Shown: positions 1 to 46,874 of the stretch, piece after piece
How positions within the stretch are numbered: the stretch's first letter is position 1
Layout of the letters: the number at the start of each line of letters is the position of its first letter
From: a phage
DNA: 46,874 nucleotides
Sequence record: PZ445467.1
Strand: one strand, 5' to 3'
The notes under the pieces: generated by a model
What the model was told of the DNA's origin: nothing
Databases searched by the model: none
Seen by the model: the letters and a program-made list of their open reading frames with translations, nothing else
Translations under genes and position numbers: made by a program

Positions 1-1425
1 ATGGCTCGTAAACGACTCTCCGCGCTGGCAATCGAAAAACTTGAACAGGTAGTTGGCAACTCAACTGCAAAGCCTGAATCAGCAGTTTTTGGGCTTGTAG
101 ATAAGTTACTTCAGGATGGTTCTCCCAGTGTCGTAAAGCGACTTAAGATGACAGCCACTGGGGTATCTGAAACTGATGAAGAGCCAACAATATTAATTCC
201 TGAGCGGATGGAGCTTATCCTTTACCCACGGCGCTTTAAGGTGTTTTATGGTGGTAGGGGCAGTTCCAAGAGCCGAACGTGTATATCCTACCTTATCGAA
301 AAGGCAAGGTTCCGCAACAGTCGCGTTGGTTGTTTTCGTGAGATACAGAACTCAATCAAAGAATCAAGCTATGCAGAGCTGGTCGATGAGATAAACAGGA
401 AGGGGCACGCTCAGGAATATCGTTGCGTTGATGGTGAGATAACGCACCACTCAACGAGATCAAAGTTTGTTTTCCGTGGACTGTGGCGAAATATAACCGC
501 CATCAAGGGTATGGCTGGTCTGACTGATGTATTCTGCGAAGAGTCTGAAAACATCAGTCAGGTGTCATGGGATACGCTGATTCCAACAGTTCGCGCCGCT
601 GGCTCTGAAATTATTATTGTTTTTAACCCAAATAAAGAGACAGACCCGACGTGGACTAACTTTGTTGAGCCTTACATCGACAAGATGGTTGATGGCATAT
701 ATCAGGATGATGACATAGTTGTTGTTAATGTTAACTACGTCCACAACCCGTGGTTCACGGAAGAACTTAAACAGCATATGAACCAGATGAAGGCGGTGGA
801 TTATGACCGCTATCTGTGGGTGTATGAAGGATTATTCAACAAGCGGTCTGAGGAAGCTGTGCTTGGCGGGAAATGGCAAACGCTGGACTTCGAGCCATCT
901 CCCGAATGGGGAGGGCCATATTATGGCATTGACTTTGGTTTTTCTCAGGATGCAACCGCAGCAACAGAATCATATGTAGAAGATTTGGGAGATGGGCGCA
1001 GAAATCTATATATCTATCGTGACTTTGCAAAGGTTGGCCTTGAGATAACTGACACGCCAGAAGCGATGCGCTCAGCATTCCCAAATTCAGAGAAGTACAG
1101 GTGGTATGGGGATTGCGCAAGGCCTGAAACAATAAGCCATATACGACGATCTGGATTCGATATTCATCCGTGCGCAAAATGGCCGGGTAGCATTGAGGAC
1201 GGGATTACGTGGCTGCGTGGGTGTGACAGAATTTACGTACACTCAAGATGTAAGCACGTCATTGAAGAGATGACAATGTACAGCTACAAGGTGGATAAAT
1301 TAACAGGAAACATACTCCCTGACATAGTTGATAAGTACAATCACGCGATTGATAGCCTACGCTATGGCCTTGGTGACCACATCGTTCAGCGCGGTAGCGG
1401 AATGCTAATCCGGCGCAGGCGATAA
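1..1425 (+). CDS. terL: terminase large subunit (may be 5'-partial at window edge)
   Basis: 474-aa ORF; Walker A-like YGGRGSSKS near N-terminus; size typical of TerL. Confidence 0.8.
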   Translation: MARKRLSALAIEKLEQVVGNSTAKPESAVFGLVDKLLQDGSPSVVKRLKMTATGVSETDEEPTILIPERMELILYPRRFKVFYGGRGSSKSRTCISYLIEKARFRNSRVGCFREIQNSIKESSYAELVDEINRKGHAQEYRCVDGEITHHSTRSKFVFRGLWRNITAIKGMAGLTDVFCEESENISQVSWDTLIPTVRAAGSEIIIVFNPNKETDPTWTNFVEPYIDKMVDGIYQDDDIVVVNVNYVHNPWFTEELKQHMNQMKAVDYDRYLWVYEGLFNKRSEEAVLGGKWQTLDFEPSPEWGGPYYGIDFGFSQDATAATESYVEDLGDGRRNLYIYRDFAKVGLEITDTPEAMRSAFPNSEKYRWYGDCARPETISHIRRSGFDIHPCAKWPGSIEDGITWLRGCDRIYVHSRCKHVIEEMTMYSYKVDKLTGNILPDIVDKYNHAIDSLRYGLGDHIVQRGSGMLIRRRR

Positions 1426-1441
1426 ATCCGCATAACCACAC

Positions 1442-1481
1442 TTGACCAATCTACACCGAGCGCATAGTATAATCTACATCA
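1442..1481 (+). promoter_or_regulatory. sigma70-like promoter (TTGACC 1442-1447, TAGTAT 1465-1470) overlapped by two copies of the conserved ATCTAC motif
   Basis: -35/-10 hexamers with 17-bp spacer; motif copies at 1447-1457 and 1471-1481; 21 bp upstream of ATG 1502. Confidence 0.45.
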
Positions 1482-1501
1482 TGCTTACCGGAGATATTAC
1501 T

Positions 1502-1708
1502 ATGCGCAGCTATGCAGGATTCACACAGGAGGAAAAAGAGCAGGTTTATTCACTGGCGCGCGCTGGTGTGCCTGATGAGGTGATTTGCCGTCGGTATGAC
1601 ATCGACGAGGATTTTCTGCTGCGCGTTCTGGATGATGTCTTCGTTAACCTGCAAGAGAGGCGCGGGTACAAGGGTATCTGCTGCAAGAATGATTTTTTGA
1701 GAGGGTAA
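1502..1708 (+). CDS. hypothetical protein (68 aa)
   Basis: ATG with GGAGA 7 nt upstream; within track ORF 1442..1708. Confidence 0.5.
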   Translation: MRSYAGFTQEEKEQVYSLARAGVPDEVICRRYDIDEDFLLRVLDDVFVNLQERRGYKGICCKNDFLRG

Positions 1709-1709
1709 T

Positions 1710-2117
1710 GTGTTTAATAATAAATTAAAGAAAAGAATCCGTGACGCTGCGGATAAGAAATACACCAAAAAGATTGACATATCATTCATCGACGGTGCTG
1801 GATTGTACAATCACGCCTGCCACCTGAATGCAGTGAACCGTGCGCGGGATGGTAGCTCGTGCGCAGTGGTTGAGGTGGTTATAATTAATGATGATGGCGC
1901 AACAGCTCATTACATCAATATGCAGTCGGACGGTTCTTATGTTGATTACACGCTCGGCTGGCACTGGTCTGGCGCTGATTACCGATTTGTGCGATTTGTT
2001 CCGTTTACTGAATGGTCGGATATTACAGGCTCGTTAAGCAGACTGAAGGCCGGGCTGTGCAGGTCAGTGGCTAAATGGCAGAAGTTGTTGATGATAACTG
2101 ATGGTGAACTTTGCTGA
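1710..2117 (+). CDS. hypothetical protein (135 aa, GTG start)
   Basis: ORF abuts previous stop; no in-frame ATG near the start. Confidence 0.45.
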   Translation: MFNNKLKKRIRDAADKKYTKKIDISFIDGAGLYNHACHLNAVNRARDGSSCAVVEVVIINDDGATAHYINMQSDGSYVDYTLGWHWSGADYRFVRFVPFTEWSDITGSLSRLKAGLCRSVAKWQKLLMITDGELC

Positions 2118-2126
2118 GGTGATGTG

Positions 2127-2300
2127 ATGAAAATCGAAGGTGATTACGGGCAGTATATTATGATTGATAAGGATTTTGAATACGGAAGCGATCTACTAGT
2201 TGTCAGGCAGACAGGTGATGTAATAGTTGTTGCAATTGAGCAAGCAGAGCAACTAATCGAAGTCCTGCAACGCTGGGTTAATGGTGAGGAGATTGAGTGA
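2127..2300 (+). CDS. hypothetical protein (57 aa)
   Basis: ATG after GAGGTGA; stop overlaps next start; below ORF-track size cutoff. Confidence 0.4.
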   Translation: MKIEGDYGQYIMIDKDFEYGSDLLVVRQTGDVIVVAIEQAEQLIEVLQRWVNGEEIE

Positions 2301-2485
2301 TGAGCGTTTATTTTATTCATGCTGAAGTGCTTGGTGGTGGCGATATTGTTACCAAGGTTTGCGCGATAGCTACGACATCAAACGCCAATGAAGCGTTTGA
2401 TTGGTTTTTAGGTCAGGAATTGGTTGCAAAATACGAAATAAAAGGCTACGACGTCATCATTGATAAACTTGAAAAGGTGGAGTGA
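2300..2485 (+). CDS. hypothetical protein (61 aa)
   Basis: ATG 8 nt after GAGGAG; coupled to neighbours. Confidence 0.45.
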   Translation: MSVYFIHAEVLGGGDIVTKVCAIATTSNANEAFDWFLGQELVAKYEIKGYDVIIDKLEKVE

Positions 2486-2685
2486 TGGATAGAAAACATC
2501 TTCACGAAATGGCGGTCGAACTTAGAAAAAACTTTGAGAGCATCTGGTTTGATAGTCATGATAAATTCAATAAGCAGTATCAGGTTTACGCAAAATGCAG
2601 AGGGTTAGTGATTGGTGATAGAATGGAAAATGCCGTACTCCATCATAGCAACGCCACTATGCACAGGCGAGCATTCGACTACTGA
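2485..2685 (+). CDS. hypothetical protein (66 aa)
   Basis: ATG after AAGGTGGAG; ATGA-type overlap with previous stop. Confidence 0.45.
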   Translation: MDRKHLHEMAVELRKNFESIWFDSHDKFNKQYQVYAKCRGLVIGDRMENAVLHHSNATMHRRAFDY

Positions 2686-2697
2686 TACCATGCTATA

Positions 2698-2725
2698 ATC
2701 CCATCCAACGTGATGGGATTTTTTA
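2698..2725 (+). terminator. rho-independent terminator
   Basis: 8-bp perfect stem ATCCCATC/GATGGGAT, 6-nt loop, followed by TTTTTT. Confidence 0.6.
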
Positions 2726-2735
2726 TTGGTGACAT

Positions 2736-4148
2736 ATGTCAAAAATTGATGCATTAAACGCCTATATACGCGACCGCGTGGCGAACAATAACCGGGCGCT
2801 TCAGCAGCAGCGGCTTTGTGCTGGCGGGAAGAATCTGGACCAGAAACGTGAGTTCATGTGGAAGGAACTGGGCTACCCGCAGGAAATAACCGCCGAGATG
2901 TTCCGCTATGCATACGAGCGACATCCAGCCGCCGCCGCTGGCATTAACCGCATTATTAATAAATGCTGGCAGAAATATCCTGAAGTGGTCGAAGATGGCG
3001 AGGATGATAAGAACTCAACGCCGTGGGAGTTGTCCATCAACGATATGATGAAGCGTGCCTATCCGTTCATCAAAGAGGCCGACAAGCGCAACGCCATCAA
3101 CAGATACTCCGCTGTTATCCTGCAAATCCGCGATGGTCGCCAGTGGAGTGAGCCGGTAGACATCACCAAAACCCGCCGCATTAAAGATAAATCCATTGTT
3201 CGCTTTATCCCAGTATGGGAAGAGCAACTCCGCGTCAGCGCATGGAATAACGATGAAACAAGTGAAGACTACGGCATGCCTGAGATGTACGAATATCAGG
3301 AAAGCGCCGTAGAGGATTTCGATAGCGACGGCAAGCCTGAGCGTTCCGTGCAGATTCATCCTGATCGCATTATCATTCTGGCAGAGGGTAGCTTCGATGG
3401 CAGTATGTTCAGTGGCATCCCGATGCTACGTGCTGGCTACAACAGCCTTATCGACATGGCTAAGGTTTCCGGTAGTTCAGCAGAAGGCTTCCTGAAGAAT
3501 GCCAGCCGTCAACTGGCTGTTAACTACACGAAGGACAACGTAACGCCAGCAAGCCTTGCACAGTCAATGGGTGTATCTCAGGATGAGCTTATTGACATCA
3601 TGAATGACAATATCGAGATGCTGAATTCTGGCATTGACGCTGCACTATTTAGCATGGGCGCCGAGACTCAGGTGTTATCCGTAACGCCAGCTGACCCGAA
3701 ACCAACATGGGAAGTGGCTGCCAACCAGTTCGCTGCATCAATGGCGCTTCCGTTCACCGTCATTTTCGGGCAGCAAACCGGACGCCTTGCGAGTGATGAA
3801 GACAAGATGCAGGAGGCGATGACTGCCAAGCAGCGCCGAGAAACATGGGTGGATTATGTTATCTCAATGTTCGTTGAGCGCATGATTCAGTTCGGCATCG
3901 TCGATAAAGCACCGGAAAATGGCTACAAGGTTAAGTGGGACGACCTGCTTGCTCCATCAGAGCTGGATAAGGCGGAGTTGCTGTCTAAGCTCGCCACTGC
4001 GAACAAGTCGTTCTTTGATGCTGGTCAATCTGCGTTGCTTACCGTCGATGAGGCTCGCGGCATGGTTGGTATGGAGCCGATTGAACTTGATGAAAGTTAT
4101 CGCGAAGACACGCCACCGGAAGATGAAAATGAAGATACTCCGGTTTAA
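2736..4148 (+). CDS. portal protein
   Basis: 470-aa ORF in the canonical position downstream of terL; size typical of portal proteins. Confidence 0.7.
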
Positions 4149-5082
4149 CGCAAGACTTCCGCAGCCGCGCATATCGCAGAGCCTGACCGACCCGTTAGGC
4201 GCTGCAACCCGCATGTCGAAGATGGACAAGGTGATAACGCGCAAATATAAGCAACTCAGGACTCGTGCGCTTGAGTTGTTTCGCACCATTCCGCATAGTC
4301 AGACTAACGCAGAATCAAGCGGTCTGTATTTCTATGATTTCAGTAGTGCGCGCGCCGCTACTTTCATGGATGAGTTGCAGGCGCTGATTGACGAGATTCT
4401 GCTGGAAGGTGACGACTTCAGTCACGGCAGGATGTGGGCCAATGTGTTCATCGGTGATGCGTATCAGGCAGGAACGCAGAAGGCCAACTCTGAACTATCA
4501 AGCCTGTCTCCGGTTTATGCCGAGCAAAGGCCTATTGCCGCGATACTCTACAGTGAGCCATATCTGAATCGGCTGCGGCTTGCGTATACAGCTGGTTACT
4601 CGGACTGGCGAGGATTGAGTGATTACTCACGCCAACAACTGGCATCCGTCATTATGGAAGGCATTGCCCGTGGTGCCAATCCTCGAGATGTTGAGGCTGA
4701 TATTGTTAAGCGTGTTGACGTGTCACATAGTTACGCGAAGCAGATAGCGCAGACTGAAATCACCGGAACGCTGCGGCAGGCTAACAGGAGAGAAGTCATT
4801 GAGGCTCGCGAGGAATTAGGTATTGAAACGGTGATGCTGTGGCAATCGGCATTATTGCCTGGTCGAACGAGATTTACTCACGCGGCACGGCACGGGCGGT
4901 TTTACGCGCCAGAGGAGATTGACACGTTCTATAGCGAGAATGGCAATAGATATAATTGCCACTGTGCACAAGTACCAACATTGATAATGGATGGCAAGCC
5001 AGTCATTCTTGAGTCGTCGCAGGAAAGGCTTGATAAGCAGCGTGAAGCGTGGCAATCAGCCAATAAAAAGCCCTCTAAGTGA
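4129..5082 (+). CDS. head morphogenesis protein (Mu F / SPP1 gp7-like)
   Basis: ORF overlapping portal 3' end; ATG 4129 has GGAAG 6 nt upstream (alternative ATG 4123 or 4213); position and size fit MuF-like minor head protein. Confidence 0.6.
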
Positions 5083-5098
5083 GGGCTTGGTTTTATCT
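5069..5098 (+). terminator. rho-independent terminator
   Basis: stem AGCCCTC/GAGGGCT overlapping the stop codon, followed by TGGTTTTAT. Confidence 0.55.
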
Positions 5099-5104
5099 TA
5101 TCAG

Positions 5105-5182
5105 CATACACAGAACGAATATTATTATCGCATACACAGAACGAATATTATTATCGCATACACAGAACGAATATTATTATCG
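5105..5182. repeat. three perfect tandem copies of a 26-bp unit CATACACAGAACGAATATTATTATCG
   Basis: read directly: units at 5105-5130, 5131-5156, 5157-5182; intergenic between convergent genes. Confidence 0.9.
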
Positions 5183-5217
5183 CATAGCACAATATCTCTA
5201 CGACGCTGAATATTGTT

Positions 5218-5826
5218 TTAATCATCAAGTTTCACGCCGGGAATTTTGCCTGCTGCGATGGCTTCATAAATTAGCTTAGCCTCATCCTCGCGCTTGTAAT
5301 CTTGCGCTACCATTTCTAATACCGCGCAGATAGATTCAAGTACAGCCTCATGCTTCCTTTCTGCTTCTGTGCGAAATGGGATGAAAACATCCTTATTGGA
5401 TGGGGTTATTGCGTAGTAAATCTCACCAGATGGTCTGATAACTATTTTTTCGCCATCAAGACCAATAACCTTGACTTTTCCCCATGACGTTCCGTTGCTG
5501 ATATACTCACATTCACACCCAACTGGCGGCAGTCCTTCTCCGTTCCATGCTGAATTTTTCGATGCTGCGAGTGCTGCTTTGTATTGCCAATAGGTTACTA
5601 TCGACTCCTTATGGTCGGAAGATAATTGCGTAGCCCATTCTTCTCCATACCAGAAATGCACAAGGCTATTTCCTGTGTGATGTTTCCATGAGAACCCATC
5701 ATAGTGTGGGTCATTTGTGTCCCATGCGCACAGCGAACCGTCATTATCTTGAGTAATTGACAGCGCGTTTTGAGGCCACCAACCACGCTTAGGCAATTCT
5801 TGAACTAACAGGTCGATAAGTTTCAT
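5218..5826 (-). CDS. hypothetical protein (202 aa)
   Basis: ATG preceded by GGAGAA; last gene of a four-gene leftward block. Confidence 0.55.
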   Translation of the reverse strand: MKLIDLLVQELPKRGWWPQNALSITQDNDGSLCAWDTNDPHYDGFSWKHHTGNSLVHFWYGEEWATQLSSDHKESIVTYWQYKAALAASKNSAWNGEGLPPVGCECEYISNGTSWGKVKVIGLDGEKIVIRPSGEIYYAITPSNKDVFIPFRTEAERKHEAVLESICAVLEMVAQDYKREDEAKLIYEAIAAGKIPGVKLDD

Positions 5827-5838
5827 TTTTGTTCTCCG

Positions 5839-6054
5839 TTAATAATTTGGCTTTACGTCTTTCATTGTTAGTGGCTTCCATCCACTTGCGATTGCAATAT
5901 CAATACAATCCTCAAGCGTTTCAGCTTTTATTGGCTCACCAACTTCACTATCATCAAATTTTCTCTGTATTTGATAGCCATCTACGACATAAAGAATCTC
6001 TACAGAACCATGTAGTGTGTGCATCGACTCAAGCCATTGCAGGTGGTAGCTCAT
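5839..6054 (-). CDS. hypothetical protein (71 aa)
   Basis: ATG start; ATGA overlap with upstream gene stop. Confidence 0.45.
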   Translation of the reverse strand: MSYHLQWLESMHTLHGSVEILYVVDGYQIQRKFDDSEVGEPIKAETLEDCIDIAIASGWKPLTMKDVKPNY

Positions 6055-6320
6055 TTTGTTCCCCCTAATGCCTTATTAACCGCAGCACGCGCATTATCTA
6101 GAGCGCGGCGCTTACTTGATGTTGTCCAGACTTTGCCGGAGTGGTCGTCGTAGATTTCCAGTAGTTGCTGGAGTGCTGATAGCATGGCCTTGTTATTATC
6201 GTGGCAATACCCAACAGAAAAGCCATGCCATAATTCATCCTTTTCTCTATCGGTCATGTCGCCAAACCCAACCGAATCAAACCATTCAATAAATAATTGG
6301 TACACTTCGCGTTGCGTCAT
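6051..6320 (-). CDS. hypothetical protein (89 aa)
   Basis: ATG at 6320 preceded by GAGG; track ORF extends to a GTG at 6332. Confidence 0.5.
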   Translation of the reverse strand: MTQREVYQLFIEWFDSVGFGDMTDREKDELWHGFSVGYCHDNNKAMLSALQQLLEIYDDHSGKVWTTSSKRRALDNARAAVNKALGGTK

Positions 6321-6328
6321 TATCAACC

Positions 6329-6490
6329 TCACTTAATATATTCAATAATCTCAACTTCACGCATCTGCACCAGACTAAATGGCGCAACCACTTTGCCGCA
6401 TGGGCGGATTTTGATTTGCTCAAGGCCGAACATTCCGCAGCGTCCGTTTTCTTTGAATTTGACCATTACCATAATTTCTTCCTCACTCAT
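6329..6490 (-). CDS. hypothetical small protein (53 aa)
   Basis: ORF MSEEEIMVMVKFKENGRCGMF...; no clear SD; below ORF-track cutoff. Confidence 0.3.
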   Translation of the reverse strand: MSEEEIMVMVKFKENGRCGMFGLEQIKIRPCGKVVAPFSLVQMREVEIIEYIK

Positions 6491-6577
6491 CGTTTGATGT
6501 AGATACTATGCACCACCACTCAATCTACGTCAATAGCCATTGTGATAGAATTAATCATTATTTGAACAGGAGGCAGA
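6491..6577. promoter_or_regulatory. divergent promoter region with two copies of the ATCTAC motif
   Basis: motif at 6521-6533 (+) and inverted copy at 6496-6506; TGTGATAGAAT -10-like at 6541-6551; AGGAGG SD before ATG 6578. Confidence 0.5.
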
Positions 6578-6856
6578 ATGAAACTATCGCAACGCGGCAT
6601 GGAGGTGTTTGGAATTACCGATGCCGTAGATATATCGCCTTACATCACCACTGAGACAACACAGAATCAGTTTGATGCGCTGACAAGCCTTGCCACCGAC
6701 ATCGGCATTGACTCGTTCCGCAAATCAACGCTTCTGAAGAAACACAATCTCCGCTGCTTCTCATGTGTCGTCGCGCATTTCATCGTGTGGGGTGAGAAGA
6801 CTGGCGACAAAGCAAAATGCAAGGCTGAAAAAGAGGTTTACTGGTATGGCTATTAG
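6578..6856 (+). pseudogene. 5'-truncated GH24 (T4/P22 gp19-type) lysozyme remnant, 92 aa
   Basis: QNQFDALTSL...IGIDSFRKSTLLKKHNL resembles the C-terminal half of P22-type lysozymes; N-terminal catalytic region absent; intact SD and ATG. Confidence 0.45.
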
Positions 6857-7310
6857 CAAAAACATGAAGGCGTTTCTGGATATGCTGGCGTACAGCGAGG
6901 GCACTGATAACGGGCGGCAGAAAACCAATAATCATGGTTATGATGTGATTGTTGGCGGCTCACTGTTTACCGACTATTCCGATCACCCGCGCAAGCTGAT
7001 TAGCCTGCCTAAGCTGGGCATCAAATCCACTGCCGCCGGGCGCTATCAGGTGCTGGCTAAATTTTATGATGCGTACAAAAAGCAACTGCGCCTGCCTGAC
7101 TTCTCCCCCGCGTCACAGGACGCTATCGCAATGCAACTAATCCGTGAATGCAAAGCCACCGCCGATATTGAGACTGGTCGCATTGCTGATGCTATCCATA
7201 AATGCCGCTCCCGCTGGGCTTCATTACCGGGCGCTGGCTATGGTCAGCATGAGCAGAAGCTGGATAAGTTGATTCAGGTATACAAAGAGGCTGGCGGAGC
7301 TGTGGCATGA
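6846..7310 (+). CDS. endolysin, lambda R-type lytic transglycosylase
   Basis: 154 aa; FLDMLAYSEGTDNGRQKT.NHGYDVIVGG.LFTDYSDHPR and WASLPGAGYGQ closely match lambda R; GAGG SD. Confidence 0.9.
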   Translation: MAISKNMKAFLDMLAYSEGTDNGRQKTNNHGYDVIVGGSLFTDYSDHPRKLISLPKLGIKSTAAGRYQVLAKFYDAYKKQLRLPDFSPASQDAIAMQLIRECKATADIETGRIADAIHKCRSRWASLPGAGYGQHEQKLDKLIQVYKEAGGAVA

Positions 7311-7546
7311 AAAAGCTAAGCAACTGGCTGCTCGGCGCGTGGATTTCATTCTGCTCACTATTGCAGCTATGGCCTGATGCAATGATGCACGTGTGGGTAA
7401 TGATGCCGGACGACCTGAAAGCGGCGCTACCGCCAATCGTGGTCAAAGGTGTAAGCTACTCCATCATGCTGGTTGGTATTCTCGGAAAAATGCACGGCAT
7501 GAGGAAGGAGAACCGGAGGCTGCGCAATGATGTCAATTCTCGCTAA
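7307..7546 (+). CDS. small membrane protein with two hydrophobic segments and basic C-terminus (holin/antiholin candidate)
   Basis: ATGA overlap with endolysin stop, GGAG SD; sits between endolysin and spanins. Confidence 0.4.
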   Translation: MKKLSNWLLGAWISFCSLLQLWPDAMMHVWVMMPDDLKAALPPIVVKGVSYSIMLVGILGKMHGMRKENRRLRNDVNSR

Positions 7547-8018
7547 ATACTGGCGACCACTGGCAATTATTATAATTGTTGTCTCTGGCGCGTTGTGGGC
7601 GCGTAGCGAAATCATCAGCTACGGCGACCAACGATACGCAGAAGGCAAATCCCAAGCAATCGCCGAACAGAAGGCCGCAGACGAACAAGAGGAGCAACGA
7701 CGCAATGCAGAACTGCAAAAGATTCAGGCTGACGCACAGCAAAGGATTGACGCTGCGCGCAATGATGCTGTCAATGCTGCTGCTAAGTCTGGCAGGTTGC
7801 AGCAACAGCTCGCAAATATCCGCAAGCAGCTCGTCGGATATTCCACCGCTGAGTCCATTGGCAATCCAGCCGCAGAAACCGGAGTTTTGCTTGGAGACGT
7901 GCTCGGCAAATCTGTCGAAAGAAATCGACAACTGGCAGATTATGCTGACAGGGCAAGAGAGGCAGGATTAGCGTGTGAGGCGCAGTATAATTCGCTGCGT
8001 AATAAAAAAGCCCCGTGA
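7527..8018 (+). CDS. Rz: i-spanin (Rz-like)
   Basis: N-terminal TM segment then Ala/Gln-rich coiled-coil region; GGAGG SD; follows endolysin. Confidence 0.65.
   Translation: MMSILAKYWRPLAIIIIVVSGALWARSEIISYGDQRYAEGKSQAIAEQKAADEQEEQRRNAELQKIQADAQQRIDAARNDAVNAAAKSGRLQQQLANIRKQLVGYSTAESIGNPAAETGVLLGDVLGKSVERNRQLADYADRAREAGLACEAQYNSLRNKKAP
7762..7971 (+). CDS. Rz1: o-spanin (Rz1-like lipoprotein) embedded in +1 frame of Rz
   Basis: MMLSMLLLSLAGC lipobox signal, Pro/Ser-rich 69 aa, wholly inside Rz. Confidence 0.55.
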   Translation: MMLSMLLLSLAGCSNSSQISASSSSDIPPLSPLAIQPQKPEFCLETCSANLSKEIDNWQIMLTGQERQD

Positions 8019-8036
8019 TGGGGCTTGTGTTTAATT
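8003..8036. terminator. bidirectional rho-independent terminator
   Basis: stem AAGCCCC/GGGGCTT flanked by A-run and T-rich tract between convergent genes. Confidence 0.6.
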
Positions 8037-8157
8037 GGTTTGTTAAGATTCTTCCCGCTGCTTCCACATCTGTTTCAGCTGGAAATAAGCATACGCTTCA
8101 TCACCATCTTTCGCATTGCGCTCCATTTGCTCACACCATGCCGATGGTTTTGGCGGC

Positions 8158-8463
8158 TCACTCTGCTGGCAATGTTGTTGGCTCATTAACAGATTCCTCA
8201 ACCGCAGATTCAACGATGCGCACCAGTGAGCACTCAAGATTCGGTGCATTGTAATTACCAGCCAGAAACAGAACACTGCCGGTGCTGATTAATACCTGCT
8301 TTGCGTTCGCCTGTGACAGATTCTGCACGATGAATTGCGCTGTTTCCGTGCCGATTTTTAGCACTGCGCTGCCGTCGCTGTTCAGTGATACCAGTTGTGC
8401 TGAAGTGTCGGTAATATTGGTGTAGCTCGCGTTTCGTTGCGCGATTGTTATGTCTGTGAACAT
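8158..8463 (-). CDS. hypothetical protein (101 aa)
   Basis: ATG preceded by AAGAGG. Confidence 0.5.
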   Translation of the reverse strand: MFTDITIAQRNASYTNITDTSAQLVSLNSDGSAVLKIGTETAQFIVQNLSQANAKQVLISTGSVLFLAGNYNAPNLECSLVRIVESAVEESVNEPTTLPAE

Positions 8464-8464
8464 A

Positions 8465-8686
8465 TTAGCCTCTTACGTTTAATTTGATTTTTCCATCCAC
8501 GTCGCGTGATGCACACTCAACAGTGATTGTTAACTTGGTGATCTCTTCGACGTCTGCATCAAGAATCAAGCGGACGCAACCACCAACTATTCTACCATCC
8601 TGATCAACAACGCGAATTTTATCATCGACTCTTTCAACGTGGAGCCAAACCTTTTCTTCATCACAGCCATTATTGAGAATTGACAT
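8465..8686 (-). CDS. hypothetical protein (73 aa)
   Basis: ATG with TAATG overlap to upstream stop. Confidence 0.45.
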   Translation of the reverse strand: MSILNNGCDEEKVWLHVERVDDKIRVVDQDGRIVGGCVRLILDADVEEITKLTITVECASRDVDGKIKLNVRG

Positions 8687-9117
8687 TATTTAATCTCCAG
8701 TTCTTTTGCGCGAATTGCGCTGTCAATGATGTCTTGCAAATCCTGTTCGCGCGATTTATGTCCGCGCTCGCCAGCCTGTAATGCCTTCTTGATTAAGTGC
8801 TGCAATGCAGGGTTGGTGACATTCCACGCCATGAGCACATCGTATACGTCAACAAATATACCCGGCTTAATCTCGTGCAGGTATTTGTTATCAGCCTCAG
8901 GAGCGCCAATGCAATCATTGAGGTCTTGTTCGTCGGTAATTGGCTCGCGGTATGCAATAACAACATCCCCGCGACCCTCAATCACTTCAATGCGATCAGC
9001 ATAATATTTGCTTAGATAGAAAATCTCACCAGTCCTTTCTGACTTAACTACAAGATAAGCCGCGTTATGGCCAGCAAAATCATCCTCATAACCTTTCAGA
9101 TATTTCCATTTTTTCAT
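8686..9117 (-). CDS. conserved phage protein of unknown function (143 aa)
   Basis: ORF coupled to neighbours; C-terminal AxQHxIKK...RGxK-like signature, family not verified. Confidence 0.5.
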   Translation of the reverse strand: MKKWKYLKGYEDDFAGHNAAYLVVKSERTGEIFYLSKYYADRIEVIEGRGDVVIAYREPITDEQDLNDCIGAPEADNKYLHEIKPGIFVDVYDVLMAWNVTNPALQHLIKKALQAGERGHKSREQDLQDIIDSAIRAKELEIK

Positions 9118-9308
9118 TTCATCGTCACCCGATTATTTTCATCAACATTAAAATTATCACGAATCAAATCGTACATCTCATCCTTCGGCATATCAGCCAG
9201 CGCCACATAGCAACGGGCAAAGTAGCGAACATCACGGAGTGTCAGCGGCTGCCGCTTCTCCACAATGCTGGTGATAATGTCCATCGGCTCGCGTCGTGGT
9301 CTTGGCAT
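9114..9308 (-). CDS. hypothetical protein (64 aa), first gene of leftward block
   Basis: ATG preceded by AGGAG. Confidence 0.5.
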   Translation of the reverse strand: MPRPRREPMDIITSIVEKRQPLTLRDVRYFARCYVALADMPKDEMYDLIRDNFNVDENNRVTMK

Positions 9309-9412
9309 ATTTACTACTCCTTTTTCGAAATTTATTATTGACGAATCTACGTCACTTAGTCAATACTGTTGGTGTAGAATGATTCTACCACAACGAAAGA
9401 GGTGATGTGGAA
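9309..9412. promoter_or_regulatory. divergent promoter region with ATCTAC motif copies and a 15-bp palindrome
   Basis: TTGACG 9338-9343; motif 9343-9355; palindrome GTAGAATGATTCTAC 9374-9388. Confidence 0.5.
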
Positions 9413-9610
9413 ATGCGATACAAAGAAATAGCAGCGAGCTATCAGAAGGAAGTTCGCGAGGTTATGGAAATCCTTAACGTTCGAGAGGATACCATTAAGT
9501 ATGTGGAAACTGCCATGTGTTCACTTGCTCTTGAAGCGGAGGTTGCAGGTCGTGAAAAGGCTGACGAACTTATATCTGCGTTGGTTTATAGTTCAACCAG
9601 TAACGGTTGA
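9413..9610 (+). CDS. hypothetical protein (65 aa)
   Basis: ATG 8 nt after AGAGGTGA. Confidence 0.5.
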   Translation: MRYKEIAASYQKEVREVMEILNVREDTIKYVETAMCSLALEAEVAGREKADELISALVYSSTSNG

Positions 9611-9670
9611 ATATGAAGGTTATCTGTGCGTTGAGCACGTTGTTATCAAGTTCTACGGGAGAAGTTATAA

Positions 9671-9865
9671 ATGGCGCATGACGAACTGTACGAAGAATCG
9701 TTAATCCAGCGACTGAATGAAGTTGAGCGCACACGCGAATGGCTGGAGTGCGAATTGCGAGAGGTGCGCAATCGACTGCAACGCAAACGCAGTCAACAGA
9801 AAGATGTTATCGACTGGTCTGGCAATGCACCTAAATTTAACAACATTGGAGAATGGTTGAAATGA
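9671..9865 (+). CDS. hypothetical protein (64 aa)
   Basis: ATG with GGGAGAAG upstream. Confidence 0.45.
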   Translation: MAHDELYEESLIQRLNEVERTREWLECELREVRNRLQRKRSQQKDVIDWSGNAPKFNNIGEWLK

Positions 9866-10083
9866 GAAAGTTCAGTACGTTAGTTGATTTAATTTTTGCT
9901 GACATAAGTGAGGATAACGCCAGAAGCGAGAAGTCAAAAAATCAGCGTCAGGATATTACGTTTCGCACACTGCTTAAGCAATCAATGCGCAATAAGAAGG
10001 AGTGGAGATACAGGCGCGACAGAGTTCTGATAAGACTGTGCAAATTGAATATGAATAAGATACTTAAGGATATGACCAAATGA
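9862..10083 (+). CDS. hypothetical protein (73 aa)
   Basis: ATG 9862 after GGAGAA, ATGA overlap with previous stop; track ORF starts at 9853. Confidence 0.45.
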   Translation: MRKFSTLVDLIFADISEDNARSEKSKNQRQDITFRTLLKQSMRNKKEWRYRRDRVLIRLCKLNMNKILKDMTK

Positions 10084-10328
10084 CAGCACCACATATGCCA
10101 ATGATGAATGATAGCGGGTTGCTGTGCTGCCCATTCTGTGGCGGGAATGAAGTTTACTTGAATATTGATTTAGTGCTTGTATCTGTCGAATGCGGAGATT
10201 GCTGTGCAAGTTCAGGTGAATGGGGTTCACCGGAAACCGCTGTCAGGCACTGGAACACCCGCAACGGACACCTATACACCGCAGACGACTTCAATCAGGC
10301 AGCAGAGGAGCGTGATTATGGACTATAA
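10080..10328 (+). CDS. Lar-family restriction alleviation protein-like Zn-ribbon protein
   Basis: 82 aa with CPFCGG...ECGDCC zinc-ribbon pattern and HWNTR segment typical of Lar-like proteins. Confidence 0.5.
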   Translation: MTAPHMPMMNDSGLLCCPFCGGNEVYLNIDLVLVSVECGDCCASSGEWGSPETAVRHWNTRNGHLYTADDFNQAAEERDYGL

Positions 10329-10806
10329 ATCACAAATCATGCGCGTGATTATGAATCACCCCGGTTCAACGCGCGCATATATTGAGAAGCATTGCGGAGG
10401 AAAGCATTCAAGCACCACAACGCATCGTTTGCATGAGATGCTTGCGCTTGGATTCATTCGCCGCGAGAAGTCCGTGATTCGCGGTGGGAAGTGGCAGTAT
10501 AAATATTTCATCTCTGATGATGCAGCTGGTATTGATGATGCTATTAAGTGCCATTTGCTTGATAACGCTGGCGCAGAGGTGAAAGAAATCAGCGTAGCCA
10601 CTGGCATTGATTACCGAATCGTGAAAAGCCGCATCCGCATTATGTTTCATAACGGTGATGTAACGCGAAGATATGACCACCACAAGAAGCTGTGGCGTTA
10701 TTCTTGGCATGAGAAGGAAGTTAACGTCAGCAACCTGTTTAATTCACTTCTTCGCAATGTAAGAGGTCGTCATGGGGAAAGCCAAACGCAAGAAGCAAGA
10801 GTATGA
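10318..10806 (+). CDS. putative DNA-binding protein with two winged-helix-like repeats (162 aa)
   Basis: ATG 7 nt after GAGGAG; two related segments (IMRVIMNHPGSTRAYI / KCHLLDNAGAEVKEISVATGIDYRIV). Confidence 0.4.
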   Translation: MDYKSQIMRVIMNHPGSTRAYIEKHCGGKHSSTTTHRLHEMLALGFIRREKSVIRGGKWQYKYFISDDAAGIDDAIKCHLLDNAGAEVKEISVATGIDYRIVKSRIRIMFHNGDVTRRYDHHKKLWRYSWHEKEVNVSNLFNSLLRNVRGRHGESQTQEARV

Positions 10807-10948
10807 GCCATTACCGCCATGCGAAATGTCAGGAATGCCGCAGCAGGAGGATGTGATTCTCACCGAGGCTGAGTGGCGCAAGGTGGCAAGAGTGCAAATC
10901 ATGTTCCGCAAACTTGCTGAGGACGTACTAAATGAGATGGGCTATTAA
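10772..10948 (+). CDS. hypothetical small protein (58 aa), overlaps both neighbours
   Basis: ATG after AAGAGG; below ORF-track cutoff. Confidence 0.3.
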   Translation: MGKAKRKKQEYEPLPPCEMSGMPQQEDVILTEAEWRKVARVQIMFRKLAEDVLNEMGY

Positions 10949-11279
10949 GCATAAATCTGGCAGAACTCTGTTTATTACATCGGATGAGTTTATTGCCAAT
11001 AACCGTAGAAAGATGGGCTGGATAGTGGAGGAAGTGAAGATGACGAGTAGAGAGCAGTTTGAGGAGTGGGCCAAGGAGAACGGAATGAGTCTTGTTTATG
11101 GTGACTGTGATTATGTGTATTCGCCAACCGTATGGGCGTGGAAAGCATGGCGAGCATCGCGCTCAGCAATTGAGATTGAATTGCCAGCGGTAGAGATTGG
11201 TTATGAAATGATGGAATACTACGAGCCTCAACAGGTTATTGAGGCAATCAAACAAGCAGGCTTAAAGGTGAAAAAATGA
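10932..11279 (+). CDS. hypothetical protein (115 aa; alternative start ATG 11040 after GAGGAAG)
   Basis: track ORF; GAGGAC upstream of 10932. Confidence 0.45.
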   Translation: MRWAIKHKSGRTLFITSDEFIANNRRKMGWIVEEVKMTSREQFEEWAKENGMSLVYGDCDYVYSPTVWAWKAWRASRSAIEIELPAVEIGYEMMEYYEPQQVIEAIKQAGLKVKK

Positions 11280-11602
11280 TTATCCCATTAAACGACATTA
11301 TGAAAGCAGACATCATTCAGCTTGAAGATTATGACATGCAACTGGCGTTTGAAATAGAAACTGTTGAGCGTCAACTGCAATATGCTGATAAGAAGAATGA
11401 TCGCATCTGGCATGAGAAAGCGCTTAAAGCACGGGACCACATGAAGCGCACGCGCGCACTTATTAAAACTCGTCTGGATAAGCTGTATTTTGGCGAGGAA
11501 AGATATTTGCATGGCGCAATTCTTGCGCAAATCCGTAAGGAAATGCCAATTGGCAAGTTTATGTCATACGTTCACCGCGCAAAGCAGGAGGCCGGGTTAT
11601 GA
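11276..11602 (+). CDS. hypothetical protein (108 aa)
   Basis: ATG after AAGGTGA; ATGA overlap. Confidence 0.5.
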   Translation: MIIPLNDIMKADIIQLEDYDMQLAFEIETVERQLQYADKKNDRIWHEKALKARDHMKRTRALIKTRLDKLYFGEERYLHGAILAQIRKEMPIGKFMSYVHRAKQEAGL

Positions 11603-11787
11603 GCGAACCAAAATTTCCAGAGCTGCCTGTTGAGGTTCAGGTTGCATTGATCAATGCGGCAAGTGCAATGGCGACAAAGAAGATTGAGGCAATAGGCAGT
11701 GATTACAACAGGAGCATAGACTGGTTTCAGAGGGAGTATCAAAAAATCTGCGACGCACTCTACAAAGAAAACAGGGGTAGATCATGA
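11599..11787 (+). CDS. hypothetical protein (62 aa)
   Basis: ATG start, coupled to neighbours. Confidence 0.45.
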   Translation: MSEPKFPELPVEVQVALINAASAMATKKIEAIGSDYNRSIDWFQREYQKICDALYKENRGRS

Positions 11788-11930
11788 TTCCATTACTGTG
11801 GATATTATCAGCATACGCATTCGCAAGGGTATTTGAGGCTGACACTCTGTACCAGATGATTTGCTATGGCGCTCTGTTCTGCCTATCTGGTGCTGCACTT
11901 GCATTTATGGATGATGTGATTTCAGACTAA
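11784..11930 (+). CDS. small hydrophobic membrane peptide (48 aa)
   Basis: ATGA overlap with previous stop; MIPLLWILSAYAFARVF...GALFCLSGAALAF hydrophobic segments. Confidence 0.4.
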   Translation: MIPLLWILSAYAFARVFEADTLYQMICYGALFCLSGAALAFMDDVISD

Positions 11931-11950
11931 CTCCGTATATCTTTTGTTCA

Positions 11951-11989
11951 TCATGGGCTGCTATCATTTAATCAGGAGGTAGCCCATGA
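11951..11989 (+). promoter_or_regulatory. 9-bp perfect stem-loop enclosing the SD and pairing with the start codon of the downstream peptide ORF
   Basis: TCATGGGCT (11951-11959) pairs with AGCCCATGA (11981-11989); loop carries AGGAGG. Confidence 0.5.
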
Positions 11990-12108
11990 ATATAATCCCT
12001 ATCACTTACTTTCTCACGCTGTACGCACTCACCAATTCGCCATTGTTTGCACTGGCTACCGCCTCATGGTGCTACATCTCCCTGTGTTATAATTCGACCA
12101 CAAACTAA
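11986..12108 (+). CDS. small hydrophobic peptide (40 aa)
   Basis: ATG 6 nt after AGGAGG; MNIIPITYFLTLYALTNSPLFALATASWCYISLCYNSTTN. Confidence 0.4.
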   Translation: MNIIPITYFLTLYALTNSPLFALATASWCYISLCYNSTTN

Positions 12109-12124
12109 CCGTGGAGAGTTAACC

Positions 12125-14004
<1,880 letters not shown>

Positions 14005-14006
14005 TA

Positions 14007-15077
14007 ATGGAAAAGATTATTTTTACCAAAGACCTGGTAGCCAACTCCGCAGTGGTGGCTGACCAGTGGAAACATCTGACCATCGACCGCAAGGTGTTCT
14101 GCAATGCAGAAGCTGAACTGGCGAAAACATACGGTGTTAACGCCACCGCACTGGTAACGAAAGATTACTGGCGCGACGTGGATAACGTCACCACCCGCGT
14201 TTTCCGCAACGAAGCTGGTCAGGACATGATGGCTGACCTGATGGGCATCGCGGCAAACATCAACATCGGAAAGACTGTGGCAATCAGCCGCATTGCTTCC
14301 GATGCTGGCAAGGTAGTCCGCACTCTGTCTGGTCAGGAGCCGGAAGATTTGGATAAAACTCGCTACGATTACACTGGCGATGTGATCCCAATCTTCAAAA
14401 CTGGCTACAGCCGAGAATGGCGCGAGCTGCTGGGTATGCAGTCTGAAGGCTTCGACCCACTGCTGGACGATCAGGCCAACGTCACCTTTAACCTGCGTTC
14501 CGACATGGCGCAGTATCTGCTGACCGGCGACCAGACTCTGAACGTGAACGGCGTTTACACTGGCTATGGTATCACCAACCACCCGAACACTGTTCAGGTT
14601 AACCTGAATGCTTCCGGCGGCCTTAATATCGACCTGCAAACTGCAACGCCAGACGAAATCGTGACCTTCTTCAATCAGGATTTCCAGGCTATTCTGGATG
14701 CGCAGAACGTATTTGAGCAGGTGACTCTGTGGGTTTCTCCGGCAGTGCGTCGTAGCTTCATGCGTCCGTATTCTGATGCGGCAGGCTTCAAAGGCGGCAC
14801 TGTTGAGCAGTACATCACGCAGTTTGGCAATGGTCGCATCGGTAAGATTGGCACCAACTTCCTGCTGACTGGTAACCATTTCGTTGGCTACGTTCGCAAC
14901 GACATGTACATCCGTCCGCGTGTTGCTCAGCCAGTTTCCACCTACGCGGCAGCTCGTGCCAACCCGCACGATAACTTTAACTTCCTCGTGTGGTCTGCTT
15001 TTGGTTTGCAGATTCGCAAGGACGCCACTGGCAAGTCCAGAGTGTTCAACGGCTACGGTACGCAAACTCCGGTGTAA
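14007..15077 (+). CDS. major capsid protein
   Basis: 356 aa; GGAG SD; position after scaffold/decoration genes; terminator follows. Confidence 0.7.
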   Translation: MEKIIFTKDLVANSAVVADQWKHLTIDRKVFCNAEAELAKTYGVNATALVTKDYWRDVDNVTTRVFRNEAGQDMMADLMGIAANINIGKTVAISRIASDAGKVVRTLSGQEPEDLDKTRYDYTGDVIPIFKTGYSREWRELLGMQSEGFDPLLDDQANVTFNLRSDMAQYLLTGDQTLNVNGVYTGYGITNHPNTVQVNLNASGGLNIDLQTATPDEIVTFFNQDFQAILDAQNVFEQVTLWVSPAVRRSFMRPYSDAAGFKGGTVEQYITQFGNGRIGKIGTNFLLTGNHFVGYVRNDMYIRPRVAQPVSTYAAARANPHDNFNFLVWSAFGLQIRKDATGKSRVFNGYGTQTPV

Positions 15078-15080
15078 TAA

Positions 15081-15104
15081 AAAAAGGGGCGAAAGCCCCT
15101 TTAT
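15081..15104 (+). terminator. rho-independent terminator after capsid gene
   Basis: stem AGGGGC/GCCCCT with GAAA loop, then TTAT. Confidence 0.55.
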
Positions 15105-15120
15105 GAATTTGAGGTGAATA

Positions 15121-15318
15121 ATGGCTAAATACGAAGTGATCGCTCGCGGAATCTTTGTTAAAGAGAAGGGCAAGATTCGTGAATTGCAGCTTGGCGAGGT
15201 GATTACCGAGCCAGACGAGCATCTGCTACCAAAACTGCGCGTTATGCCAGAACTGGAAAAGACTTTCGAAGTCGCAACCCCGCAACAAAAGACGACAAAG
15301 AAAAAGAAAGCAGAGTAA
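15121..15318 (+). CDS. hypothetical protein (65 aa)
   Basis: ATG after GAGGTGA; Lys-rich C-terminus. Confidence 0.5.
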   Translation: MAKYEVIARGIFVKEKGKIRELQLGEVITEPDEHLLPKLRVMPELEKTFEVATPQQKTTKKKKAE

Positions 15319-15320
15319 AC

Positions 15321-15348
15321 AAAACCCGCATCATGCGGGTTTTTTATT
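15321..15348. terminator. bidirectional rho-independent terminator
   Basis: stem ACCCGCA/TGCGGGT flanked by A-run upstream and TTTTTATT downstream, between convergent genes. Confidence 0.65.
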
Positions 15349-15349
15349 G

Positions 15350-15886
15350 CTACAGACGCATCGGCATAACAACAATCTTAGCAGTCTCGCCAGATGGCGC
15401 ATTAAGACAGCAAACTGCGGCATTTGTGTTTCCATTAAGTTCAAATTTGATACAACTGAATTTAGGATTAAACAGCTTCGCCACTTTCTCAACGTCAACC
15501 AGATATCCAGCATTGAAGCCAATTTCCTCTGCTGGCAAGGTCTGCTTCGGAATGACGCGATCAATATCAGGGAATCGCCCGTCAATCTCTTCACAGATAC
15601 CAGCACCAACCATAACGCCAGCTTCATCATGATACGTTGCAATTTTCGACTTTGTATCAATGATGGCGTAGTCATAGCGTTTTGTTGGTGACTTGCCAAT
15701 CTTGATAATCACATTTTCTGTAAGATTATTATCATGGTTTCCACCAATAAATGCGCGATGACCGTCAGTTGATGCAATACGACCATCAGGCATAAAGCAA
15801 ATGCCATTCAGGTAATATCGCACATCGTTGCGCGCCTGAAATATTAATGCTGATTCAAGTAATAGTTTGCCGATTTTTAGTTTCAT
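15350..15886 (-). CDS. truncated DNA polymerase III beta sliding clamp (DnaN) homolog, 178 aa
   Basis: blocks DVRYYLNG, TDGHR, DGRFPD..RV.PK, EIGFN..Y..DV and C-terminal VVMPMRL match E. coli DnaN domain II and the end of domain III; domain I absent. Confidence 0.7.
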   Translation of the reverse strand: MKLKIGKLLLESALIFQARNDVRYYLNGICFMPDGRIASTDGHRAFIGGNHDNNLTENVIIKIGKSPTKRYDYAIIDTKSKIATYHDEAGVMVGAGICEEIDGRFPDIDRVIPKQTLPAEEIGFNAGYLVDVEKVAKLFNPKFSCIKFELNGNTNAAVCCLNAPSGETAKIVVMPMRL

Positions 15887-16059
15887 CACTTCACCTTAAT
15901 CATATGCTGTTTTGCAACCTTCAGGCACTCCTCAAAAATGCCACCCTTCTTTGCGCTCTGATTGCGCTTGTAATACTGAACTGCCGCATCAATTGCCATC
16001 TGGTCGATTTCAGGCAGTTTGGTACGTAGTTGTTTTTCAATGAATTGTTCTGGTGTCAT
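15886..16059 (-). CDS. hypothetical protein (57 aa)
   Basis: ATG with TAATG overlap to MTase stop; stop overlaps DnaN-like start. Confidence 0.4.
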   Translation of the reverse strand: MTPEQFIEKQLRTKLPEIDQMAIDAAVQYYKRNQSAKKGGIFEECLKVAKQHMIKVK

Positions 16060-16856
16060 TAAACGGACCTCATGAATGCTTTAATGAATTCTGCTGCGAC
16101 TTGTGGAACTATGGCATTGCCATAACCGCGCAATCGTCCCACTCTTGCGGATACCCCATGAGTTGCCTCGCAAAATCCGCCTGGTATGACTCTAGTTTCC
16201 TTATCTGCTCCATGGTTGGGTTTCCATGAATCCCATAAACATGAAGCCACATCTGGCGATAAAGAGTATCGTTCCTGAATTTTCCGTCCTTTCTGTAAAA
16301 TGTCTTGCTGAGATCCCCGTAATCCTTCCATCCTCGCGCCGTTGGTGTCGCCCATCCTCGCGCCAAAGATGATTCTTTTCCTTTCCTGTGGAGAGCCGAC
16401 GCTGCAAGCTGGCAATACTGACGCCCCGCAGGCGTAGCCTTTGTCTTCCAGGTTAAGGAATACAAAATCGAGCCAGTGCTTCCCAATTGCTGCTGCAACC
16501 TGCTCTCCAAACAGCAATTCAGGCTTGCACTCTCTGATGAGCCTGAGAAATGCTGGGGCAAGGTGTCGATCGTCGTCAAATCCGAGAGACTTACCGGCAA
16601 CGCTAAACGGCTGGCAAGGTGGTGATCCTGTCCAGAGTCGAGTGCTTTCTGGTATTCCTGCCAGCTGGAGTGCAAGGGGCCACCCTCCGATTCCGGCAAA
16701 GAAGTGACACTGTGTAAATCCTTCCAGGTCTGAAGGGGTGACTTCGGTGATTGATCGTTCATCGACATATCCGTAAGGAATTAGTTTATTGTTAATTAAT
16801 TCACGCAGCCATGCCGCTGCGCCCTTGTCCCACTCATTGTAATAGTGGACCATCAT
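16059..16856 (-). CDS. DNA (cytosine-5)-methyltransferase, orphan; TRD/motif IX appear to lie in the +1 frame
   Basis: frame A has FAGIGG (I), PPCQPFSVAG (IV), GEQV (VI), QERKR (VIII), GNAIVPQVAAEF (X); overlapping ORF 16109..16768 carries IRKL...ARQLMGYP (motif IX-like). Confidence 0.7.
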   Translation of the reverse strand: MMVHYYNEWDKGAAAWLRELINNKLIPYGYVDERSITEVTPSDLEGFTQCHFFAGIGGWPLALQLAGIPESTRLWTGSPPCQPFSVAGKSLGFDDDRHLAPAFLRLIRECKPELLFGEQVAAAIGKHWLDFVFLNLEDKGYACGASVLPACSVGSPQERKRIIFGARMGDTNGARMEGLRGSQQDILQKGRKIQERYSLSPDVASCLWDSWKPNHGADKETRVIPGGFCEATHGVSARVGRLRGYGNAIVPQVAAEFIKAFMRSV

Positions 16857-17665
16857 CACATCTTCTCCAGAATTGCCATCACCTCGTGAATATCAGCAAC
16901 AGGAATCTGGATAAACTCCTCATTCTCTGCCACTACATGACCAGCAGGAAGAATAACGTGGTCAGCTGGCTTCAGTAACTCAATCAGTCGGTCTACTGGC
17001 TTAATCTTTTTCGACTTAAGCACCTTCGCCGTTACCTTATCCTTGCCTTGCGCCTTCGCTTCTTCGACTGCCTCGTCGATAACTTTAACCGCATCATCGC
17101 CATGTTCGCGAGTTACTGCTACGGCATTTGCATAGCTGATTTGCCCTGCACTGATTCGCGCTTTTACTTCGGCTGGCACATCACCCAGTGACAGGTGCAT
17201 CTGCACGTCAGAAACTGAGCGCCCTACCTTCTTGGCGATTTCCTCGTTGGTCCAGCCAAAACCCTTCAGTCGCGTGTAAGCCTTTGCGCGTTCAAACGGG
17301 TCAAGCTGCTTACCCTGACTGGACGACACCATGAAGGCGATTTTATCTGCTTCGCCTCCTGTGAAATCCTTGCACTCAATACGAACAATTGGTGCGCCAC
17401 GCTCAATGGCACGCAACGCTCCGAGATAGCGATGCTGACCATCAAGAATGCGGATTCCCTTCTCGTCTGGAATAACTGTTAATGCTGGCAATGGCTGACC
17501 TGACTCCCAGCACTGCGCGAAATACTCCACATGCTGCTCATCTGCTTCGCGGATGTTGTATCCTGGTTCCAGATAGATTTGCTCAACTGGCACGAGATAT
17601 GTCTTGTTTACCGCGATTCCGTTGCGCGTTTCTTTGTCTGAATAGATTTTGCTTAGTGTTTTCAT
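16856..17665 (-). CDS. ParB-like nuclease/partition-domain protein (269 aa)
   Basis: ILDGQHRYLGA ParB-box-like segment followed by a likely HTH region; GAGGAG SD; stop overlaps MTase start. Confidence 0.55.
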   Translation of the reverse strand: MKTLSKIYSDKETRNGIAVNKTYLVPVEQIYLEPGYNIREADEQHVEYFAQCWESGQPLPALTVIPDEKGIRILDGQHRYLGALRAIERGAPIVRIECKDFTGGEADKIAFMVSSSQGKQLDPFERAKAYTRLKGFGWTNEEIAKKVGRSVSDVQMHLSLGDVPAEVKARISAGQISYANAVAVTREHGDDAVKVIDEAVEEAKAQGKDKVTAKVLKSKKIKPVDRLIELLKPADHVILPAGHVVAENEEFIQIPVADIHEVMAILEKM

Positions 17666-17668
17666 TGT

Positions 17669-18292
17669 TTACTCCTCATCACCGGAATTAGCAATATCGT
17701 AAAACTGACCGTATGTTATCTGCTTAAAGTTATCAGGTATCGTTACCTGTCCATGACCTTCACCTTTTGTATTTGGCACGGCAAAAATCAGGCAATCATC
17801 CTTTTGCGGGTGTTTGCCGCCATGAGTAGACAGCATTGCAAAACCAAATCCGCGACCAGATTGCTCTCCGATTCCGGTGCGTGCGATGCCATAATGATTA
17901 ACAATATAGTCTTTCCATTCTGGCAATAACTTTAATTTCTCGTTTGCCTCGCGCATCACCGCGTCCAGATTTTTGTTGTATTCCCGCCCGTCTTTTGTGT
18001 TTCCTTTTCCGCGAGCCACGATTACACGCTGACCATCCAAGAACTCTTCGCGCTTTATTGTCACAGGGCACGGAAATTCAAACTGCTTACTCCACACAAA
18101 GCTCTCAAGTAAGCCACCACCGACTGCTCCCCAGCTACGTGTCGTGGTGAAAGCGATAGCGCCAACCTTTTTCATGGCGTCGCCAAGAACTTCATTGCGG
18201 CGCTTTTGGATGTCATCATATGCGTCAATAACTTTCTTAACATCAGCACCTTCAACCATGTAATAATCATAATGTTTTGCATTGCTGCTCAT
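17669..18292 (-). CDS. hypothetical protein (207 aa), first gene of leftward operon
   Basis: ATG 18292 is 8 nt after GAGGTGA; track ORF extends to 18310. Confidence 0.5.
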   Translation of the reverse strand: MSSNAKHYDYYMVEGADVKKVIDAYDDIQKRRNEVLGDAMKKVGAIAFTTTRSWGAVGGGLLESFVWSKQFEFPCPVTIKREEFLDGQRVIVARGKGNTKDGREYNKNLDAVMREANEKLKLLPEWKDYIVNHYGIARTGIGEQSGRGFGFAMLSTHGGKHPQKDDCLIFAVPNTKGEGHGQVTIPDNFKQITYGQFYDIANSGDEE

Positions 18293-18310
18293 CTTCATCA
18301 CCTCTAGCAT

Positions 18311-18409
18311 TTATTGTTGTTTCTACGTCACTAACTATAAACGCCACATCAATCTACGTCAACAGGAATATGCTAAAATCATGCTAATCAAAAAACAGGA
18401 GATTTGAGC
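18311..18409. promoter_or_regulatory. divergent promoter region with two ATCTAC motif copies
   Basis: motifs at 18319-18331 and 18350-18363; TGCTAAAAT extended -10 at 18371-18379; AGGAG SD before ATG 18410. Confidence 0.5.
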
Positions 18410-18529
18410 ATGGGTTCAACAAACGGTCCTTCTCGTTCGCGCGCTACTGGAAATACCAAAACTGGCGGAAAAACTGGCGCAGTTAAGCCAAACGGTTCCA
18501 CCCGTTCACCATCGCGCGGGAAGAAATAA
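18410..18529 (+). CDS. small basic Ser/Thr/Gly-rich protein (39 aa)
   Basis: ATG 9 nt after AGGAG; TAATG coupling to next gene. Confidence 0.4.
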   Translation: MGSTNGPSRSRATGNTKTGGKTGAVKPNGSTRSPSRGKK

Positions 18530-18969
18530 TGTTCGGCGCAGACATTGCCATCATGATCATGTATGTGCTGGGTTTTGCCTGCACGGGCATGGTTGCGTTT
18601 CTGGTGTTCATTCCGGCAATGGCGATGTCTGTGTATCTTGGATGGGTGCTTGCTGATTCATTTCCCGCCGAATATCTGTATTACCTTGCGCAGTCTATGG
18701 TCTGGCTATTCCCGGCTATTGCACTGCGCAAAAGTACAAAAATGGCGCTCTGCGTGCTGACGATGAGCCTTTACGAATGGCTGGTAGCGATAGAGTCATT
18801 CGTATGGGAATTTATCACGCCTGTAGAAACGCCGCTTCATGCGCAGTACGCATTTATTATTATCGGCATCCATCTGTTCATCCTTTCCATCACTTTTAAA
18901 TGGGGCGGCGAAATTGGACATTATTCTTGGCGTGGTCGCCATTGTTTTTTCGCTGATTCAAGTCTATAA
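18529..18969 (+). CDS. multi-pass membrane protein (146 aa)
   Basis: about four hydrophobic segments; translationally coupled to the upstream small ORF. Confidence 0.5.
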   Translation: MFGADIAIMIMYVLGFACTGMVAFLVFIPAMAMSVYLGWVLADSFPAEYLYYLAQSMVWLFPAIALRKSTKMALCVLTMSLYEWLVAIESFVWEFITPVETPLHAQYAFIIIGIHLFILSITFKWGGEIGHYSWRGRHCFFADSSL

Positions 18970-19001
18970 GTGCTGGAAACATATCATCAGCGAGACACGC
19001 A

Positions 19002-19286
19002 ATGAACGAAACACTAAGGCAGGCAGCAGAGCAAGTTATAAGCGGGACGACAGGACAGGTGATTGACAAGGCTGGATATGCCTCCATTGGTACTGGTATT
19101 GGACTGAAAGTTGCAGAGCAAACGCCTGTCACGCAGTCTTATTTTGAGGCTATGATTCCACACAGTCTGACGGAGTGGGCGGCAGTAGCGTCAATCCTTG
19201 GCGCTCTGTCTCTGGTAATAAAGAACCTGTTTGAAATGTGGTGGAAAGTCCGGGAGTCAAAGAGAAATGACAGCACCAACACCTGA
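19002..19286 (+). CDS. holin-like protein (T7 gp17.5-like architecture)
   Basis: 94 aa; IGTGIG segment, one TM segment (WAAVASILGALSLVIKNLF), basic C-terminus KVRESKRND. Confidence 0.35.
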   Translation: MNETLRQAAEQVISGTTGQVIDKAGYASIGTGIGLKVAEQTPVTQSYFEAMIPHSLTEWAAVASILGALSLVIKNLFEMWWKVRESKRNDSTNT

Positions 19287-19659
19287 AGAACTGGTCAGCC
19301 AAATGGCGAATCGCGGAATGACCATCACCACAACAGATGCGTCTGGCATTCTGTGTCTTGTGGCGTCAATCAGTGAATGCCTTGAGCTGAACTACCCCAA
19401 TGATGAATGCCGGCAAAATGCGATCATGCTGTGGGCTTCCATCCTGATTAGCGCAAATACCGCAGGGCGCTACGTCACCAGTCAGAGCGCACCATCTGGC
19501 GCATCGCAATCATTCGCTTATGGCAGCAAGCCGTGGGTGGCGCTGTACAATCAGATGAAGCTACTGGATACGGCAGGATGCACTGGCGATTTGGTGGAAG
19601 ACCCTGACGGAAGCGGTAAGCCGTGGTTTGCGGTTGTGCGTGGGAGTAAGTGTAAATGA
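19267..19659 (+). CDS. head-tail connector/adaptor protein (putative)
   Basis: ATG 19267 after GGGAG; first of four coupled genes preceding the major tail gene. Confidence 0.4.
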   Translation: MTAPTPEELVSQMANRGMTITTTDASGILCLVASISECLELNYPNDECRQNAIMLWASILISANTAGRYVTSQSAPSGASQSFAYGSKPWVALYNQMKLLDTAGCTGDLVEDPDGSGKPWFAVVRGSKCK

Positions 19660-19997
19660 CTTCACTGGCTAACTGGAGCTACACGCAACCATGCACCATC
19701 TGGCACAAAAGCGGCACTGACAAGTACGGAAAGCCGACTTTTGATGCACCAGTAAGCATCATGTGCGATTATGGCTTTAACGATGATGTATCGACCGATG
19801 CGAAAGGCAATGAGATTGTGCAGAAGAATACCTTCTGGACAGAATACACTGGCGCTAAGGTTGGTGATTACATCATGACTGGCACAGTGACAGAAGCTGA
19901 CCCGCTGGCGGCTGGCGCAAACCAGATTCTGAATGTGATTAATTATGGCAACACGTTCAATCGTGCTGAGCCGCCTGACTTTGCACTGGTGACATAA
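19656..19997 (+). CDS. head closure / head-tail joining protein (putative)
   Basis: ATGA coupling; position in connector cluster. Confidence 0.4.
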   Translation: MTSLANWSYTQPCTIWHKSGTDKYGKPTFDAPVSIMCDYGFNDDVSTDAKGNEIVQKNTFWTEYTGAKVGDYIMTGTVTEADPLAAGANQILNVINYGNTFNRAEPPDFALVT

Positions 19998-20461
19998 TGC
20001 CAGCGAAATTAAGAGGCATTCAGGAGGCAATTCGCAAAACTGAGCAGATAGCTGGCACTATCACGGCAGAAAAAGCGGTGAGAGCAATCAAAAGTGCCAA
20101 CTATATTATTCGCACAGAAGCGGCAACAATAACGCCAATTGATACATCAAACCTTATCAATAGCCAATATGATACGGTGGAAGTGTCAGGGACGAGGATA
20201 ACAGGAAAAATAGGATATTCTGCTGATTATGCTCTATATGTTCACCGCGCACCGGGGACACTAAAAGGAAAGCCACGCGCTCATTTTGGCAAGACCAATA
20301 ACCTTTCAGATTTTGGCCCGAAACAGGTTAAGGAATTTGGTGGCGGCTCGCTGACAGGTAACTACTGGGACCCAAATGCCGAGCCACAATTCCTGACCAA
20401 GGCGGCGCAGCGCACAAAAGACCTGGTTGATAGTGTGATTAAGAAGGAGATGAAACTGTGA
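19997..20461 (+). CDS. tail-component protein (HK97 gp10-like, putative)
   Basis: TAATG coupling; position. Confidence 0.4.
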   Translation: MPAKLRGIQEAIRKTEQIAGTITAEKAVRAIKSANYIIRTEAATITPIDTSNLINSQYDTVEVSGTRITGKIGYSADYALYVHRAPGTLKGKPRAHFGKTNNLSDFGPKQVKEFGGGSLTGNYWDPNAEPQFLTKAAQRTKDLVDSVIKKEMKL

Positions 20462-20832
20462 ACATGCTTGAGCTGGTTGATGCATATCTTCAGGATGCAG
20501 GATTGTATGATGGCTGGACTTCGCAGTTGCAGTTCTGGAACGACACCGGAGATGGCAACGAGCAATTTATTGTTCTGCAATCCAATGGTGGCACGCAGGT
20601 GATGGACGGCCTCGGCGGTGACTTCTATTTCTCGCTGTACGTTGTTGGGAAACAAGGCCAGTACAATGTTGCTGATGTCGACGCTAAAGCCAATGAGATT
20701 ATCGAATACATCAAGACACATCCGATTGATTCATGCGTGAACTACATCCAGTTGCAGGCTCCTCTCGGACGACCAATGTTGACGGAGGAGAAGCGCCCTG
20801 TGCATGAGTTGCTTTTGCGGGTTGTGAAATAA
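20458..20832 (+). CDS. tail terminator / completion protein (putative)
   Basis: GTG start 8 nt after AGGAG; last gene before the major tail region. Confidence 0.4.
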   Translation: MNMLELVDAYLQDAGLYDGWTSQLQFWNDTGDGNEQFIVLQSNGGTQVMDGLGGDFYFSLYVVGKQGQYNVADVDAKANEIIEYIKTHPIDSCVNYIQLQAPLGRPMLTEEKRPVHELLLRVVK

Positions 20833-21497
20833 ATAAAGCCGCACGAAGCGGCCTTATTGCTGGTTTAAGCATTGCCAGCATGCTTTCTTAATATCCAGCC
20901 CCGTAACCCATACATACCCCTACATATGATTGCGATAATGCTGGATATTAAGTGTTGTGGTGGCCGGTGCTGATATCCGGCATAAGGCGCTTATTCGGCG
21001 GCGTCGAGCTTGCTTATTCGCTTGAGCCATCCTCGTGAGTCAGCCACGTCCCACTGCGCATCAGCCTGCGCATTCACCACAACGGAAATAGCACTGGATA
21101 ACCAAGCGCGCAGACTCTTCACGATTATCTGCTCAATGCTCTTACCTGTTGTGTGCCACGTTTCGTGTGGCTTACGGCAACGACATTACCGGGTTATTCG
21201 CTGCACCCTTGAGGGATTTACTAAGGCGACATGCCCGTTGTTACCCACGAATGAGAGTACTGTCTTCGAGCAGACTTTGCCGCGCAAGAACGACGATCAA
21301 TCACAATACCCTCATTTGTGGGTGCCCATTATTAATCACAGCGGGCCACTGCGCCGAATTTGCTTACAAGGAATCGGAAGACCTTGCTGACTTACAGGCT
21401 ATTACGCCGCCATCAGAACAACATCATCGTTTGCATTTATCTTTGTGGTCAGTTTCTAAAAAGTCCGCAAAGTCGCTTACGAAAACCATCTGAAATA
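20833..21497. other. ORF-poor, inverted-repeat-rich region
   Basis: no convincing CDS; 13-bp inverted repeat CTTAATATCCAGC (20887-20899) / GCTGGATATTAAG (20940-20952); hairpins at 20867-20885 and 20963-20981. Confidence 0.5.
20838..20860 (+). terminator. weak rho-independent terminator
   Basis: stem GCCGC/GCGGC with 5-nt loop then CTTATTGCTGGTTT. Confidence 0.3.
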
Positions 21498-21542
21498 CAA
21501 TCTACACCACAAAATAATCACTGTCAACACCTGTGATATAAT
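21498..21542 (+). promoter_or_regulatory. promoter of major tail gene with ATCTAC motif
   Basis: motif 21498-21510; extended -10 TGaTATAAT at 21534-21542; GGAGA SD before ATG 21579. Confidence 0.5.
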
Positions 21543-21578
21543 CACCACGTTAGCAGCTAACACAATTCGGAGATCGAA

Positions 21579-22295
21579 ATGGCTATTTGTGCAAATGATA
21601 AAGGCGTTCTGGTCGGTCGCATGACCAGACTGTTCCTTGCTGAAGGGTGCGGAGACGCAGTTCCGGAGGCGGGAGACTGGAAGTATTTAGGCTCAACCAC
21701 CAGTAAGGGTGTTGACTACTCGCCGCAGACTACCACGTCGGAGGCAGATACCACTGGCGGTTTTGTTTCCACTCTCGTTACCAGCTCTGATATGACCATC
21801 AGCGCAGAGGTGGAAATCCGCAAGAATGACCCGAGCGATGAGTTTGGCTTCCATCGTCTGGTTGAGATTTACGCCACCGAACTGAAAGCTCGTCGCCAGC
21901 CTTCCTTGTGGGTGCGTCAGGTGACTGGTGCGACTATCGTTACGGCGTATTGCAACATCACCAGCATCAGCTACGAAGGTGGTACGAACGATATCGTTAC
22001 TGGCAGCCTTGAGTTCAAGGTTTACGATTCTGATAGCGTTACCGTCGAAAGCCTTGAGCCTCTGGCATTCACTACAGACCTGCCATCAACTGGCACGGCT
22101 GGCAACCCGTTAACTGTTGCTGTTGAAGGTGGTGTCGCTCCTTACACTTATGTATGGCGCAAAGATGGCGTGGTTGTCGGCAGCGAATCAGGCGCGTCTC
22201 TGGCAAGCCCTACCGCTGGCGTGTATACCGTCACGGTGACTGATTCGTCTACTGACCCTGAAATTATTATCAGCACGGCTTGCACTGTGTCCTGA
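21579..22295 (+). CDS. major tail protein with C-terminal Ig-like domain
   Basis: 238 aa; Thr/Val/Gly-rich C-terminal ~80 aa typical of Ig-like decoration; position before chaperone and tape measure. Confidence 0.6.
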   Translation: MAICANDKGVLVGRMTRLFLAEGCGDAVPEAGDWKYLGSTTSKGVDYSPQTTTSEADTTGGFVSTLVTSSDMTISAEVEIRKNDPSDEFGFHRLVEIYATELKARRQPSLWVRQVTGATIVTAYCNITSISYEGGTNDIVTGSLEFKVYDSDSVTVESLEPLAFTTDLPSTGTAGNPLTVAVEGGVAPYTYVWRKDGVVVGSESGASLASPTAGVYTVTVTDSSTDPEIIISTACTVS

Positions 22296-22302
22296 TAAAT
22301 AA

Positions 22303-22330
22303 AAAAGCCCCGGAAGGGGCTTGTTTTATT
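22303..22330. terminator. bidirectional rho-independent terminator
   Basis: stem AAGCCCC/GGGGCTT with GGAA loop, flanked by A-run and TTGTTTTATT. Confidence 0.65.
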
Positions 22331-22592
22331 CTTGCGGTGGCTCTGGTAGTGGCATCCAGTGGGTGGCATCACTAATCCAGCCATATTCATTAGTTTGAGG
22401 GTGATTACCGCGCCCATCTCCGTATTTAAAACTCTCCATAAAGCCATAATGTTTATCACCATTAATGTTCACAAAACCGTAATAAGCAGGAATAACGCCG
22501 ATCTCACACGTAACCAGTAAGGGAAAACTAGTTCTCCAGTTTAGCTCGCCAATTACAGGCATCCTCTCACTGCACTTAATCCACTGGATCAT
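22326..22592 (-). CDS. DUF551-like protein (88 aa)
   Basis: C-terminal WISDATHWMPLPEPP resembles the DUF551 phage domain signature. Confidence 0.45.
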   Translation of the reverse strand: MIQWIKCSERMPVIGELNWRTSFPLLVTCEIGVIPAYYGFVNINGDKHYGFMESFKYGDGRGNHPQTNEYGWISDATHWMPLPEPPQE

Positions 22593-22732
22593 ATCACCTT
22601 ATCCTCATCAAAAATCACACCAATCACACGAAGCAAGTCTTTCGCCATGCGTTCAGCTTCTTCATAGTCGTAACCCGCATCGACATACAAATCGGTGTAG
22701 AAAATCAGGTCGGATTTTGTTTGTTCGTTCAT
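22589..22732 (-). CDS. hypothetical small acidic protein (47 aa)
   Basis: ATGA overlaps on both sides; below ORF-track cutoff. Confidence 0.35.
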   Translation of the reverse strand: MNEQTKSDLIFYTDLYVDAGYDYEEAERMAKDLLRVIGVIFDEDKVI

Positions 22733-22923
22733 TTTTTATCGTCGCTCTTAACTAATGCCCAAACAAGCGCGGCGACCCAGCCAATAAAACTCCATCCAAC
22801 GAGAATATTCAGTACGCAGATTGCAGTCGTGTTTACGTGCTTGCGTTGCAGAGCCACAAAAGATGGCAGGAGGTACGCAAATATCACCAACCCAACAAAA
22901 AACAACAAAATAACGACGTCCAT
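22729..22923 (-). CDS. superinfection immunity-type small membrane protein
   Basis: 64 aa; RKHVNTTAICVLNILVGWSFIGWVAALVWAL matches the LLGW..IGW..AL.WA signature; GAGG SD. Confidence 0.55.
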   Translation of the reverse strand: MDVVILLFFVGLVIFAYLLPSFVALQRKHVNTTAICVLNILVGWSFIGWVAALVWALVKSDDKK

Positions 22924-22955
22924 AGCTAACCTCAACTGTTAATAACTTGTTTATA

Positions 22956-23249
22956 TTACATGCCATTCTTTTCACACAAAGCAACAGCCACATCACGCAA
23001 TTGCTCTTTAGTCATATCCTTGCGTGCATAAACCATTTCTACGATAGCAAGGCCGATTATTTCTGCTGATTCGTTGTTTTTTGCAGAACCTTTTACCACC
23101 ACTTCCGCAAGATTCTTGCTGATACCGTTATCGCGAACATCAGCAGTGTTCATGGCGATTTCTCCAATGTTTTTGCACATATCGGAAGTCGCACTGGCGG
23201 CAAAAGAAGAAGCCAATAGTACAGATGCAATCAACATTTTAATTTTCAT
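22956..23249 (-). CDS. small secreted protein with signal peptide (97 aa)
   Basis: MKIKMLIASVLLASSFAASA then AxA-type cleavage site; GAGGTGAG SD. Confidence 0.5.
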   Translation of the reverse strand: MKIKMLIASVLLASSFAASATSDMCKNIGEIAMNTADVRDNGISKNLAEVVVKGSAKNNESAEIIGLAIVEMVYARKDMTKEQLRDVAVALCEKNGM

Positions 23250-23287
23250 AACTCACCTCATTTATTCATCACTCGTTTCGATGACTT

Positions 23288-23337
23288 GAATCTACATCAC
23301 CACCTCGCAGGTGTCAACACCACTGAGATGATATAAT
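23288..23337 (+). promoter_or_regulatory. promoter of tail chaperone/tape measure operon with ATCTAC motif
   Basis: motif 23288-23301; GTCAACACC element; extended -10 TGaTATAAT 23329-23337. Confidence 0.5.
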
Positions 23338-23366
23338 CAACATCAGTCAAATTCAGGATGCAAAAC

Positions 23367-24074
23367 ATGAGCAATCGCACGCCACTAACAGAAATCGGGG
23401 AGATGCGCATCTCTCTTTCTGACAGGAGTTTTTTCTTTAAGCCATCATTCCGCGCAATGAATGAAATTGGCACACCAAAAGAAATCGTCGAGGTGTACGC
23501 TAAGCTCAATGGCATTGATTATGTTGCGCCATTGCAGCACGTCGAGTACCTGCCATTTGGCGCGCAGATGCAGGTTATGAAGACCATCAGCAAGCCTGTT
23601 TATGGTCGCCATGTGCTGAGTGCGGCCTATATCGTAATGCAGTCATGCTGTGAAGATGATGTTTCTGTGCTGATTGGTGGATGGAAGCCAACTCCGCGCG
23701 GCGTGCGATATGTGCCGGGCATCATGCCTGTGAGCGACATTATTATTATTGCGCGCAACCTGATGCAGCACGGCGTCATTGGCAAATCACCACTCAAAGT
23801 GCCTGAACGCCTGGAAGAGCAGGGCAAGAAAACCACAAACGAGTTTCATGCGTCTCAATACATCATCTCAGCACGCACGCATTTCGACATGACGCGCGAT
23901 GAGGCTGAAAACCTGTCTATGACAGAGTTTCAAATGATGATTAAGAATAAATATCCAGAGCCGAAAGGGTTAACGAAAGAAGAGCGCGCGGCAGAGTACG
24001 ATCAGGCCAAAGCAGACCGTGAGCGCATGAAGGCACTGGCTGAACGCAAAGCGAAAAAAGCGAGGAATACATAA
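23367..24074 (+). CDS. putative tail assembly chaperone (235 aa)
   Basis: position immediately upstream of tape measure; charged Lys/Arg/Glu-rich C-terminus; no frameshift site identified. Confidence 0.35.
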   Translation: MSNRTPLTEIGEMRISLSDRSFFFKPSFRAMNEIGTPKEIVEVYAKLNGIDYVAPLQHVEYLPFGAQMQVMKTISKPVYGRHVLSAAYIVMQSCCEDDVSVLIGGWKPTPRGVRYVPGIMPVSDIIIIARNLMQHGVIGKSPLKVPERLEEQGKKTTNEFHASQYIISARTHFDMTRDEAENLSMTEFQMMIKNKYPEPKGLTKEERAAEYDQAKADRERMKALAERKAKKARNT

Positions 24075-27015
24075 TGGCTGAAGAAGTCGGCGGAATTGTC
24101 TATGAAGTCGGGATGGATGTATCCGGACTTAAAGCTGGCACAAGTTCAGCGGAATCAGAATTATCAAAATTTGACTCCGCTGTAAGTGGCTCCACGAAGA
24201 ATTTAAATAAACTTGATGGTCAGGCTGACTCAACTGGCAAGGCATTCTCCTCCCTTGTCTCCGTGGTTAAAAGCATTGATGCAACACTCAGCAAGATGGC
24301 AGCTTCCAGTGATGGTGCAGCAAGCGCTGTCAAGTCAACATCGCAATCTGCTGAGTCAGCGAATCAGGTTATCGATGCATTAAATCAGCAACTTGCCATG
24401 ATGCAGCAGCAACAGCAACAAGCCGCTGTATCAACAGGAAGGCTGGAAACCTCAATTAATGCCGTTACGACTGCTATTCGTGAGCTTGGAACATCAACTG
24501 GCGGCGCTGGCGCAAGCATATCTGGCACAGAAAGATTAATTGAAAGCCTCGGCAATCAGGTTGCCATTCTTGAAGAGCAAATGGAAAACGGCGCGAGAAG
24601 TGCGGCAATTCTTGCGGCGCAACTCAGAGCTGGAGATGGCGCAACTGACGCGCAAAAGGCCAAGATTGCTGAGCTGACTGGTCGCCTGTACGACATGAAG
24701 AATGGCACAGAGTCGGCTGGCAAATCCACAAACGGATTCAGGAACGCGCTACAACAGGGCGGTTATCAGGTTCAGGACTTTATTGTTCAGGTTCAGAGTG
24801 GGCAGTCTGCTCTTGTTGCATTCAGTCAGCAGGGTTCGCAACTTGCATCTGTATTCAGTCCGGTGGCTGGCGCAGTGTTAACGATAGCGACAGTTATCGC
24901 CGGCTCACTGATGGCCTCACTTAGTAACGGCAAGAATGCCATTAATGCCATGAAGGATGCCATATCTGCAATGGATCAGGTCATCAGTGTTTCCAGTAAC
25001 GGCGTGGCAGCATACTCAGATAAGTTTGCAGCACTGGCAAAAGCCAACACAACAGTTGCGACACTGATGCGCCAGCAAGCGCAACTTGAACTTTCAGCGG
25101 CTCTCTCTAAGGTATCGAAAGAAGTATCAAAAGCATCAGGTGAGTTCGTCACCTTTGGTGACAGACTTTTCGCATCTTTTGCTGGTGCAAACGTCAGCGT
25201 TAAATCATTCAACGATTACCTCTCAATGCTGAATATCACTACCAATGATTTCAGCGAGGCAATGAAGCAGGCTGCATCTGCCGGACTTGCCGGGCAATCC
25301 ACGATGAATAATATGATTGCCACCGTTGGCGCTCTGGCAAGTCGATTTGATTTGACCGACCAGCAAGCATTTGAATTTGCTAAACAACTCTCTGAAATCG
25401 CCAAAAACCCGAGCAATGAAAAACTTAATGCTTTAATTGTTACTCTGCAAAAGGTAGGTGAAGGACAGTCATCTGGCGCACAAAAGGCACGAGAATATGC
25501 TGCTCGTTTGCTGGAAATTGCCACCACAACAACTGACGCAACAATGCGCCTGAAAGCTCTTAAGGAGATGACTGACTCCTTAACGTCAAGTCAGGACAAG
25601 GCATTGCAAACTGCTCGTCAGACACTGTTTATTGAGAAGCAAACTGGCGATGAAAAACTAAAAGCTCAGGCATGGCGTGATGCGGAGGCTCAGGGATTAA
25701 AGCAGAATACCGCTGCGTTTCGTGAATATTACAATGTCAGACTTGAGACGTACCGTCAGCAGGAAAAAAACGCTCAGGCAGCAAAAGATGAACGTAATGC
25801 AAACAACCAGCTAAAAACTGAATTAAAGCAACAGGAAACAATCCAGCAGAAATTAAATAAACTGCGGCAGGAAGCTCTACTTGCTGGTCAGGCAGAATCC
25901 ACAAAAGAACTATCCCGCGAGCAAGCCATTCTCAACGCGCAGCAATCGCTTGGCAAAGCTGCCACTCAGGAGCAAATAAAACTGGCTGGTGAGTACGCTG
26001 CGAAGATTTGGGACCAGAAGAATGCACTGAAGGAACAGGCGGAAGCGGAGAAAGAAAAGCAGCGGGTAGAAAAATCATATCAGGGATTACGTGCCATTGC
26101 GTCACCAACGACTGGCATTGACAGCGAATACCAGCAACGCATGGCTGACCTTGATGCTTATGCTGCTGCGTACCCACAGAAAATTACAGAGATTGAACAG
26201 ACTCGCGCGTCCATTGAAGCACAATACCGCCAGCAGAGAATGGATGCTATGTGGGCTGAATGGCAGCAACAAAGCCTCGGAGCGCAACTGTTTGGCACCG
26301 CGCTGGATTCTGCAATGAGCACGGCATCAAACAGCATCACCGGATTGCTGACAGGTACAATGAGCGTTCAGGATGCCATGCGCAGTCTCGGCTCTACAGT
26401 GCTTAACTCGCTGGTAAATAGCTTCGTCGAGATGGGCGTGCAGTGGGTAAAATCTGCCGTTATGGGACAGACTGCACAGGTTACGGCTACGGCAACCACA
26501 ACGGCTGCGCAAACGGCAGGACTGGCAACTACAACAGCAGCATCCACTGCGGCGGCAGCCACCACCACGGCAGCGTGGACTCCGGCAGCAATCGTCGCAT
26601 CAATCGGTTCATTCGGCGGCGCTGCTGCAATTGGGGTAGGCGCTGTTCTTGGGGCGCTGGCGATGGGTATCGCTGGCAAGCGAAAAAATGGTGGTCCTGT
26701 TAGCGCCGGAAGTATGTACGAAGTGGGCGAAAATGGCTTACCTGAGATATTCCAGGCATCCAACGGTCGCCAGTACATGATTCCCGGAAATGACGGTTCA
26801 GTTATCAGCAACAAAGACCTGACAGGCGGCAGCGGTGGCGTCGTGGTTTATAATAGCATCATCAATAACAGCTCAGCGCAGGTTAGCAGCAGCGCCAGAG
26901 ATAATGGTGATGGCAGCGTAACAGTTGAGACGATTGTGAGTGATATTGAGAACAACGGCGCGATAGGGCAGGCTATTTCAAGAAATTACTCAACAAACCG
27001 GAGAGCAACAGAATA

Positions 27016-27016
<1 letters not shown>
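24074..27016 (+). CDS. tail tape measure protein
   Basis: 980 aa, Ala/Gln-rich helical protein with Ala/Thr low-complexity tract and hydrophobic segment near C-terminus. Confidence 0.85.
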
Positions 27017-31738
<4,722 letters not shown>

Positions 31739-31777
31739 TACAATATACATCAAATTCACAAAGGAGCATTTATTATA

Positions 31778-33685
31778 ATGACTACCACACCAACTAATAA
31801 ACCAATTCCGTCTGAAGACCCGCGCGACCTGAAATTTAATGCCGGGAAAATCGACGAGGTGGTAACATCTAACGCGCATTACTACACCGACCGCTTCGGA
31901 GTTCGCCGGTTTACTATCGCCGGTTTCCAATATACAGCAGAAGAAGCTATCCGTAATTATGGCTATATCACGATGGACAGTTTTGAGGATGGGGCGACAC
32001 TGACGTTGCCTAATCAGGTTCTGCGCTATGAGGCTACTGGCGAATATTACCGCTGGGACGGTGAATTTCCTAAAACTGTTTCTGCCGGCTCAACACCTGA
32101 AGCATCTGGTGGTGTTGGTATTGGTGCATGGGTTAGTGTTGGTGATGCTTCATTGCGCAGTGATTTGGCCCTAAGCACTGGCGCAGGGTTAGTTGGGACA
32201 ACATCCGGCAGGACCGTACAGGCAGAGTTTGACCATTTCAAAATAGGGTATATGACACCCGATGATTTCGGCGCGGTAGGTGATGGTGCCACCGACGACA
32301 CCACGCCTTTGCAACAGGCTATTGACTATTGTTCAAGCAACGGTATCGCGTTAAGAATCCCCGCAAAATCTTATGTTTGGAATGGCGGTATTATAACTTC
32401 ACCCATAACAATAATCGGTGACAGACGTCCAGATTACAATTTTAGCTCCAATTCTATGTCTAACGGGTCTGTCATAATTGGCAATTTAAGATTTTCCGCA
32501 AGCCAGGTGATTATTAAGTCACTTGGTGTGCGTAGGCCTACAGGCTCCCCCGGAGATTGTCTGGTGTTATCGACCGATAACTATGCTGGTGGGTCTTGTA
32601 TTGTTCAAGATGTAGTTGCCGCGGGCCTTTCCGGTTCGGACACGTACCACAGCGTTCTTGTTGAAGGCTACGATTCCGCGCATGTATCTCAAATAACTGG
32701 CGGTTATAATCTTTTTGGCCTCGCGATTAAGTCAAGAAACGTTGTTGCCAGAGGCGTAATAACCGTAAGCTGTGATACTGGCGTTATCATTAAATCTGAT
32801 AGTGAGTTCAGCACGGCAAAAAATGTGGTGCTGGACGGGCACATTAATGTCGGTAATGGTGTTTCTAGTCAAGGTGTTTGGATTTACAGCACAACCGCAC
32901 AACTTGAGCGTATTACCTGCGCAAACTTACAAAGCATCGATTCCGCTATACATATGCGGATTAAGTCCGAAAACGTAGCTAATGACGTGCAAATTGTTGG
33001 GGCAAATTATTCAGGATCTACTTATGCGGATGTGCTCGTCGAAGGCACTTCGGCTGGCACGTTGAACAATGTTAGTTTAGATAGTATAACCGCAGTAAAT
33101 AGCCAGAAATTTATGGCTGCAGGTTTCTGTGAACAACTGATGGTAACAGGATTCTATGGGTCCCTGAAACCCGGCGCTCCCGCCGATACTGCGTTTGAGG
33201 TTAGCGCCGCCGTAGGGCTTTTTAGCGGGTCAAATATCCAACTAGTCCGTCAATACAGCAGTGACCTAATGACAATGAATCTCGGTAACAGTTATCTTAA
33301 TAATAGATTATCATCTGTTAAGGCGAAAGTAATAGGAAACGGCAAACCTAGGCCTGGGTATAAAGAACAGAATCTTAGCGGCGCTGCGGCTACAATGATT
33401 GTTGGCGACAGTTTGGGGCCCTCTGGGGTTGTGTCTGTCACCGCGATATCCTCCGGCAGTTCATTCAGCAGTATTGCTATTAATGACGACTATGGTCAGC
33501 CGGTTAAGCCAGGTTTTCTTCTAATAATCCGAAACGCATCCGCTATCTCGTTCGTTATGAACCATAATCCAGGGTCTGGTGGAATCGCAAATAACGGGGC
33601 GGTTGGTAAGACCATTGCGGACGGAGACACTATAATGTACGTTTTTGACGGGACGAATTGGCGTCAAACTCCATCTATAGCTTAA
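31778..33685 (+). CDS. tailspike with pectate-lyase-fold (beta-helix) depolymerase domain
   Basis: 635 aa; DFGAVGDGATDDTTPLQQAIDYCSSNGIALRIPAKSY is the classic pectate-lyase-3 N-terminal signature; conserved N-terminal anchor region. Confidence 0.75.
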   Translation: MTTTPTNKPIPSEDPRDLKFNAGKIDEVVTSNAHYYTDRFGVRRFTIAGFQYTAEEAIRNYGYITMDSFEDGATLTLPNQVLRYEATGEYYRWDGEFPKTVSAGSTPEASGGVGIGAWVSVGDASLRSDLALSTGAGLVGTTSGRTVQAEFDHFKIGYMTPDDFGAVGDGATDDTTPLQQAIDYCSSNGIALRIPAKSYVWNGGIITSPITIIGDRRPDYNFSSNSMSNGSVIIGNLRFSASQVIIKSLGVRRPTGSPGDCLVLSTDNYAGGSCIVQDVVAAGLSGSDTYHSVLVEGYDSAHVSQITGGYNLFGLAIKSRNVVARGVITVSCDTGVIIKSDSEFSTAKNVVLDGHINVGNGVSSQGVWIYSTTAQLERITCANLQSIDSAIHMRIKSENVANDVQIVGANYSGSTYADVLVEGTSAGTLNNVSLDSITAVNSQKFMAAGFCEQLMVTGFYGSLKPGAPADTAFEVSAAVGLFSGSNIQLVRQYSSDLMTMNLGNSYLNNRLSSVKAKVIGNGKPRPGYKEQNLSGAAATMIVGDSLGPSGVVSVTAISSGSSFSSIAINDDYGQPVKPGFLLIIRNASAISFVMNHNPGSGGIANNGAVGKTIADGDTIMYVFDGTNWRQTPSIA

Positions 33686-33687
33686 AA

Positions 33688-33717
33688 CTAAGGCCCCGAA
33701 AGGGGCCTTTTATCTTT
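33688..33717. terminator. bidirectional rho-independent terminator
   Basis: stem AAGGCCCC/GGGGCCTT with GAAA loop, T-rich tail; between convergent tailspike and ssb. Confidence 0.7.
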
Positions 33718-33726
33718 GGTCACCAT

Positions 33727-34212
33727 TTAGAAGGGTATTGAATCATCGAAGTCTATCGGATGCTCATTGCCTCCTTGTATGCTTTGTTGTTTTTGCTGTT
33801 GTTGTTGCTGTTGCGATTGTTGGCCTGATTGCTGTCGTGGTTGCTGCTGACTGGAATCATCACGTTTACCACCAAGCATCTGCATAACGCCGCCCACCTG
33901 TGGAATAACAATCTCAGTGGTGTATCGGTCTACGCCATTGCTGTCAGTCCACTTACGAGTGCGTAGCTGACCTTCGATATAAACCTGCGATCCTTTGCGA
34001 AGGTATTCTCCTGCAACTTCTGCAAGTTTCCCGAAGATGACAACGCGATGCCATTCAGTTTGCTCTTTCTTTTCTCCTGTTTGCTTGTCCTTCCACTGTT
34101 CAGATGTTGCAACAGAAAGATTGGCAATTGCAGAGCCTGATGCTGAATATTTAACTTCAGGGTCGTTGCCGAGAGTGCCGACAATAATTACTTTATTTAC
34201 GCCGCGTGCCAT
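33727..34212 (-). CDS. ssb: single-stranded DNA-binding protein
   Basis: 161 aa; OB-fold-like N-terminus, Gln/Gly-rich linker, C-terminal DFDDSIPF acidic tail. Confidence 0.9.
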
Positions 34213-34215
34213 TTA

Positions 34216-35253
34216 TTAAAATCCTTCAATTGGAGTTGGTTTGTGTTCTGTTTTTTCTTCCTGCGGTTCTGGCTGCTGTGGTTGCGGTTTAGCCAGTTTT
34301 GCAGGATTGAAATTATCCTGCGGAGTTATTACCACAGGAGATAATTGCTCATCATTGATAAAAGACTCAATGCGATCATATTCAGCGGCAGAAGCAGCCA
34401 GAGAAGGCCAGATTGCGCGAATTTTATCTTTCAGGTTATCAGGTATTGATTTTGCTTCTTCCTTCAGGCCTTCCATGCCTTTTGCTGCAGAAAGCTGAAG
34501 TCTTGAGCGCCATGACTCAAACTCTTCGTCAACTTTAACGCCAGAGTCAACCCATTTGATGAGTCCGCGACCATGCGCCTCTCCAATATATCCATGGCGA
34601 ACACTTTCACGACCAGACTCAAAGAATATTGGGCGTAGTTCTTCTGGTAATTTTGTGAACTCCTGAATTTTTCCTCCATCGTGCATCATCATGCTCACGG
34701 TCATCTCGAACATGAAATCTTTCTCGCACACTGGTTGCAACCCAAGTGATACAGGTTCCTTCGGGTTTGCGAAATCAGTTTTCTGACGTGCGCGAAGGCA
34801 GACAATGATATGCATATTGCTTTGTAGCATGGCATTCATGAACTTCTTGTGTTCAGCTTTGGCGCGCTTCCAGTCAGCCATCTTTTTACCGTTAAGCAGC
34901 GGCTTTTCAGCAATCTCCGTGCAACTGCCTTCACCTTCCCATTCATGCGAACCTGAATCAATAACAAGAACCTTAACGCCGGCAGCCTGAAACTCTTCAA
35001 TGGCCTGACGGTAACGGGCCGGGCTGAATGGAGCATACATATCAGCGTGCAGGAATTTGCCATCAAGGATGTTTGAGTACAGGCGACCGCGACCGTTTTC
35101 AGTATCAAGGAATCCGATTTCTTCTGGTGAATCAACCATCCCGCGAGCCAGCTTAAGTGCGCTATATGTTTTGCCGCTACCTGACTGGCCTGAAATGCCG
35201 ATGACCACGCGAGAACCTGAACGCTCTGCTGGTTTAATATTGAGAATACCCAT
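34216..35253 (-). CDS. RecA-like/AAA ATPase (Sak4-like recombination protein, putative)
   Basis: Walker A GISGQSGSGKTY; ATG 35253 is 8 nt after GAGG; track ORF extends to 35271. Confidence 0.5.
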   Translation of the reverse strand: MGILNIKPAERSGSRVVIGISGQSGSGKTYSALKLARGMVDSPEEIGFLDTENGRGRLYSNILDGKFLHADMYAPFSPARYRQAIEEFQAAGVKVLVIDSGSHEWEGEGSCTEIAEKPLLNGKKMADWKRAKAEHKKFMNAMLQSNMHIIVCLRARQKTDFANPKEPVSLGLQPVCEKDFMFEMTVSMMMHDGGKIQEFTKLPEELRPIFFESGRESVRHGYIGEAHGRGLIKWVDSGVKVDEEFESWRSRLQLSAAKGMEGLKEEAKSIPDNLKDKIRAIWPSLAASAAEYDRIESFINDEQLSPVVITPQDNFNPAKLAKPQPQQPEPQEEKTEHKPTPIEGF

Positions 35254-35263
35254 TTGCATTACC

Positions 35264-35452
35264 TCACTCAAATTCTACAAAATCACCACCAACCATTTCG
35301 ACGATAATGAATCCAGATTCATCATCATATGTTGCCTGCCATATAGCTCCAGTTTCGTCGCTTATTTTAAAGGTACCACCAAAAAAGTCAGCGCTATACC
35401 ACTCATCTTCTTTAAATCTTTTGCTTGTTGAGCTTGCACAAAATAATTTCAT
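35264..35452 (-). CDS. hypothetical protein (62 aa)
   Basis: ATG 35452 preceded by GTGAGGTG. Confidence 0.4.
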   Translation of the reverse strand: MKLFCASSTSKRFKEDEWYSADFFGGTFKISDETGAIWQATYDDESGFIIVEMVGGDFVEFE

Positions 35453-35469
35453 TTGCATCACCTCACTAA

Positions 35470-36408
35470 TTATAAATTAAACTGTTTTTTGAACCATTCA
35501 GGCGTTTCCATTTCTATGACAGGATTACCCATTGAATAACCGGGCCACGAATTGGCTTTTTTGCACGCCTTGTAAATTTCCATAGCGCCATGCAACTGAA
35601 TTCGACCGATGCGTAATTGCTCTTCAGTCAAGCGAATTAACGCAGGAATAAATGGTGCTTTCTTTTCCTGAACGAGAAGATTAACAGAGCGTGGCGCATG
35701 ACCATATGCCGCAACAAACATGTCGTGCTGCATCGCCATTTTCATAAAGTACCCAAGTCTCGCAGCATGACGGAAAAACTCTTCTGGCTTGGCGCTCACC
35801 GCTGTTTTGTAGTCGATGATGTCGCCACCTTTGGTAAGGCAGTCAAAGCGAACTTTTGCCTTCTCTCCGTTAAGTTCACCTAGAATTGACACTTCAGCAT
35901 AAGCACCAGCGAGAAGACTGCTGTAATAGCTGTTTGCGTGGATTACAGCACGCATTTGCTGAATAGCGTCATAATCACCACCTTCCAGCATTTGCTTTCC
36001 TACAGCAGCTTTTTCAGCCTCTTCACGGATGACATCGTAAATTTTCACTGGCTCGCCAGTCGCCTGGATGATTTTGATCACCTCAGCTTTCGACTTTCCT
36101 GAAAGTCCTTTGATGCCTCGTTCTTTTGCCCATGAGTTCATATCACTTACAGTAACAAGCAGGTCATCACCAAAATCTTCTTTGGTTGGCATTCGTGCAT
36201 ATTCAGCATCAAAACGCTCTGGTTCAAGCAACGCAGTATGGCTACCTGTACCGAATATAAGAGCTTTTGATTGCTCATCCTCTTCGTCTTTGTATCGCCA
36301 TGCTGCTGGGCATCTGTCAAGTATATTCCATAATCCAGAGCCATTAATATGCTCTGTGTCTGCGTGGTAATCTTCATTACTGAGTTCATTATTGAAATAG
36401 ACTTTCAT
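35470..36408 (-). CDS. PD-(D/E)xK family nuclease (DUF3799/Cas4-like, putative exonuclease)
   Basis: GTGSHTALLEP and DIIDYKT segments consistent with PD-(D/E)xK nucleases; GGAGAG SD. Confidence 0.5.
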   Translation of the reverse strand: MKVYFNNELSNEDYHADTEHINGSGLWNILDRCPAAWRYKDEEDEQSKALIFGTGSHTALLEPERFDAEYARMPTKEDFGDDLLVTVSDMNSWAKERGIKGLSGKSKAEVIKIIQATGEPVKIYDVIREEAEKAAVGKQMLEGGDYDAIQQMRAVIHANSYYSSLLAGAYAEVSILGELNGEKAKVRFDCLTKGGDIIDYKTAVSAKPEEFFRHAARLGYFMKMAMQHDMFVAAYGHAPRSVNLLVQEKKAPFIPALIRLTEEQLRIGRIQLHGAMEIYKACKKANSWPGYSMGNPVIEMETPEWFKKQFNL

Positions 36409-36410
36409 CA

Positions 36411-37037
36411 TCACTCTCCGTGGTTACAGAATTCTTTATGCATCTTTTCTCTAAACTTCATGACAGCAACTCTTGCTTTATCAATATCATGAAATAATCC
36501 AATGTGGTATTTAATACCATTAACCGTACATCTGGCATGCCATTTTTTGCATTGTTTGTTCCAGTAAACACCTTTCACTCCAGATGTATTATTTTTTTGC
36601 TTTTTACGATTAAACTGATTCTGTTCATTGCTTGCTATTCTTAAGTTATCAATCCTGTTGTCATCTCTAATGCCATTAATGTGATCAATATTATCTTCTT
36701 GCCAATAACCATAACAAATCAACCACGCGAGTATGTGAGCATAATACCTATTATTATTTATGCTTATTTCTATGTAACCGTTATCTTTTTTGCAGCCCGC
36801 CAAATCTCCATTGTTTACGCAACCAACAGTCTTGTTCCATGCAAACAAACCAGTTACCAGATTGTAAGTTAAGTTATCTAAAACAACATTACGAGGTATT
36901 CTTTTTCTTCCACCTATGGTGTTTGACCCTGCATTTCCCTGAGCAAAATCTTGCTTTTGCAGTTCCGATAAACTCATTTCCGCAAACCTCGCACTTCTTA
37001 ACGGTGATAGCCATTTCTTAACCTCTATTGTAATCAT
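36411..37037 (-). CDS. HNH homing endonuclease with C-terminal AP2 DNA-binding domain
   Basis: HNH_3 pattern YYAHILAWL...DHINGIRDDNRIDNLR; AP2-like GVKGVYWNKQCKKWHARCTVNGIKYHIGLF. Confidence 0.8.
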   Translation of the reverse strand: MITIEVKKWLSPLRSARFAEMSLSELQKQDFAQGNAGSNTIGGRKRIPRNVVLDNLTYNLVTGLFAWNKTVGCVNNGDLAGCKKDNGYIEISINNNRYYAHILAWLICYGYWQEDNIDHINGIRDDNRIDNLRIASNEQNQFNRKKQKNNTSGVKGVYWNKQCKKWHARCTVNGIKYHIGLFHDIDKARVAVMKFREKMHKEFCNHGE

Positions 37038-37082
37038 TTACCGTTACATTGCAAGTAACTTTTATTTGTTACTAACAATACA

Positions 37083-37430
37083 TCAATCTACATCATTCAG
37101 CAAGCCAAAATAGAAAAGTGTGGCTCTTTTTAGTTCATCAAGACCGTAAGCAATGGCGGCATAATGACCAAGTCTGCACATCTCAGTTAACACAGCCGAT
37201 TGCTCCTTGCTCACTCTGCTTTTGCTTTTATCGCGGCGCTTTGACTCAATCATCCCGCAACTGTGATTCGCACCCGGCGTCATTATCACGTTGTCGCCTA
37301 TTCCAGGCTTAACCCCCATCTTCTGGCGCTTCAGTACGAACTGGACGCGGCTGGATGTTCCTGTTTCATTCGGGACGTGAAACCATAGCACATCAGGGAA
37401 ACAGTGTTGCATCCATGTTCCATAACCCAT
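37083..37430 (-). CDS. VRR-NUC domain nuclease
   Basis: HVPNE...GVKPGIGDNVIM...ESKRRD pattern; ATG 37430 after GAGGAG (track ORF has TTG at 37523). Confidence 0.5.
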   Translation of the reverse strand: MGYGTWMQHCFPDVLWFHVPNETGTSSRVQFVLKRQKMGVKPGIGDNVIMTPGANHSCGMIESKRRDKSKSRVSKEQSAVLTEMCRLGHYAAIAYGLDELKRATLFYFGLLNDVD

Positions 37431-37494
37431 CTGGTCAGTCTCCTCTTTTGGGCATTCGCCGCGATAACCGCTATCAAATACCCATATACCGCTA

Positions 37495-39432
37495 TCAAGC
37501 TGCTTCACTTTGTTCTCCTGCAAAATCTTTTCTATGGATTATGTCGCGACCTTTATCATTAATGCGATGAGTGATGCGTTTTGGCGCTTTAATCAATCCA
37601 GCATACATCATGAACTGCTTAGCATTCTGGCATTTCAGGATTTTCCCCGCCATTGACTTATCATCAAGGTGAGGAAAAATAGCCTTTGCCTTGAACATGT
37701 TTTTCATGTGAGTCGCACCGCCATATGGGTAGAAAACTTCGTTAGCCCAGCCTTCTTTGCCATCACAACGATTAATCCAGTAGCGATACAAAATACCTTC
37801 TCCATCCTTTGTTAGCTGGACTTTGAAATCAATAACATCAGCCCACTCATTATCGGTATACGCACGCTCATTCAGTGCCGCATTCGGGTCGCGCAACACG
37901 TGATCGCAATGCCGGCAATAGCGCGCCGTTGGGTCGTTTTTAGTGCCGCATCCATCATCAAAAATCCGTATTCCGTGCTTATCAAAACCGCAACGAATAT
38001 AACTGAAAAACTCCTCGCAGCGACCATCTGGCGACAATGCATCTTTGCCAATGCATCGACGCGCATATGGGCTGTTCATTGTTCCACATGTATGACACGG
38101 AACTTGTTCGCCACTGCGTTTTGAACGTTGCGCTTCAGCTTCTTCCAGAATTGGGTCTTCATATAGCTGACCAAGCTCAAACATCGTGCCTGAGAAATCA
38201 AGAACCAGATGGTTTTCTTTATGATACCCGGCGTCAATTTGGTCTTTCTTCAGCAGTCGCATTCCGCGACCAAGCAACTGAACAAGAAGGGTGAGCGACA
38301 TTATTTTTCGCAATATAACGCTTGTATCCCATAGCGGGATGTTTACGCCGGTCGTCAAGCAACCAATTTGGAAAACATATTTAATCTTGCCAGTGTATGC
38401 ATCCTTTAATGCCTTGCGTCTGGCTTTCTGTCCCATATCTTCGGTGACGATCGCATAACTTCCTTCAGGTAGGTATTTTGCCGCCTCCTGACAGTGCTTC
38501 TTGCCAGCGCATGTAATCAATACGCCGTTTCTGTTTTTTGTCAGCTCCATAACCTTGAGCATGATTTTCTGCGTGAGTGTTCCTTGCTCAAGGATTTCTT
38601 TCTGCATCTGCTTGAGTTGCTCGGTGGTAAATTCCTGAACTCCATCACTTCCTGACGCCTCAAATGCTGACAGGTCGTAATGCAGATCATCAATATCATG
38701 AAGACCAAAAATTGTAGGGACAAGAAAGCCATTATCAACAAGGTATTTGGTATCAATATTTATTATTTCATGCTTCCAGTAAGAACCCTTAATTGACTCA
38801 GTTCCACGAAATGGGCTGCCAGTGTAGCCAATAACAATGACATCGTGTCCGTATTTAGCTTTGCACCTACGGTTAAATTCGGTCATTATTACGCCGTACT
38901 GTGTGTCTGAATCTTCTCCAACAATATCCTCCCAGTTCACTTGATGGCACTCATCAACCAAAATATATCGTGGGCAAAAGTCTGAAAGTGCACACTTTGA
39001 GATAACATTGCCTGATTCATCCTTTATGTCGAAAAGTGAGTTTTTTATTGTTCTCTCCGTCCCAGCAATAAGCGGGTATGCCGTTGACTTTCTGCCAAGA
39101 GACGCGCTGAAAAGTGAGTTTTTAACACTCAGATTCCATAGCTCTTCCGCATCCTGCTCAATAATTTCCCCCTGTCTGGCAATAACAAGGCCTTCCCACC
39201 CCATATCCTGAAAGCGTCGCGCAATCATGGCAATCATAATGGTCTTTCCAGCACCTACAGATGCCGTCACAAAACTTGGCTTAGGGTCTTTGCCAAACTT
39301 GCGGATAACTTCAGCCGTCTTTTCATAAACCAGCCACTGATATGGTCGCGGCTCAATCTCACCCGTATGAACAACTGACCGCAATTTGTCTATATCCAAT
39401 TCAGCAATCATTGCGTCTATTTTATGCGTCAT
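37495..39432 (-). CDS. DExH-box superfamily II helicase (645 aa)
   Basis: Walker A ASVGAGKT; DECH box (VDECHQV); Cys-rich C-terminal region. Confidence 0.7.
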   Translation of the reverse strand: MTHKIDAMIAELDIDKLRSVVHTGEIEPRPYQWLVYEKTAEVIRKFGKDPKPSFVTASVGAGKTIMIAMIARRFQDMGWEGLVIARQGEIIEQDAEELWNLSVKNSLFSASLGRKSTAYPLIAGTERTIKNSLFDIKDESGNVISKCALSDFCPRYILVDECHQVNWEDIVGEDSDTQYGVIMTEFNRRCKAKYGHDVIVIGYTGSPFRGTESIKGSYWKHEIINIDTKYLVDNGFLVPTIFGLHDIDDLHYDLSAFEASGSDGVQEFTTEQLKQMQKEILEQGTLTQKIMLKVMELTKNRNGVLITCAGKKHCQEAAKYLPEGSYAIVTEDMGQKARRKALKDAYTGKIKYVFQIGCLTTGVNIPLWDTSVILRKIMSLTLLVQLLGRGMRLLKKDQIDAGYHKENHLVLDFSGTMFELGQLYEDPILEEAEAQRSKRSGEQVPCHTCGTMNSPYARRCIGKDALSPDGRCEEFFSYIRCGFDKHGIRIFDDGCGTKNDPTARYCRHCDHVLRDPNAALNERAYTDNEWADVIDFKVQLTKDGEGILYRYWINRCDGKEGWANEVFYPYGGATHMKNMFKAKAIFPHLDDKSMAGKILKCQNAKQFMMYAGLIKAPKRITHRINDKGRDIIHRKDFAGEQSEAA

Positions 39433-39507
39433 AGCTACTAACCTTTGTTGATGTTTCTACGTCAGTTAGCTTATACTCAATCTACACCAACAATCAAGGG
39501 TCAATTT
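39433..39507. promoter_or_regulatory. divergent promoter region (helicase leftward, primase rightward) with two ATCTAC motif copies
   Basis: TTGATG 39448-39453, TATACT 39472-39477; motifs 39453-39465 and 39478-39491. Confidence 0.5.
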
Positions 39508-40461
39508 ATGAGATATGACTGGAAGGAAATCGAGCCAAAAATGATCGGCAACTGGCAGGCTGCCATCATGTCTATCGTCAATGTGGATAGCAGAGTTTTC
39601 AATGGCAAGCACCAGCCATGCCCTCATTGCATGGGGGTTGACCGGTTCCGTTGGGATAATCACTTCGAAACAAAAGGCGATGGCGGCGCAATCTGCAATC
39701 AGTGCGGTTCCGGCAGCGGCATGAATTGGCTGATGAAACTCTCCGGAATGAGCTTTCCTGAAGCACTGGAGGCGCTTGGTGGATTCCTGAACATGCACCC
39801 GCGTGAAAAGCTGGAGGCAATCAGGAAAGAGCTACCGAAGATAAATCACAGCGATGACTTCATCACCGAGCAGGAAGTCGCAGCAATCATGGCTAAAACG
39901 ACTCGTGTCGCGATGAATGAGTGGACTTTGATAAATGGTATTGGTTGCGACGTTAACGTCACCAGAGGCAAATCTGGAGAACTTATTGCGGTTGAGATGA
40001 TGCGAGCTGACACAATGAAACTGTGCAACGTGGCATTCATTGGCATGGATGGTGATTCAATCAGAACGTTTTTCCGCGCAGGATACAACAAGGACTCAGC
40101 CATCAACGGCAAACTCACGCGCGGCGCGATAAGCCCAATCGGAGAAGACAACGGGAAGTTCATTTACCTGGTATCTGATTATGCCGATGCGTGGAAGTGC
40201 CATTACTTCACTGGCGCGCATGTCTGGTGCTGCTGGTCGCCGGAAAACATGTGGGAAGTAATGCGCTCTGTTAGCGATGAAACGAAGGCGAGGTTGCGCT
40301 GCATAGTTAATTATAAATTCGACGAACTGTGTGCAGCAGAAAACGCAGGGATTCCGGTGATGCTTCCTGATGATGCCGACACTATCAGGATGGCAAAGAG
40401 AATCAGGAGAAAGATTTATGACGCTGGCGAGTTGATAGAGAAAATGTCAGTTAGAAGATAA
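39508..40461 (+). CDS. putative DNA primase / Zn-ribbon replication protein (317 aa)
   Basis: CPHCMG...CNQCG zinc-binding pattern near N-terminus; AAGGG SD; divergent from helicase. Confidence 0.45.
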   Translation: MRYDWKEIEPKMIGNWQAAIMSIVNVDSRVFNGKHQPCPHCMGVDRFRWDNHFETKGDGGAICNQCGSGSGMNWLMKLSGMSFPEALEALGGFLNMHPREKLEAIRKELPKINHSDDFITEQEVAAIMAKTTRVAMNEWTLINGIGCDVNVTRGKSGELIAVEMMRADTMKLCNVAFIGMDGDSIRTFFRAGYNKDSAINGKLTRGAISPIGEDNGKFIYLVSDYADAWKCHYFTGAHVWCCWSPENMWEVMRSVSDETKARLRCIVNYKFDELCAAENAGIPVMLPDDADTIRMAKRIRRKIYDAGELIEKMSVRR

Positions 40462-40490
40462 AAGAAACCCTCCGACTGGAGGGTTTTTGT
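40462..40490. terminator. bidirectional rho-independent terminator
   Basis: 9-bp stem AAACCCTCC/GGAGGGTTT with GACT loop, followed by TTTTT. Confidence 0.7.
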
Positions 40491-40795
40491 TATGCTTTGA
40501 TGTTAACTTTTATTGCGAACACTTCCACCGGGTCAGGACCGAAATGTGGGTGGGTGATGGTCTTAACCGTCCATCCATCGTATGGGATATCAATACGCCT
40601 GGATTTATCGTCCTTCTTTGGATATCCTTTTGTGATAATTAACCTTTCGTACTTCCTTCCAATCTGTCCGCTATCTTTAAAGTTAATAAGGCGCTTCTTC
40701 CAGTAGTCATTAAAAAGGCGATACTCTTCCGTTTTATCTCCGCGAATCATGGCATCGAAGTATTCACCTTTGACGGCAAGTTGCAGGTTAGCCAT
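40490..40795 (-). CDS. ASCH/PUA-like domain protein (putative)
   Basis: 101 aa from ATG 40795; GEYFDAMIRGDKTEEYR resembles ASCH N-terminal motif. Confidence 0.4.
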   Translation of the reverse strand: MANLQLAVKGEYFDAMIRGDKTEEYRLFNDYWKKRLINFKDSGQIGRKYERLIITKGYPKKDDKSRRIDIPYDGWTVKTITHPHFGPDPVEVFAIKVNIKA

Positions 40796-41051
40796 TATTT
40801 CCCTCCAGAATCCAAACTGAATTACCAATACGACTGTTATTTAAATCCTTTGACACGCGGCCATCCTTACAAAGAGAAATCAGAACCTTCCGTAACTTCG
40901 CTGCTGTCCATTCATCATCAGGAAATTCATTCACCATTGATAGACGCAAACTCCACGTAGCCACTGAGAACTTACGAAAAATTCCAAGTTTCTCCTCCTC
41001 AATGGATTTTCTCTTTCTCATCACATATAAAACCTTATCCTTCACATCCAT
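40788..41051 (-). CDS. hypothetical protein (87 aa)
   Basis: ATG with AAGGAA/GAGGG upstream. Confidence 0.45.
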   Translation of the reverse strand: MDVKDKVLYVMRKRKSIEEEKLGIFRKFSVATWSLRLSMVNEFPDDEWTAAKLRKVLISLCKDGRVSKDLNNSRIGNSVWILEGNNG

Positions 41052-41061
41052 TTCCTTACCC

Positions 41062-41253
41062 TCACTTAATCATCATCTTTGAAATATCAACGTGACCAAC
41101 ACAAAATCTGTGCCAGTAATCATCAAGCATGTGGTAATTAGAGCGAATCCATACTTTGTTAATCCGGCTCCAGAAAAACCACGTCGAATAACCATGCGGC
41201 CTGAAATGCCATAAACCTTCTGAGCGACAAATTTCGCCTGATATTGTTCTCAT
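41062..41253 (-). CDS. hypothetical protein (63 aa)
   Basis: ATGA overlap with upstream gene stop. Confidence 0.4.
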   Translation of the reverse strand: MRTISGEICRSEGLWHFRPHGYSTWFFWSRINKVWIRSNYHMLDDYWHRFCVGHVDISKMMIK

Positions 41254-42806
41254 TTCAACCTCGGATTTATGTGAACAGTATTCCCGATAAATACGCAGTA
41301 ACCATCCTCTTCAAGTGATGGCAATACACTTGACCTGAGTCGGTCATAAATTTTAGGTATCCCTTTGAATGGTCGTACGTTTTTAAGTGAATCATAAAGC
41401 CACTTCACCGTTACGTTTGTTTTTCCTTTCTGAGCGGCAGAGCGTAGCTTTTCGGCAACAACATCAAATTCAGAACGCTCACCAGCATATCCATTTGATT
41501 CCACGGCGTCGGTGAATGTTTTTGTTAGTGCGTCATAAACACTGATGGCGCGACTAATTTCATTTTCACCGATAATCTTTGATTGCTTTCCTCCATCACA
41601 CCAGTTTTCAGCAGCGTGAAATATTGCTGCCAGACGTATTATTTGCTTATCAGCTTTACCCATCGCGCCACGAAGAAGGACGTGATCCCACTTACCGCCG
41701 GGAAGGAAGTTTTTCTCCCACTGATTTCGTAACAGGCCAATCATTCTTGCTGAGTCATTGTGAAGCGTCAGTTTTGTTTTTTCTGCTGACACAACATTAT
41801 GTATAAATCTTGCATATTCCGACCTCAAGCTATCTGGCATTGGCTTGCTTACAGGGCAATCATTAACCATGTCCCAGTGTTCGCGATAGCCAAGCATTGA
41901 TTGCTCTCGCAACATCAGGAAACGTTCAGAAAGACCGTTCCCCCTGTCGCCAGCGGCAAGAATGGCATCAATACTTTCATCCTGCGCAATCACACTTATG
42001 TTTCCAAGCACGTAACCAGATGAAACGCCACGACCAACACGAGCAGAACCAATGAATCCGCCATCCCAGCCCTTCAGGATGACTTCGGCGTTTGCCTTTC
42101 CACCTTCTTTTCCGTAAGAGAGGCCAAGACATGTGTTAAGGACGCTTGCCTCGTCACTTATCAGATTAAAAAAACCACCTTCATGAATGGCCTGATGCTG
42201 GACAGCCTCCGGAGTTGCGTCCGTCAGTGGATATGTGATCGTATAAAGCTCCTCCAGCTTCTCCTTTTCGCGAGCAATATCATCGCCGATTAGTGCCTTT
42301 GCATTCTGATTACTGGCCTCTTTGTATGCCTTCATCAACTCTTCAATGCGAAGATTTATTTTTATGATCTGCTTTTCCATCTTTTTGGAAAGGTTGTCAT
42401 ATTCAATCTTCACCGGATTCATGTGCATTGAGTTGATGGCAGTTTTCCCTGCTGATGGAGGCTGAGAAGTAACCACGTAAAGAGAAACTGGAAGCTCTGA
42501 ATGGTAATACTCAACGCTAAAGTTTCTCGTCATTGCGCTGGCAACGCACCCAAGTAAATGCATGAACGATGTATTTATTGGGAACTGAACAGCACGAGCT
42601 GCAGCGATTGCATAACGAGACAGCAAATCTGTTCTGTGCTCACTGGTCAGTTCTGTTTCTGAGTACGTTACATCACGCTCCTTACCTTCCTTGATATCCA
42701 GCCACATATTTGAGCTTGGTGTCATGCCATGATGGAAGGCGACGCGAGCAGGAGATACTTTCAATTCCCTTGCTTCGTTGAAGATATCTTGAGCTGTGAT
42801 CATCAT
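41250..42806 (-). CDS. replication-associated protein (518 aa; possible P-loop NTPase)
   Basis: large ORF heading the leftward replication module next to the origin-like region; SAGKT P-loop-like segment. Confidence 0.45.
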   Translation of the reverse strand: MMITAQDIFNEARELKVSPARVAFHHGMTPSSNMWLDIKEGKERDVTYSETELTSEHRTDLLSRYAIAAARAVQFPINTSFMHLLGCVASAMTRNFSVEYYHSELPVSLYVVTSQPPSAGKTAINSMHMNPVKIEYDNLSKKMEKQIIKINLRIEELMKAYKEASNQNAKALIGDDIAREKEKLEELYTITYPLTDATPEAVQHQAIHEGGFFNLISDEASVLNTCLGLSYGKEGGKANAEVILKGWDGGFIGSARVGRGVSSGYVLGNISVIAQDESIDAILAAGDRGNGLSERFLMLREQSMLGYREHWDMVNDCPVSKPMPDSLRSEYARFIHNVVSAEKTKLTLHNDSARMIGLLRNQWEKNFLPGGKWDHVLLRGAMGKADKQIIRLAAIFHAAENWCDGGKQSKIIGENEISRAISVYDALTKTFTDAVESNGYAGERSEFDVVAEKLRSAAQKGKTNVTVKWLYDSLKNVRPFKGIPKIYDRLRSSVLPSLEEDGYCVFIGNTVHINPRLK

Positions 42807-43042
42807 GAAATCCTTTTTACGTAAACCATATCTTTGTCAGGGTATCCAACCTTTGTTGAGAATTTCATGCCTTCATTCCTGCGCATGAAATAGTTTAATG
42901 CGTTCCTCAGGCTTGCAATACCTCCAAACCTCTTCGAGTCAATCATCACAGTCTCCCCTACTGAAACCGCCGACAACCCAGAAAGAGCTGCATTCTTTTT
43001 GCCATACTTATCAAGTTTCACAAAATCCTCCAACAGCAACAA
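42803..43042 (-). CDS. hypothetical protein (79 aa, TTG start)
   Basis: track ORF; no ATG near start and no SD; stop overlaps downstream start. Confidence 0.3.
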   Translation of the reverse strand: MLLLEDFVKLDKYGKKNAALSGLSAVSVGETVMIDSKRFGGIASLRNALNYFMRRNEGMKFSTKVGYPDKDMVYVKRIS

Positions 43043-43486
43043 ATTATGATTGAATCATATCATAAGTATTGAATCATGCAACATCAAATACGACTCACGT
43101 GGGTAACGTGGGGCAGCCGTGGGGAACATCACCTTCCCCACGAACTTTTACTCTAAGTATATGTAATATAATATAATTATTATTATTTGGGTTAATGGGT
43201 AATATTATTATTCATATTATAGATAGTAATTAACATAATATTAACAAATGGATTATTTGAATATATTTATAAGGGGATGGGTATGAAATCTGCCCCTTTT
43301 TACCCACGAAAAATAAAAACATTCAAATCAATAATTTACGATGAAAAACGTGGGGCAACCAACCTTCCCCACGACCTGCCCCACGAGCAAAAATTTACCC
43401 CACGGGCACGTTTTTAACGCATCCCTGTTGACGTAGAATCATCGTTGATGTAGATTGAACTCATCGAAACAAACGAGGGTGAAGAG
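43043..43486. promoter_or_regulatory. origin-like region: two clusters of CGTGGGG/CCCCACG heptamers flanking a ~155-bp AT-rich tract, plus divergent promoters
   Basis: heptamer copies between 43098-43142 and 43301-43407; AT-rich 43145-43300; TTGACG 43428-43433 and TAGATT 43451-43456; inverted motif copies 43429-43439, 43446-43457. Confidence 0.5.
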
Positions 43487-43672
43487 ATGAACAAAGAAAG
43501 CACGTACAGCATCGACCAGATGAAGTTGTTCAGCGATATATGCATGGCATTGTCACAACAGGTTCCAAGTCTACCTGCTGATATGCGCTCAAATGCCATC
43601 ATTGATGCGGCAAACATGATTTGTGAGGCATATGCTATGACTGAAGATGAATATAAGGCATCGAAGAAATGA
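43487..43672 (+). CDS. hypothetical protein (61 aa)
   Basis: ATG after GAGGGTGA. Confidence 0.5.
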   Translation: MNKESTYSIDQMKLFSDICMALSQQVPSLPADMRSNAIIDAANMICEAYAMTEDEYKASKK

Positions 43673-43764
43673 CAGGCGCATCATTCGAGCTTATCTCCAG
43701 TCTGGTTATCGTGGCATTCATCATTATCGCAGTGGCGGTTTCTAAATCAGGGTATAAGGAGTAA
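43669..43764 (+). CDS. small membrane peptide (31 aa)
   Basis: ATGA overlap; MTGASFELISSLVIVAFIIIAVAVSKSGYKE. Confidence 0.3.
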   Translation: MTGASFELISSLVIVAFIIIAVAVSKSGYKE

Positions 43765-43767
43765 CAA

Positions 43768-43950
43768 ATGGCAAAGACTATCTATCGTCGCGAGAAACTG
43801 GAGCCTGAACTCGGTCACGTTGGCGCGCAAAACTTTATGAGCAAGCAGGCACGCAATGCAATGGAATCTATACGCGTGAATCGCGTTGTGCGCGTGTTTA
43901 ATGGTGAAGGTAAGCGAAGAGTAATGGATGAACTGATTATCGTATTTTGA
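43768..43950 (+). CDS. hypothetical protein (60 aa)
   Basis: ATG 6 nt after AAGGAG. Confidence 0.5.
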   Translation: MAKTIYRREKLEPELGHVGAQNFMSKQARNAMESIRVNRVVRVFNGEGKRRVMDELIIVF

Positions 43951-43986
43951 CATCGATTCAGCAGGCTTATTTCTAATGGTGATGAT

Positions 43987-44220
43987 ATGGAAAAAGTAAA
44001 AACATACGAGTTCTGGTTTGTGCAGAACAAAATGTATGCAAGCAGGACAATCAAGAGAGTCAGCTGGTGGAATAAGTGGTTAATCCTCTCCGGCTGCATC
44101 GTGCTGGCAAAGTGCAAATTCAAAGCGATTGACATCACCGGTGAAGATGCACTCACAATCGCAAAGATTGAGTTTGAAGAAGATGGCTATTACGAAGAAA
44201 TTATGGGGGTTAGGGTATGA
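43987..44220 (+). CDS. hypothetical protein (77 aa)
   Basis: ATG start; one hydrophobic segment. Confidence 0.45.
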   Translation: MEKVKTYEFWFVQNKMYASRTIKRVSWWNKWLILSGCIVLAKCKFKAIDITGEDALTIAKIEFEEDGYYEEIMGVRV

Positions 44221-44495
44221 GTGAAGAATCACGCGGAACAGTAAAAGCAAAAACATACTCAGTACCGAGAAGCGCAATTCCGCATCCTCCTGATGGTGAT
44301 GGATATTACGTGACTGTTGTTGAGATTGCTGACTACATGGCCTGCCTCAACAGAATCACAGAAATGAGCGTCGAAAACTATCACATGAAGAATCGCATTG
44401 CAGAGCTTGAGTCTGCATTAAATCGCCATTATGAGTTACCTGACGTTTATGATATGGCAGTAAAGCAATTCGAAAGCCTGGCTAAAAGTGAATAG
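44217..44495 (+). CDS. hypothetical protein (92 aa)
   Basis: ATGA overlap with previous gene. Confidence 0.45.
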   Translation: MSEESRGTVKAKTYSVPRSAIPHPPDGDGYYVTVVEIADYMACLNRITEMSVENYHMKNRIAELESALNRHYELPDVYDMAVKQFESLAKSE

Positions 44496-44558
44496 CTACC
44501 CGTTCATATTAATTATCAGTGCGCTCTATGTGGCGCACGCTTTAGTGGAGATGTATGG

Positions 44559-44945
44559 ATGAGCAATAGATATATTTATCACTACAACGCAATATCTGTG
44601 GGCGGCGCGTCATCAGTGGCTGGCATCGCTCAGTTGACATTCAGAATTAAATCGCAAGAAGATGTCGAGATGCTGAAGAGTTTGATTGGCCGTGACGGTT
44701 TCACAGCAGTAGCAATCGCATCTCTTTCATATCTCTGGCGAGAGAATGATGACGAAGGGTATGACGCAACAAAATTCGACCAGGCGTTTTTGATTAACAA
44801 ATTCTACGAGCGTTATCCGCTTCCTGAATTTAAGAGTGATTCAGAGCGAGCAGAGGCACTTGGTTACTTCATGACTGGTGCAGAATTACAGCGACTTGGA
44901 AAGTTTATCGAATACAACGATGAGGATGATAGTGATGATTACTAA
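44559..44945 (+). CDS. hypothetical protein (128 aa) with acidic C-terminus
   Basis: ATG after GGAG. Confidence 0.5.
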   Translation: MSNRYIYHYNAISVGGASSVAGIAQLTFRIKSQEDVEMLKSLIGRDGFTAVAIASLSYLWRENDDEGYDATKFDQAFLINKFYERYPLPEFKSDSERAEALGYFMTGAELQRLGKFIEYNDEDDSDDY

Positions 44946-45045
44946 ACAACAACGACGCCGCTACACCACTGGCGCTAAAATCTTCCTTACTGTTTATGTG
45001 CTGGCACTGGTGGCGGCTATTGCAGGAGTTGTGCATTATGTTTAA
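44935..45045 (+). CDS. small membrane peptide (36 aa)
   Basis: MITKQQRRRYTTGAKIFLTVYVLALVAAIAGVVHYV; overlaps both neighbours; speculative. Confidence 0.25.
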   Translation: MITKQQRRRYTTGAKIFLTVYVLALVAAIAGVVHYV

Positions 45046-45343
45046 TCAATTATCTGATTTTTATAAAGCATATTCAGACTGGGTTGCCGCTGGCGCAACA
45101 GAAGGCAAACCATTTAGCCGTCACGTCGGGCTTTGTGGCTCTATTTTTCTTTACCTTTCTATGAAAGGATATCCAATAAAAGATAGAAAAATTACTCTTG
45201 AGATGATGCGAGCGCAGTTTGTTAAGGCTGGTCTTGACCGTGAGTACCCGTTTAATAACCAAAAGAACCCATACCGTATGGAAAGCATTAATGGGCTGAT
45301 TCACACCAACAAGAATCGCATCCAGTGGGTTAAAAAGGAGTAG
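45038..45343 (+). CDS. hypothetical protein (101 aa), flanked by 19-bp direct repeats
   Basis: ATG 45038 after AGGAG; track ORF starts at 44996. Confidence 0.45.
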   Translation: MFNQLSDFYKAYSDWVAAGATEGKPFSRHVGLCGSIFLYLSMKGYPIKDRKITLEMMRAQFVKAGLDREYPFNNQKNPYRMESINGLIHTNKNRIQWVKKE

Positions 45344-45585
45344 TGCATTATGTTTAACGATATCAGTGACGCAATGCAAAACATGTGGGAATGATACTGG
45401 AACAGCATGAAGACGTGTCACTACATGATGGTACAGATAGGTAATTACATTGAGGTTGTGCCTGATACTGGTGTTCACAACATTAAGTGCATGTGTTCTA
45501 CGAGGGCTTTTGCGAATGCAAACAACTAAGCAGAAAGTCTGGCAACTCGCCAAACAACACGAATTAGACGATTTCATCGCGAAGG

Positions 45586-46110
45586 TTGCAAAGACATTCC
45601 CTGACGCGCTTGAAGTCGTTCATGTGCAGACGCGAAATGAAAATGCATGGTGCTACACAAAAAATCATACAAATGGTAGATGAAATGAAGCTAACAAAAA
45701 AACAACGCGAAGAGCTACGCATGAAGTTCGGTGGTCGCTGTGCTTATTGTGGGTGTGAGCTACCCGAGAAAGGTTGGCATGCAGACCATGTTGAACCAGT
45801 GCTACGTAAATCTGAGCAGTGCATGAAGGCAGCGGCGAAAGGGATTTTCAAGCTGAAGGCAACCGGTGAGCTATATCGACCAGAAGCCGAGCGACTGGAA
45901 AACCTTTACCCTGCGTGCGCCCCCTGCAATCTGATGAAAACTTCCTATTCCCTGGAAATGTTCAGGAAGCAGGTATCTCTTCAGGTTGCTCGTGGGCGCA
46001 AAAGCAGCATGAATTTCCGCACTGCAGAGCGTTTCGGTCTTATCGCCGTGGTGGAGAAACCAGTTGTTTTCTGGTTTGAGAAATACCAGGAAGAGAACGA
46101 AAAAAAATAA
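45586..46110 (+). CDS. HNH endonuclease (terminase-associated type); start uncertain (45622 or 45685 likely)
   Basis: CAYCG...HADHV...CAPCN HNH zinc-finger pattern; lies just upstream of the putative terS. Confidence 0.65.
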   Translation: MQRHSLTRLKSFMCRREMKMHGATQKIIQMVDEMKLTKKQREELRMKFGGRCAYCGCELPEKGWHADHVEPVLRKSEQCMKAAAKGIFKLKATGELYRPEAERLENLYPACAPCNLMKTSYSLEMFRKQVSLQVARGRKSSMNFRTAERFGLIAVVEKPVVFWFEKYQEENEKK

Positions 46111-46206
46111 ATGTGTTTATGATGCTCTGTTGGCAAGCGCGATAATGATGGTGTACAATAAACGCATAACCACCATTGCTTTCACTCATATCATCACCCA
46201 ACCTTT

Positions 46207-46233
46207 AACCCGCCTTGTGCGGGTTCTTTTTTA
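46207..46233 (+). terminator. rho-independent terminator
   Basis: stem AACCCGC/GCGGGTT with 5-nt loop then CTTTTTT. Confidence 0.6.
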
Positions 46234-46254
46234 TCTACGTCTATGTGTTAAAAT
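46232..46254 (+). promoter_or_regulatory. promoter-like element with ATCTACGTC motif upstream of putative terS
   Basis: motif 46232-46241; TGtgTTAAAAT extended -10-like 46245-46254. Confidence 0.35.
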
Positions 46255-46290
46255 TAGCGTATGTGAGTTACTCAAAGAACACAAAAAGAC

Positions 46291-46734
46291 ATGGCGAATC
46301 CAAATCCAAAACACAAGTTTTCCTCTACAAATCAACCGCCTCCGCGCGGTAAGAGTTATCGCACAGTGCTGCTTGAGGCGCTTCGTGCTGCAAATACACC
46401 GATGAATGAGATTGAATTCGTCACGTATTACATCAATAGGGCCATGACATGCGAAGACGCTCAGGCAACTGGTATGCTTCGAGAGATATTCCTGCGGCTC
46501 AACCCAATTCCTAAGCCTGTAGCTCCTCCTGTGGAGTTTGACTTCCCTGCTGACGGAACTCCGGTTCAGAAAATGGATGCAATCATCAAGGGTGTATCCA
46601 CTGGCGTTGTGCCTGCTGACATAGGCAAGATGATGGCTGACATTATCAAGTCTGGCCTTGATATTCAGGAAATCACCGAACTCGCCGCGCGACTTGAGCG
46701 ACTGGAGAAATTACTGGAGCAGCAGAATGCGTGA
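46291..46734 (+). CDS. putative terminase small subunit (147 aa)
   Basis: position between HNH and terL if the genome is circularly joined; N-terminal NPNPKHKFS...PRGKS basic segment. Confidence 0.4.
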   Translation: MANPNPKHKFSSTNQPPPRGKSYRTVLLEALRAANTPMNEIEFVTYYINRAMTCEDAQATGMLREIFLRLNPIPKPVAPPVEFDFPADGTPVQKMDAIIKGVSTGVVPADIGKMMADIIKSGLDIQEITELAARLERLEKLLEQQNA

Positions 46735-46874
46735 TGTTGTTACGTGGTGCTTTGTGGCATCTATCGCTATGAGCATGATCAGCGTCATTACGCCATCGGG
46801 AGATTTTGCTGTAAGCATATTCGGTTTTATGTTCTGGATATCAGGATGGGTTATCGCTTGGGGGCGGATTCGAT
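46727..46874 (+). CDS. small membrane protein, 3'-partial at window end
   Basis: ATG overlapping terS stop, GGAG SD; hydrophobic; if circular the ORF would end at window position 11. Confidence 0.35.
   Translation, partial: MRDVVTWCFVASIAMSMISVITPSGDFAVSIFGFMFWISGWVIAWGRIR

Follow-up and report, generated by a model that had tools for sequence, protein, structure and literature searches.

A 13-nt asymmetric motif, TSAWTCTACRYCA, recurs over promoter-like sequences throughout the window, the complete 46,874-nt genome of a virulent Skatevirus-cluster phage (PZ445467.1; 98% identical to Bas77), where it is enriched in noncoding DNA and conserved in related phages. On balance, and judging from sequence, we think that this motif is probably the operator of a cluster-specific regulon, through which a phage protein would occlude early promoters.

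The sequence-only reading had listed by eye about 17 copies of a conserved repeat with core ATCTACRYCA, and the repeat is real: the window holds 11 exact matches against 0.35 expected, none of 100 shuffles reaches 11, and 29 matches appear when one mismatch is allowed (10.2 expected). Sixteen of the listed copies lie within 1-2 nt of the positions first assigned to them; the seventeenth (9383-9392) is only degenerate, and the list had missed an exact copy at 27708 and weak ones at 31743, 23336 and 46149 (minus strand). The full 13-mer has neither a dyad nor a bipartite partner. The copies had also been described as almost all intergenic, which is borne out: with the gene map transferred from Bas77, by which 5.1% of the window is noncoding, 13 of the 15 copies of WTCTACRYCA are noncoding, a density ~120-fold higher than in coding DNA, and this genome-wide count excludes an equal density in coding sequence (binomial P = 1.5e-15). 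A fourteenth copy (37086) lies across the final codons of a small ORF, at the border with intergenic DNA, and all six divergent intergenic regions hold at least one. The copies, which are frequently paired, are given below with the predicted promoters around them; transcription start sites and early or late classes were predicted from the sequence and the kinds of genes present.

1449-1458, plus strand: ATCTACACCG, within the 17-nt spacer of P_A (TTGACC 1442-1447, TAGTAT 1465-1470)
1472-1481, plus strand: ATCTACATCA, beginning 2 nt past the P_A -10, in the +1 region, upstream of an early-type small-gene cluster (1502-2685)
6495-6504, minus strand: abuts the downstream side of the leftward P_B-left -10 (CATAGT, 6510..6505)
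6523-6532, plus strand: reverse complement forms the -35 TTGACG (6533..6528) of P_B-left; its end is 13 nt upstream of the TAGAAT hexamer in the lysis genes' extended -10 TGATAGAAT (6543-6551)
9345-9354, plus strand: inside the spacers of two divergent promoters at once, P_C-right (9338..9367) and P_C-left (9363..9334)
9370-9379, minus strand: TTCTACACCA, +1 region of P_C-right
9383-9392, plus strand: degenerate copy TTCTACCACA (PWM score 8.2), forming a short inverted repeat with 9370-9379
18321-18330, plus strand: TTCTACGTCA, +1 region of the leftward P_D-left, whose operon includes the ParB-like gene
18352-18361, plus strand: forms the -35 TTGACG (18362..18357) of P_D-left (TTGACG-17-TATAGT, 10 of 12 matches); a late operon's extended -10 TGCTAAAAT (18371-18379) lies 9 nt downstream
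21500-21509, plus strand: forms the -10 TAGATT of a leftward promoter (TTGACA-17-TAGATT, 21527..21499); also 27 nt upstream of the TATAAT (TGATATAAT, 21534) in the major tail gene's promoter
23290-23299, plus strand: forms the -10 TAGATT of a leftward promoter (TTGACA-17-TAGATT, 23317..23289); also 32 nt upstream of the TATAAT (TGATATAAT, 23329) in the tail operon's promoter
27708-27717, plus strand: sole exact copy deep in coding DNA (ORF 27016-28389), with promoter elements not found nearby; may be chance or a relic
37086-37095, plus strand: where two minus-strand genes of the replication module meet, upstream of the HNH gene 36411-37037
39455-39464, plus strand: TTCTACGTCA, within the P_H-right spacer (TTGATG 39448, TATACT 39472-39477; primase gene), and at the +1 region of a leftward helicase promoter that overlaps P_H-right
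39480-39489, plus strand: +1 region of P_H-right, also the spacer of a leftward promoter (TTGATT-16-TATAAG, read by eye)
43429-43438, minus strand: forms the -35 TTGACG (43428-43433) of P_I-right
43446-43455, minus strand: forms the P_I-right -10, TAGATT (43451-43456); early small genes follow from 43487
46233-46242, plus strand: ATCTACGTCT, closely follows a terminator; the packaging genes' extended -10 TGTTAAAAT (46246-46254) lies 3 nt downstream

Nearly all strong copies fall within -35 to +10 of a sigma-70-consensus promoter, mostly that of an early-type operon, and the best sigma-70-like matches of a promoter scan coincide with copies (TTGACG-17-TATAGT at 18362..18334, TTGACT-18-AATAAT at 9363..9334 and TTGACA-17-TAGATT at 21527 and 23317, with others at 1442, 6533, 9338, 39448 and 43428). 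The -10-like hexamers previously noted beside the copies are thus present, and the proposal of a protein-binding site rather than a core promoter element holds in part: the motif is separate from the core elements in its variable position and orientation, yet is interwoven with them, because its reverse complement, TGAYGTAGAT, supplies the -35 TTGACG at three promoters and the -10 TAGATT at three. Depending on the promoter, it occupies the spacer, the -35, the -10, the +1 region or a place 22-32 nt upstream, in both orientations as first described, and in regions B-left and J relatives carry it at one position but in opposite orientations. Such variation fits a protein-binding operator; a sigma-70 core element (-35, -10 or extended -10), which requires fixed position and orientation, was rejected on these grounds. 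Across the three genomes compared, the motif in regions E and F keeps a fixed 12-13 nt from the leftward -35 but lies anywhere between 22 and 32 nt from the rightward late -10, and this, together with the flips, fits steric repression better than contact-dependent activation. Placement inside core promoters likewise points to repression rather than activation; of the regulator operator and the activator box first left as alternatives, the operator fits better.

Late genes have extended -10 promoters that lack a -35, and seven of the eight intergenic TGnTAnAAT elements are located 29-45 nt upstream of late genes. At three late promoters (6543, 18371, 46246) a copy lies about 5-13 nt upstream of the -10 hexamer and could conceivably play a role there, positive or negative; the late-type portal promoter (2691) has no motif copy.

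Comparison with related phages, which the sequence-only reading had proposed, places the motif at orthologous promoter regions in Skate, CF-SP1, the Klebsiella phage VLCpiS13a and the Roufvirus pYD38-A, four lineages with only ~55-80% protein identity in common. The consensus is identical in every clade, the 13-mer being invariant where flanking DNA has diverged, and no other 10-11-mer occurs at least three times in each of five genomes. VLCpiS13a has 13 copies against 0.5 expected, at all orthologous promoter regions found. The motif is also retained in a phage recorded on a Vibrio host, and the unrelated coliphage Alux-21 has one copy.

From this arrangement we infer a form of self-limiting control. 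A phage-made sequence-specific DNA-binding protein would occupy ~16 copies within the sigma-70-consensus promoter cores (-35 to +10) of early-type operons, comprising small genes, replication genes and the operons with two candidate regulator genes, and would there exclude host RNA polymerase. Early transcription would be shut down as the protein builds up, leaving polymerase for late genes with their extended -10 promoters.

Like known multi-copy asymmetric operators, which are 13-17 bp long, the motif is dispersed over promoters and intergenic spaces. Operators and "stoperators" of mycobacteriophage L5 gp71 were reportedly described by Brown et al. in 1997. In L5, the phage HTH protein gp71 binds, as a monomer, an asymmetric 13-bp site that recurs many times over the genome in promoters and in short gaps between genes, and silences transcription from there; the motif resembles this site in length, asymmetry, copy number and placement. 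However, L5 is temperate, gp71 is its immunity repressor, and stoperators keep one orientation relative to transcription, unlike the mixed orientation seen here. Phage P1 C1 operators are likewise many, dispersed and asymmetric, single or paired, in either orientation and overlapping promoters of many operons, all as in the window, but the P1 operator spans 17 bp, and C1, a protein of 283 aa from a temperate plasmid prophage, is unrelated. Full membership of the L5 gp71 or P1 C1 type was rejected, as it needs a temperate phage with a homologous immunity repressor: no gp71 homologue was detected and no lysogeny genes are annotated in the window phage, annotations and Pfam scans of the window yielded no integrase, protelomerase or repressor family, and papers describing members of the cluster mention no genes associated with lysogeny.

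Other systems match less closely. The MarA/SoxS/Rob marbox is an asymmetric, degenerate 20-bp activator site bound by an AraC-type fold in either orientation and at variable distance; one polypeptide with two DNA-binding units would act similarly here, although the window has a sharply defined 13-mer placed within core promoters. Copies 6523 and 18352, which lie 12-13 nt from a -10, resemble the T4 MotA box, a phage-specific element near -30 with the sigma-70 -10 kept. The MotA box, however, keeps one position and one orientation and depends on MotA and AsiA; T4-type middle promoters were rejected since only two or three copies show the 12-13 nt gap and the rest vary, from -50 to +10, and neither family was found among ~56 window proteins scanned against Pfam. 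Kagunavirus phages, small virulent siphoviruses that infect the same hosts and have no known RNA polymerase of their own, carry a PHIRE-detected repeat, tgAATAGTa-ccTATTat-T, with seven intergenic copies per genome reported as "phage promoters" (PMC7203180, PMC9825357). That repeat is partly palindromic, differs in sequence and lineage from our motif, and is absent from the window. A T7-type promoter for a phage RNA polymerase, the usual reading of PHIRE repeats, was rejected, as it needs such an enzyme, and neither Pfam scans of the ~56 window proteins nor the annotated genes of Bas77, Skate, VLCpiS13a and CF-SP1 include one.

Two proteins, both named as candidates by the sequence-only reading, were considered as binders:

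10318-10806, plus strand: 162 aa, two tandem winged-helix domains, in the early operon from P_C-right
16856-17665, minus strand: 269 aa, ParB/Spo0J/Noc/KorB family, in the operon from P_D-left

The winged-helix protein, acting as a monomer, is the most likely candidate, and its tandem winged helices fit an asymmetric site, though its case falls a little short of probable. An AlphaFold model (pLDDT 83.5) places both domains in one chain, and the gene sits within an early operon downstream of a motif-bearing promoter. The family has eight representatives among 1.84 billion proteins, all in the Skatevirus-like phage cluster. In domain 2 the recognition helix and wing are invariant (I101, K103, R105, R107, R117, W126, Y128, W130); overall, the protein is 35-54% identical across clades and the domain 1 recognition helix is not conserved, and such variability beside an invariant motif counts against it. 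The gene is cleanly deleted in seszw_260L, a viable engineered large-plaque mutant (PMC9825161). By our count this mutant keeps 15 motif copies. A MarR-family repressor with its operator, a homodimer on a (pseudo)palindrome, was rejected (MarR_2, 18.5 bits vs a Pfam cut-off of 27; two winged helices per chain; a nonpalindromic site). PHROG 1687 carries the label "MarR family" as annotation only.

The ParB-like protein is a possible but doubtful binder, which would act as a global silencer in the manner of KorB of plasmid RK2, its flexibly linked HTH domains engaging single or paired copies at variable spacing. It is a genuine member of its family (Pfam HTH_ParB 2.5e-11, KorB 4.5e-6; PDB matches to Spo0J 1vz0, 6e-13, KorB 8qa8, 3e-3, and also Noc), and residues ~100-215, with the HTH among them, hardly differ between Skate, CF-SP1 and pYD38-A (almost 100% identity), a near-frozen DNA-reading region to match a frozen motif; overall identity (99% with Skate, 80-86% with the homologues in CF-SP1 and pYD38-A) exceeds that of terminase or portal. 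The genome-reduced seszw mutants examined keep the gene, among them seszw_260L, from which its neighbours were deleted, copies are often paired, and no other conserved repeat or genome-wide conserved palindrome was found as its possible site. The RK2 KorB/KorA regulon similarly combines a ParB-family protein, operators at most operons' promoters and a second small HTH protein. Yet sites of ParB, Noc and KorB are palindromes (13 bp for KorB, some acting at a distance), and the asymmetric, often single 13-mer inside core promoters is not the palindromic 13-16 bp site of ParB-parS or KorB-OB. Motif and protein occur together in Skate, CF-SP1, pYD38-A and seszw_260L; the natural isolate VLCpiS13a, whose ParB gene is down to a 50-aa remnant, a loss that may be recent, still has its 13 copies; the Alux-21 homologue (50% identical) instead accompanies a palindrome, aCAATSATTGt (six copies, mostly intragenic); the CTP-binding motif has a degenerate arginine patch (GQHR vs GERR); and neither annotation nor Pfam shows a ParA-type partner ATPase in the window or relatives.

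Each candidate gene is lost in one viable phage that keeps the motif. If the copies were mainly or additionally activator boxes, recruiting polymerase to late extended -10 promoters while overlapping early promoters are repressed, in the manner of phi29 p4 or monomeric activators of the MarA type, a forward copy upstream of five of the seven late-type extended -10 promoters would be explained (gaps to the -10 hexamer of 13, 12, 6, 27 and 32 nt for copies 6523, 18352, 46233, 21500 and 23290), as would the 11-13 nt gap conserved at the lysis and head-tail promoters in VLCpiS13a and CF-SP1. We consider this unlikely, given the drifting gaps at the two tail promoters opposite fixed early spacing, the inversion of the packaging-promoter copy in VLCpiS13a, CF-SP1 and Skate, the portal promoter without a copy, the viability of phages missing either protein, and the ability of extended -10 promoters to fire without an activator. 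That dispensability, and well-documented hosts that are all Enterobacteriaceae, would suit a host transcription factor conserved in enterobacteria, but such a binder is quite improbable: we know of no E. coli regulator site that matches, unrelated coliphages such as Alux-21 lack the repeat, the motif persists in the phage recorded on Vibrio, and Kagunavirus phages on the same hosts have a different repeated motif (PMC7203180 Table S4, PMC9825357 Table S2). Still harder to credit is a repeat with no dedicated binding protein, reflecting shared ancestry or the sequence preference of sigma-70 promoters, e.g. for TTGACG/TAGATT; the reverse motif does hold -35-like and -10-like hexamers, with six uses in promoters, but its invariant core TCTAC..C belongs to no sigma-70 element, the hexamers leave spacer and +1 copies unexplained, and the 13-mer stays invariant across clades while its flanks diverge.

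Were the winged-helix protein the binder, the regulon would be dispensable in the laboratory. Occlusion of early promoters by a phage protein would make the motif a familiar kind of control element, undescribed for the Skate-like phage group.

The repeated 13-bp motif (core ATCTACRYCA, looser form WTCTACRYCA) is well supported as a real, conserved family of regulatory sites. ATCTACRYCA has 11 matches in the window where 0.35 would be expected, a count reached in none of 100 shuffles. The sequence-only reading had claimed about 17 copies, and a weight matrix built from its own sites recovered 16 strong copies and a few weak ones. The intergenic bias that it had described also held up on formal counting, as 13 of the 15 WTCTACRYCA copies lie in the 5.1% of the window that is non-coding (2,391 bp; binomial P=1.5e-15), at a ~120-fold higher density. 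Here the gene map consists of genes transferred from phage Bas77 by tblastn, with gaps filled by ORFs. The copy at 37086 overlaps the final codons of a small ORF, at its junction with intergenic DNA, and the copy at 27708 is the sole one deep within a gene, with promoter features absent nearby. All six divergent intergenic regions, which by their divergence must contain promoters, carry copies, and terminators account for most of the copy-free intergenic regions. The consensus of 62 unique sites, taken from four genomes, is the asymmetric 13-mer T-S-A-W-T-C-T-A-C-R-Y-C-A, and no second half-site was found at any fixed distance from it in this set.

The window is a complete 46,874-bp phage genome that begins with the terminase large-subunit gene and is ~98% identical to Escherichia phage ClaudiaMuster_Bas77. 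Its capsid region leads to the cluster around Salmonella phage Skate, made up of Skatevirus, Swiduovirus, Roufvirus and unclassified relatives, with 218 records of matching capsid region from Salmonella, Klebsiella, Escherichia and Shigella sources. A placement in Guernseyvirinae was dropped, as the capsid-region search and the BASEL paper both lead to the Skatevirus cluster. The homologue of Bas77 gene 90 at 45350-45526 is 98% identical but possibly a pseudogene, because it contains an in-frame stop codon.

Within this cluster, the comparison with related phages that had been proposed found the motif over-represented at orthologous promoter regions of four further lineages, namely Skate, Klebsiella phage VLCpiS13a (13 copies vs 0.5 expected), Salmonella phage CF-SP1 (17 intergenic copies) and Roufvirus pYD38-A (11 copies), whose proteins are only ~55-80% identical to those of the window. 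The flanks of the copies have diverged and the 13-mer is unchanged, with the same consensus in each clade; among 10-11-mers, the motif alone reaches three or more occurrences in each of the five genomes. Promoter regions newly made by gene insertions carry their own copies (e.g. Skate 2190-2226), and orientation may switch between relatives: the copy left of the lysis promoter is inverted (window 6495(-), VLCpiS13a 44831(+)), and at the packaging promoter the window shares a forward copy with Bas77 and pYD38-A, the copy being reversed in VLCpiS13a, CF-SP1 and Skate. When IMG/VR was scanned for TCAATCTACGTCAA, 47 Skate-like loci and 73 unrelated loci came up; as the unrelated loci look mostly like chance, these matches were dropped as a tracer of distribution.

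A consensus promoter scan did not yield more promoter-like sites in total than shuffles, as expected for so loose a pattern, but its best matches coincide with the motif. Fourteen of the 16 strong copies lie within -35 to +10 of one of nine predicted promoters; the exceptions are 37086, whose promoter was read by eye only, and 46233, which lies at an extended -10 promoter.

Predicted sigma-70-consensus promoters carrying the motif, and positions of the copies (start coordinates)
1442..1470, +, P_A, TTGACC-17-TAGTAT
6533..6505, -, P_B-left, TTGACG-17-CATAGT
9338..9367, +, P_C-right, TTGACG-18-AATACT
9363..9334, -, P_C-left, TTGACT-18-AATAAT
18362..18334, -, P_D-left, TTGACG-17-TATAGT
21527..21499, -, P_E-left, TTGACA-17-TAGATT
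23317..23289, -, P_F-left, TTGACA-17-TAGATT
39448..39477, +, P_H-right, TTGATG-18-TATACT
43428..43456, +, P_I-right, TTGACG-17-TAGATT
1449, 9345, 39455: copies within the promoter spacer
1472, 6495, 9370, 18321, 39480: copies directly after the -10
6523, 18352, 43429: copies supplying the -35 TTGACG
21500, 23290, 43446: copies supplying the -10 TAGATT

The view that the motif is a separate binding site rather than a core promoter element is supported, with a qualification: its position varies and both orientations occur, but it forms the -35 at three promoters and the -10 at three others. Behind the motif-bearing promoters lie genes for replication, small unknown genes in clusters and the operons of both candidate regulators considered below, and it is on this gene content that we call these promoters early-type. 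The late genes (portal, lysis, head-tail, major tail, tail, tail fibre, packaging) have an extended -10 upstream with no recognisable -35. The pattern TGnTAnAAT has 17 matches in the genome, eight of them intergenic, and seven of these eight lie 29-45 nt upstream of late-type genes.

Several local features of these promoters are worth recording. The portal promoter, a perfect extended -10 (TGCTATAAT, 2691-2720) 45 nt upstream of its gene, is the only late-type promoter without a motif copy; it lies partly over the 5' arm of a hairpin terminator (2697-2720, with a T run), with which it may compete. P_E-left (21499-21527), a strong promoter by sequence, is directed into a frameshifted remnant of a Bas77 gene (21010-21493), and its equivalent in Skate, VLCpiS13a and pYD38-A faces minus-strand tRNA genes; the window contains no tRNA gene, and the product of its P_E-left would be an antisense or orphan RNA. 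In deposited annotations, several genes begin upstream of or across motif-bearing promoters (window 39451-39507; Bas77 40437; seszw_260L 32249-32590), including a primase starting from TTG 39451, a 113-aa version of the 68-aa ORF at 1502-1708 and a 41-aa ORF over 18295-18384. More plausible starts are ATG 39508 and ATG 1502, both with a ribosome-binding site.

A sharp, asymmetric, multi-copy site that lies within core promoters, is indifferent to orientation and persists as a conserved island amid drift bears the signature of a repressor operator. Beyond the anatomy of the sites, which is read directly, we infer from sequence that the motif serves as the operator of a sequence-specific repressor. 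An early phage protein would bind the sites and occlude RNA polymerase at early promoters, including that of its own operon, so as first to limit and later to shut off early transcription, and the extended -10 late promoters would stay free to fire. Less probably, the motif could act positively at those three late promoters where a copy lies 5-13 nt ahead of the -10 hexamer. Across the window, VLCpiS13a and CF-SP1, the motif keeps a constant 12-13 nt from the opposing -35 in the two tail-gene regions, and its distance to the late -10 varies from 22 to 32 nt. The motif is not a phage-polymerase promoter, because no polymerase gene appears in the annotations of Bas77, Skate, VLCpiS13a or CF-SP1 or in Pfam scans of the window's proteins, nor, given its variable position, a MotA-type box.

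As to the protein that would bind this putative operator, Pfam scans of ~56 window proteins found no DNA-binding domains besides those of the two candidates already named in the sequence-only reading, a winged-helix protein (wHTH, 10318-10806) and the HTH of a ParB-like protein (16856-17665). We place the winged-helix protein slightly short of an even chance and regard the ParB-like protein as a rather unlikely but serious candidate, with the remainder going to another phage protein or a host factor. The 162-aa winged-helix protein is confidently modelled as two tandem winged-helix domains plus a C-terminal helix (pLDDT 83.5). Foldseek returned only generic tandem-winged-helix and MarR matches, and its Pfam MarR_2 match fell below threshold, and it does not qualify for the MarR family. 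Its own family has eight representatives among 1.84 billion proteins, all within this phage cluster, and the motif, as far as traced, has the same cluster restriction. A single chain with two DNA-reading units, as modelled, would suit an asymmetric site, and the helix and wing of domain 2 are invariant across clades; these features favor this candidate. Against it, the domain-1 recognition helix varies and identity falls to 35%, and nonetheless the motif is unchanged, with no clade-specific differences tracking this divergence across the clades searched. The 35%-identical homologue was detected by tblastn at -evalue 10 with filtering afterwards and missed at -evalue 1e-3. In the engineered mutant seszw_260L, which is viable and forms large plaques, seszw gene 7, the winged-helix gene, is cleanly deleted (PMC9825161). 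That genome still has 15 motif copies, which also speaks against this binder.

The 269-aa ParB-like protein is a true relative of ParB/Spo0J/Noc/KorB. Among the clades compared, the central part of the protein, with the HTH, shows nearly 100% identity, matching the undrifting motif, and its gene is retained in the reduced seszw genomes examined. Moreover, no other conserved repeat or palindrome is on offer as its site: a separate parS-like palindrome was looked for and not found, CATTAATG being neither significant nor conserved. The known ParB-family binding sites are palindromes, however, and the motif is asymmetric; VLCpiS13a still has its 13 copies with the gene cut to 50 residues; and in Alux-21, an unrelated phage, a homologue with 50% identity accompanies a palindrome, not the motif. 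Whichever candidate binds, plaque formation is possible without the regulon. A small, universally conserved protein (1502-1708) has a predicted three-helix HTH-like fold (pLDDT 82) and is only a weak third candidate, because it is acidic and no fold match reaches significance.

Around the ParB-like gene, we also observed variation among relatives. VLCpiS13a (L004) keeps an N-terminal remnant annotated as a 60-aa hypothetical protein (7618-7800; 58% identity over 50 aa), with the remainder deleted and no methyltransferase gene either; sister isolates such as VLCpiS13b keep the full gene. In the window, its neighbors are a DNA methyltransferase (16059-16856) and a 213-aa ORF (17669-18310), both missing in Skate, CF-SP1, VLCpiS13a and seszw_260L, and the operon is therefore an accessory-gene hotspot; Bas77 has the methyltransferase and an annotated anti-restriction gene there. 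Alux-21 (L128) carries six aCAATSATTGt palindromes (1456, 4839, 22285, 33250, 36994, 39106), mostly intragenic, with one ~80 bp upstream of its ParB-like gene; these are plausibly a dispersed parS-type site set for its ParB-like protein.

Other repeats were seen as well. At 5098-5191, 3.5 tandem copies of the 26-bp unit TTATCGCATACACAGAACGAATATTA (97% matches) lie in the convergent intergenic region between a head-morphogenesis gene and a minus-strand gene, directly after a bidirectional terminator. The 444-bp intergenic region at 43043-43486 adjoins a DUF3987 primase/helicase-like gene. Its centre is very AT-rich, and on either side of it lie CCCCACG copies, together all seven in the genome (43107-43142, 43349-43404; 2.5 expected); by its sequence the region looks like an iteron-type replication origin, and in VLCpiS13a a comparable region carries GGGGCA/GGGGAA repeats. 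TTGATAGCGGT occurs twice as a direct repeat 21 bp apart (37465-37497, minus strand) in the gap from the helicase gene to the minus-strand gene that follows, with marginal genome-wide enrichment (14 vs 7 with one mismatch), and in VLCpiS13a the packaging genes are preceded by two copies of ATAGCGGAA (L004 ~36770-36795); these may form a second, smaller regulatory motif.

In its proposed working mode, the motif is closest to the operators of two temperate phages, the multi-copy asymmetric 13-bp sites of mycobacteriophage L5 gp71 and the 17-bp sites of phage P1 C1, although no homologous repressor or lysogeny module appears in the annotations or Pfam scans. The global regulon run by KorB/KorA on plasmid RK2 comes close too, but KorB sites are palindromic. 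The motif belongs to none of these families. Kagunavirus, small siphoviruses of the same hosts, have a different repeated motif, reported as 'phage promoters' (PMC7203180 Table S4; PMC9825357 Table S2). This PHIRE motif was rejected as the identity of ours, being another sequence and absent from the window; that Kagunavirus has its own suggests that lineage-specific operator families are common. A sequence resembling the Kagunavirus motif, GAATAGTAGACTATT, directly adjoins an inverted pair, ATCTACATCAA-N5-TTGACGTAGAT, in three unrelated IMG/VR contigs (L008 6961-6990, L022 8503-8531, L067 473-501). In L022, genes for a serine invertase and a tail fibre are close by, and the whole may be a mosaic regulatory region. 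In the literature searched, with papers on phage E1 and 9NA-like phages standing outside it, we found no description of the motif or of any promoter analysis of the cluster.

A bolder and distinctly improbable version is that the ParB/KorB-like protein, alone or with the winged-helix protein as a KorB/KorA-like pair, silences essentially the whole genome through asymmetric sites. If true, a plasmid-style global silencing circuit would exist in a phage group regarded as strictly virulent, and could account for a carrier or pseudolysogenic state, or for genome protection, among ~200 sequenced enterobacterial phages.

In practical terms, the 13-mer is a candidate portable operator for phage engineering, and cluster member seszw already serves as a genome-minimisation chassis. 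The circuit is simple and testable, with two named candidate regulators and a deletion of each at hand (engineered for the winged-helix gene, natural for the ParB-like gene in VLCpiS13a). The motif map also flags gene starts that are likely mis-annotated and run over promoters, and tells apart two promoter classes, operator-bearing sigma-70-consensus and extended -10 late. It offers the first map of transcription units and of a regulon for the Skatevirus/Swiduovirus/Roufvirus cluster. Phages of this widely used group infect Salmonella, E. coli, Shigella and Klebsiella; over 200 have been sequenced, and many are proposed for therapy or biocontrol.

Follow-up and report, generated by a model that had tools for sequence, protein, structure and literature searches.

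Three perfect tandem copies of a 26-bp unit, CATACACAGAACGAATATTATTATCG, occupy positions 5105-5182 of the window, the 46,874-nt stretch of phage DNA analysed here (record PZ445467.1). The array is a 52-bp gain relative to all relatives. It is probably a very recent, lineage-private triplication that arose by slippage at microhomology and most likely has no function as an array; we infer both the slippage mechanism and the neutrality. Among the explanations offered by a first-pass annotation made from the letters of the sequence, recent expansion by replication slippage is the one that fits, given the single-copy relatives, the otherwise identical sequence of the nearest genome, and the microhomology at the unit borders.

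Structure and genomic setting of the array

The three copies run head to tail without a spacer (5105-5130, 5131-5156, and 5157-5182), and both a reading of the sequence and Tandem Repeats Finder bear out the number, length, and position of the repeats given in the first-pass annotation. Tandem Repeats Finder delimits a longer tract at 5098-5191 with a period of 26, 3.5 copies, 97% matches, and a score of 170. The extra half copy is accounted for by two degenerate flanks, the partial copy TTATCAG upstream (5098-5104) and the degenerate partial copy CATAGCACA downstream (5183-5191). With the initial GCATA of the unit, the upstream partial copy forms the left member of a short direct repeat, TTATC[A]GCATA, and the downstream partial copy is the right member of this microhomology, TTATC-GCATA. 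A repeat search returned 31-nt copies with GCATA common to both ends. The longest dyad within the unit is the 6-bp AATATT, and no inverted repeat was reported within it. The unit has no other match in the window on either strand with up to three mismatches, and none of 100 dinucleotide-preserving shuffles of the sequence produced a match at the same tolerance. A coding role for the array was rejected. The open reading frames that run into it (4991-5209, 5079-5279, and 4929-5111) overlap or lie antisense to real genes and cross the terminator, and they are not credible because a 26-bp unit changes the frame with each copy and the frames would be shifted in the single-copy relatives.

The window comprises a complete genome that is circularly permuted and begins with the large terminase gene. 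By sequence comparison the phage is a Skatevirus-like lytic siphophage, and its nearest genome is that of BASEL phage Bas78 (Escherichia phage SandraMuster_Bas78). Bas77-81 are small siphoviruses of the Skatevirus group with genomes of 46-48 kb and a dependence on the O16 O-antigen (PMC11990801). Literature on genome ends and packaging in Skatevirus yielded nothing useful. Whole-genome BLAST reveals a mosaic relationship to Bas78 in which the aligned segments are 89.5-99.8% identical and several stretches are matchless. Gaps in the BLAST alignment leave window positions 1707-2686, 9866-11255, 17671-18288, 24127-25906, and 44227-45335 without a close Bas78 counterpart save for a few short matches, and these five segments appear to be modules swapped between genomes that are otherwise 93-99.8% identical. 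Four HNH endonucleases are annotated in Bas78, which fits frequent homing-type mosaicism in the group. In Bas80 an HNH endonuclease gene directly follows the ~200-aa leftward gene (locus L003, 4862-5347), and a 71-aa gene is found at that place in the window (~5826-5839) and in Bas78.

The array lies between convergent genes. The plus-strand gene at 4129-5082 takes its start from the Bas78 annotation (the longest open reading frame begins at 3919), and its product has a Phage_Mu_F domain (E = 4e-11) and is labeled head morphogenesis protein in Bas78. The minus-strand gene at 5218-5826 encodes a 202-aa protein (phrog_7798) and closes a leftward operon, with a stop codon that adjoins the conserved noncoding block described below. 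Three small genes of 71, 93, and 53 aa precede it in the operon (5839-6490, minus strand), and the four leftward genes (5218-6490) have no Pfam matches and matched only PHROGs families of unknown function. A promoter-like site for the operon, TTGACG-17-CATAGT, is located at 6505-6533 on the minus strand.

Positions 5068-5088 contain a stem-loop predicted to act as a bidirectional intrinsic terminator. It has an 8-bp stem with five G-C pairs, a 5-nt loop, and T-runs on both strands, and the TGA stop of the head morphogenesis gene falls within it. The G+C-rich stem-loop with a T-run on each strand between convergent genes is the arrangement that defines a bidirectional intrinsic terminator, and the annotations of two relatives also call it a terminator, in ASO78B on both strands and in Skate on the minus strand. 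The setting described in the first-pass annotation, just past a terminator at the 3' side of the head morphogenesis gene and between convergent genes, is therefore confirmed. Dozens of IMG/VR viral contigs (loci L040-L104), some of them 57-104 kb long, contain an exact match to the 22-mer of the terminator stem-loop (AAAGCCCTCTAAKTGAGGGCTT) between seemingly unrelated flanks. The match may be due to a mobile terminator that these contigs share or to convergent evolution of a simple, strong hairpin. The array is 3' of the terminator on the plus strand, and on the minus strand it is placed between the stop codon of the 202-aa gene and the same terminator. This position makes it part of the predicted 3'UTR of the four-gene leftward operon, and we infer that the region is transcribed as such.

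Copy number in related phages

Alignment of the whole intergenic region of Bas78, Bas77, and Bas80 to the window requires one 52-bp gap, which leaves one copy of the unit in each genome. Bas78 is otherwise identical to the window over the 170 bp compared. A sensitive BLAST search with positions 5060-5225 against 50,697 phage records returned 53 records that cover at least 80% of the query. All 53 span 111-114 bp where the window has 166 bp and thus contain one copy each. A single copy is also present in all 20 IMG/VR viral contigs that have the spacer. Base-by-base inspection of a 17-genome alignment (Skatevirus, Macdonaldcampvirus, Segzyvirus, Swiduovirus, Deseoctovirus, Saltrevirus, and unclassified phages) found one copy throughout outside the window. 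Of 88 terminator-bearing loci from phage records and IMG/VR, 37 have the block with a single unit, 50 have no block, and the window alone has three copies. No two-copy intermediate was found among the relatives examined. The comparison of copy number across related phages that the first-pass annotation had proposed thus gives one copy in every relative that carries the block, Bas78 included.

The copy-to-copy junction, TTATTATCGCATRCACARAAC, is a sequence possible only in the expanded allele and was used as a probe for other carriers. Searches of IMG/VR, JGI/ENA metagenomes, and GTDB genomes returned 18 matches, none with BLAST similarity to the window, and all were unrelated chance occurrences. 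Searches of 5,426 complete E. coli genomes and of PLSDB, in line with the suggestion to look for the unit in host DNA, matched neither the unit nor the block. The first-pass annotation also held that copy number varying freely among otherwise identical isolates, with no binding activity, would mark the array as neutral slippage. The single-copy relatives, which are close rather than identical genomes, essentially bear out the copy-number part of this statement.

The conserved block and competing explanations

The unit is contained in a conserved noncoding block at 5096-5217 (minus strand; alignments A2 and A3) that measures 83 bp in single-copy relatives (for example, 4193-4275 of locus L001). 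Nucleotide diversity across 24 distinct genomes with a homologous upstream gene is 0.047 for the 83-bp block and 0.052 for the 26-bp unit alone. The corresponding values for the first, second, and third codon positions of the Mu-F gene in 24 genomes are 0.086, 0.043, and 0.362. The block is conserved like the second codon positions of the head gene, and its diversity is ~8 times below that of the third positions. Identity to Bas78 is 90-98% even where the downstream gene is essentially non-homologous (35-56% identity) or the upstream gene differs. Conserved and non-homologous DNA meet at the block, which may be a recombination hotspot, another option named in the first-pass annotation. The last 16-20 codons of the leftward gene, ending in IYEAIAAGKIPGVKLDD before the stop (window 5218-5275, minus strand; alignment A2, columns 232-285), are likewise kept across genera, between which the remainder of the gene is non-homologous. 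The conserved island therefore runs from the terminator into the 3' end of this gene. Degenerate direct repeats are present inside the block, TTATC-GCATA twice and GAATATTRTT twice at a 39-bp spacing, and they hint at older duplications of the same kind as the array.

The phage group is polymorphic for what lies between the terminator and the ~200-aa leftward gene. In NX263, seszw, and ST1UNAM this slot holds a small open reading frame or other sequence in place of the block (937-1131 of locus L018 for NX263, 930-960 of L019 for seszw clone 20L, and 935-1010 of L020 for ST1UNAM), which shows the block to be dispensable for the group. Loci L039, L043, and L052 are further examples of the polymorphic slot, and some relatives have a small minus-strand open reading frame or other sequence there. 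Span lengths and sequence comparison indicate that ~173 bp of the slot filling has apparently been deleted in the seszw mutant clone 20L, which suggests that the slot itself is dispensable.

Folding of the minus-strand RNA predicts a 21-bp imperfect stem with five G-U pairs. Positions 5189-5209 (minus strand) are the candidate 5' arm, and each repeat unit can supply the 3' arm. The stem is absent from the plus-strand RNA, and the 114-nt segment has a predicted folding energy of -30.7 kcal/mol on the minus strand versus -19.0 kcal/mol on the plus strand. The z score of -3.39 for this segment is mostly owed to the terminator; the stem region alone gives z scores from -1.9 to +0.3 in seven relatives, and three of the seven have a different minimum-energy fold. 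In a set of 29 distinct sequences, pairing is kept in 98.4% of the alignment cells. Compatible changes on one side of the stem account for 16 cells and broken pairs for 10, so that compatible changes are not clearly in excess over breaks, and no pair has a compensatory double change in this set. No Rfam family came near its gathering score, and the sub-threshold matches were driven by the terminator. Predicted folds of the RNA with three copies retain both the terminator hairpin and the upstream stem, which pairs with the adjacent copy when the growing transcript is folded and with the distal copy at equilibrium. Stem-loops in phage 3'UTRs can serve as RNase III sites or 3'-end stabilisers, as in lambda sib and the T7 R sites. 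The candidate is likewise an imperfect stem of ~21 bp that lies on the transcribed strand shortly before an intrinsic terminator, and its G-U pairs make it strand-specific. It differs from them in that it is predicted only, lacks covariation and a stability excess over shuffled sequences, and in several relatives gives way to another minimum-energy fold. These folding results leave an RNA hairpin in the block as a weak possibility.

The main competitor to neutral slippage is adaptive amplification, in which the unit belongs to a protein-binding site or RNA element and three copies alter its dose or the stability or processing of the leftward mRNA 3' end. The conservation of the block and of the unit at the level of second codon positions in the adjacent essential gene argues for such an element, as do the persistence of the block beside a non-homologous downstream gene, the internal degenerate repeats of the kind seen in multi-site elements, and a stem that can use the unit as its 3' arm on the minus-strand RNA and does not form on the other strand. 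Against this reading, more than one copy is found in one genome alone among >70 carriers, and the block is swapped out in NX263, seszw, and ST1UNAM. The hairpin by itself is no stabler than shuffled sequences and is not the preferred fold in several of the relatives folded; compensatory changes are missing, and Rfam offers no family above threshold. We consider adaptive amplification unlikely. A related proposal makes the 83-bp block a functional cis-element of Skatevirus-like phages, either a 3'UTR RNA element or a region with several protein-binding sites, under selection no weaker than at sites that change amino acids; the window phage would then be a natural variant with one module tripled. 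It seems similarly doubtful. An assembly or sequencing artefact is less probable still. It would posit a true genome with one copy and extra copies from mis-assembly or a chimeric read, and the restriction of the expansion to this genome is what such an error would produce. The copies, however, are exact and in register, their flanks are clean and identical to Bas78, and the errors expected from noisy long reads are missing. An ordinary short read is longer than a 78-bp array, and assembly software is more prone to collapsing such repeats than to expanding them, which also counts against an artefact.

The first-pass annotation raised the possibility of a centromere-like site, similar to parS or sopC, for the ParB-like protein of the phage. 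The genome does encode a protein with ParB HTH (PF17762, E = 2.5e-11) and KorB domains in Pfam searches, and tandem arrays do occur as centromeres, as in F sopC. The gene for this ParB/KorB-like HTH protein (16856-17665, minus strand) is unlinked to the array, 11.7 kb away, and the genes beside it encode a C5 methyltransferase and a protein of 114 aa that matched nothing in Pfam. Relatives whose protein is 98-100% identical have one copy of the unit; in seszw the protein is 98.9-99.3% identical and yet the genomes examined lack the whole block, and no match to the block is seen in Klebsiella phages, in which the protein is 81% identical. ParA is absent from the Bas78 annotation, as are genes for lysogeny or plasmid maintenance, and the group was isolated and phenotyped by plaque formation. 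No canonical parS was found within three mismatches, and the only dyad in the unit is AATATT. Partition centromeres include F sopC with 12 43-bp repeats, P1 parS, and chromosomal parS. Like them, the window combines tandem direct repeats with a gene for a ParB-type HTH protein. It differs in having no annotated ParA, an array apart from the ParB-like gene, no inverted repeat in the unit, no array in the relatives that keep the protein, and a group whose members are treated as lytic plaque formers. The features expected of a centromere, namely a ParA and ParB operon beside the site, co-inheritance with the ParB gene, and a dyad-symmetric box, were not found. The centromere reading was rejected on the Pfam domains, the distribution of the protein versus the block, the missing ParA annotation, and the parS search, and we regard it as very improbable. 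A better operator candidate is the motif TCTACGTCA, which occurs six times in the window versus 0.23 expected (6524-6532, 9346-9354, 18322-18330, 18353-18361, and 39456-39464 on the plus strand and 43429-43437 on the minus strand). The copies are located at promoter-like regions, and two of them lie just upstream of the ParB/KorB-like operon. The reverse complement of the motif overlaps the -35-like TTGACG of the predicted leftward promoter at 6505-6533. TCTACGTCA is probably a shared early-promoter or operator motif, and it is a more plausible operator for a KorB-like regulator than the 26-bp repeat. Creation or multiplication of a promoter by the repeats is just as remote as a centromere. 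The proposed sites are a plus-strand antisense promoter, TTATCA-16-TATTAT, and a minus-strand extended -10 element, TGCGATAAT, that would drive a short RNA to the terminator. A 9/12 promoter match overlaps the array on each strand, and on the minus strand TGCGATAAT can be seen by eye at every junction of units. The region nonetheless has no more promoter-like sites than chance would give (4 found versus 4.6 expected), which led to the rejection of this reading, and the internal copies have a poor -35 (TTATCG). The IMG/VR locus L048 differs immediately upstream of the block, which indicates that no conserved minus-strand promoter precedes it. The short direct repeats in an A+T-rich noncoding stretch are also reminiscent of iteron-type origins; the window differs from these in having one-copy relatives, no adjacent initiator gene, and an annotated primase and helicase >30 kb away. 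The neighbors of the array are the head morphogenesis gene and small genes of unknown function, and the best match to the DnaA-box consensus found by eye is 7 of 9. A replication origin called from GC skew was rejected as well, as the skew simply follows the direction of the genes and shows nothing distinctive at this site.

Origin of the array and its significance

The single-copy allele has GCATA at both borders of the unit, each time after TTATC, in the arrangement TTATC[A]GCATA ... TTATC-GCATA with the two members 26 bp apart. Short direct repeats that border a unit are the substrate expected for slipped-strand mispairing or short-homology annealing. The ancestral one-copy segment bordered by this imperfect direct repeat would have been duplicated either by slipped-strand mispairing during replication or by short-homology annealing through the recombination proteins of the phage itself. 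The new 26-bp perfect homology would then have made a further gain easier and carried the locus from one to three copies, an addition of 52 bp. The annotation of Bas78 includes exonuclease VIII, SSB, and a RusA-like resolvase, so a phage recombination system is plausibly present, and these proteins could promote such a duplication. The alleles CATACAC and AACGAAT are found in all three copies and in the single copy of Bas78, and most relatives have CATGCAC and AACAAAT. The copies share the alleles of the Bas78 lineage and thus were made in place and not imported.

The first-pass annotation took the perfect identity of the copies as a sign of functional constraint, a conclusion that does not follow for copies so young. 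Local divergence from Bas78 is ~0.5% (13 mismatches in 2,453 bp), and at this divergence perfect identity of the 52 new bases is the neutral expectation and provides no evidence of constraint. Two points stand against the neutral reading. The unit lies within a noncoding block under strong apparent purifying selection, so its tripling need not be neutral and could be selected, and the change from one to three copies takes two events or one double slip. The array resembles microhomology-mediated tandem duplications and VNTR slippage in its perfect head-to-tail copies, its one-copy near relative, the GCATA after TTATC exactly at the borders, and its local alleles. It differs from VNTR loci in that a single expanded allele is known, with neither polymorphism of the locus nor the event itself observed. 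The sole predictable effect of the triplication would be a leftward operon 3'UTR lengthened by 52 nt that contains two extra copies of any element to which the unit belongs; the terminator and the candidate upstream hairpin should still be able to form with three copies.

The repeat expansion itself is of little consequence, as a private and probably neutral length variant. The array could be used to mark the strain or to illustrate, on a small scale, duplication driven by microhomology in a phage annotated with recombination proteins of its own. The spacer around it is among the most conserved stretches of the region across at least six named genera, encodes nothing recognisable, and is replaceable in some relatives. 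If the block were a functional cis-element, the tripled module would measurably alter expression of the leftward operon or whatever binds the block. If it is a regulatory or RNA element, the phages with one copy, three copies, and no block would constitute a ready allelic series.

What the first reader, a model, noticed from the sequence alone, without database searches (positions are those of the whole stretch)
5218..6490. Four-gene leftward accessory block of unknown function between head morphogenesis and lysis genes
Genes of 53, 89, 71 and 202 aa are transcribed against the flanking structural/lysis operons, driven from the motif-bearing divergent promoter at 6491-6577, and end near the tandem repeats. 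None resembled a family I could name. Moron-like position and opposite orientation are typical of anti-defense, exclusion or host-modulation cargo.
Basis: inference. Interest (0 to 1): 0.5.

Follow-up and report, generated by a model that had tools for sequence, protein, structure and literature searches.

The report
Conserved early accessory operon, function unknown
Four small genes sit backwards between the head and lysis genes of an E. coli Skatevirus phage; they are real and probably expressed early, but they are a largely conserved feature of this phage group rather than foreign cargo, and nothing found here reveals their function.

Summary
Four tightly packed leftward genes at 5218-6490 form one unit, with a sigma-70-like promoter upstream and a bidirectional terminator downstream. 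All four are under purifying selection.

Two details need correcting. The first gene is most likely 47 aa, not 53. The 89-aa call is right, whereas the GenBank annotation of the closest relative uses 93 aa.

The window is a BASEL Skatevirus, and its length and GC content match Bas79. The "moron-like cargo" reading is only partly right. All 22 relatives examined carry a leftward block in this slot. The 47-aa gene, the 89-aa gene's C-terminal module (Pfam PF27050) and, in 21 of the 22, a ~200-aa modular protein recur; only the 71-aa gene is sporadic.

Three things point to early, lambdoid "Ea-type" accessory proteins:
- All four proteins are soluble.
- The block shares a promoter motif with the DNA-metabolism blocks.
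- Two genes have homologs in the early-left operons of phages P22 and phiEt88.

No link to structural, lysis or defence families was found; anti-defence families could not be screened directly. Function stays unknown. This is an ordinary piece of phage dark matter with one weak lead (sensitivity to P2 Old).

The parts
6505..6533 (-). Sigma-70-like leftward promoter: -35 TTGACG (6533-6528), 17-nt spacer, -10 CATAGT (6510-6505). The predicted transcription start is near 6498.
   Evidence: Consensus scan, 9 of 12 matches. The sequence is nearly invariant in 10 relatives. No transcript data exist.
6494..6533 (.). Inverted pair of the genome-wide motif TTGAYGTAGAT (6494-6504 on the + strand, 6523-6533 on the - strand), bracketing the region from the -35 element to the transcription start. 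A candidate operator.
   Evidence: Inverted repeat with 11-nt arms, 91% complementary, 18 nt apart. The motif occurs 13 times in the window against 1.76 expected; 0 of 100 shuffles reached 13. About ten of the sites lie in intergenic regions, including those heading every leftward block.
6329..6472 (-). Gene 1: a 47-aa basic protein (pI 9.2), PHROG 21280. It has been annotated as 53 aa from the ATG at 6490. It is the most conserved member of the block.
   Evidence: PHROG E-value 6.4e-33 over residues 7-53. 145 phage records. 68-100% identical in the 21 relatives screened (83-100% in all but one), dN/dS 0.12-0.52.
6051..6320 (-). Gene 2: an 89-aa protein in Pfam PF27050 (Phage_P22_Y8K6). The N-terminal half is swappable; the C-terminal 45 residues are nearly invariant. 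It resembles P22 Orf78.
   Evidence: A gene whose product is 100% identical, on contig L015, carries an unmarked PF27050 hit. Alignment A3 shows at least 3 N-terminal versions. hhalign against P22 orf78 gives E 5.4e-4. Weak match to PHROG 1273.
5839..6054 (-). Gene 3: a 71-aa acidic protein (pI 4.7, GC 0.39). This is the only truly sporadic gene of the block.
   Evidence: Present in 3 of the 12 GenBank relatives screened. 39 phage records, including 9NA gene 19 and Klebsiella phages. Only 26 protein clusters. Contigs encoding the identical protein differ by dS up to 0.32. The AF2 model is poor, pLDDT 53.8.
5218..5826 (-). Gene 4: a 202-aa acidic modular protein, PHROG 7798. It has an N-terminal domain, a Tudor/SH3-like beta-barrel (about residues 105-150) and a C-terminal helical hairpin. 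Conserved islands bracket variable cassettes.
5098..5191 (.). A 26-bp tandem repeat, 3.5 copies, in the 3' untranslated region of the operon. Where relatives keep this spacer the unit is single-copy, so this is a window-specific expansion.
   Evidence: TRF score 170. The 15 of the 21 relatives examined that keep this spacer all have a single unit there; the other six carry a different sequence.
5068..5088 (.). Bidirectional intrinsic terminator shared by the head-morphogenesis gene (+) and the leftward operon (-).
   Evidence: 8-bp stem with 5 GC pairs and a T-run on both strands. It is annotated as a terminator in phages Skate and ASO78B.

Best explanation
The block is a host-RNA-polymerase-transcribed early operon of about 1.4 kb. 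It encodes four small soluble cytoplasmic proteins of the kind that lambdoid phages carry in their early-left "Ea" accessory region. It is not part of head assembly or lysis.

Three members are a standing feature of Skatevirus-type phages: the 47-aa protein, the PF27050 protein and a ~200-aa modular protein. The 71-aa gene is an optional insertion.

The most likely mode of action is inferred, not shown: stoichiometric binding of host, or competing-element, proteins or nucleic acids early in infection. In this reading the 202-aa protein acts as an adaptor. Its conserved N-terminal helix, linker and C-terminal hairpin would do a constant job, while two hypervariable cassettes (residues ~21-75 and the body of the Tudor/SH3-like barrel, ~111-147) would set target specificity. 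These cassettes appear to be exchanged among phages by recombination.

Shown: gene structure, conservation pattern, selection, solubility, promoter and motif sequence, and the genomic context of homologs.
Inferred: early timing, protein-binding mechanism, host-directed role.
For: - Operon anatomy with promoter and terminator.
- The promoter region is conserved in 10 relatives.
- The motif TTGAYGTAGAT is enriched, 13 sites against 1.76 expected. It heads the leftward blocks that encode SSB, exonuclease, helicase, primase, ParB-like, Dam and RusA proteins. This places the block in the non-late regulon.
- The 89-aa protein belongs to PF27050 and resembles P22 Orf78, which lies between ral and gene 17 in the P22 PL operon.
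- The 202-aa protein is 35% identical over its full length (E 2e-25) to phiEt88 gp34, which lies between exo/recT and xis/int. A homolog sits upstream of erf/exo/ssb in Pseudomonas phage Aurca01.
- No protein has a transmembrane segment; three are acidic and one is basic.
- There are no structural, lysis or enzyme family hits.
- The 202-aa family shows conserved islands at residues 1-20, 76-107, 148-158 and 186-200, with variable stretches between them, and natural domain swaps.
- Its alleles are 36-99% identical among phages whose 47-aa gene is 68-100% identical (83-100% in all but one). In most of the more diverged relatives its dS is about twice that of the 47-aa gene (e.g. 0.95 v 0.41 for L007), which indicates allele replacement.
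Against: - There is no expression, interaction or phenotype data for any of the four genes.
- The promoter is a consensus match only (9 of 12).
- The P22 Orf78 link rests on a short alignment (37 columns, hhalign probability 30%) plus precomputed Pfam labels. The local Pfam copy lacks that model.
- Conservation of three genes across the genus fits a phage-internal housekeeping role equally well.
- The phages stay highly sensitive to restriction-modification systems, so at least broad anti-restriction activity is unlikely.
Confidence: 0.5

Rival explanations
1. Phage-internal regulation or DNA-metabolism helpers. The promoter-proximal basic 47-aa protein would be a small Sso7d-like DNA binder. 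It would recognise the TTGAYGTAGAT motif and tune the divergent early-left and lysis-right promoters, along with the other motif-bearing promoters. The PF27050 and 202-aa proteins would assist replication or recombination.
For: - The 47-aa protein is basic (pI 9.2), is the best-conserved member, and sits first after a promoter flanked by an inverted motif pair.
- It shows weak sequence resemblance to Sac7d/Sso7d residues 1-30 (E 0.4) and to ribosomal protein uS8 (E 0.018-0.044).
- Homologs of the 202-aa gene sit next to recombination genes in phiEt88 and Aurca01.
- Three of the four genes are conserved across the genus.
Against: - The PDB similarities are not significant, and a family profile did not improve them.
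- No helix-turn-helix or other DNA-binding family was hit.
- The 202-aa alleles turn over far faster than the replication genes would be expected to.
- In phage STGO-35-1 the ~200-aa gene is replaced by an unrelated 99-aa gene.
Confidence: 0.2
2. Dedicated counter-defence cargo. One or more of the proteins would inhibit, or be sensed by, a specific bacterial defence. For example, the 71-aa protein could act on RecBCD or DNA ends and thereby sensitise the phage to P2 Old.
For: - The five BASEL Skatevirus phages split cleanly. Bas77, Bas78 and Bas79 carry the 71-aa gene and plate on Old at 0.001-0.5. Bas80 and Bas81 lack it and plate at 0.3-2.1.
- Only six window segments (1,382 bp) are shared by the first three phages and absent from the other two. 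The 71-aa gene is one of them.
- Small acidic early proteins are typical inhibitors.
- The 71-aa gene has low GC and a patchy distribution across phage groups.
Against: - The sample is five phages and is confounded by phylogeny.
- Bas80 and Bas81 carry tRNA genes that the window lacks. Phage tRNAs, homing nucleases and recombination-locus genes are documented modifiers of Old sensitivity.
- Better a priori candidates are among the six segments: a 65-aa ORF in the recombination module and an HNH endonuclease.
- There were no hits in PADLOC.
- All five phages are strongly restricted by restriction-modification systems.
Confidence: 0.15
3. Accessory factors of head morphogenesis or of lysis timing, encoded where they act, between the Mu-F-like head gene and the endolysin.
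For: - The position, which is strictly conserved in the genus.
- A homolog of the 202-aa gene in Klebsiella Jedunavirus 1611E-K2-1 also lies inside the head-gene cluster, between the portal and a head protein.
Against: - The orientation is opposite to both neighbouring operons, with its own promoter and terminator.
- The promoter motif is shared with the DNA-metabolism blocks.
- None of the proteins has a membrane segment, in contrast to the holin control.
- Homologs in temperate phages lie in early-left operons, not in late operons.
- There are no hits to structural or lysis PHROGs.
Confidence: 0.05

Closest known systems
Lambdoid early-left (PL operon) accessory genes, i.e. the P22 ea/orf region, specifically P22 Orf78 between ral and gene 17
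   Same: The 89-aa protein carries the same Pfam family label (PF27050, Phage_P22_Y8K6). It shares the C-terminal motif (..LL.AL...I.D......W.....A.ARAA..KALG..). Both are small, soluble and of unknown function, and both are encoded among early non-structural genes.
   Different: The host phage here is virulent, and the gene sits between late operons rather than in a long PL operon. The N-terminal half is unrelated to Orf78 in the window's version. The similarity is short and statistically modest.
Erwinia phage phiEt88 gp34 (P88_00340) and the wider PHROG 7798 family
   Same: Full-length homology to the 202-aa protein (35% identity, E 2e-25), similar size, and the same conserved N- and C-terminal islands. 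Function is unknown.
   Different: In phiEt88 the gene lies in the exo/recT to xis/int interval of a temperate phage. In the window it is the last gene of a short operon abutting the head genes. The central cassettes differ.
Tudor/SH3-like small beta-barrel domains (e.g. the RDM15 Tudor domain 7de9, the UvrD C-terminal domain 7egt)
   Different: Sequence identity is 13-16%. An aromatic cage or RNA-polymerase-binding surface was not tested. The rest of the protein has no structural match. This is fold resemblance only, not family membership.
Phage morons (lambda/HK97 sense)
   Same: Own promoter and terminator, opposite orientation, and location between conserved late genes.
   Different: The block as a whole is present in every relative examined. 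Only its 71-aa gene is gained and lost, and that gene has no promoter or terminator of its own.

Membership tests
Pfam PF27050 (Phage_P22_Y8K6), 89-aa protein | A significant match to the family's profile HMM | tested here: met
   The gene on contig L015, whose product is 100% identical to the window's 89-aa protein, carries an unmarked (E<=1e-5) precomputed PF27050 hit. Nearly all close homologs carry it too. The local Pfam copy does not hold this model, so the direct scan was empty.
Pfam PF27050 (Phage_P22_Y8K6), 89-aa protein | Homology to the name-giving P22 protein (taken here to be Orf78, 78 aa) | tested here: inconclusive
   hhalign of alignment A3 against P22 orf78: E 5.4e-4, probability 30%, 37 columns, 43% identity. 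Orf78 was the top hit of a narrow HMM against all P22 ORFs, but only at E 0.53. That Orf78 is the Pfam seed is my inference from the family name.
PHROG 7798, 202-aa protein | A full-length profile match | tested here: met
   E 1.9e-49, residues 1-202 against profile positions 1-221 of 221; category "unknown function".
PHROG 21280, 47-aa protein | A full-length profile match | tested here: met
   E 6.4e-33, residues 7-53 against profile positions 1-47 of 47; category "unknown function".
Moron | An autonomous transcription unit (own promoter and terminator) inserted between genes of a conserved late cluster | tested here: met
   Promoter-like site at 6533-6505 and terminator at 5068-5088, between the Mu-F-like head gene and the endolysin. 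Sequence evidence only.
Moron | Present in some genomes and absent from otherwise closely related ones | tested here: not met
   A leftward block fills the slot in all 22 relatives examined. The 47-aa gene is present in every one. Only the 71-aa gene is patchy, in 3 of 12 GenBank relatives.
Moron | Base composition that departs from the rest of the genome | tested here: inconclusive
   The block's GC is 0.438 against 0.467 for the genome. The 71-aa gene is 0.389 and the other three are 0.438-0.459.
Known anti-phage defence families (PADLOC) | A profile match | tested here: not met
   No hit at E<=1 for three of the proteins. The 71-aa protein gave one weak hit, PDC-M05B at E 0.038.
Known anti-defence protein families (Ocr, ArdA, Ral/Lar, Gam, Abc2, Acr, Tad, Gad and others) | Sequence or structural match to a characterised inhibitor | not testable with these tools
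Tudor/SH3-like fold, barrel of the 202-aa protein | A five-stranded small beta-barrel superimposable on solved Tudor domains | tested here: met
Tudor/SH3-like fold, barrel of the 202-aa protein | Functional ligand site (an aromatic cage or a defined partner surface) | not tested
   Not examined. Sequence identity to the hits is 4-19%.
Sso7d/Sac7d 7-kDa DNA-binding proteins, 47-aa protein | Significant sequence or fold similarity | tested here: inconclusive
   A profile of 19 orthologs against PDB sequences gave E 0.4-0.63 over residues 1-29.

The most novel reading that the evidence does not exclude
The 202-aa protein represents a very large phage protein family with no Pfam model or assigned function: 2646 clusters at 50% identity (PHROG 7798 and relatives). 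The novel reading is that this family is a cassette-type adaptor. An invariant scaffold would present two recombination-shuffled hypervariable modules, including a Tudor/SH3-like barrel, that bind variable host immunity or takeover targets. That would make it a new widespread class of early counter-defence or host-takeover specificity protein.
Probability: 0.12. Interest if true: 0.6.

Novelty: new member of a known kind. Interest (0 to 1): 0.27.

Why it matters
As it stands, this is a well-delimited example of the small early-gene blocks that make up much of phage "dark matter". It changes no current picture.

Its practical value is that it sits in a BASEL collection phage with published defence phenotypes and natural variants: Bas77 to Bas81 differ in exactly these genes. 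That makes the genes easy to test by deletion and swapping.

If the very large 202-aa family proved to be a modular host-target binder, it would annotate thousands of orphan phage genes. If the 47-aa protein binds the promoter motif, it would explain how early and lysis promoters are coordinated in a phage group with no known regulator.

Tried and rejected
- **Family scans.** Pfam, NCBIfam, PADLOC and PHROG scans of all four proteins returned only \"unknown function\" PHROGs.
- **PDB sequence searches.** Single-sequence and profile searches gave nothing significant. The 47-aa protein hit uS8 at E 0.018 and Sac7d at E 0.4, and a family profile did not strengthen either. I treat these as probable chance.
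- **Fusion partners.** A Pfam scan of 32 longer members of the 202-aa family found no informative fused domain.
- **P22 Ea proteins.** An HMM of the 202-aa family against all P22 ORFs gave no hit, so it is not a P22 Ea protein.
- **Non-coding RNA.** An Rfam scan of 4800-6800 gave nothing above threshold.
- **Literature.** Searches for PF27050, orf78 and Skatevirus biology found no functional data.
- **Readings rejected.** The tandem repeat as a functional array: it is a window-specific expansion of a unit that is single-copy wherever relatives keep that spacer. An anti-restriction role: the phages remain strongly restricted. A membrane, exclusion or lysis role: there are no hydrophobic segments.
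Full report
**Identity of the window**

The 2.6 kb around the finding is 99.7% identical to Escherichia phage SandraMuster (Bas78, PQ850625). It is 90-97% identical to other Skatevirus-type siphophages of Salmonella and E. coli. Genome-wide, the window is a mosaic relative of Bas78 rather than a copy.

Its length (46,874 bp) and GC content (0.467) equal those listed for SusanneMuster (Bas79, PQ850629) in the BASEL paper's supplementary table. I therefore take the window to be Bas79. This is an inference, because that record is not in the searchable collection. In Bas78 the four genes are Bas78_0014 to 0017, all annotated "hypothetical protein".

**Checking the observation**

The sequence itself shows an operon layout:
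- The stop codon of gene 1 overlaps a GTG (GTGA at 6329-6332). The ATG at 6320 has a GAGG Shine-Dalgarno sequence 6 nt upstream.
- Genes 2 and 3 overlap by ATGA (6051-6054).
- Genes 3 and 4 are 12 nt apart, with a GGAGAA Shine-Dalgarno sequence between them.

Upstream lies a sigma-70-like promoter on the minus strand: TTGACG, 17 nt, CATAGT, at 6533-6505. Downstream lies an 8-bp-stem terminator at 5068-5088 with T-runs on both strands.

All four ORFs are under purifying selection against relatives, with dN/dS from 0 to 0.58. Contigs that encode the identical 71-aa protein still differ by dS up to 0.32.

Two refinements:
- Gene 1 is most likely 47 aa, starting at M7 (6472). GAGGA lies 7 nt before that ATG. 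The upstream ATG is mutated in two relatives while the rest of the leader is conserved. PHROG 21280 is 47 positions long and matches residues 7-53. Independent gene calls on relatives give 47 aa.
Most homologs are 89 aa (87-91 among the close ones).

**Is it sporadic cargo?**

I examined 13 GenBank relatives and 9 metagenomic contigs. Every one has a leftward block of 3 to 6 genes in the slot between the head-morphogenesis gene and the endolysin.

| Gene | Presence in the relatives examined | Identity to window | Phage records |
|---|---|---|---|
| 47 aa | all 21 screened by tblastn; annotated in the 22nd | 68-100% (83-100% in all but one) | 145 (158 records match the region) |
| ~200 aa (homolog of the 202-aa gene) | 21 of 22; STGO-35-1 has an unrelated 99-aa gene instead | 36-99% | 215 |
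| 89 aa | homolog detected in 18 of 21 screened, full length in only a few | about 70-100% over the aligned part | 79 |
| 71 aa | 3 of the 12 GenBank relatives screened | 99-100% | 39, including 9NA and Klebsiella phages |

(. The metagenomic contigs L015-L022 were retrieved through the 71-aa gene, so they say nothing about how often it occurs.)

For the 89-aa gene, the N-terminal half comes in at least three unrelated versions. The C-terminal 45 residues are nearly invariant.

The slot also collects selfish elements and extras: HNH and T5orf172 homing endonucleases, an IS605-type TnpB, a DUF7448 gene and several tiny ORFs.

So the block is a conserved scaffold in a recombination-prone slot, not a moron. 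Its ~200-aa member is the fast-moving part. In most of the more diverged relatives its dS is about twice that of the neighbouring 47-aa gene (e.g. 0.95 v 0.41 for L007), which points to allele replacement rather than local acceleration.

**What the proteins are**

No Pfam-A (local copy), NCBIfam or PADLOC family matches any of them. None has a transmembrane segment. Three are acidic; the 47-aa protein is basic, pI 9.2.

*The 202-aa protein.*
- It belongs to PHROG 7798 (E 1.9e-49, unknown function). The family is very large: 2985 near homologs and 2646 clusters at 50% identity.
- An AF2 model (pLDDT 70.6, pTM 0.45) shows three parts. The N-terminal domain is poorly defined between residues 40 and 74. 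A five-stranded barrel spans ~105-150. A C-terminal helical hairpin follows.
- Across 114 divergent family members, conservation is island-like. It is high at residues 1-20, 76-107, 148-158 and 186-200, and very low at 21-75, 111-147 and 161-185.
- Natural variants replace the barrel or insert another domain while keeping the ends. Longer relatives carry no recognisable Pfam domain.

*The 89-aa protein.* It carries Pfam PF27050, "Phage_P22_Y8K6", shown by precomputed hits on an identical gene product. Its conserved half aligns with P22 Orf78 (hhalign E 5.4e-4).

*The 71-aa protein.* It belongs to a small family of 26 clusters. Its AF2 model was too poor to use.

*The 47-aa protein.* It has only non-significant resemblances, to uS8 and to Sac7d.

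**Context that bears on function**

The motif TTGAYGTAGAT occurs 13 times in the window against 1.76 expected. About ten of the sites lie in intergenic regions. These include the regions heading every leftward block, among them the blocks that encode SSB, exonuclease VIII, helicase, primase, ParB-like, Dam and RusA proteins. At several sites the motif supplies the -35 (TTGAC) or the -10 (TAGATT) element.

At the finding's promoter, two copies form an inverted repeat that brackets the region from the -35 element to the transcription start. The rightward lysis genes appear to use an extended -10 element (TGATAGAAT, 6543-6551) whose -35 position falls in the same repeat. The block therefore shares promoter architecture with the DNA-metabolism genes, not with the structural operons. 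Early or middle timing is inferred from this, not measured.

Homologs in temperate phages sit in early-left accessory regions:
- P22 orf78 lies between ral and gene 17.
- phiEt88 gp34 lies between exo/recT and xis/int, next to an Eae-like gene.
- A Pseudomonas phage homolog lies upstream of erf/exo/ssb.

In a Klebsiella Jedunavirus, a homolog is a lone opposite-strand gene within the head cluster.

**Best explanation**

I read the block as an early, host-polymerase-driven operon of soluble "Ea-type" accessory proteins that act by binding partners rather than by catalysis. The 202-aa protein would be a scaffold carrying exchangeable specificity cassettes. This class-level reading is moderately supported; the binding mechanism is inference.

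The main rival is a phage-internal regulatory or replication-helper role, with the 47-aa protein as a motif-binding regulator. A morphogenesis or lysis role is unlikely.

**A weak experimental lead**

The BASEL source data give plating efficiency on P2 Old:

| Phage | 71-aa gene | Plating efficiency on Old |
|---|---|---|
| Bas77 | present | 0.12-0.52 |
| Bas78 | present | 0.02-0.37 |
| Bas79 | present | 0.001-0.07 |
| Bas80 | absent | 0.96-2.1 |
| Bas81 | absent | 0.29-1.36 |

Only six window segments (1,382 bp) are shared by the first three phages and missing from the other two. The 71-aa gene is one of them.

The sample is five phylogenetically structured phages, and other explanations are at least as good:
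- Bas80 and Bas81 carry tRNA genes that the window lacks.
- A recent preprint shows that phage tRNAs, homing nucleases, recombination-locus proteins and replication origins all modulate Old.
- The other candidate segments include an HNH endonuclease and a 65-aa ORF inside the recombination module.

The same data show all five phages restricted 10^-3 to 10^-7 by type I-III restriction-modification systems other than EcoKI, which restricts them only 10^-1 to 10^-3.2. This argues against broad anti-restriction activity for the block.

**Verdict**

The genes belong to catalogued but uncharacterised families. This is ordinary phage dark matter in a tractable model phage, so interest is low to moderate.

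Noticed in passing
window 5098-5191: The 26-bp tandem repeat (3.5 copies) is specific to this window. The 15 of 21 relatives that keep this 3' spacer, including Bas78 at 99.7% identity, have a single copy of the unit. The spacer is well conserved even where the adjacent ~200-aa gene is only 36-60% identical.
   Followed up: partly
window 1472, 6494, 6523, 9345, 18352, 23290, 27708, 31743, 37086, 39480, 43428, 43445, 46233: The motif TTGAYGTAGAT is enriched (13 sites against 1.76 expected). About ten sites lie in intergenic regions, often as pairs, and at several the motif supplies a -35 or -10 element. It may be an operator for an unidentified regulator, or a duplicated promoter module.
   Followed up: partly
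window 6578-7310: The lysis cassette begins with a 92-aa mini "endolysin" that matches only positions 55-114 of the 125-position Phage_lysozyme profile. A separate 154-181-aa lambda-type transglycosylase follows it. Bas81 and contig L021 instead have one 146-aa endolysin in place of the pair; the L021 gene carries a Phage_lysozyme hit.
   Followed up: no
L017:618-1709 (metagenomic relative): An IS605-family OrfB/TnpB (Cas12f-like) gene is inserted in the divergent promoter region between the endolysin and the leftward block.
   Followed up: no
window 6329-6472: The 47-aa protein shows weak, non-significant similarity to eukaryotic and archaeal ribosomal protein uS8 (IRPC.KV..F motif, E 0.018) and to the N-terminus of Sac7d/Sso7d (MV.VKFK..G, E 0.4).
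   Followed up: partly
whole window; window 2297-2485, 8465-8686, 35264-35461, 36411-37037: The window matches Bas79 in length and GC content. Besides the 71-aa gene, four other genes are shared only by the Old-sensitive phages Bas77, Bas78 and Bas79: ORFs of 62, 73 and 65 aa, and an HNH endonuclease. The Old-insensitive phages Bas80 and Bas81 carry tRNA genes that the window lacks.
   Followed up: partly
L011:~1290-1370, L013, L021 (alternative 3' spacer): In KFS-SE2, ST1UNAM and one contig, the conserved 3' spacer is replaced by a different sequence. By eye, this sequence could encode a ~25-aa Cys-rich peptide. I did not verify this with the translation tool.
   Followed up: no

Follow-up and report, generated by a model that had tools for sequence, protein, structure and literature searches.

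The window analyzed here, that is, the whole stretch of 46,874 nucleotides of phage DNA in sequence record PZ445467.1, represents a Skatevirus genome with 99% identity to Escherichia phage SandraMuster_Bas78. The features of its lysis operon are as follows.

6491-6577, unstranded: divergent, intergenic control region of the lysis operon (87 bp), from comparison with relatives
6520-6533: invariant motif TCAATCTACGTCAA within the control region, conserved as far as Roufvirus pIS4-A
6533-6505, minus strand: leftward promoter-like site, from a consensus scan
6543-6551, plus strand: extended -10-like sequence TGATAGAAT, read by eye and not flagged by the consensus scan
6568-6573, plus strand: strong Shine-Dalgarno sequence AGGAGG of the first gene, read from the sequence
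6578-6856, plus strand: putative half-lysozyme gene (92 aa), from PF00959, PDB, PHROG 10457, alignment, AlphaFold2 and Foldseek
6831-6856, plus strand: junction of the half-lysozyme and R genes, with the R ribosome-binding site AAGAGG (6831-6836), the R start (6846) and an 11-nt overlap
6846-7310, plus strand: complete lambda R-type (GH104) lytic transglycosylase gene (154 aa), from phmmer and PHROG 90
7307-7546, plus strand: holin gene (79 aa, DUF7940), from Pfam PF25612 and PHROG 13249 (E=3e-52)
7527-8018, plus strand: Rz-like i-spanin gene (DUF2514), from Pfam PF10721 (E=1.7e-30) and PHROG 312
7705-7971, plus strand: o-spanin gene with lipobox LAGC, within the i-spanin gene in the +1 frame, from translation
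8008-8026, both strands: bidirectional terminator-like hairpin ending the lysis operon, from a consensus scan

The 87-bp region upstream of the first gene is a divergent intergenic spacer, as the first-pass annotation had stated. It shows about 95% identity to the sequence located 5' of the intact GH24 lysozyme gene in phage HC6, and the AGGAGG sequence is identical in the relatives with full-length GH24 genes. The R gene sits precisely between the stop codon of the lysozyme and the start codon of the holin, the latter overlapping the R stop codon as ATGA. The holin shows 97% amino-acid identity to that of HC6, in which the holin gene directly follows the intact GH24 gene. The position of the o-spanin gene is that of the annotated O-spanin in phage Skate, for which a terminator is also annotated at the site matching the hairpin.

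The lambda R-like enzyme proposed earlier to start at 6846 was found to be complete (E about 4e-62), aligning with PDB entries 3D3D/1AM7 over residues 3-153 (phmmer, E=4.3e-62). Its catalytic-Glu motif YSEGTDNG aligns to WSEGTDNG, and this full-length homology and the presence of the catalytic Glu within the SEGT motif place the protein among the GH104 lambda R-type enzymes. The gene shows a dN/dS of 0.035 and falls in PHROG 90 (endolysin). As judged from these matches, murein is most plausibly cleaved by R, the presumed working endolysin. The swi2 homologue of R, 'lysin1', showed a modest antibacterial effect (PMC8185280).

Family matches and predicted fold of the first gene product

The GH24-like nature of the 92-aa ORF, first proposed from inspection, was verified by profile search. 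Pfam Phage_lysozyme (PF00959) matched with E=4.5e-10 and 40.4 bits (gathering score 22.3), the alignment being confined to residues 19-78 of the protein and to positions 55-114 of the 125 in the profile. Solved GH24 lysozymes in PDB matched with E=5e-9 to 4e-6, always by their C-terminal part. The match to PHROG 10457, a stand-alone 'endolysin' family of about 95 residues, extended over residues 1-90 on profile positions 1-95 of 95 (E=1.6e-39). Codons 1-18 of the gene correspond to a stub of helix A plus a deletion junction, and codons 19-92 to the GH24 C-terminal lobe.

The catalytic Glu column of GH24 (Glu15 in HC6, corresponding to Glu11 of T4 lysozyme, at the end of helix A) contains Glu in all 29 full-length homologues and is without a counterpart in the short protein, its closest residue, position 15, being D, N or E and unconserved. 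The Asp/Cys and Thr of the beta-hairpin (Asp24 and Thr33 in HC6, corresponding to Asp20 and Thr26 of T4 lysozyme) both fall within the deleted block of the alignment. The YNxG motif is altered in all short forms, the invariant Asn being replaced by D, S or A and the Tyr by T or A. With conserved alignment columns used as a proxy for surface versus core conservation, the short forms keep 20 of the 29 conserved columns, mostly core positions.

Using an HMM of 51 full-length GH24s against the six-frame translation, a single match was detected, the 92-aa ORF itself (E=1e-22; next, E=0.12), and no N-lobe was found elsewhere in the window. The catalytic region is missing and has not been frameshifted away, in agreement with the initial proposal, and a split two-gene lysozyme was rejected on the basis of this search. 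Among the properties of an active GH24 enzyme, the profile match was present; the catalytic Glu, the Asp/Cys plus Thr and the two-lobe fold were absent.

AlphaFold2 predicted a compact, all-helical protein lacking any beta-hairpin or strand (pLDDT 95.1, pTM 0.87), two of the five models being confident (pLDDT 95.1 and 93.9; others 77.6, 69.8 and 57.8) on a shallow alignment of 21 sequences. By Foldseek, the model superposed on the GH24 C-lobes of solved structures at 1.4-2 A rmsd. The TMq of about 0.71 increased to 0.83 in one alignment (7m5i) covering the whole target, consistent with a match of the N-terminal helix as well, and the TMt was 0.35-0.49 against solved GH24s, the single helical lobe corresponding to the C-lobe plus helix A. 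For the KFS-SE2 homologue, an independent model from BFVD superposed on ours with a TM of 0.98. In T4 lysozyme, the C-terminal subdomain consists of residues 75-164 together with 1-12 and can fold on its own (bioRxiv 10.1101/353649). From the models we infer that the half-lysozyme folds as this discontinuous subdomain of the T4-lysozyme fold, helix A together with the C-lobe.

Comparison with syntenic relatives

Four relatives, Escherichia phage HC6, Citrobacter phage K1M, Klebsiella phage VLCpiS13e and Aeromonas phage pIS4-A, carry an intact GH24 gene of 144-149 aa in the slot of the 92-aa ORF, as revealed by the synteny comparison, and are devoid of the R gene. Their lysis modules are otherwise about 90% identical, and the head-morphogenesis protein of HC6 shows 94% identity to that of the window. 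The upstream region, ribosome-binding site, start codon and first seven residues (MKLSQRG) are common to the short and the syntenic full-length genes. Among the 29 full-length GH24s compared, the signature KHNxxCxxC was found only in the syntenic enzymes, which share it with the short proteins. Since the syntenic relatives hold an intact GH24 gene at the exact position, the sequence comparison supports descent of the 92-aa ORF from a GH24 lysozyme formerly in the same slot.

Alignment to the syntenic GH24s indicated that about 50-54 codons are missing from the 92-aa ORF, internally and in frame. The deleted block starts between HC6 residues 12 and 19 and ends near 68, the endpoints being ambiguous after divergence, and includes Glu15, Asp24 and Thr33. 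A second loss, of 5 codons (VMNGL), is located near the C-terminus. The sequence TTYGAGG is present twice in HC6, encoding FEG (codons 14-16) and FED (codons 65-67); a deletion between these repeats by microhomology is plausible, though unprovable given the divergence.

In the first-pass annotation, the ORF was regarded as a remnant lacking about 50 N-terminal residues, its lysozyme ancestor having been interrupted by insertion or recombination of the leftward block (5218-6490) and lysis having been taken over by the R-type enzyme. The lysozyme ancestry stands, and the takeover by R stands as the most plausible reading. The insertion does not, because the upstream region and the first codons are shared with the intact-gene relatives, indicating that the 5' end was never disrupted; these relatives also possess a leftward block there. 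The term 'remnant' has likewise to be replaced: PHROG 10457 is a conserved stand-alone family under the constraint described below.

Selection on the short gene and its linkage to R

All 37 copies of the short gene examined are intact and ungapped, with stops or frameshifts in none; the frameshifted database entries P0029 and P0033 both come from fragmented assemblies. The NG86 dN/dS was 0.116 overall and 0.075 over codons 19-78, with a dS of 0.35, and parsimony counts gave 287 synonymous versus 118 non-synonymous changes (p=4.5e-98 against neutrality). The intact GH24 enzyme (HC6 versus K1M) gave 0.108. These substitution patterns show that purifying selection acts on the short gene with the same strength as on the intact enzyme, and a pseudogene or decaying remnant was rejected. 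Unconstrained sites within allele class 1 are few (codons 8, 10, 46 and 76), selection being otherwise purifying and not diversifying. Codons 84-90 carry zero non-synonymous and almost zero synonymous changes.

Three deep allele classes, about 50% identical, share one architecture and form one clade; class-2 alleles are 93-96 aa long with 51-54% identity, and class-3 alleles 98 aa. In a search of 1.84 billion proteins, P0041 and P0042 were the only true family members. Most lysozyme-like representatives of about 100 aa retain YNxG and have their start within helix B or C; they resemble fragments of genes and were rejected as relatives of this architecture. Three further proteins (P0066, P0059 and P0134) are separate oddities outside the family. 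P0066, a singleton whose 2.8-kb contig offers no informative neighbours, and P0059 are lysozyme-like, devoid of the N-lobe and altered from YNxG to DIGID as in the half-lysozyme, a hint that such a conversion may have occurred more than once.

R (at least 80% identity) and the short form were each detected in 142 phage records, in one-to-one co-occurrence, these counts being inflated by many near-identical 'seszw' records. In both allele classes, the R start has the same distance to the upstream start (+268). A class-2 allele with 53% identity adjoins an R gene with 95% identity under the same promoter, which speaks against a physical partnership in which the short protein and R co-evolve tightly. 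Upstream of the R start, its frame stays open over 7-111 codons depending on the genome, with stops within 10 codons in two of them; a programmed frameshift fusing the half-lysozyme to R was rejected, no fusion potential being conserved. At the R ribosome-binding site, the RNA shows less structure than its shuffled controls (z=+2.26), and a hairpin hiding this site until opened by upstream translation was thus unsupported.

These data bear directly on one alternative, in which the short gene is a relic without function of its own, kept as a leader ORF for the translation start of the operon and the 3' signals of R, the constraint on its product reflecting a harmless, well-folded by-product. 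The last 26 nt of the ORF contain both the ribosome-binding site and the start of R, the +268 geometry is fixed, and the near-invariance of codons 84-90 including synonymous sites is what a DNA-level constraint predicts; a benign product is plausible, the fold being the autonomously folding unit of lysozyme. Codons 19-78, however, are far from the R start, and their low dN/dS goes with free synonymous sites (dS about 0.42), the constraint equalling that on the intact enzyme. The unstructured RNA at the R ribosome-binding site leaves no obvious need for upstream translation, a simple deletion placing R directly behind the promoter is found in 0 genomes among the 142 records, and the short form persists despite divergence to about 50% identity. 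We regard the leader-ORF reading as unlikely.

Proposed function and comparison with known systems

On the combined sequence and model evidence, we propose that the 92-aa protein is a domesticated, non-catalytic half-lysozyme and possible lysis accessory, and we consider this explanation as a whole to be probably correct. The comparison with relatives shows that the ancestral operon had the order promoter, GH24 endolysin, holin and spanins. In one lineage, an in-frame deletion removed the GH24 N-terminal lobe with its three catalytic residues. The promoter and ribosome-binding site of the ancestor were left in place, as were the start and stop codons, helix A and the C-terminal lobe, and a lambda R-type transglycosylase gene was added between the GH24 stop codon and the start of the holin gene. 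Our confidence in this structural and evolutionary part is high.

The half-lysozyme would be translated first, from the same late transcript as R, and would act without catalysis as an accessory lysis factor, either passing through the holin lesion along with R or targeting the envelope or the lysis machinery. A re-modelled surface would probably mediate this action, because the substrate-cleft residues of the ancestor are replaced. The assignment of an accessory function in lysis is tentative. Ancestral-style peptidoglycan binding appears doubtful from the alignment, because the cleft residues that contacted the sugar have been lost and vary. That a displaced gene is kept under selection equal to that on the intact enzyme implies a non-catalytic function of the lysozyme lobe; this purifying selection could in part represent avoidance of a toxic misfolded product of obligatory translation. 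A more specific version, rather speculative, is that the free-standing C-lobe was exapted upon arrival of the second endolysin as a new kind of non-enzymatic lysis factor, controlling the timing or efficiency of lysis by binding murein, its precursors or the lysis machinery.

The short gene might instead have been co-opted outside lysis, riding on the late lysis transcript and directed at host defence, competing phages or host manipulation. Such a role would fit the swapping of the short gene alone between deep allele classes in near-identical backgrounds, a pattern common for genes in conflict, as well as the rewritten substrate surface, and SpmX, to which a weak NCBIfam match exists, is a precedent for co-option of a GH24 domain. 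It is nevertheless improbable for the first cistron of a lysis operon in strict linkage to R: expression at lysis time is a poor moment for anti-defence, selection within class 1 is purifying bar the few sites above, and library matches (Pfam, PHROG and NCBIfam) were limited to lysozyme families.

The databases point to an active muramidase, serving as a second endolysin: GenBank and Pharokka annotations read 'endolysin', 'lysozyme' and 'has Ex5Dx8T motif', and the Skate GenBank record notes the E-x5-D-x8-T pattern. This catalytic motif was rejected, the alleged residues E9, D15 and T24 varying across the family (E/D/K at position 9, D/N/E at 15 and T/S/R/A at 24). With the entire N-terminal lobe and its canonical Glu-Asp-Thr gone, the invariant Asn and Tyr of the C-lobe cleft replaced and the beta-hairpin absent from the predicted model, muramidase activity is very improbable. 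Sui et al. 2021 (PMC8185280) expressed the swi2 homologue 'lysin2' as a 62 kDa trigger-factor fusion, which reportedly killed about 1 log of E. coli BL21 whether acting from inside or from outside and whether or not EDTA was present (0.01<P<0.05), an effect that is small, independent of permeabilisation, obtained with a 52-kDa tag and without a catalytic-mutant control. LysWL59 and LysWL60 of LPST10 were characterised as endolysins (Liu et al. 2019, as described in reviews), and one of the two may be the 92-aa protein. In the Skate genome paper, the transglycosylase alone is named as the endolysin (PMC6606912). The label 'endolysin' or 'lysozyme' in about 140 phage records is an annotation error, the catalytic half being missing, and at least one paper builds a claim of 'two functional lysins' on the half-lysozyme.

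A decaying, N-terminally truncated pseudogene, produced by insertion of the leftward block into the 5' part of the lysozyme gene, would fit the absent catalytic region and the mosaic block abutting the intergenic region, yet hardly deserves credence given the N-terminus, start, ribosome-binding site and about 100 nt upstream conserved with intact-lysozyme relatives that also have a leftward block, the internal in-frame deletion, 0/37 disabled copies and a dN/dS of 0.12.

The locus captures an endolysin replacement: within one operon, a lambda R-type enzyme has taken the place of GH24, and among near-identical phages both the ancestral and the derived cassette are still in circulation. The excised part is almost exactly the N-terminal subdomain defined by T4 lysozyme folding studies. 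The function is directly testable, since Bas77, Bas78 and Skate are cultured on E. coli K-12 (restored O16 antigen) and Salmonella LT2.

Compared with the syntenic GH24 endolysins, the half-lysozyme occupies the same slot, shares the promoter region and the ribosome-binding site, and begins with the same seven residues. The C-terminal lobes are homologous (about 46-52% identity), with KHNxxCxxC in both, and the GH24 core residues QFDAL-SL-IG-F-STLL-N-F-W-E are kept. In contrast, it is 92 and not about 146 aa long, lacks the N-terminal lobe of about 50-54 residues and the GL of GLxxRR, has the cleft Tyr-Asn replaced and invariably has a second, unrelated endolysin beside it.

The same compact domain is predicted as in the engineered T4 lysozyme fragment of the Marqusee laboratory, in which 75-164 joined to helix A (1-12) folds autonomously (bioRxiv 10.1101/353649). 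Unlike that fragment, the half-lysozyme is of natural origin, carries helix A in its native N-terminal position, belongs to the P22-like GH24 branch and has been refined by selection, for instance by replacement of old lobe-interface residues newly exposed; its fold is known from prediction.

By analogy, the nearest precedent for domestication of the GH24 fold would be SpmX of Caulobacterales, a localisation factor in which a phage GH24 domain is likewise under selection for a role other than lysis. SpmX is a bacterial, membrane-anchored protein that keeps the whole two-lobe domain; in the half-lysozyme, half of the domain is deleted and the gene is still in a phage lysis operon. Weak SpmX matches were obtained in NCBIfam and with PDB 6h9d, the score against the NCBIfam LysLocSpmX equivalog (23.9 bits) being far under its cut-off of 700.

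The R protein of the window resembles lambda R in its near full-length alignment (3-153 of 154; tblastn identity about 67%), its conserved catalytic-Glu motif and its soluble nature without a signal-anchor. It differs in forming a separate clade, with 70% (rV5-like phages) and 67% (lambdoid phages) identity to the closest homologues from other phage groups, in its location upstream and not downstream of the holin, and in being always preceded by the half-lysozyme.

Organization of the lysis operon

Over positions 5000-8200, the window matches Escherichia phage SandraMuster_Bas78 at 99.1% identity; a large group of siphophages of Salmonella, Escherichia and Shigella, all relatives of Salmonella phage Skate, match it at 82-94%. 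Bas77-81 have been assigned to the genus Skatevirus or its close vicinity, Roufvirus serving as the outgroup (Humolli et al., PMC11990801). The lysis genes are arranged as follows.

Features of the lysis operon
6578-6856, plus strand: half-lysozyme ORF (92 aa), with a strong AGGAGG ribosome-binding site
6846-7310, plus strand: R, complete lambda R homologue, overlapping the half-lysozyme ORF by 11 nt
Downstream of R: holin, DUF7940 (Pfam and PHROG matches)
Downstream of R, beyond the holin: Rz-like i-spanin, DUF2514
7705-7971: o-spanin embedded in the i-spanin gene, lipobox LAGC
Downstream end of the lysis genes: bidirectional terminator, predicted by consensus scan

The half-lysozyme gene is the first cistron of this operon, and is probably carried on one transcript with R, the holin and the spanins. 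In agreement with the first-pass annotation, a complete R-like gene starts within the end of the first ORF; its product matched 3D3D/1AM7 (E=4.3e-62 over residues 3-153) with the catalytic-Glu motif aligned. Since R is complete and strongly constrained, it is probably the muralytic enzyme.

Within the divergent intergenic region, the 14-nt sequence TCAATCTACGTCAA (6520-6533) is unchanged across the span from Skate-like phages to Roufvirus pIS4-A, and it is also present upstream of the relatives' loci L004, L005, L006 and L040, the flanking bases having diverged. It occupies the position of a -35 element, with an extended -10-like TGATAGAAT downstream of it, and a phage late regulator may bind there. 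Between the lysis operon and the head-morphogenesis gene lies the leftward block (5218-6490, minus strand; equivalents in L001-L006 and L040-L045), a highly mosaic stretch whose genes vary in number and content among otherwise close relatives. Its genes encode only small hypothetical proteins (PHROGs 7798, 1273 and 21280), with DUF7448, Phage_P22_Y8K6 or an N-antiterminator-like protein in some relatives. An extra ORF of about 50-56 aa lies between the holin and i-spanin genes in some relatives (L003 3127-3276, L041 4950-5120, L045 3017-3178) and is absent from the window, a second indel polymorphism within the lysis cassette.

Origin of the half-lysozyme by internal deletion

The GH24 similarity noted at first pass is well beyond chance: the 92-aa protein matched Pfam Phage_lysozyme (PF00959; 40.4 bits, E=4.5e-10, above threshold), the match spanning just residues 19-78 (profile positions 55-114 of 125), and also matched solved GH24 lysozymes in their C-terminal parts (6ET6, E=5e-9; P22 lysozyme 2ANV, E=4e-6). 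Syntenic relatives with an intact lysozyme were found as well. A full-length GH24 enzyme of 144-149 aa occupies exactly the same slot in Escherichia phage HC6, Citrobacter phage K1M, Klebsiella phage VLCpiS13e and Aeromonas phage pIS4-A (Roufvirus), bordered on one side by a leftward block of this kind and on the other by the same holin; R is absent from all four. The window and HC6 are no further apart than Skate-like phages are among themselves (amino-acid identity 97% for holin, 94% for head-morphogenesis protein and 86% for spanin).

Protein and DNA alignments showed that the 92-aa protein corresponds to the full-length enzyme after the in-frame loss of an internal block of about 50-54 codons, with a second loss of 5 codons (VMNGL) near the C-terminus. 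The deleted block includes Glu15 (HC6 numbering), which is 100% conserved in 29 full-length homologues, and also Asp24 and Thr33; from a motif alignment to FEGFELRAYPDPATGGAPWTAGYGH, we take these three to be Glu11, Asp20 and Thr26 of T4 lysozyme. R lies precisely between the stop codon of the former lysozyme gene and the ATGA start of the holin. The catalytic part is therefore gone and not frameshifted away, as had been proposed, but the N-terminus is not missing: from about 100 nt before the start codon, through the ribosome-binding site, to the seventh codon (the stretch MKLSQRG), HC6 and the window are nearly identical. This conservation, together with the presence of such a block in relatives with the intact gene, contradicts the proposal that the leftward block disrupted the lysozyme gene, of which the 5' end was never touched.

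The AlphaFold2 model (pLDDT 95.1, pTM 0.87; alignment of 21 sequences, two of five models confident) contains helices at residues 5-11, 29-42, 44-48, 51-57, 61-75 and 78-90 and no strands. By Foldseek it was superimposed on the C-lobes of solved GH24 enzymes (PHAb11, AcLys 6ET6, P22 2ANV and R21 3HDE) with 1.4-2 A rmsd over 72-81 columns; TMq was about 0.71, rising to 0.83 in the sole whole-target alignment (7M5I), a rise consistent with a match of the N-terminal helix as well. An independent BFVD model of the KFS-SE2 homologue superimposed with TM 0.98. In T4 lysozyme, the N-terminal subdomain consists of residues 13-74, while the C-terminal one, made up of residues 75-164 plus helix A (1-12), folds autonomously (bioRxiv 10.1101/353649). 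The natural deletion thus corresponds almost exactly to the N-terminal subdomain, the autonomous unit being retained.

Full-length GH24 enzymes have 29 columns with at least 70% conservation; the short family retains 20 of these, mostly in the core (QFDA, SL, IG, F, S-LL, N, F, W, R and E), and has lost six, among them two in YNxG, where the invariant Asn is replaced by D/S/A and Tyr by T/A. The fold is kept, and the former cleft surface is rewritten. The usual K-L-N-x-G-D-Y-x-G-A of GH24 is replaced by KHNxxCxxC (6743-6768: His56, Cys60 and Cys63; same columns in L004-L006 and L045), which is exclusive to the syntenic clade, in intact enzymes and half-lysozymes alike; it could serve in redox chemistry or metal binding, or form a disulfide once the protein is released to the periplasm. 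Cys81 (KAKCKA; codon 6818-6820) is Arg in all other copies in the residue alignment and in 97% of full-length GH24 enzymes (RR of GLxxRR), a substitution private to the window phage.

Selection, allele classes and association with R

The window gene was compared with 36 other copies, three of them from annotated phages and 33 from IMG/VR contigs. Each of the 37 measures 279 nt, with no gap and no internal stop, and 36 different nucleotide sequences are represented. The Nei-Gojobori dN/dS was 0.116 overall, 0.075 for codons 19-78 (dS about 0.42) and 0.35 for the N-terminal 18 codons; that of R was 0.035. Parsimony counts on a neighbour-joining tree gave 287 synonymous versus 118 non-synonymous changes (omega 0.115, binomial p=4.5e-98 against neutrality). 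Since the intact enzyme showed 0.108 between HC6 and K1M (0.094 for helix A plus C-lobe), the half-protein is constrained as strongly as the working enzyme. A separate PHROG, 10457, also represents the family (profile length 95, E=1.6e-39). The gene is not a decaying remnant. In helix A, codons 8 and 10 (6599-6601 and 6605-6607) are hypervariable, with 19 and 14 non-synonymous and 5 and 6 synonymous changes, near the neutral expectation, in contrast to the invariant first seven residues.

Divergent members were sought in 5.8 billion and 1.84 billion proteins. Besides the window-type class 1, class 2 alleles (P0035, P0036, P0038, P0041 and Tbat1_6; 93-96 aa, 49-54% identical) and class 3 (P0042; 98 aa, 47% identity over 62 aligned residues) have the same architecture, and all carry KHNxxCxxC and a C-terminal YxYGY, forming one clade. 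Class 2 alleles are followed by R both in Skate-like contigs L040-L042 (R 95% identical to that of the window) and in Tbat1_6, a Roufvirus-like Flyfo siphovirus (holin 68% and R 85% identical), so the deletion is old and the short gene has been exchanged as one piece. Of the records in the phage collection, 142 carry R (at least 80% identity) and 142 carry the short form, counts that include many near-identical 'seszw' records and do not represent independent events; no record there carried intact GH24 with R, or R alone, and the half-lysozyme was never found without R.

Seemingly frameshifted or chimeric 92-aa proteins (P0029, P0033 and P0030) come from fragmented or error-prone assemblies (L043, the source of P0033, has many broken genes; P0030 is on a 583-bp contig), and they should not be taken for natural pseudogenes. 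OR544125.1 (Acinetobacter phage vB_AbaM_AB4P2, 45,680 bp), labelled a myovirus and listed beside KX523699 (IME207), carries the Skate-type half-lysozyme and R cassette in a genome of Skate-like size; its host or morphotype may be mislabelled, or the group may infect a wider range of hosts than thought. Other short lysozyme-like proteins of 80-119 aa from metagenomes also appear to be shortened (P0066, L046 120-425; P0059; P0134; BFVD A0A6J5L3F0). Neither P0066, a singleton whose neighbours are uninformative, nor P0134 has the N-lobe, but both still begin with a helix-A-like segment; in P0066 and P0059, YNxG has become DIGID, as in the Skate family, which may reflect convergence or distant kinship.

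Possible function and known systems

The half-lysozyme cannot be a canonical muramidase. The 'Ex5Dx8T' pattern of the Skate GenBank record was rejected as a catalytic motif because its residues vary across the family; no separate N-lobe is encoded in the window, and no conserved potential for frameshift fusion to R was detected. Given this exclusion, the first position in the lysis operon and the constant company of R, we tentatively favour a non-catalytic accessory factor in lysis. A functionless leader ORF, necessarily translated, is an unlikely alternative: the RNA around the R ribosome-binding site is unusually unstructured, so the ORF is not obviously required to unmask that site. Co-option for a function outside lysis, as suggested by the allele swapping, is somewhat less likely again, and residual enzymatic activity is very improbable.

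Published data on function are thin. A trigger-factor fusion of the swi2 homologue ('lysin2', 62 kDa) was reported to give about 1 log killing (0.01<P<0.05), its truncation going unnoticed (Sui et al. 2021, PMC8185280), and the Skate genome paper lists the transglycosylase as sole endolysin (PMC6606912). The LPST10 proteins LysWL59 and LysWL60, neither equated here with the 92-aa protein, have been characterised as endolysins, LysWL59 alone being pursued further according to reviews. In the literature and databases, the truncated family was not found described as such, its annotation being just 'endolysin' or 'lysozyme'. The evolutionary and structural account is clean and corrects the record, while the biology may prove modest.

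We class the half-lysozyme as a pseudoenzyme or domesticated domain that came about when one endolysin replaced another in situ. GH24 endolysins are its ancestors, but it lacks their defining catalytic and fold features, and a free C-lobe is the most that it could act as. Its nearest known parallels are the engineered C-terminal subdomain fragment of T4 lysozyme, assembled from the same parts in the laboratory, and SpmX, in which a whole GH24 domain is co-opted in bacteria, whereas the half-lysozyme represents half a domain in phage.

Follow-up and report, generated by a model that had tools for sequence, protein, structure and literature searches.

A divergent accessory module with a Lar-like/winged-helix gene pair and a clade-wide, promoter-associated motif in a Skatevirus-cluster siphophage

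The block of small genes at positions 8043–11930 of the 46,874 bp stretch of DNA analysed here (the window) raises the question of what it does for the phage. A sequence-only reading had proposed an early host-takeover or anti-defence region, with a Lar-like anti-restriction protein and a candidate regulator reading a recurrent ‘ATCTAC’ motif. The window is the whole genome of a Skatevirus-cluster siphophage, almost certainly Escherichia phage SusanneMuster (Bas79) from the published BASEL collection of E. coli phages, and its RM-site counts are those listed for Bas79. Bas77 is a twin phage, 98.4% identical to the window in this region, and a database search with the region gave 152 related sequence records. 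Gene presence was counted in 27 relatives, and the promoter region was aligned in 34 sequences (the window and 33 relatives).

All of the open reading frames in that reading were found where it had placed them, and the annotated Bas77 coding sequences match at 95–100% amino-acid identity. The divergent layout also held: two operons run from a real, conserved promoter region between them (Table 1), with g22–g26 forming the leftward block (8043–9308) and ten genes the rightward block (9413, or GTG 9407, to 11930). A terminator bounds the block on the left, separating the end of its leftward genes from Rz, a gene of the lysis operon, and terminators are annotated at the matching place in ASO78B. 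On the other side, the rightward block lies immediately upstream of the head genes and is co-directional with them, and no intrinsic terminator was found between the two. The hairpin over the start of g37 (fold of −20.4 kcal/mol, z-score only −1.7) has no U-run and is thus not a canonical terminator. The extended −10 element ahead of the first head gene is likely to be a separate predicted promoter of the head operon, which would set the right boundary of the block.

Apart from the Lar-like gene and its winged-helix (wHTH) neighbour, the genes are conserved or swappable ORFans. The N-terminal half of g25 matches phrog_17775 and its C-terminal ∼55 aa are a domain common to at least six PHROG families; searches of g25 against Pfam, NCBIfam and PADLOC gave no match. 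An unrelated gene takes the place of g27 in about a third of relatives, and the alignment of relatives shows its alternative N-terminus, MSVEK.... The product of g28 is probably a coiled-coil protein, as judged from its sequence, with weak Pfam coiled-coil matches only. The 48-aa product of g36, read earlier as a membrane peptide, indeed has two hydrophobic stretches by hydropathy. A PADLOC search with all proteins of the block gave no match. The block is an ordinary small-gene, non-structural accessory module whose genes are already annotated in relatives; its early timing is unproven.

Table 1. Features of the accessory block and its boundaries (x/27, relatives carrying the gene)
Feature	Position	Strand	Details
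Bidirectional intrinsic terminator	8008..8026	.	hairpin AAGCCCCGTGATGGGGCTT, T-runs on both strands
g22, 47 aa	8043..8186	-	phrog_1312; 100% identical to Bas77_0022; 18/27
g23, 101 aa	8158..8463	-	phrog_16624; 24/27
g24, 73 aa, variable accessory gene	8465..8686	-	phrog_38236; 9/27, mostly ∼39% identity
g25, 143 aa, mosaic protein	8686..9117	-	7/27
g26, 64 aa, first gene of leftward operon	9114..9308	-	phrog_14963; 27/27, 89–100% identity
Compact promoter/operator core	9334..9393	.	three overlapping promoter candidates by promoter scan
P_L2 (predicted), leftward	9363-9358 and 9339-9334	-	TTGACT, N18, AATAAT
P_R (predicted), rightward	9338-9343 and 9362-9367	+	TTGACG, N18, AATACT
P_L1 (predicted), leftward	9390-9382	-	extended −10 TGGTAGAAT
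Motif copy 1, AATCTACGTCA	9344..9354	+	within spacer of P_R and of P_L2
Motif copy 2, ATTCTACACCA	9370..9380	-	palindrome left arm, at predicted P_R start
Motif copy 3, ATTCTACCACA	9382..9392	+	9/11 positions; palindrome right arm, overlaps P_L1 −10
g27, 65 aa (67 aa from GTG 9407)	9413..9610	+	phrog_37091; 17/27
g28, 64 aa, core gene	9671..9865	+	phrog_15697; 27/27
g29, DUF7301 protein, variable	9862..10083	+	PF23975, 83.4 bits; 13/27
Lar-family Zn-ribbon protein, 82 aa	10080..10328	+	PF14354; 27/27
Tandem winged-helix protein, 162 aa	10318..10806	+	phrog_1687, 4.6e-57; model pLDDT 83
g32, 58 aa, core gene	10772..10948	+	phrog_17117; 25/27
g33, 115 aa, divergent	10932..11279	+	phrog_343; 48–75% identity
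g34, 108 aa, core gene	11276..11602	+	phrog_14549; 26/27
g35, 62 aa, variable	11599..11787	+	phrog_16865; 7/27
g36, 48-aa peptide, core gene	11784..11930	+	phrog_18423; 26/27
Hairpin, 12-bp stem	11951..11989	+	covers RBS and ATG of g37
g37, 40-aa hydrophobic peptide	11986-12108	+	27/27
Extended −10 element TGTTATAAT	12085..12093	+	32 nt upstream of first head gene

In the intergenic region, the rightward promoter and one or two leftward promoters would share a core of ∼60 bp, and they overlap so closely that RNA polymerase could occupy only one at a time. Sigma-70-like sites are present in the scanned region in a number no higher than in shuffles, so that it is conservation, and not the scan itself, that supports these promoters. 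The elements TTGAC, TCTAC, GTCAAT and GATTnTAnCA are invariant in the core across the 33 relatives, and the Klebsiella sister group keeps the same core, including the minus-strand TGaTATAATCTACGTCA. Of 2.9 million viral contigs, 69 contain a 26-bp piece of the core, and every one of these belongs to this clade. The 15-bp palindrome noticed earlier, GTAGAATGATTCTAC, is exact at 9374–9388 and extends to 13-nt arms at 9368–9394; palindromes of this 7+1+7 form are not rare as such in the window (7, where about 3 are expected), and the perfect 15-bp version occurs in about 7 of the 34 aligned sequences.

The ‘ATCTAC’ motif proved to be real and genome-wide, the full form being WWTCTACRYCA, a clade-wide element mostly at promoter regions. 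The window holds 15 copies, against 0.375 in shuffles (shuffle maximum 3), of which 11 are intergenic or in promoter regions and 4 fall within annotated genes, at 5′ ends that are doubtful. These copies are distributed among eight or more promoter regions across the genome and are often paired, 17–31 bp apart. Bas77 and KFS-SE2 carry the motif at syntenic positions, and the Klebsiella-group loci are enriched in it, their wHTH protein being only 38% identical. The intergenic region at 9309–9412 has two exact copies and one partial copy, the latter created by a 5-nt insertion that about 7 of the 34 aligned sequences carry. Between them, the three copies fall within the spacer that the promoters share and on the predicted start sites, a layout that is seen directly and from which we infer a regulatory function. 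The motif is unannotated in the GenBank records inspected, and the literature searched gave no paper mentioning it.

The protein described in the sequence-only reading as a two-repeat winged-helix protein does have two tandem winged-helix domains in one chain in its AF2 model (WH1, residues 3–65; WH2, residues 69–130), with a further helix at 139–152. Its start overlaps the stop of the Lar-like gene by 11 nt, the pair is translationally coupled, and the two genes are syntenic in the Klebsiella sister group. Both domains match DNA-binding regulators. A MarR architecture was rejected, the Pfam MarR_2 score being 18.5 against a gathering score of 27, and two tandem domains in a single chain are not the MarR arrangement. 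The family does not extend beyond this phage clade: a set of 1.84 billion proteins yielded just 8 representatives, and the big protein database just 6 full-length clusters, 90–94% identical where alignable. The residues invariant between the E. coli/Salmonella and Klebsiella groups cluster in WH2, in the recognition helix (K103, R105, R107) and the wing (R117, W126, Y128, W130).

Near the motif promoters that were checked, the wHTH protein is the only recognisable protein resembling a sequence-specific transcription factor; among ten further small ORFs adjoining such promoters, no DNA-binding family was found. We infer that it is the likely reader of the motif, which, being asymmetric and 11–12 bp long, it would bind as a monomer. 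Such binding would make the protein the regulator of the phage's own transcription programme. This fuller proposal, in which the monomer also autoregulates the promoter described here, we hold tentatively and at a little under an even chance. The motif and the protein co-occur at clade level only, and other clade-specific proteins (g26, g28, a ParB-like protein) or RNA polymerase could be the readers.

Possible, though not probable, is that the motif is a promoter part (−10, discriminator or start-site) for host RNA polymerase, conceivably with a small phage appropriator, or another protein's site, while the wHTH protein acts elsewhere, for example in Ren-like exclusion escape or other nucleic-acid binding. 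At several sites the first three bases of the motif complete a −10 hexamer (TATAAT followed by CTACATCA at 1468, TAGTAT by CTAC at 6495 (−), and TACAAT by CTAC at 21496), the form TGnTAnAAT followed by CTACGTCA is seen in Bas77, KFS-SE2 and the Klebsiella group, and the motif at 21499 and 23289, read on the minus strand, contributes a TAGATT that follows a perfect TTGACA at 17 nt. However, it lies right behind the −35 hexamer at 1448, 9344, 39454 and 18320, and at the late-type promoters 6522 and 18351 it stands in place of the −35, 12–13 nt upstream of an extended −10. Thus, the motif keeps to no one register with the core promoter, and its heterogeneous placement means that no single simple mechanism fits every site. 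A Ren-like role draws on a weak match of WH2 to phrog_142, ‘Ren-like exclusion protein’ (5.8e-6), but lambda Ren showed no similarity to the wHTH protein by BLAST, and the regulator matches of both domains also speak against the protein acting elsewhere.

The pairing of the asymmetric repeats, together with two winged-helix domains in one chain, also recalls the iteron-binding plasmid Rep proteins, with the motif copies as iterons at a replication origin. This we consider highly improbable: the copies are dispersed among promoter regions with no cluster at a single locus, the replication genes are 25 kb away, and the protein is only 162 aa long and had no Rep-family match in Pfam, NCBIfam and PDB searches. 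Motif binding by a transcription regulator remains the reading that we prefer for the wHTH protein.

The Lar-type Zn-ribbon motifs proposed for its upstream partner are all present (CPFCGG, CGDCC and HWNTR). Placement in the Lar family stands by PF14354 (34.2 bits, gathering score 28.6) and does not by TIGR03655 (35.2, cut-off 39.6). The protein matches phrog_599 (5e-14), its AF2 model has a pLDDT of 85, and it is 33% identical to Rac Lar/RalR over 45 residues, with the four cysteines and WNxR conserved. Judged by its sequence, the protein belongs to the Lar family at the level of the domain. A RalR orthologue was rejected, the RalR equivalog score being 18.3 with a cut-off of 113.

Within the protein, a conserved N-terminal peptide (residues 1–18) and a conserved C-terminal region (58–82, the WNTR motif and an acidic helix) flank a hypervariable core (19–57). 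Pairwise identity averages 0.34 in the core versus 0.81 and 0.87 at the ends, and 24 core types were distinguished, 4 of them common to the E. coli/Salmonella and Klebsiella groups. At the DNA level, identity with the window is 0.48 across the core, 0.90 at the 3′ end of the Lar-like gene and 0.88 in the wHTH gene; 57 Lar clusters in the big protein database are 48–85% identical. Conserved ends around a cassette-swapped core would suit a specificity module for a variable host partner, and a role in counter-defence or host interaction is the most likely one for the protein. The core hypervariability could also come from relaxed constraint and recombination instead of an arms race. No annotation or literature on it was found.

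That the protein is a working early restriction-alleviation factor, like Rac Lar in damping restriction and/or boosting modification by type I enzymes of the host, with the block as a host-takeover region, is one possibility among others and a doubtful one. The domain-level matches and the CxxC...CxxC and WNxR motifs common to it and Rac Lar/RalR favour it, as do the presence of the gene in every relative and the core, whose variability is expected of a protein tracking variable Hsd subunits; activity of Rac Lar itself is reported second-hand (King and Murray 1995, as cited in PMC4041452). Against it stand the low TIGR03655 and RalR scores, the continuity of a supposedly early block with head genes, and the fact that ‘Lar’ is an annotation for nearly all members. 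The plating data also argue against it: the efficiency of plating (EOP) of Bas79 is about 0.1 on EcoKI (one site) and about 6e-4 on EcoCFT_I (three sites) (PMC11990801, S1 Data), and Bas77 and Bas79, both with the Lar-like gene and both with EOPs at about these levels, are restricted strongly by EcoCFT_I (2–3 sites) and ∼10-fold by EcoKI (PMC11990801). The BASEL paper describes these phages as ‘markedly sensitive to RM systems’. An anti-restriction role is unproven, with the family name alone as its basis. RalR, the founding member, is reported to be a non-specific DNase and the toxin of a type I toxin-antitoxin pair (PMC4041452), and by homology the phage protein might similarly damage host DNA during infection; we think this improbable, given the low RalR equivalog score, a core of 24 unrelated types that an enzyme active site is not expected to tolerate, and a search for an antisense RNA family that found none.

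The best overall explanation, with chances that seem slightly better than even, is an accessory module of two operons with a compact promoter/operator and a Lar-wHTH pair. Its Lar-like protein resembles Lar/RalR of the E. coli K-12 Rac prophage in being a small Zn-ribbon with CPFCG...CxxC and WN(T/K)R. It differs in its hypervariable core and in the clade-specific conserved peptides, N-terminal MxAPHMPMMNDEGLLE and C-terminal NGHLYTADDFNQAAEERDYGL, both of which RalR lacks; it adjoins a wHTH gene in a virulent phage, whereas RalR is encoded in a prophage, in a recombination operon that includes an antisense RNA; and the phage carrying it remains sensitive to type I R-M. Orthologues in the same gene order are in GenBank (Bas77_0030/Bas77_0031, KFS-SE2 gp12/gp11, DS8 and Klebsiella phage VLCpiS13d), labelled ‘Lar-like restriction alleviation protein’ in Bas77 and ‘MarR family / winged helix-turn-helix’ in other relatives (‘MarR family protein’ in DS8). 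The two annotations are therefore already known, but the records inspected carry names only, without the motif; what goes beyond existing annotation is the Lar core hypervariability and the motif as a clade-wide element.

The wHTH protein differs from MarR/ArsR/PadR-type regulators in that its family is restricted to this phage clade and its putative site is asymmetric, whereas MarR dimers bind a palindrome. Other parallels are phage regulators that reprogramme host RNA polymerase via a short box, such as T4 MotA, with its box at −30 of middle promoters, and phi29 p4. The wHTH protein is unrelated to these in sequence or fold, the position of the motif is not fixed, and no AsiA-type co-factor was identified. 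The likeness lies in a short asymmetric box recurring at many promoters of one phage, which at 6522 and 18351 replaces the −35 and elsewhere lies across core elements in the manner of a repressor site.

The window (46,874 bp) covers a whole siphophage genome. From end to end, the block studied, with five leftward and ten rightward genes, shared 98.4% identity with Escherichia phage ClaudiaMuster (Bas77; PQ850598), and 152 related records, mostly from Salmonella and Escherichia phages, matched it. All ORFs of the sequence-only reading were found, each being an annotated Bas77 CDS at 95–100% amino acid identity. A Jersey-like (Guernseyvirinae) placement was dropped in favour of the Skatevirus cluster, where the BASEL paper puts the group and to which the classification of the related Salmonella phage KFS-SE2 points. 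The earlier description is accurate and its family calls are right at the level of domain and fold; they duplicate GenBank labels on near-identical phages, and the phage itself is already published. A genome-reduction study (CiPGr) of Skatevirus seszw gives 53 of 81 genes as removable. The leftward and rightward genes are separated by an intergenic gap of 98–104 bp. Among the leftward genes, g25 (8686–9117, minus strand) encodes a mosaic protein: one PHROG covers the N-terminal half, and the last ∼55 residues (YDVLMAWNV...GERGHKSREQDLQD...) are a domain common to at least six PHROG families with differing N-termini. One of these families is labelled 'ATPase', and the domain has no Pfam family.

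Coordinates and sequences of the promoter, motif and block features
Feature	Position	Sequence	Strand	Basis or remark
Bidirectional terminator	8008–8026		both	3′ of the Rz gene; left edge of block
Leftward genes (n = 5)	8043–9308		−	
Rightward genes (n = 10)	9413–11930		+	
Rightward promoter candidate		TTGACG-N18-AATACT	+	promoter scan and conservation
Leftward promoter candidate		TTGACT-N18-AATAAT	−	top scan match, 10/12
Leftward extended −10 candidate		TGGTAGAAT	−	promoter scan and conservation
Single motif copy		AATCTACGTCA		
Motif copies	1448–1458, 1471–1481, 6522–6532, 9344–9354, 18320–18330, 18351–18361, 21499–21509, 23289–23299, 27707–27717, 37085–37095, 39454–39464, 39479–39489		+	
Motif copies	6495–6505, 9370–9380, 43429–43439, 43446–43456		−	
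Motif arrangement 1	1448, 9344, 39454, 18320			directly 3′ of the −35 hexamer, in the spacer; often paired with arrangement 2
Motif arrangement 2	1471, 39479, 6495 (−), palindrome 9374–9388			abuts or overlaps the −10, covers the start point
Motif arrangement 3	6522 (before lysis genes), 18351 (before connector genes)			12–13 nt upstream of an extended −10 lacking a −35
Extended −10 without recognisable −35	2691, 6543, 12085, 18371, 21534, 23329, 31736, 46246		+	

The ATCTAC copies that had been noticed in the divergent promoter proved to be part of a longer, non-random motif. Extension to AATCTAC gave 11 occurrences against 4.5 expected, and the full motif, WWTCTACRYCA, was present in 15 exact copies in the window against 0.375 in shuffled sequences (shuffle maximum 3); the site at 1448–1458, a 10/11 match, is additional to these. 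Eleven of the 15 copies are intergenic or in promoters, and the other four lie in the 5′-terminal parts of g48 and g77 as annotated in Bas77, gene calls that we regard as doubtful. One copy is at the g75 stop and one within g65. The motif occupies syntenic positions in Bas77 (15 copies) and KFS-SE2 (14 copies). Paired copies, 17–31 bp apart, are frequent, and inverted pairs are typically separated by 27 bp (26 bp at 9344–9380), in Bas77, in KFS-SE2 and in Klebsiella siphophages of a sister group as in this phage. The motif was not mentioned in the literature searched, where the sole phage-related match was a primer.

Relative to predicted promoter elements the motif takes three arrangements (see table). 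The idea that it serves as the −10 of minus-strand promoters was rejected, as TTGACA-N17-TAGATT fits at 21499 and 23289 only. A fixed 'activator box at −35' was likewise abandoned, the distance from motif to extended −10 running from 1 to 29 nt, and was retained as a partial pattern. The two sites where the minus-strand sequence does fit, at the major-tail and tail-operon promoters, would make a good leftward promoter with the motif as its −10, plausible for g62 at 23249 and antisense at 21499. Both sites also carry the element TGTCAACACC (21520–21530 and 23313–23323) between the motif and the extended −10. At the primase gene, the TTG start annotated in Bas77 (equivalent to ∼39451) would put a full promoter, TTGATG-N18-TATACT, and two copies of the motif within the reading frame (39445–39510); the ATG at ∼39508, which follows AAGGG, is the more likely start.

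The exact 15-bp palindrome described earlier in the divergent region, GTAGAATGATTCTAC at 9374–9388, is present, with arms that extend to 13 nt. It consists of two motif copies head-to-head. Palindromes of this 7+1+7 form occur seven times in the window against ∼3 expected, and this one is kept in ∼7 of 34 aligned sequences (the window and 33 relatives), the others having a version 5 nt shorter. The palindrome was thus set aside as the key feature, being statistically ordinary and confined to a minority of the sequences, and the motif was taken as the conserved unit. Conserved elements across the 33 relatives were TTGAC at 9338, TCTAC at 9346, GTCAAT at 9359 and GATTnTAnCA at 9382–9391, the last of which reads on the minus strand as an extended −10, TGnTAnAATC. 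In the promoter scan, sigma-70-like sites were not above the level in shuffled sequence, and since the scan alone did no better than shuffles, we infer the promoters from conservation. The three predicted promoters overlap within ∼60 bp, so that binding of RNA polymerase to them should be mutually exclusive; the motif copies occupy the spacer common to these promoters and cover the predicted start points. The same promoter architecture is kept in the Klebsiella group, including the minus-strand TGaTATAAT|CTACGTCA. A search of 2.9 million IMG/VR contigs found the 26-bp promoter core in only 69, all of which belong to the Skatevirus-cluster and Klebsiella groups.

Extended −10 sequences (TGnTAnAAT) are modestly enriched in the window, with 14 occurrences against 8.6 expected. 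Those without a recognisable −35 immediately precede the portal, lysis, head, connector, major-tail, tail, tail-fibre and terS-region genes, and their presence before every late or structural operon suggests one late-promoter class. The rightward block continues co-directionally into the head genes, and neither a terminator scan nor folding found a canonical terminator between them. The head genes could have their own promoter in the perfect extended −10 TGTTATAAT at 12085–12093. A hairpin with a 12-bp stem at 11951–11989 (−20.4 kcal/mol, z-score only −1.7, no U-run) sequesters the RBS and ATG of g37 (11986–12108), a 40-aa hydrophobic ORF kept in 27 of 27 relatives, and may be a site of translational control or RNA processing. 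A compact terminator–promoter junction precedes the terS-region genes at 46200–46254, where a hairpin resembling an intrinsic terminator (CCGCCTTGTGCGGGTTCTTTTTT) is followed by a near-motif, TATCTACGTCT, and an extended −10, TGTTAAAAT. No transcriptome for this phage clade was found in the literature searched.

A candidate reader of the motif is encoded by the rightward gene at 10318–10806, whose 162-aa product (here wHTH) has two predicted winged-helix domains, WH1 and WH2. The two-repeat winged-helix description was borne out: each repeat has H1-H2-H3 and a two-strand wing, structurally like solved wHTH regulators. The repeat is structural only, no internal repeat between the halves being detected in the sequence. 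The start of the gene overlaps the stop of the Lar-like gene by 11 nt, and synteny of the two is kept in the Klebsiella group, under the labels 'Lar-like' and 'MarR family'. The match to Pfam MarR_2 was 18.5 bits, below the gathering score of 27. MarR regulators have one wHTH per subunit and dimerise through N- and C-terminal helices on a palindromic site, an organisation not seen in the wHTH protein, and on the structural models the protein is a winged-helix DNA binder whose architecture is not that of MarR. Residues 63–135 matched phrog_142 (Ren-like exclusion protein) weakly (5.8e-6), and BLASTP against lambda Ren gave no match at E values up to 100.

The wHTH family is tiny, with eight representatives among 1.84 billion proteins. 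The Klebsiella-group homologue is 38% identical, and the same motif co-occurs with it at 6–13 copies per 20-kb locus. The residues that do not vary between the two groups are found mainly in the recognition helix of WH2 (K103, R105 and R107) and in the wing, and searches of Pfam and PHROG found no DNA-binding family in ten other small ORFs beside motif promoters. Because of this co-occurrence, which holds at clade level only, the invariant WH2 residues and the lack of such families in the ten ORFs, wHTH is our best candidate for the reader of the motif, an assignment we make tentatively. The present operon, with its −35-type promoter, would then make a regulator that represses −35-type promoters and assists the extended −10 late promoters, and wHTH with WWTCTACRYCA would act as a global transcription switch of the Skatevirus/Klebsiella siphophage clade. 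As a hypothesis this switch suits some sites and not all, the spacing elsewhere being 1–29 nt. The clade-wide promoter motif itself is real, of moderate scope and new as far as the literature searched shows. Together, a 12-bp motif and a single candidate regulator offer a handle on the order of transcription in a small virulent siphophage without its own RNA polymerase, and there is practical interest in that Bas77–81, from the BASEL collection, serve the community as model phages. Klebsiella siphophages of ∼46–48 kb (such as VLCpiS13d, KP591P1 and the viral contigs L042, 8930–9130, and L075, 9150–9350) carry the whole module: promoter core, motif, a Lar-like gene with exchanged core cassettes and the 38%-identical tandem wHTH.

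The Lar-like gene (10080–10328, 82 aa) was found in all 27 relatives that had full flanks, at 54–93% identity, against 88–100% for its neighbours. An alignment of 66 distinct orthologues, half of them from the E. coli/Salmonella group and half from the Klebsiella group (33 each), located this divergence. Within the E. coli/Salmonella group the ends are conserved, with a mean pairwise identity of 0.81 for residues 1–18 and 0.87 for residues 58–82, and the value for the core (residues 19–57) is 0.34. Only the Zn ligands and WNxR are retained within this hypervariable core, which falls into 24 types, four of them common to both groups. DNA identity between the relatives and the window is 0.48 in the core, 0.90 at the 3′ end of the gene and 0.88 in the wHTH gene. 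In a database of 5.8 billion proteins there were 57 Lar-like clusters at 48–85% identity, and for wHTH only six full-length clusters, 90–94% identical where alignable. The hypervariable core is real, moderate in scope and, as far as the literature searched shows, new. A swapped core in a conserved frame points to cassette exchange under diversifying pressure and so suggests a protein that recognises something variable. From the alignments, the pattern fits a role in host interaction or counter-defence in general, without specifying which. The N- and C-terminal peptides would serve as functional scaffold and recombination anchors, and at least 24 types of the Zn-ribbon core would be exchanged between phages of E. 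coli, Salmonella and Klebsiella, tracking a variable host defence or target. That the Lar-like protein is a cassette-exchanging specificity module and, at the same time, wHTH and WWTCTACRYCA form an undescribed global transcription switch is rather unlikely in our estimate.

The labels of anti-restriction and early host takeover have no support beyond a family name. The window contains one EcoKI site, five palindromic EcoRI sites (10 on both strands), 12 EcoRV sites (24) and 46 EcoP1 sites. The sole EcoKI site of the whole genome (GCAC-N6-GTT) is at 37176. Linear DNA with only one type I site is a poor substrate, so the efficiency of plating (EOP) on EcoKI is little informative. For Escherichia phage SusanneMuster (Bas79; PQ850629), almost certainly the phage studied here, the R-M site counts in the BASEL S1 Table are 1/3/10/24/96/46, with which the counts from the window agree. 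Bas79 has an EOP of ∼0.1 on EcoKI (one site) and ∼6e-4 on EcoCFT_I (three sites), the titre being 1.4e8 pfu with the vector control, 1.4e7 with EcoKI and 8e4 with EcoCFT_I; Bas77 is similar (PMC11990801 S1 Data). The BASEL authors describe Bas77/Bas79-type phages as "markedly sensitive to RM systems" (PMC11990801). The published plating of these two phages, both of which carry the gene, does not suggest strong protection by the Lar-like protein. The scarcity of type I sites (one for EcoKI and, per the BASEL table, three for EcoCFT_I) may reflect site avoidance. A PADLOC search of the block proteins gave no matches. Elsewhere, a small gene annotated 'anti-restriction protein' (Bas77_0047/KFS-SE2 gp78) lies just left of the 18.3-kb promoter in Bas77 and KFS-SE2. 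No copy was found in the window by tblastn, and from the sequence this annotated gene seems to be absent from Bas79; the slot (17669–18310, minus strand) encodes a 213-aa protein matching phrog_2260 and phrog_22326, with no Pfam match. As a caution, the label 'Lar-like restriction alleviation' is not evidence of anti-restriction, these phages being among the most R-M-sensitive of BASEL.

Membership of the Lar family was upheld at the level of Pfam, where PF14354 (Lar_restr_allev; gathering score 28.6) scored 34.2 bits over residues 14–62 (profile positions 3–58 of 58), and fell short for TIGR03655 (anti_R_Lar), the model type that had been proposed, at 35.2 bits under a cut-off of 39.6. PF14354 is also present in most database homologues, and phrog_599 matched at 5e-14. 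The predicted Zn ribbon is likewise present, as a four-cysteine CxxC...CxxC followed by WNxR, and the AF2 model is a beta-hairpin ribbon. Phage genomes very commonly encode 'Lar-like' proteins, which are almost never tested, and the core variants provide a natural allelic series for finding the binding partners of these proteins. If the proposed role is true, they would be a polymorphic counter-defence family and not simple EcoKI modulators. The founding member, Rac Lar/RalR, is reported both to alleviate restriction and enhance modification (King and Murray 1995, as cited in PMC4041452) and to be toxic as a non-specific DNase (PMC4041452). The RalR toxin equivalog NF007260 scored 18.3 bits against a cut-off of 113 with the Lar-like protein, and an Rfam scan of 7900–12300 matched no family, the RalA antisense RNA partner included. 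Rac Lar/RalR and the Lar-like protein are 33% identical over 45 residues, and both keep CPFCG, the second CxxC and WNxR; C17, C20, C38, C41, W58, N59 and R61, invariant or nearly so in alignments of 42 and 66 sequences, are common to RalR.

Follow-up and report, generated by a model that had tools for sequence, protein, structure and literature searches.

A short open reading frame (ORF) of 40 codons lies directly ahead of the head genes in the phage DNA analyzed here (PZ445467.1; the whole stretch of 46,874 nucleotides is referred to as the window), and its Shine-Dalgarno (SD) sequence and start codon both fall within a predicted stem-loop. The questions raised by this locus are whether the ORF is a gene, whether the stem-loop is a conserved feature of its mRNA, and what a structure at that position would do to the synthesis of a hydrophobic peptide. 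The original prediction likened the layout to type I toxin genes or to genes of small membrane peptides under translational control.

The window represents a siphophage of the Guernseyvirinae and is 99.6% identical to Escherichia phage SandraMuster_Bas78 (Bas78) and 89–95% identical to many Salmonella, Escherichia and Shigella siphophages of the Jersey/K1G-like type, also Guernseyvirinae. The gene order in Bas78 is a 48-aa hypothetical protein, the hypothetical protein Bas78_0037, a 470-aa protein, and then the head decoration and major capsid genes. Their counterparts in the window, all on the plus strand, are a 48-aa hydrophobic ORF (11784..11930; phrog_18423), the 40-aa hydrophobic peptide gene that is our subject (11986..12108; Bas78_0037), a head-assembly gene of 470 aa (12125..13537; PHROG 760, with a weak match to head maturation protease), the head decoration gene (13537–14004; PHROG 766) and the major capsid gene (14007–15077; PHROG 771/DUF6260). 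The 470-aa product is scaffold or prohead-protease-like, is variously named coat protein, prohead serine protease or DUF2213 in related phages, and is referred to below as the scaffold. The 48-aa ORF is outside the conserved module and is missing from the Klebsiella-phage clade described below; the 55 nt that separate it from the peptide ORF are intergenic and contain a mosaic junction. The holin, endolysin and spanin genes lie elsewhere, the lysis cassette with its own holin being found about 3–4 kb upstream of the peptide gene. In the published papers on Guernseyvirinae, promoters and terminators are given in silico only, and the one time-course RNA-seq of a Kagunavirus (K1B4, strand-specific; PRJNA939978/PRJCA028359; PMC12645636) reports gene-level classes only.

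Position and fold of the hairpin

Direct reading of the sequence places the 9-bp stem, the AGGAGG (11974–11979) and the ATG (11986) exactly where the original prediction had put them. The segment TCATGGGCT (11951–11959) is the perfect reverse complement of AGCCCATGA (11981–11989), with 21 nt in between. When the RNA is folded, the stem extends to 12 bp (11951–11962 with 11978–11989), of which two are G-U and five are G-C pairs. The predicted stem is also stable, with a minimum free energy (MFE) of −20.4 kcal/mol and a z score of −2.95 relative to dinucleotide shuffles; only 1 of 200 shuffled sequences was as stable.

The MFE and centroid folds both have the 5′ arm UCAUGGGCUGCU at 11951..11962 (plus strand), which contains an internal anti-SD-like sequence. 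The loop of 15 nt (11963..11977, plus strand), with two inner pairs (11964–65 with 11975–76), exposes the first part of the SD. The SD itself, AGGAGGU (11974..11980, plus strand), is read directly from the sequence, ends 5 nt before the AUG and is kept in nearly all variants. The 3′ arm (11978..11989, plus strand) comprises the last two G of the SD, the spacer, the AUG (11986–88) and the first base of codon 2. Within the SD, G11975–76 and G11978–79 are paired and A11974 and A11977 are unpaired, and the pairing probability of the AUG in the hairpin is 1.00.

How unusual this is was judged against the rest of the window. Perfect 9-bp stems with loops of 3–40 nt give 20 k-mer matches in the window, or about 15 distinct stems, compared with 6.1 ± 3.1 in the shuffled window, and such a stem alone is not rare. 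What takes this one beyond chance is its exact position on the ribosome-binding site (RBS), its top stability among starts and its conservation in all relatives. Among the 64 SD-bearing ATG starts of ORFs in the window it ranks first by MFE (−20.4 kcal/mol versus a mean of −9.7 and a standard deviation of 3.6). The energy needed to open the RBS is 16.9 kcal/mol, versus a median of 7.6, and ranks third among the 64; the two starts above it belong to short unannotated ORFs that are probably not genes. The sequence AGGAGGT has only one other match in the window, at 22868, which is presumably not an SD, because the annotated genes of that stretch in Bas78 are on the minus strand.

Variation of the hairpin among related phages

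Variants were collected from 74 related loci of IMG/VR and from further contigs, and fell into close relatives (clades A and B, the window belonging to clade A), a Klebsiella-phage clade C with a sub-lineage C2 (about 79% scaffold identity) and a fourth lineage, D. The hairpin was found in all variants of the four lineages. In clades A, B and C it covers the SD, the spacer and the AUG in 41 of 41 unique contexts, with energies of −17.5 to −29 kcal/mol; clades A and B account for −17.5 to −25 and clade C for −21.5 to −29, and the value for lineage D is −16.9 kcal/mol. In clade C, roughly one variant in four leaves the U and G of the start codon unpaired.

With the exception of the terminal pair, every stem position is paired in each of the 15 distinct variants of clades A and B. 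On fixed structures, standard pairs fill 99% of the pair cells in clades A and B and 96% in clade C, compared with 30–53%, and in one instance 71%, in a control in which the partner was slid along the sequence. All changes in the stem are transitions, and those beyond the stem base (G-C to G-U, U-A to U-G, and G-U to A-U or G-C) are all one-sided and keep the pairing; pairing is broken only at the base, within the first one to three pairs. The loops tolerate transversions, and their length and sequence vary between clades. No two-sided, doubly compensatory change was seen at any pair within clades, and the shuffle control was uninformative on this point. Taken together, these comparisons amount to strong conservation of the hairpin, short of a formal proof by covariation.

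The spacer between SD and AUG differs in length from that of the window's clade by two nt in clade C and by one in lineage D, and the 5′ arm matches these indels through a shift in register. Native combinations of arms are 2.6–9.6 kcal/mol better than chimeras made across clades, although the chimeras are still fairly stable (−15.8 and −17.8 kcal/mol), the two stem registers being related by slippage.

In each of 36 variants the sense strand has the better fold, with an advantage of about 7–8 kcal/mol over the antisense strand; only the sense RNA folds well because the stem makes use of G-U pairs. This asymmetry argues for a structure of the mRNA, and fits neither a DNA palindrome nor an antisense RNA. 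A palindromic DNA operator, bound perhaps by the MarR-like regulator whose gene lies upstream, was rejected on the same grounds, namely the reliance on G-U pairs, the wobble type of the changes and the weaker antisense fold. No signal of an antisense RNA, which the original prediction proposed to look for, emerged from the sequence scans, although a non-canonical small RNA could escape scans of this kind. The scan for antisense promoters and terminators gave one promoter-like match on the minus strand (12017 to 11989, 9 of 12 positions) and no terminator; with 3 found and 3.4 expected, the match is at the level of chance, and it is absent from clade C.

Mosaicism of the upstream DNA extends as far as the hairpin, the junction being immediately 5′ of its 5′ arm. 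Clade C has neither the 48-aa ORF nor a 62-aa ORF, phage ASO78B has no 62-aa ORF, and one variant (L044) has unrelated sequence there. Despite these differences the hairpin always accompanies the ORF. Coupling of the start to the terminating ribosome of the upstream gene was considered and rejected, as the distance from stop codon to stem is not conserved (20 nt in the window, about 9–10 nt in clade C and 19 nt in L044). Coupling through a small upstream ORF was rejected too: an ATG in the 5′ arm (11953) opens nine codons that end with a UAG 3 nt before the AUG, but it lacks an SD, and clade C preserves neither the reading frame nor the start codon. An RNA thermometer was also rejected. Thermometers are marginal, mismatched structures that melt at 30–42 °C, whereas this stem is continuous (12–15 bp), and too stable, at −17 to −29 kcal/mol at 37 °C across variants.

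The mosaic junction raises another possibility, that the hairpin belongs to the end of the upstream operon's transcript, as a weak or non-canonical terminator, a 3′ protective stem or a processing site, and that its overlap with the RBS is secondary. The location of the hairpin, in the 55-nt gap, and its GC-rich core would be in keeping with this, and the authors of the ASO78B record, in which no ORF is called, labeled exactly this hairpin a rho-independent terminator (WebGeSTer). A canonical terminator of this kind can be rejected, however. The stem is stable and contains GC pairs, but the sequence 3′ of it (AAUAUAAUCCCUAUC) has no U-tract, nor is there one in any clade (AAUAUAAUCCC, CCAAUCAUAC, UUUAUUAUCC). 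The terminator scan omits this hairpin, and the bona fide terminators at 15321–15343 and 2700–2725 have T-runs. In addition, the 3′ arm is the RBS in all four lineages, and the 5′ arm follows the changes of the spacer from SD to AUG. We consider a role at the transcript end unlikely.

The variation of the loop bears on yet another explanation, in which a phage or host RNA-binding protein would recognize the hairpin as a translational operator and tune translation. The start codon in the 3′ side of the stem, together with an exposed loop, recalls the replicase hairpin of phage MS2. Apart from the SD, however, the loop differs between clades in length and sequence (AUCAUUUAAUC, UUGCAC/UUGCAU and AUAGC), and no candidate for the RNA-binding protein was identified. 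A protein-bound operator seems very improbable to us. A search of the hairpin region against Rfam gave no family match.

The peptide gene and the probable promoter in its last codons

The peptide encoded in the window, a member of clade A, is MNIIPITYFLTLYALTNSPLFALATASWCYISLCYNSTTN; its counterparts are MPIILISFFATLFAFTASPLYLLASVSWCIFMVCYNPGIK in clade C, MPIILISFFATLFFLTMTPIYFLASFSWCIYLLCYNPCIK in C2 and MFIIPFAFFATLTLLSPSALYALAAMAWLYMMVCYNPRIN in lineage D. The ORF is exactly 40 codons long and occupies the same position in all four lineages, although the nucleotide divergence between lineages is 38–44% (23% between C and C2). The window peptide has a GRAVY value of 0.74 and no charged residue, and those of the other clades have values of 1.26–1.48 and one charged residue. 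An AF2 model (pLDDT 74.5) has a helix at residues 3–16, a break at 17–18 beside a frequent Ser-Pro motif, and a second helix at 19–39. The peptide presumably inserts in the inner membrane.

Polymorphisms within clades cluster at third codon positions, a bias that is seen independently in two clades. In frame 0 the ratios of synonymous to non-synonymous changes are 23:16 (p = 4e-6) and 30:23 (p = 2.5e-7), and there is no synonymous excess in the two other frames (p = 0.35–0.98). Between lineages the NG86 omega is 0.12–0.46, and the alternative frames hold stops. By tblastn the ORF is present in 201 phage genomes, out of about 206 that have a scaffold protein at least 60% identical. Judged by this pattern of substitution, ORF 11986–12108 is a genuine conserved gene, as the original prediction of a hydrophobic 40-aa peptide had implied. 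Most annotators leave it uncalled, and the stretch is empty in ST1UNAM and in the RefSeq entry of YX3973.

Searches with the peptide in Pfam, PHROG, NCBIfam and PADLOC gave no family match, and profile searches, one over 5.8 billion and one over 1.84 billion proteins, recovered only the peptide's own family (in the whole-library search, its three cluster representatives). In more distant relatives with 38–40% scaffold identity (Mannheimia 587AP2, Cronobacter ENT47670 and Klebsiella phage 2) this place is empty or is occupied by other genes. As far as sequence comparison goes, the peptide family is a narrow one, previously undescribed and confined to this phage group. Membership in a type I toxin family, as the likeness drawn in the original prediction would suggest, found no support in the Pfam, NCBIfam and PADLOC toxin models or among Rfam families.

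The ORF has some exceptions among the metagenomic variants. One variant has a frameshift (L048), another has lost the stop codon (L039), and in some contigs (for example P0005) the insertion of a homing endonuclease (DUF723) replaces the last 11 codons; because such variants occur, at least the C-terminus of the peptide may be dispensable. A further variant, with a junction after codon 19 (P0007), was set aside as a probable chimeric assembly, the contig being short and its other genes being normally found elsewhere and on the other strand.

A second signal is embedded in the gene. Codons 34–36 (Cys-Tyr-Asn) read TGT TAT AAT and follow the TG that forms the last two bases of codon 33 (Leu), which gives a perfect extended −10 promoter-like element, TGTTATAAT, at 12085..12093 on the plus strand. 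The motif TGnTATAAT has four matches in the window, versus 1.7 expected, all on the plus strand, and each lies shortly ahead of a large structural gene, with 21–37 nt between its end and the start codon; these genes are the portal, scaffold and major tail genes and a tail-chaperone-like gene that precedes the tape measure. The motif is also found at these four genes in YX3973, a distant Klebsiella phage in which the sequence around it has diverged. Furthermore, endonuclease insertions that delete TGTTATAAT supply TGATATAAT at the same distance from the scaffold gene. Since the motif recurs before four structural genes, in YX3973 as well, and is restored by the insertions, the scaffold, decoration and capsid genes probably have a promoter of their own in TGTTATAAT, with a transcription start that would lie near 12100. 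Selection on the promoter, as much as on the peptide, may explain why Cys-Tyr-Asn is invariant.

This overlap brings up the possibility that the ORF is untranslated and that its conservation comes only from the embedded promoter and from RNA or DNA signals, a view with which the silence of most annotators, the frameshifted contig and the contig without a stop would be compatible. It does not account for a frame-specific synonymous excess over the whole ORF, for a third-position bias seen in two clades independently, for an omega well below 1 with 40 codons open in four lineages and stops in the other frames, or for a perfect SD at ideal spacing. We find an untranslated ORF highly unlikely.

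The ORF was said to be directly upstream of the scaffold gene, and it is: its stop codon is 16 nt from the ATG at 12125. The co-expression that this wording suggested probably does not hold, given the conserved extended −10 element inside the ORF. With a promoter embedded there, the peptide gene is therefore probably the last cistron of an upstream, rightward unit that begins in a promoter-rich divergent region at about 9.31–9.41 kb, and the scaffold gene is probably self-promoted. The rightward unit meets no terminator until the bidirectional one at 15321–15343. On read-through RNA, in contrast to RNA started at the embedded promoter, a second hairpin (12064–12128) might sequester the RBS of the scaffold gene, with −19 kcal/mol and z = −2.3; against controls with shuffled upstream sequence it was significant in one and borderline in two of eight representatives, and in YX3973 its z score is +0.28.

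The separate promoter at the 3′ end of the ORF would also suit a polarity insulator. Ribosomes would be kept off by the first hairpin, so that Rho could load on some 120 nt of untranslated RNA, rich in C and poor in G, and end early read-through transcription before the late head genes, which would be expressed from the embedded promoter. The composition of the ORF region in the window (32% C, 13% G) is in line with this, the excess of C over G being at the 99.7th percentile of 100-nt windows of the plus strand. In clade C, however, the bias is far less pronounced (25% C, 17% G), and a rut function leaves the purifying selection at the amino-acid level unexplained. Such an insulator appears to us distinctly improbable.

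Proposed translational control of the peptide and related systems

Because the hairpin over the SD and AUG is conserved and specific to the sense strand, translational control, as originally proposed, would be the most natural reading of the locus. More precisely, we favor, with a probability of roughly 0.55, the reading that the hairpin constitutively attenuates the translation of a small membrane peptide. The hairpin in the sense mRNA would hide the second half of the SD, the spacer and the AUG, and the stem would have to open before a 30S subunit could bind, so that initiation would be strongly and constitutively damped. The very strong SD, partly exposed in the loop, would still permit a small residual initiation. 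The outcome would be a low dose of a hydrophobic peptide, presumably inserted in the inner membrane, and this low dose would be the purpose of the hairpin. At the other end of the gene, the extended −10 promoter in the last codons would start the scaffold-decoration-capsid transcript, and the peptide gene, though physically tied to the head module, would not share its regulation.

That the hairpin lowers translation is a prediction derived entirely from thermodynamics. In the usual thermodynamic reasoning, translation falls about tenfold for each 1.4 kcal/mol of stability beyond a threshold. By analogy, a hairpin of this strength should damp translation by several orders of magnitude.

To couple a maximal SD to a brake that is always on looks wasteful, and the arrangement could instead be a switch with a trigger. 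The read-through transcript would then be translationally inert, and synthesis of the peptide would depend on RNA without the 5′ arm, either shortened by processing or started at a promoter inside the hairpin. Joining the strongest SD of the window to its strongest RBS hairpin is a design typical of switches. The segment TGCTATCAT (11959–11967), which spans part of the 5′ arm and the loop, resembles an extended −10 element; clades C (TGTTACCTT) and D (TGTTAACCT) share the pattern TGnTAnnnT, and promoters of the extended −10 type are apparently used elsewhere in this phage. The TA..T part of the motif, however, follows automatically from complementarity to GGAGGUA. The TG is lost or the hexamer weakened in several clade A variants (L015, L024, L008 and L014), and a transcript beginning at about 11974 would have its SD at the extreme 5′ end. 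Neither a conserved processing signal nor a signal of an antisense RNA could be identified, and there is no homology to toxin families. A triggered switch is, in our opinion, a tentative alternative with the odds clearly against it.

A bolder version concerns the peptide itself, which would be a dose-critical membrane effector released from an inert mRNA by processing, by an internal start or by a bound factor. We regard this idea as speculative and rather doubtful. If it were true, the locus would be a phage version of type I toxin control that works without an antisense RNA, beside a head-gene promoter, and the effector might be a toxin-like depolarizer, a factor of lysis timing or of superinfection exclusion, or a membrane anchor for head assembly.

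Returning to the constitutive attenuator, the locus would be a clean and testable case of strong RBS occlusion on a small, predicted membrane peptide. The analysis also adds a near-universal and mostly unannotated gene of 40 codons to about 200 genomes of Jersey/K1G-like and related Klebsiella phages, many of which are candidates for therapy or biocontrol, and indicates that an RBS hairpin has been mislabeled as a terminator in at least one of them (ASO78B). Furthermore, it points to a probable class of extended −10 promoters that organizes the expression of structural genes in these phages.

By analogy, the arrangement would work like the RBS-occluding hairpins of the MS2 coat gene, of T4 e and soc and of type I toxin mRNAs. 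The coat-gene hairpin of MS2 is, as here, a simple local stem-loop that contains the SD and AUG and whose stability sets initiation, which is what we propose for the peptide gene; de Smit and van Duin are said to have established the relation between its stability and translation. The present hairpin differs in that its stability, about −20 kcal/mol, is far beyond the measured range, and in its combination with a maximal SD. The replicase start hairpin of the same phage is bound by the coat protein, which tunes translation.

In the T4 genes e, soc and I-TevI, hairpins at the RBS silence early read-through transcripts, and the late transcripts start inside the hairpin. As in our locus, the SD and AUG of these genes are paired with an upstream segment, and the genes follow an earlier transcription unit whose read-through RNA has the complete hairpin. 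Unlike T4 e and soc, the peptide gene appears to have no convincing promoter between the arms, TGCTATCAT being weak, variable in clade A and possibly a by-product of the anti-SD sequence, and the well-supported promoter is found downstream, at the 3′ end of the ORF.

The S holin gene of phage lambda offers another RNA stem at the RBS of a gene for a small phage membrane protein, in which the sdi stem-loop serves a dual-start control. In our case the peptides start with MNII or MPII, have no dual-start motif and end in NSTTN, PGIK or PRIN. A holin of the sdi type was rejected for the peptide, given its single start, the lack of a charged C-terminal tail and its location outside the lysis cassette.

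Type I toxin mRNAs (hok, tisB, ldr, ibs, shoB and zor) share with the present locus an ORF of fewer than 60 codons, a hydrophobic product and a sequestered SD or start; in the hok and tisB mRNAs, endonucleolytic processing removes the inhibitory 5′ part. In contrast to these systems, no signal of an antisense or small RNA and no sequence relation to toxin families were found here, and the gene forms part of a virulent phage's operon and is a core gene that nearly every member of the clade has. The proposed control mechanism is of a well-known kind, and the peptide family is a previously undescribed one.

Extended -10 motifs and the portal-gene terminator

We found four matches to the extended -10 motif TGnTATAAT in the window, all on the plus strand (2691-2699, 12085-12093, 21534-21542, and 23329-23337), and their ends lie 21-37 nt upstream of the portal, scaffold, major tail, and tail-chaperone-like genes. 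The distant Klebsiella phage YX3973 (L082) keeps the motif at the same four genes (its positions 378, 2226, 28342, and 37769), and the two tail-gene sites have upstream AATCTACA and TGTCAAC motifs in common. Together, these sites resemble a class of promoters dedicated to structural genes.

Directly after the portal-gene TGCTATAAT, there is a hairpin with a T-run (cccatccaacgtgatgggatttttt; window 2691-2725), the stem of which has compensatory differences in Escherichia phage Bas78 (ccctcc/gaggga) and is retained in YX3973. Transcripts arriving from upstream would be stopped at this terminator. Those begun at the overlapping portal promoter would not include the 5' arm of the terminator and would run past it.

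Scaffold gene start and the second hairpin

The scaffold-like protein has a separable module made up of its 38-45 N-terminal residues (window 12125-12256; compared with the related loci L022-L036, L071, and L091). This module is present in the clade of the window and in the Klebsiella-phage clade (C), and it is absent from Jerseyvirus-type relatives and the fourth lineage, D, in which the protein begins MNRLQVNVL or MKKLQVN.

In a second hairpin (window 12064-12128; -19 kcal/mol, z = -2.3), codons 27-33 of the small ORF, the 40-codon hydrophobic-peptide gene at 11986-12108 (plus strand), are paired with the SD and AUG of the scaffold gene. As transcription is predicted to start downstream of those codons, only read-through RNA would be masked. 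Against shuffled-upstream controls, this hairpin had no significance in most other clades.

Variation around the small ORF

Just upstream of the small ORF lies a second small hydrophobic ORF (window 11784-11930) of 48 aa, assigned to phrog_18423 and having two hydrophobic segments. It occurs in the close relatives of the window (clades A and B) and in lineage D, and is placed outside the conserved hairpin-ORF module because it is missing from the Klebsiella clade. In clade C, unlike in the window, the scaffold gene is in frame with the small ORF. In one IMG/VR contig, L039, CAA replaces the small-ORF stop, giving an in-frame fusion to the scaffold gene, and another, L048, has a frameshift within the small ORF; each of these changes could reflect either an error in sequencing or dispensability of the small ORF.

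In L025, L064, and L083-L085, the small ORF is separated from the scaffold gene by an inserted DUF723 homing-endonuclease-like gene (MPKKMTIDELKEK...) on the opposite strand (for example, L083 3138-4535, minus strand). The insertion brings its own TGATATAAT together with a bidirectional terminator, and in some contigs it takes the place of the last 11 codons of the peptide and the first ~44 scaffold codons.

Host labels and the end of the head-gene unit

The record of Acinetobacter phage vB_AbaM_AB4P2 is 94.6% identical to the E. coli/Salmonella phage group of the window, and the enterobacterial clades also take in records named Aeromonas phage pIS4-A and some Vibrio phages (records concerned include OR544125.1, NC_042037.1, and others). 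Such names within enterobacterial clades suggest host mislabelling or contamination of public records.

The rightward head-gene unit ends at a canonical bidirectional terminator (window 15321-15343; AAAACCCGCATCATGCGGGTTTT) with a 10 bp stem and T-runs on each strand, whereas the hairpin over the ribosome-binding site of the small ORF (11951-11989) has no U-tract.

Follow-up and report, generated by a model that had tools for sequence, protein, structure and literature searches.

Why should a lytic phage carry half of a sliding clamp? The window analysed here is the whole stretch of 46,874 nucleotides in sequence record PZ445467.1, which is essentially the complete genome of a lytic E. coli siphophage. 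On its minus strand lies a gene whose product was described in a first-pass annotation, made from the sequence alone, as a half-length homolog of DnaN, the β sliding clamp. In bacteria, the pocket of the β clamp is a hub that coordinates polymerases, the clamp loader, repair enzymes and the control of initiation, and it is an antibiotic target (griselimycin, mycoplanecin). We consider here what the phage protein, which we call the mini-clamp, has kept of the clamp, and what it might do with it.

Homology and architecture of the mini-clamp

The open reading frame begins with ATG and encodes 178 residues; residue numbers given here for the mini-clamp follow a 179-residue numbering, in which the program listing the reading frames added one codon (GTG at 15889). 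The ATG is preceded by AAGGTGA, which resembles a Shine-Dalgarno sequence, and shares 1 nucleotide with the TGA stop of an upstream 57-residue reading frame (TGATG), an overlap that suggests translational coupling of the two genes. All five motif blocks quoted in the first-pass annotation were re-translated and found at their exact coordinates. They are listed below with their equivalents in E. coli β, the residues that belong to the pocket for clamp-binding motifs, and conservation within the family described in the next section.

15350..15886, minus strand: mini-clamp coding sequence, with stop codon at 15350-15352, ATG at 15884-15886 and an alternative GTG at 15887-15889; identified by DnaN homology, AlphaFold2 and Foldseek
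15803..15826, minus strand: DVRYYLNG block, β 150-157; pocket residues R152 and L155 (query R24 and L27), family conservation 0.98 for R24 and 0.90 for L27
15755..15769, minus strand: TDGHR block, β 172-176; pocket residues T172, G174, H175 and R176, family conservation 0.92 for T, 0.99 for G and 0.92 for H
15662..15697, minus strand: short loop GKSPTKRY in place of the second helix of clamp domain II, from DSSP of the AlphaFold2 model
15545..15583, minus strand: DGRFPDIDRVIPK block, β 238-250, the connector of domains II and III; pocket residues P242, R246 and V247, conservation 0.99 for P107
15491..15526, minus strand: EIGFNAGYLVDV block, β 316-327, the start of the C-terminal half of domain III; pocket residues N320 and Y323, conservation 0.92 for Y129 and 0.76 for N126
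15353..15373, minus strand: VVMPMRL C-terminal tail, β 360-366; pocket residues V360, M362, P363, M364 and R365

The mini-clamp is a true DnaN homolog, with a similarity far beyond chance. A phmmer search of all PDB sequences gave E = 1.1e-11 for an Enterobacter clamp and 5.9e-11 for E. coli β, and BLASTP against E. coli DnaN gave 29% identity at E = 1e-11, with a second HSP onto residues 316-366 at 31% identity and E = 1e-5 (the numbering of the DnaN sequence used for BLASTP matches that of the phmmer PDB alignments). The dnaN profile TIGR00663 matched at E = 3e-9 with 36.2 bits, far under its equivalog cut-off of 137.65 bits, and the Pfam domains PF02767 and PF02768 were sub-threshold, at 15.2 and 17.2 bits against a cut-off of 27.

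The structure was predicted using AlphaFold2 from an alignment of 136 sequences, giving a compact unit with a pLDDT of 97 and a pTM of 0.91. When this model was submitted to Foldseek, the top 50 PDB matches were all bacterial β clamps, nearly all from E. coli, with a probability of 1.0; many of these are structures solved with ligands in the pocket. The TMq of about 0.66 extends over approximately 260 alignment columns, of which the surplus columns are gaps over the missing part. Neither phmmer nor Foldseek found a solved structure of any short clamp form among the PDB matches. The first-pass annotation had named profile searches and structure prediction of the protein alone as checks on the proposed homology, and both bore it out, the former with significant similarity to DnaN and the latter with a confident model that has the clamp fold.

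The alignment spans only β 136-250 and 315-366, consistent with a length of 178 residues as against 366. The phmmer search gives two aligned segments, query residues 8-170 on β 136-302 and query residues 121-179 on β 315-366. Domain I is absent, as are residues 251-314 (approximately) of domain III, which bear the dimer interface. The model contains only two helices (residues 7-16 and 126-139), compared with six in β. A 9-residue loop, GKSPTKRY, takes the place of the second, channel-lining helix of domain II, and DSSP assigns no helix at residues 64-72. A short loop of 10-11 residues at this place occurs in 111 of 132 aligned sequences (the query and 131 family representatives), while a longer, helix-like segment of 14-19 residues persists in a minority, including the proteins of Acinetobacter phage 4316 and Bcep781 (gp15). 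The mini-clamp thus consists of approximately 1.5 clamp domains: domain II without its second helix, and the C-terminal half of domain III. Because both dimer-interface faces are missing, it is unable to form a normal head-to-tail ring. That the homology runs from domain II to the C-terminus, and that domain I and the first half of domain III are missing, had been described correctly at first reading, as had the consequence for the ring.

It is conceivable that several copies complete each other, making a closed or C-shaped ring from, for example, four 1.5-domain copies, or a dimer in which the half-domains are completed, and that such an assembly would work as a genuine sliding clamp. The half domain does expose a surface that in β packs on the missing half, and by arithmetic only, three units of β-α-β-β-β type in each of four copies would supply the 12 units of a ring. 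We regard such a self-assembling clamp as improbable, given that the protein lacks the canonical head-to-tail interfaces, conservation is poor at the positions analogous to the interface strand, each copy has lost one inner helix, the phage encodes no clamp loader, and the AlphaFold2 monomer is confident as a compact unit.

Compared with bacterial DnaN (TIGR00663; PF00712, PF02767, PF02768), the mini-clamp therefore shares homologous sequence and fold, 16 of 18 pocket residues and the MPMRL tail, but differs in its length and in lacking domain I, the N-terminal half of domain III and the second helix of domain II. Full-length clamps are also found in phages, such as Burkholderia phage KL1 gp28 and Pseudomonas phage 73 ORF027 (386 residues), and those of Ma-LMM01 and RSL1. 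These are likewise phage-borne DnaN homologs, some of them beside a phage polymerase; unlike the mini-clamp, they have all three domains, so that a ring is possible in principle, and some are accompanied by a clamp-loader subunit.

A phage family of short clamps

We then analysed the occurrence of similar proteins. A profile-free scan of 1.84 billion cluster representatives found 1,794 matches at E<=1e-3 and 181 at E<=1e-10. Among the best 150 representative matches, 131 are 165-215 residues long, and they are only 28-50% identical to the query. The profile phrog_3007 matched residues 2-179 at E = 2e-61, and BFVD contains many predicted viral structures of 178-210 residues with TM values of 0.8-0.9 to the mini-clamp model. 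By tblastn, the gene is present in 271 phage records, with hosts that include Escherichia, Salmonella, Klebsiella, Vibrio, Acinetobacter, Proteus, Burkholderia, Edwardsiella and Shewanella, among others. Judged from these sequence comparisons, the mini-clamp belongs to a large, old and deeply diverged phage protein family of constant short length.

The suggestion made at first reading, that the gene was recently captured from a host dnaN and then shortened by internal deletion, does not agree with these results: the identity to E. coli DnaN is 29%, a sensitive blastn search with the gene in 5,426 complete E. coli genomes gave no match, and the family is old and of equal length throughout. Nor does the family give a clear picture of following its hosts. 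The Acinetobacter phage protein matches A. baumannii DnaN at 1.7e-6 and E. coli β at 6.7e-6, a slight difference, and the best matches of Bcep781 gp15 are clamps of the E. coli type; host tracking is too weak to interpret.

Shortened homologs of the polymerase III β subunit in phages have been on record since 2011, when they were described as covering "the second and third domains" and as probably dispensable for replication (Kazlauskas and Venclovas, 2011; PMC3201878). The mini-clamp belongs to the same family, together with Bcep781 gp15 and PHROG 3007, but its length does not suffice for the two domains of that account; what is added here is the extent of about 1.5 domains, the deleted helix, and the concentration of selection on the pocket. 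GenBank labels for the gene include "DNA polymerase III beta subunit" and "beta clamp domain protein", and Bcep781 gp15, with 32% identity to the mini-clamp by tblastn, is labelled "DNA Pol III b subunit fragment". In the literature searched we found no functional study of the short clamps, only annotations in genome papers and the 2011 record (PMC3201878), and a temporal transcriptome paper on Kagunavirus K1B4 gives no expression class for the gene.

A different label, "RusA-like Holliday junction resolvase", is attached to PHROG 3007 and is spreading into RefSeq and BASEL annotations. We rejected this assignment: at E<=10, Pfam gives only the two DnaN domains and no RusA (PF05866), and the structural matches are all clamps. 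In one metagenomic contig a real RusA (PF05866) is a separate gene near the mini-clamp, which may explain the mislabel.

One might view the protein as a RusA-like resolvase, in keeping with the PHROG and RefSeq labels, or as a functionless remnant of a horizontally acquired dnaN, in keeping with the assumption that replication does not need clamp homologs gained by horizontal transfer (Kazlauskas and Venclovas, 2011; PMC3201878). We give both ideas almost no credence. The Pfam and RusA results just described speak against the former, and the latter is incompatible with hundreds of members of constant length in which conservation at specific sites exceeds 90%, as decay would not leave such a pattern.

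The pocket and the distribution of conservation

In E. coli β, subsite I of the pocket comprises R152, L155, T172, G174, H175, R176, L177, P242, R246, V247, V360 and M362, and subsite II comprises H175, N320, Y323, V344, M362, P363, M364 and R365 (PMC11139829). The alignment was used to transfer these positions to the mini-clamp, which has the identical residue at 16 of the 18, the exceptions being L177, which is replaced by A, and V344, which is replaced by T and is itself not conserved among β clamps. Outside the pocket, 39 of 148 aligned positions are identical (26%; Fisher p = 3.4e-7). The pocket geometry considered here is that obtained by mapping the sequence onto the confident AlphaFold2 model. 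The five blocks picked out at first reading are, in effect, the clamp pocket.

Conservation was then calculated over 131 representatives of 50%-identity clusters, which are approximately 28-50% identical to the query. At pocket positions it averages 0.72, as against 0.37 at all others (Mann-Whitney p = 9e-7). Pocket residues account for ten of the 15 most conserved positions (G43, P107, R24, M175, H44, Y129, T41, P176, L27 and R178), and most of the others in this group flank the pocket (D22, Y26, G29 and G104). The position of the C-terminus is also retained: about 102 members carry an MPx[R/K] motif, and 86 of these terminate 1-2 residues past it, as does β. The equivalents of R176 and L177 are variable across the family (0.32 and 0.46), and the specificity of the pocket may for this reason differ from that of β.

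The pocket residues are the slowest-evolving part of DnaN in general. The enrichment could therefore partly reflect ancestry, although retention above 90% at an overall identity of about 30% argues against this. The near-identity of the short blocks, which had been taken as a sign of recent capture, is best explained by purifying selection on the pocket and not by recency. In the family alignments, selection concentrates on the peptide-binding pocket. We regard this as a new point, as we found no such statement in the searchable literature.

The distribution of conservation also bears on the proposal, made at first reading, that the mini-clamp forms a heterodimer that poisons host β. In such a scheme the mini-clamp would pair edge to edge with a host β protomer or with a loader-opened clamp, blocking its closure or function, and the exposed edge of domain II might serve, as it is topologically analogous to the edge of domain I at the β dimer interface. 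We find no support for this proposal and consider it very improbable. The interface region of domain III (approximately 268-305) is deleted, the positions analogous to the interface strands (query residues 93-101, approximately) are among the least conserved in the family, at 0.11-0.40, and the strong conservation is all at the pocket, with none at an edge.

The other role put forward in the first-pass annotation, a clamp mimic that titrates clamp-binding proteins, gains strength from the retention of 16 of 18 pocket residues as against 26% identity elsewhere, and from the conservation of the pocket across the family; binding itself we infer from the sequence.

Genome setting and possible function

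The region 14000-18000 of the window is approximately 99.5% identical over 92% of its length to the BASEL phages Bas77 and Bas78, and approximately 92% identical to Jersey-like Salmonella phages (Guernseyvirinae). The mini-clamp is the last gene of a five-gene minus-strand operon, which is inserted in antisense orientation, with the capsid genes on one side and the genes for head-tail and tail proteins on the other. Its other features are as follows.

15321..15343, no strand assigned: bidirectional intrinsic terminator-like hairpin with a 10-bp stem and 5 GC pairs, closing the operon and the convergent plus-strand genes of the capsid region
15886..16059, minus strand: 57-residue reading frame, phrog_4439 (no assigned function), with a stop that overlaps the mini-clamp start
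16059..16859, minus strand: C-5 cytosine DNA methylase-like gene of the same operon, 266 residues; PF00145 at 1e-21, phrog_363
16856..17665, minus strand: ParB-like protein of the same operon, 269 residues; HTH_ParB, KorB, phrog_1033 at 3e-90
17669..18310, minus strand: 213-residue protein, first gene of the operon; phrog_2260, with no Pfam or PADLOC match
18334..18362, minus strand: sigma-70-like promoter match upstream of the operon, TTGACG-17-TATAGT, matching the consensus at 10 of 12 positions (a consensus match only)

A PADLOC search for defence systems with the mini-clamp and its two neighbours of unassigned function gave no match.

The replication genes found in the window encode an SSB, a Sak4-like AAA_24 protein, a PDDEXK exonuclease, an SF2 helicase, a primase and a DUF3987 helicase. 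We found no clamp loader and no DNA polymerase gene in the window, and no unassigned reading frame is big enough for a polymerase; the phage must therefore use host Pol III. As a rule, the idea that the mini-clamp marks polymerase-less phages was rejected, because EP23, Bcep781, AH2, Acinetobacter phage 4316 and PEi21 all encode polymerases. A search of the reading frames of this phage for terminal clamp-binding motifs gave six matches, no more than the chance expectation of about 10 on a rough hand estimate.

The gene context was sampled from annotated phage records and metagenomic contigs. In this window, EP23, Bcep781, Morganella phage Henu15 and Shewanella phage 1/41 it stands alone, in antisense orientation, within a structural module; in Acinetobacter phage 4316 and Edwardsiella phage PEi21 it is directly downstream of the DNA polymerase; and in other relatives it lies within arrays of small reading frames with no assigned function, which are typical of early regions. 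A ParB-like gene is found upstream of it both in this window and in Pseudomonas phage Riah. The absence of a fixed gene neighbour across phage lineages fits a target that is universal in bacteria.

Viral proteins with a clamp fold that do not encircle DNA are an established precedent: UL42, a monomer, and UL44, a C-shaped dimer, hold their polymerase via the canonical partner-binding region (PMC9690074). The mini-clamp could likewise be a non-ring processivity or tethering factor, with a basic face on DNA and a pocket that holds a polymerase, and with no need of a clamp loader. The tethered polymerase would be the phage family-A enzyme where one is encoded, and host Pol III in this phage. We consider this unlikely, although it is the strongest of the alternatives. 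The family is mildly basic, with a median pI of 8.3, unlike the acidic ring clamps, and an elevated pI is found in loader-less viral clamp homologs and is typical of non-ring DNA-binding processivity factors (Kazlauskas and Venclovas, 2011; PMC3201878). However, the window protein itself, at a pI of 7.6, is near neutral. There are conserved K/R residues on the retained helix of domain III (135, 138 and 143) and at position 20, beside the DNA-contacting loop of β, which like the family pI are no more than suggestive, but many of the conserved basic residues form the rim of the pocket (the equivalents of R152, R240, R246 and R365), and one channel-lining helix is gone in most of the family. The position of the gene immediately downstream of the polymerase in the Acinetobacter and Edwardsiella phages is a further hint, whereas in most lineages it is far from the replication module and antisense within structural genes. 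In addition, we found no consensus clamp-binding motif in the phage polymerases examined among the relatives, and β is already available to host Pol III. The likeness to UL42 and UL44 is a functional analogy only, the mini-clamp having the clamp fold and no ring elements; there is no detectable sequence relationship, and UL42 and UL44 have two complete domains and experimentally demonstrated DNA binding.

The explanation that we favour, with modest confidence, is that the mini-clamp is a pocket module which forms no ring, binds clamp-binding motifs and acts as a decoy or adaptor. Its homology and architecture, the retained pocket residues and the family-wide selection on them are results of the analysis; binding of motif peptides, the choice of ligand and its consequence are what we infer from them. 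Still present are the elements that build the pocket, namely the N-terminal half of domain II and its sheet, the connector to domain III, the C-terminal half of domain III and the tail. Missing are domain I and the N-terminal half of domain III, and with these both sides of the dimer interface, as well as one channel-lining helix. The pocket would bind clamp-binding-motif peptides of the Q-L-x-L-F type, and the candidate ligands are the host partners of β: the α and ε subunits of Pol III, the δ subunit of the clamp loader, Hda, Pol I, II, IV and V, MutS and MutL, and ligase. The mini-clamp could then be a soluble decoy, or an adaptor diverting host proteins that dock on β during infection.

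The β dimer gives the α-ε pair an avidity that a monomeric pocket lacks. By this reasoning, the mini-clamp might compete best for proteins that dock singly, namely δ, Hda, Pol II, IV and V, and MutS and MutL. A free decoy for the motifs of α or δ should, as a counterpoint, also harm a phage that depends on Pol III. Because this phage must use host Pol III, an adaptor or a selective decoy is more plausible than a blanket block of Pol III. Alternatively, and again by reasoning, in a phage that has no polymerase the mini-clamp might bridge Pol III to the phage helicase-primase.

Phages are known to exploit the interaction between clamp pocket and motif from the other side. MuC of phage Mu carries a clamp-binding motif and docks on host β (PMC12867686), and T4 gp33 and gp55 dock on gp45 via an interaction of this kind. 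Those phages encode the motif, whereas the phage studied here encodes the pocket, without the ring.

A more far-reaching form of the pocket-module explanation, which we put forward only tentatively and hold to be rather doubtful, is that the mini-clamp is a natural minimal monomeric motif receptor, used as a host-takeover device by hundreds of lytic phages. In one version it would trap δ, Hda, Pol II, IV and V, or MutS and MutL, and so shut down clamp loading, repair or the control of initiation in the host. In another, for the polymerase-less phages, it would hand host Pol III to the phage helicase-primase, in a coupling like that provided by τ.

The existence of the family and its annotation were already known; the reading of its conservation as that of a pocket alone is new, and provides a testable hypothesis. 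A practical gain is that it corrects the resolvase annotation, an error that is spreading. A pocket domain of 20 kDa, presumably monomeric, would also be a reagent for biophysics and for inhibitor screening. For the phages themselves, the mini-clamp could account for the capture of host Pol III by siphophages that lack a polymerase. A widespread phage protein that is only a pocket would show how phages rewire or starve the clamp hub, and either version of the host-takeover explanation would, if true, represent a new class of phage-host interaction, in which the phage is stealing the pocket instead of the motif.

The operon of the mini-clamp and the strand opposite the capsid gene

The gene of the mini-clamp, the 178-aa homolog of the beta sliding clamp DnaN, belongs to an operon that runs against the structural genes, and a long open reading frame lies on the same strand:

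15321-18362, minus strand: five-gene operon, antisense within the structural gene block
14001-15173, minus strand: 390-aa ORF, antisense over the entire major capsid gene (14007-15077, plus strand)

The operon encodes, in order, a 213-aa protein (phrog_2260), a ParB-like protein, a C5-methylase-like protein, a 57-aa protein and the mini-clamp, and has a match to a sigma-70-like promoter as well as a bidirectional terminator-like hairpin. At 266 aa the methylase-like protein is short, and its match to the Pfam model, which has 324 positions, is confined to positions 59-165. In Pseudomonas phage Riah, a ParB-like gene (2059-2904 of its locus) likewise lies upstream of the mini-clamp. The 390-aa ORF is not annotated in the records of the near-identical phages Bas77 and Bas78, and is probably a shadow ORF that codes for no protein.

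Replication genes and clamp-binding-motif-like peptides

33727-42806: replication module
35264-35461, minus strand: small ORF with QMKLF near the N-terminus, at position 3
43487-43672, plus strand: small ORF with QMKLF near the N-terminus, at position 11

The replication set comprises an SSB, a Sak4-like AAA_24 protein, a PDDEXK exonuclease, an SF2 helicase with zinc ribbons, a primase and a DUF3987 helicase. The whole window has no DNA polymerase gene, and every unassigned ORF is too small to be one. The two small ORFs share an identical pentapeptide resembling a clamp-binding motif; the start annotated in Bas78 for the minus-strand ORF would leave out its Q. Terminal motif matches in the window number six, which is not above the ten or so expected by chance on a rough hand estimate.

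Annotation and possible stepwise reduction of the mini-clamp family

PHROG 3007, which covers the mini-clamp (window 15350-15889), bears the name "RusA-like Holliday junction resolvase", a label now passing into new phage genome annotations in GenBank and RefSeq (PQ850598, PQ850625, NC_054652, NC_054647 and others). We reject this identity for the product, whose similarity is to the beta-clamp only. A genuine RusA gene (4066-4434) lies near a family member in the metagenomic contig L015, and this proximity may be the source of the mislabel.

The homolog in Edwardsiella phage PEi21 (3501-4028 of its locus), with a DNA polymerase directly upstream, is annotated as two ORFs of 207 and 243 nt; the split could mean that the gene is frameshifted or a pseudogene, or that the sequence contains an error. 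Two distant members, in Acinetobacter phage 4316 (4001-4579 of its locus) and Bcep781 (gp15, 5977-6558), retain a stretch (IIPxDAI...) similar to the second helix of clamp domain II, whereas the window protein and approximately 85% of the family have a short GKxP loop in its place. This difference suggests that reduction went stepwise within the family.
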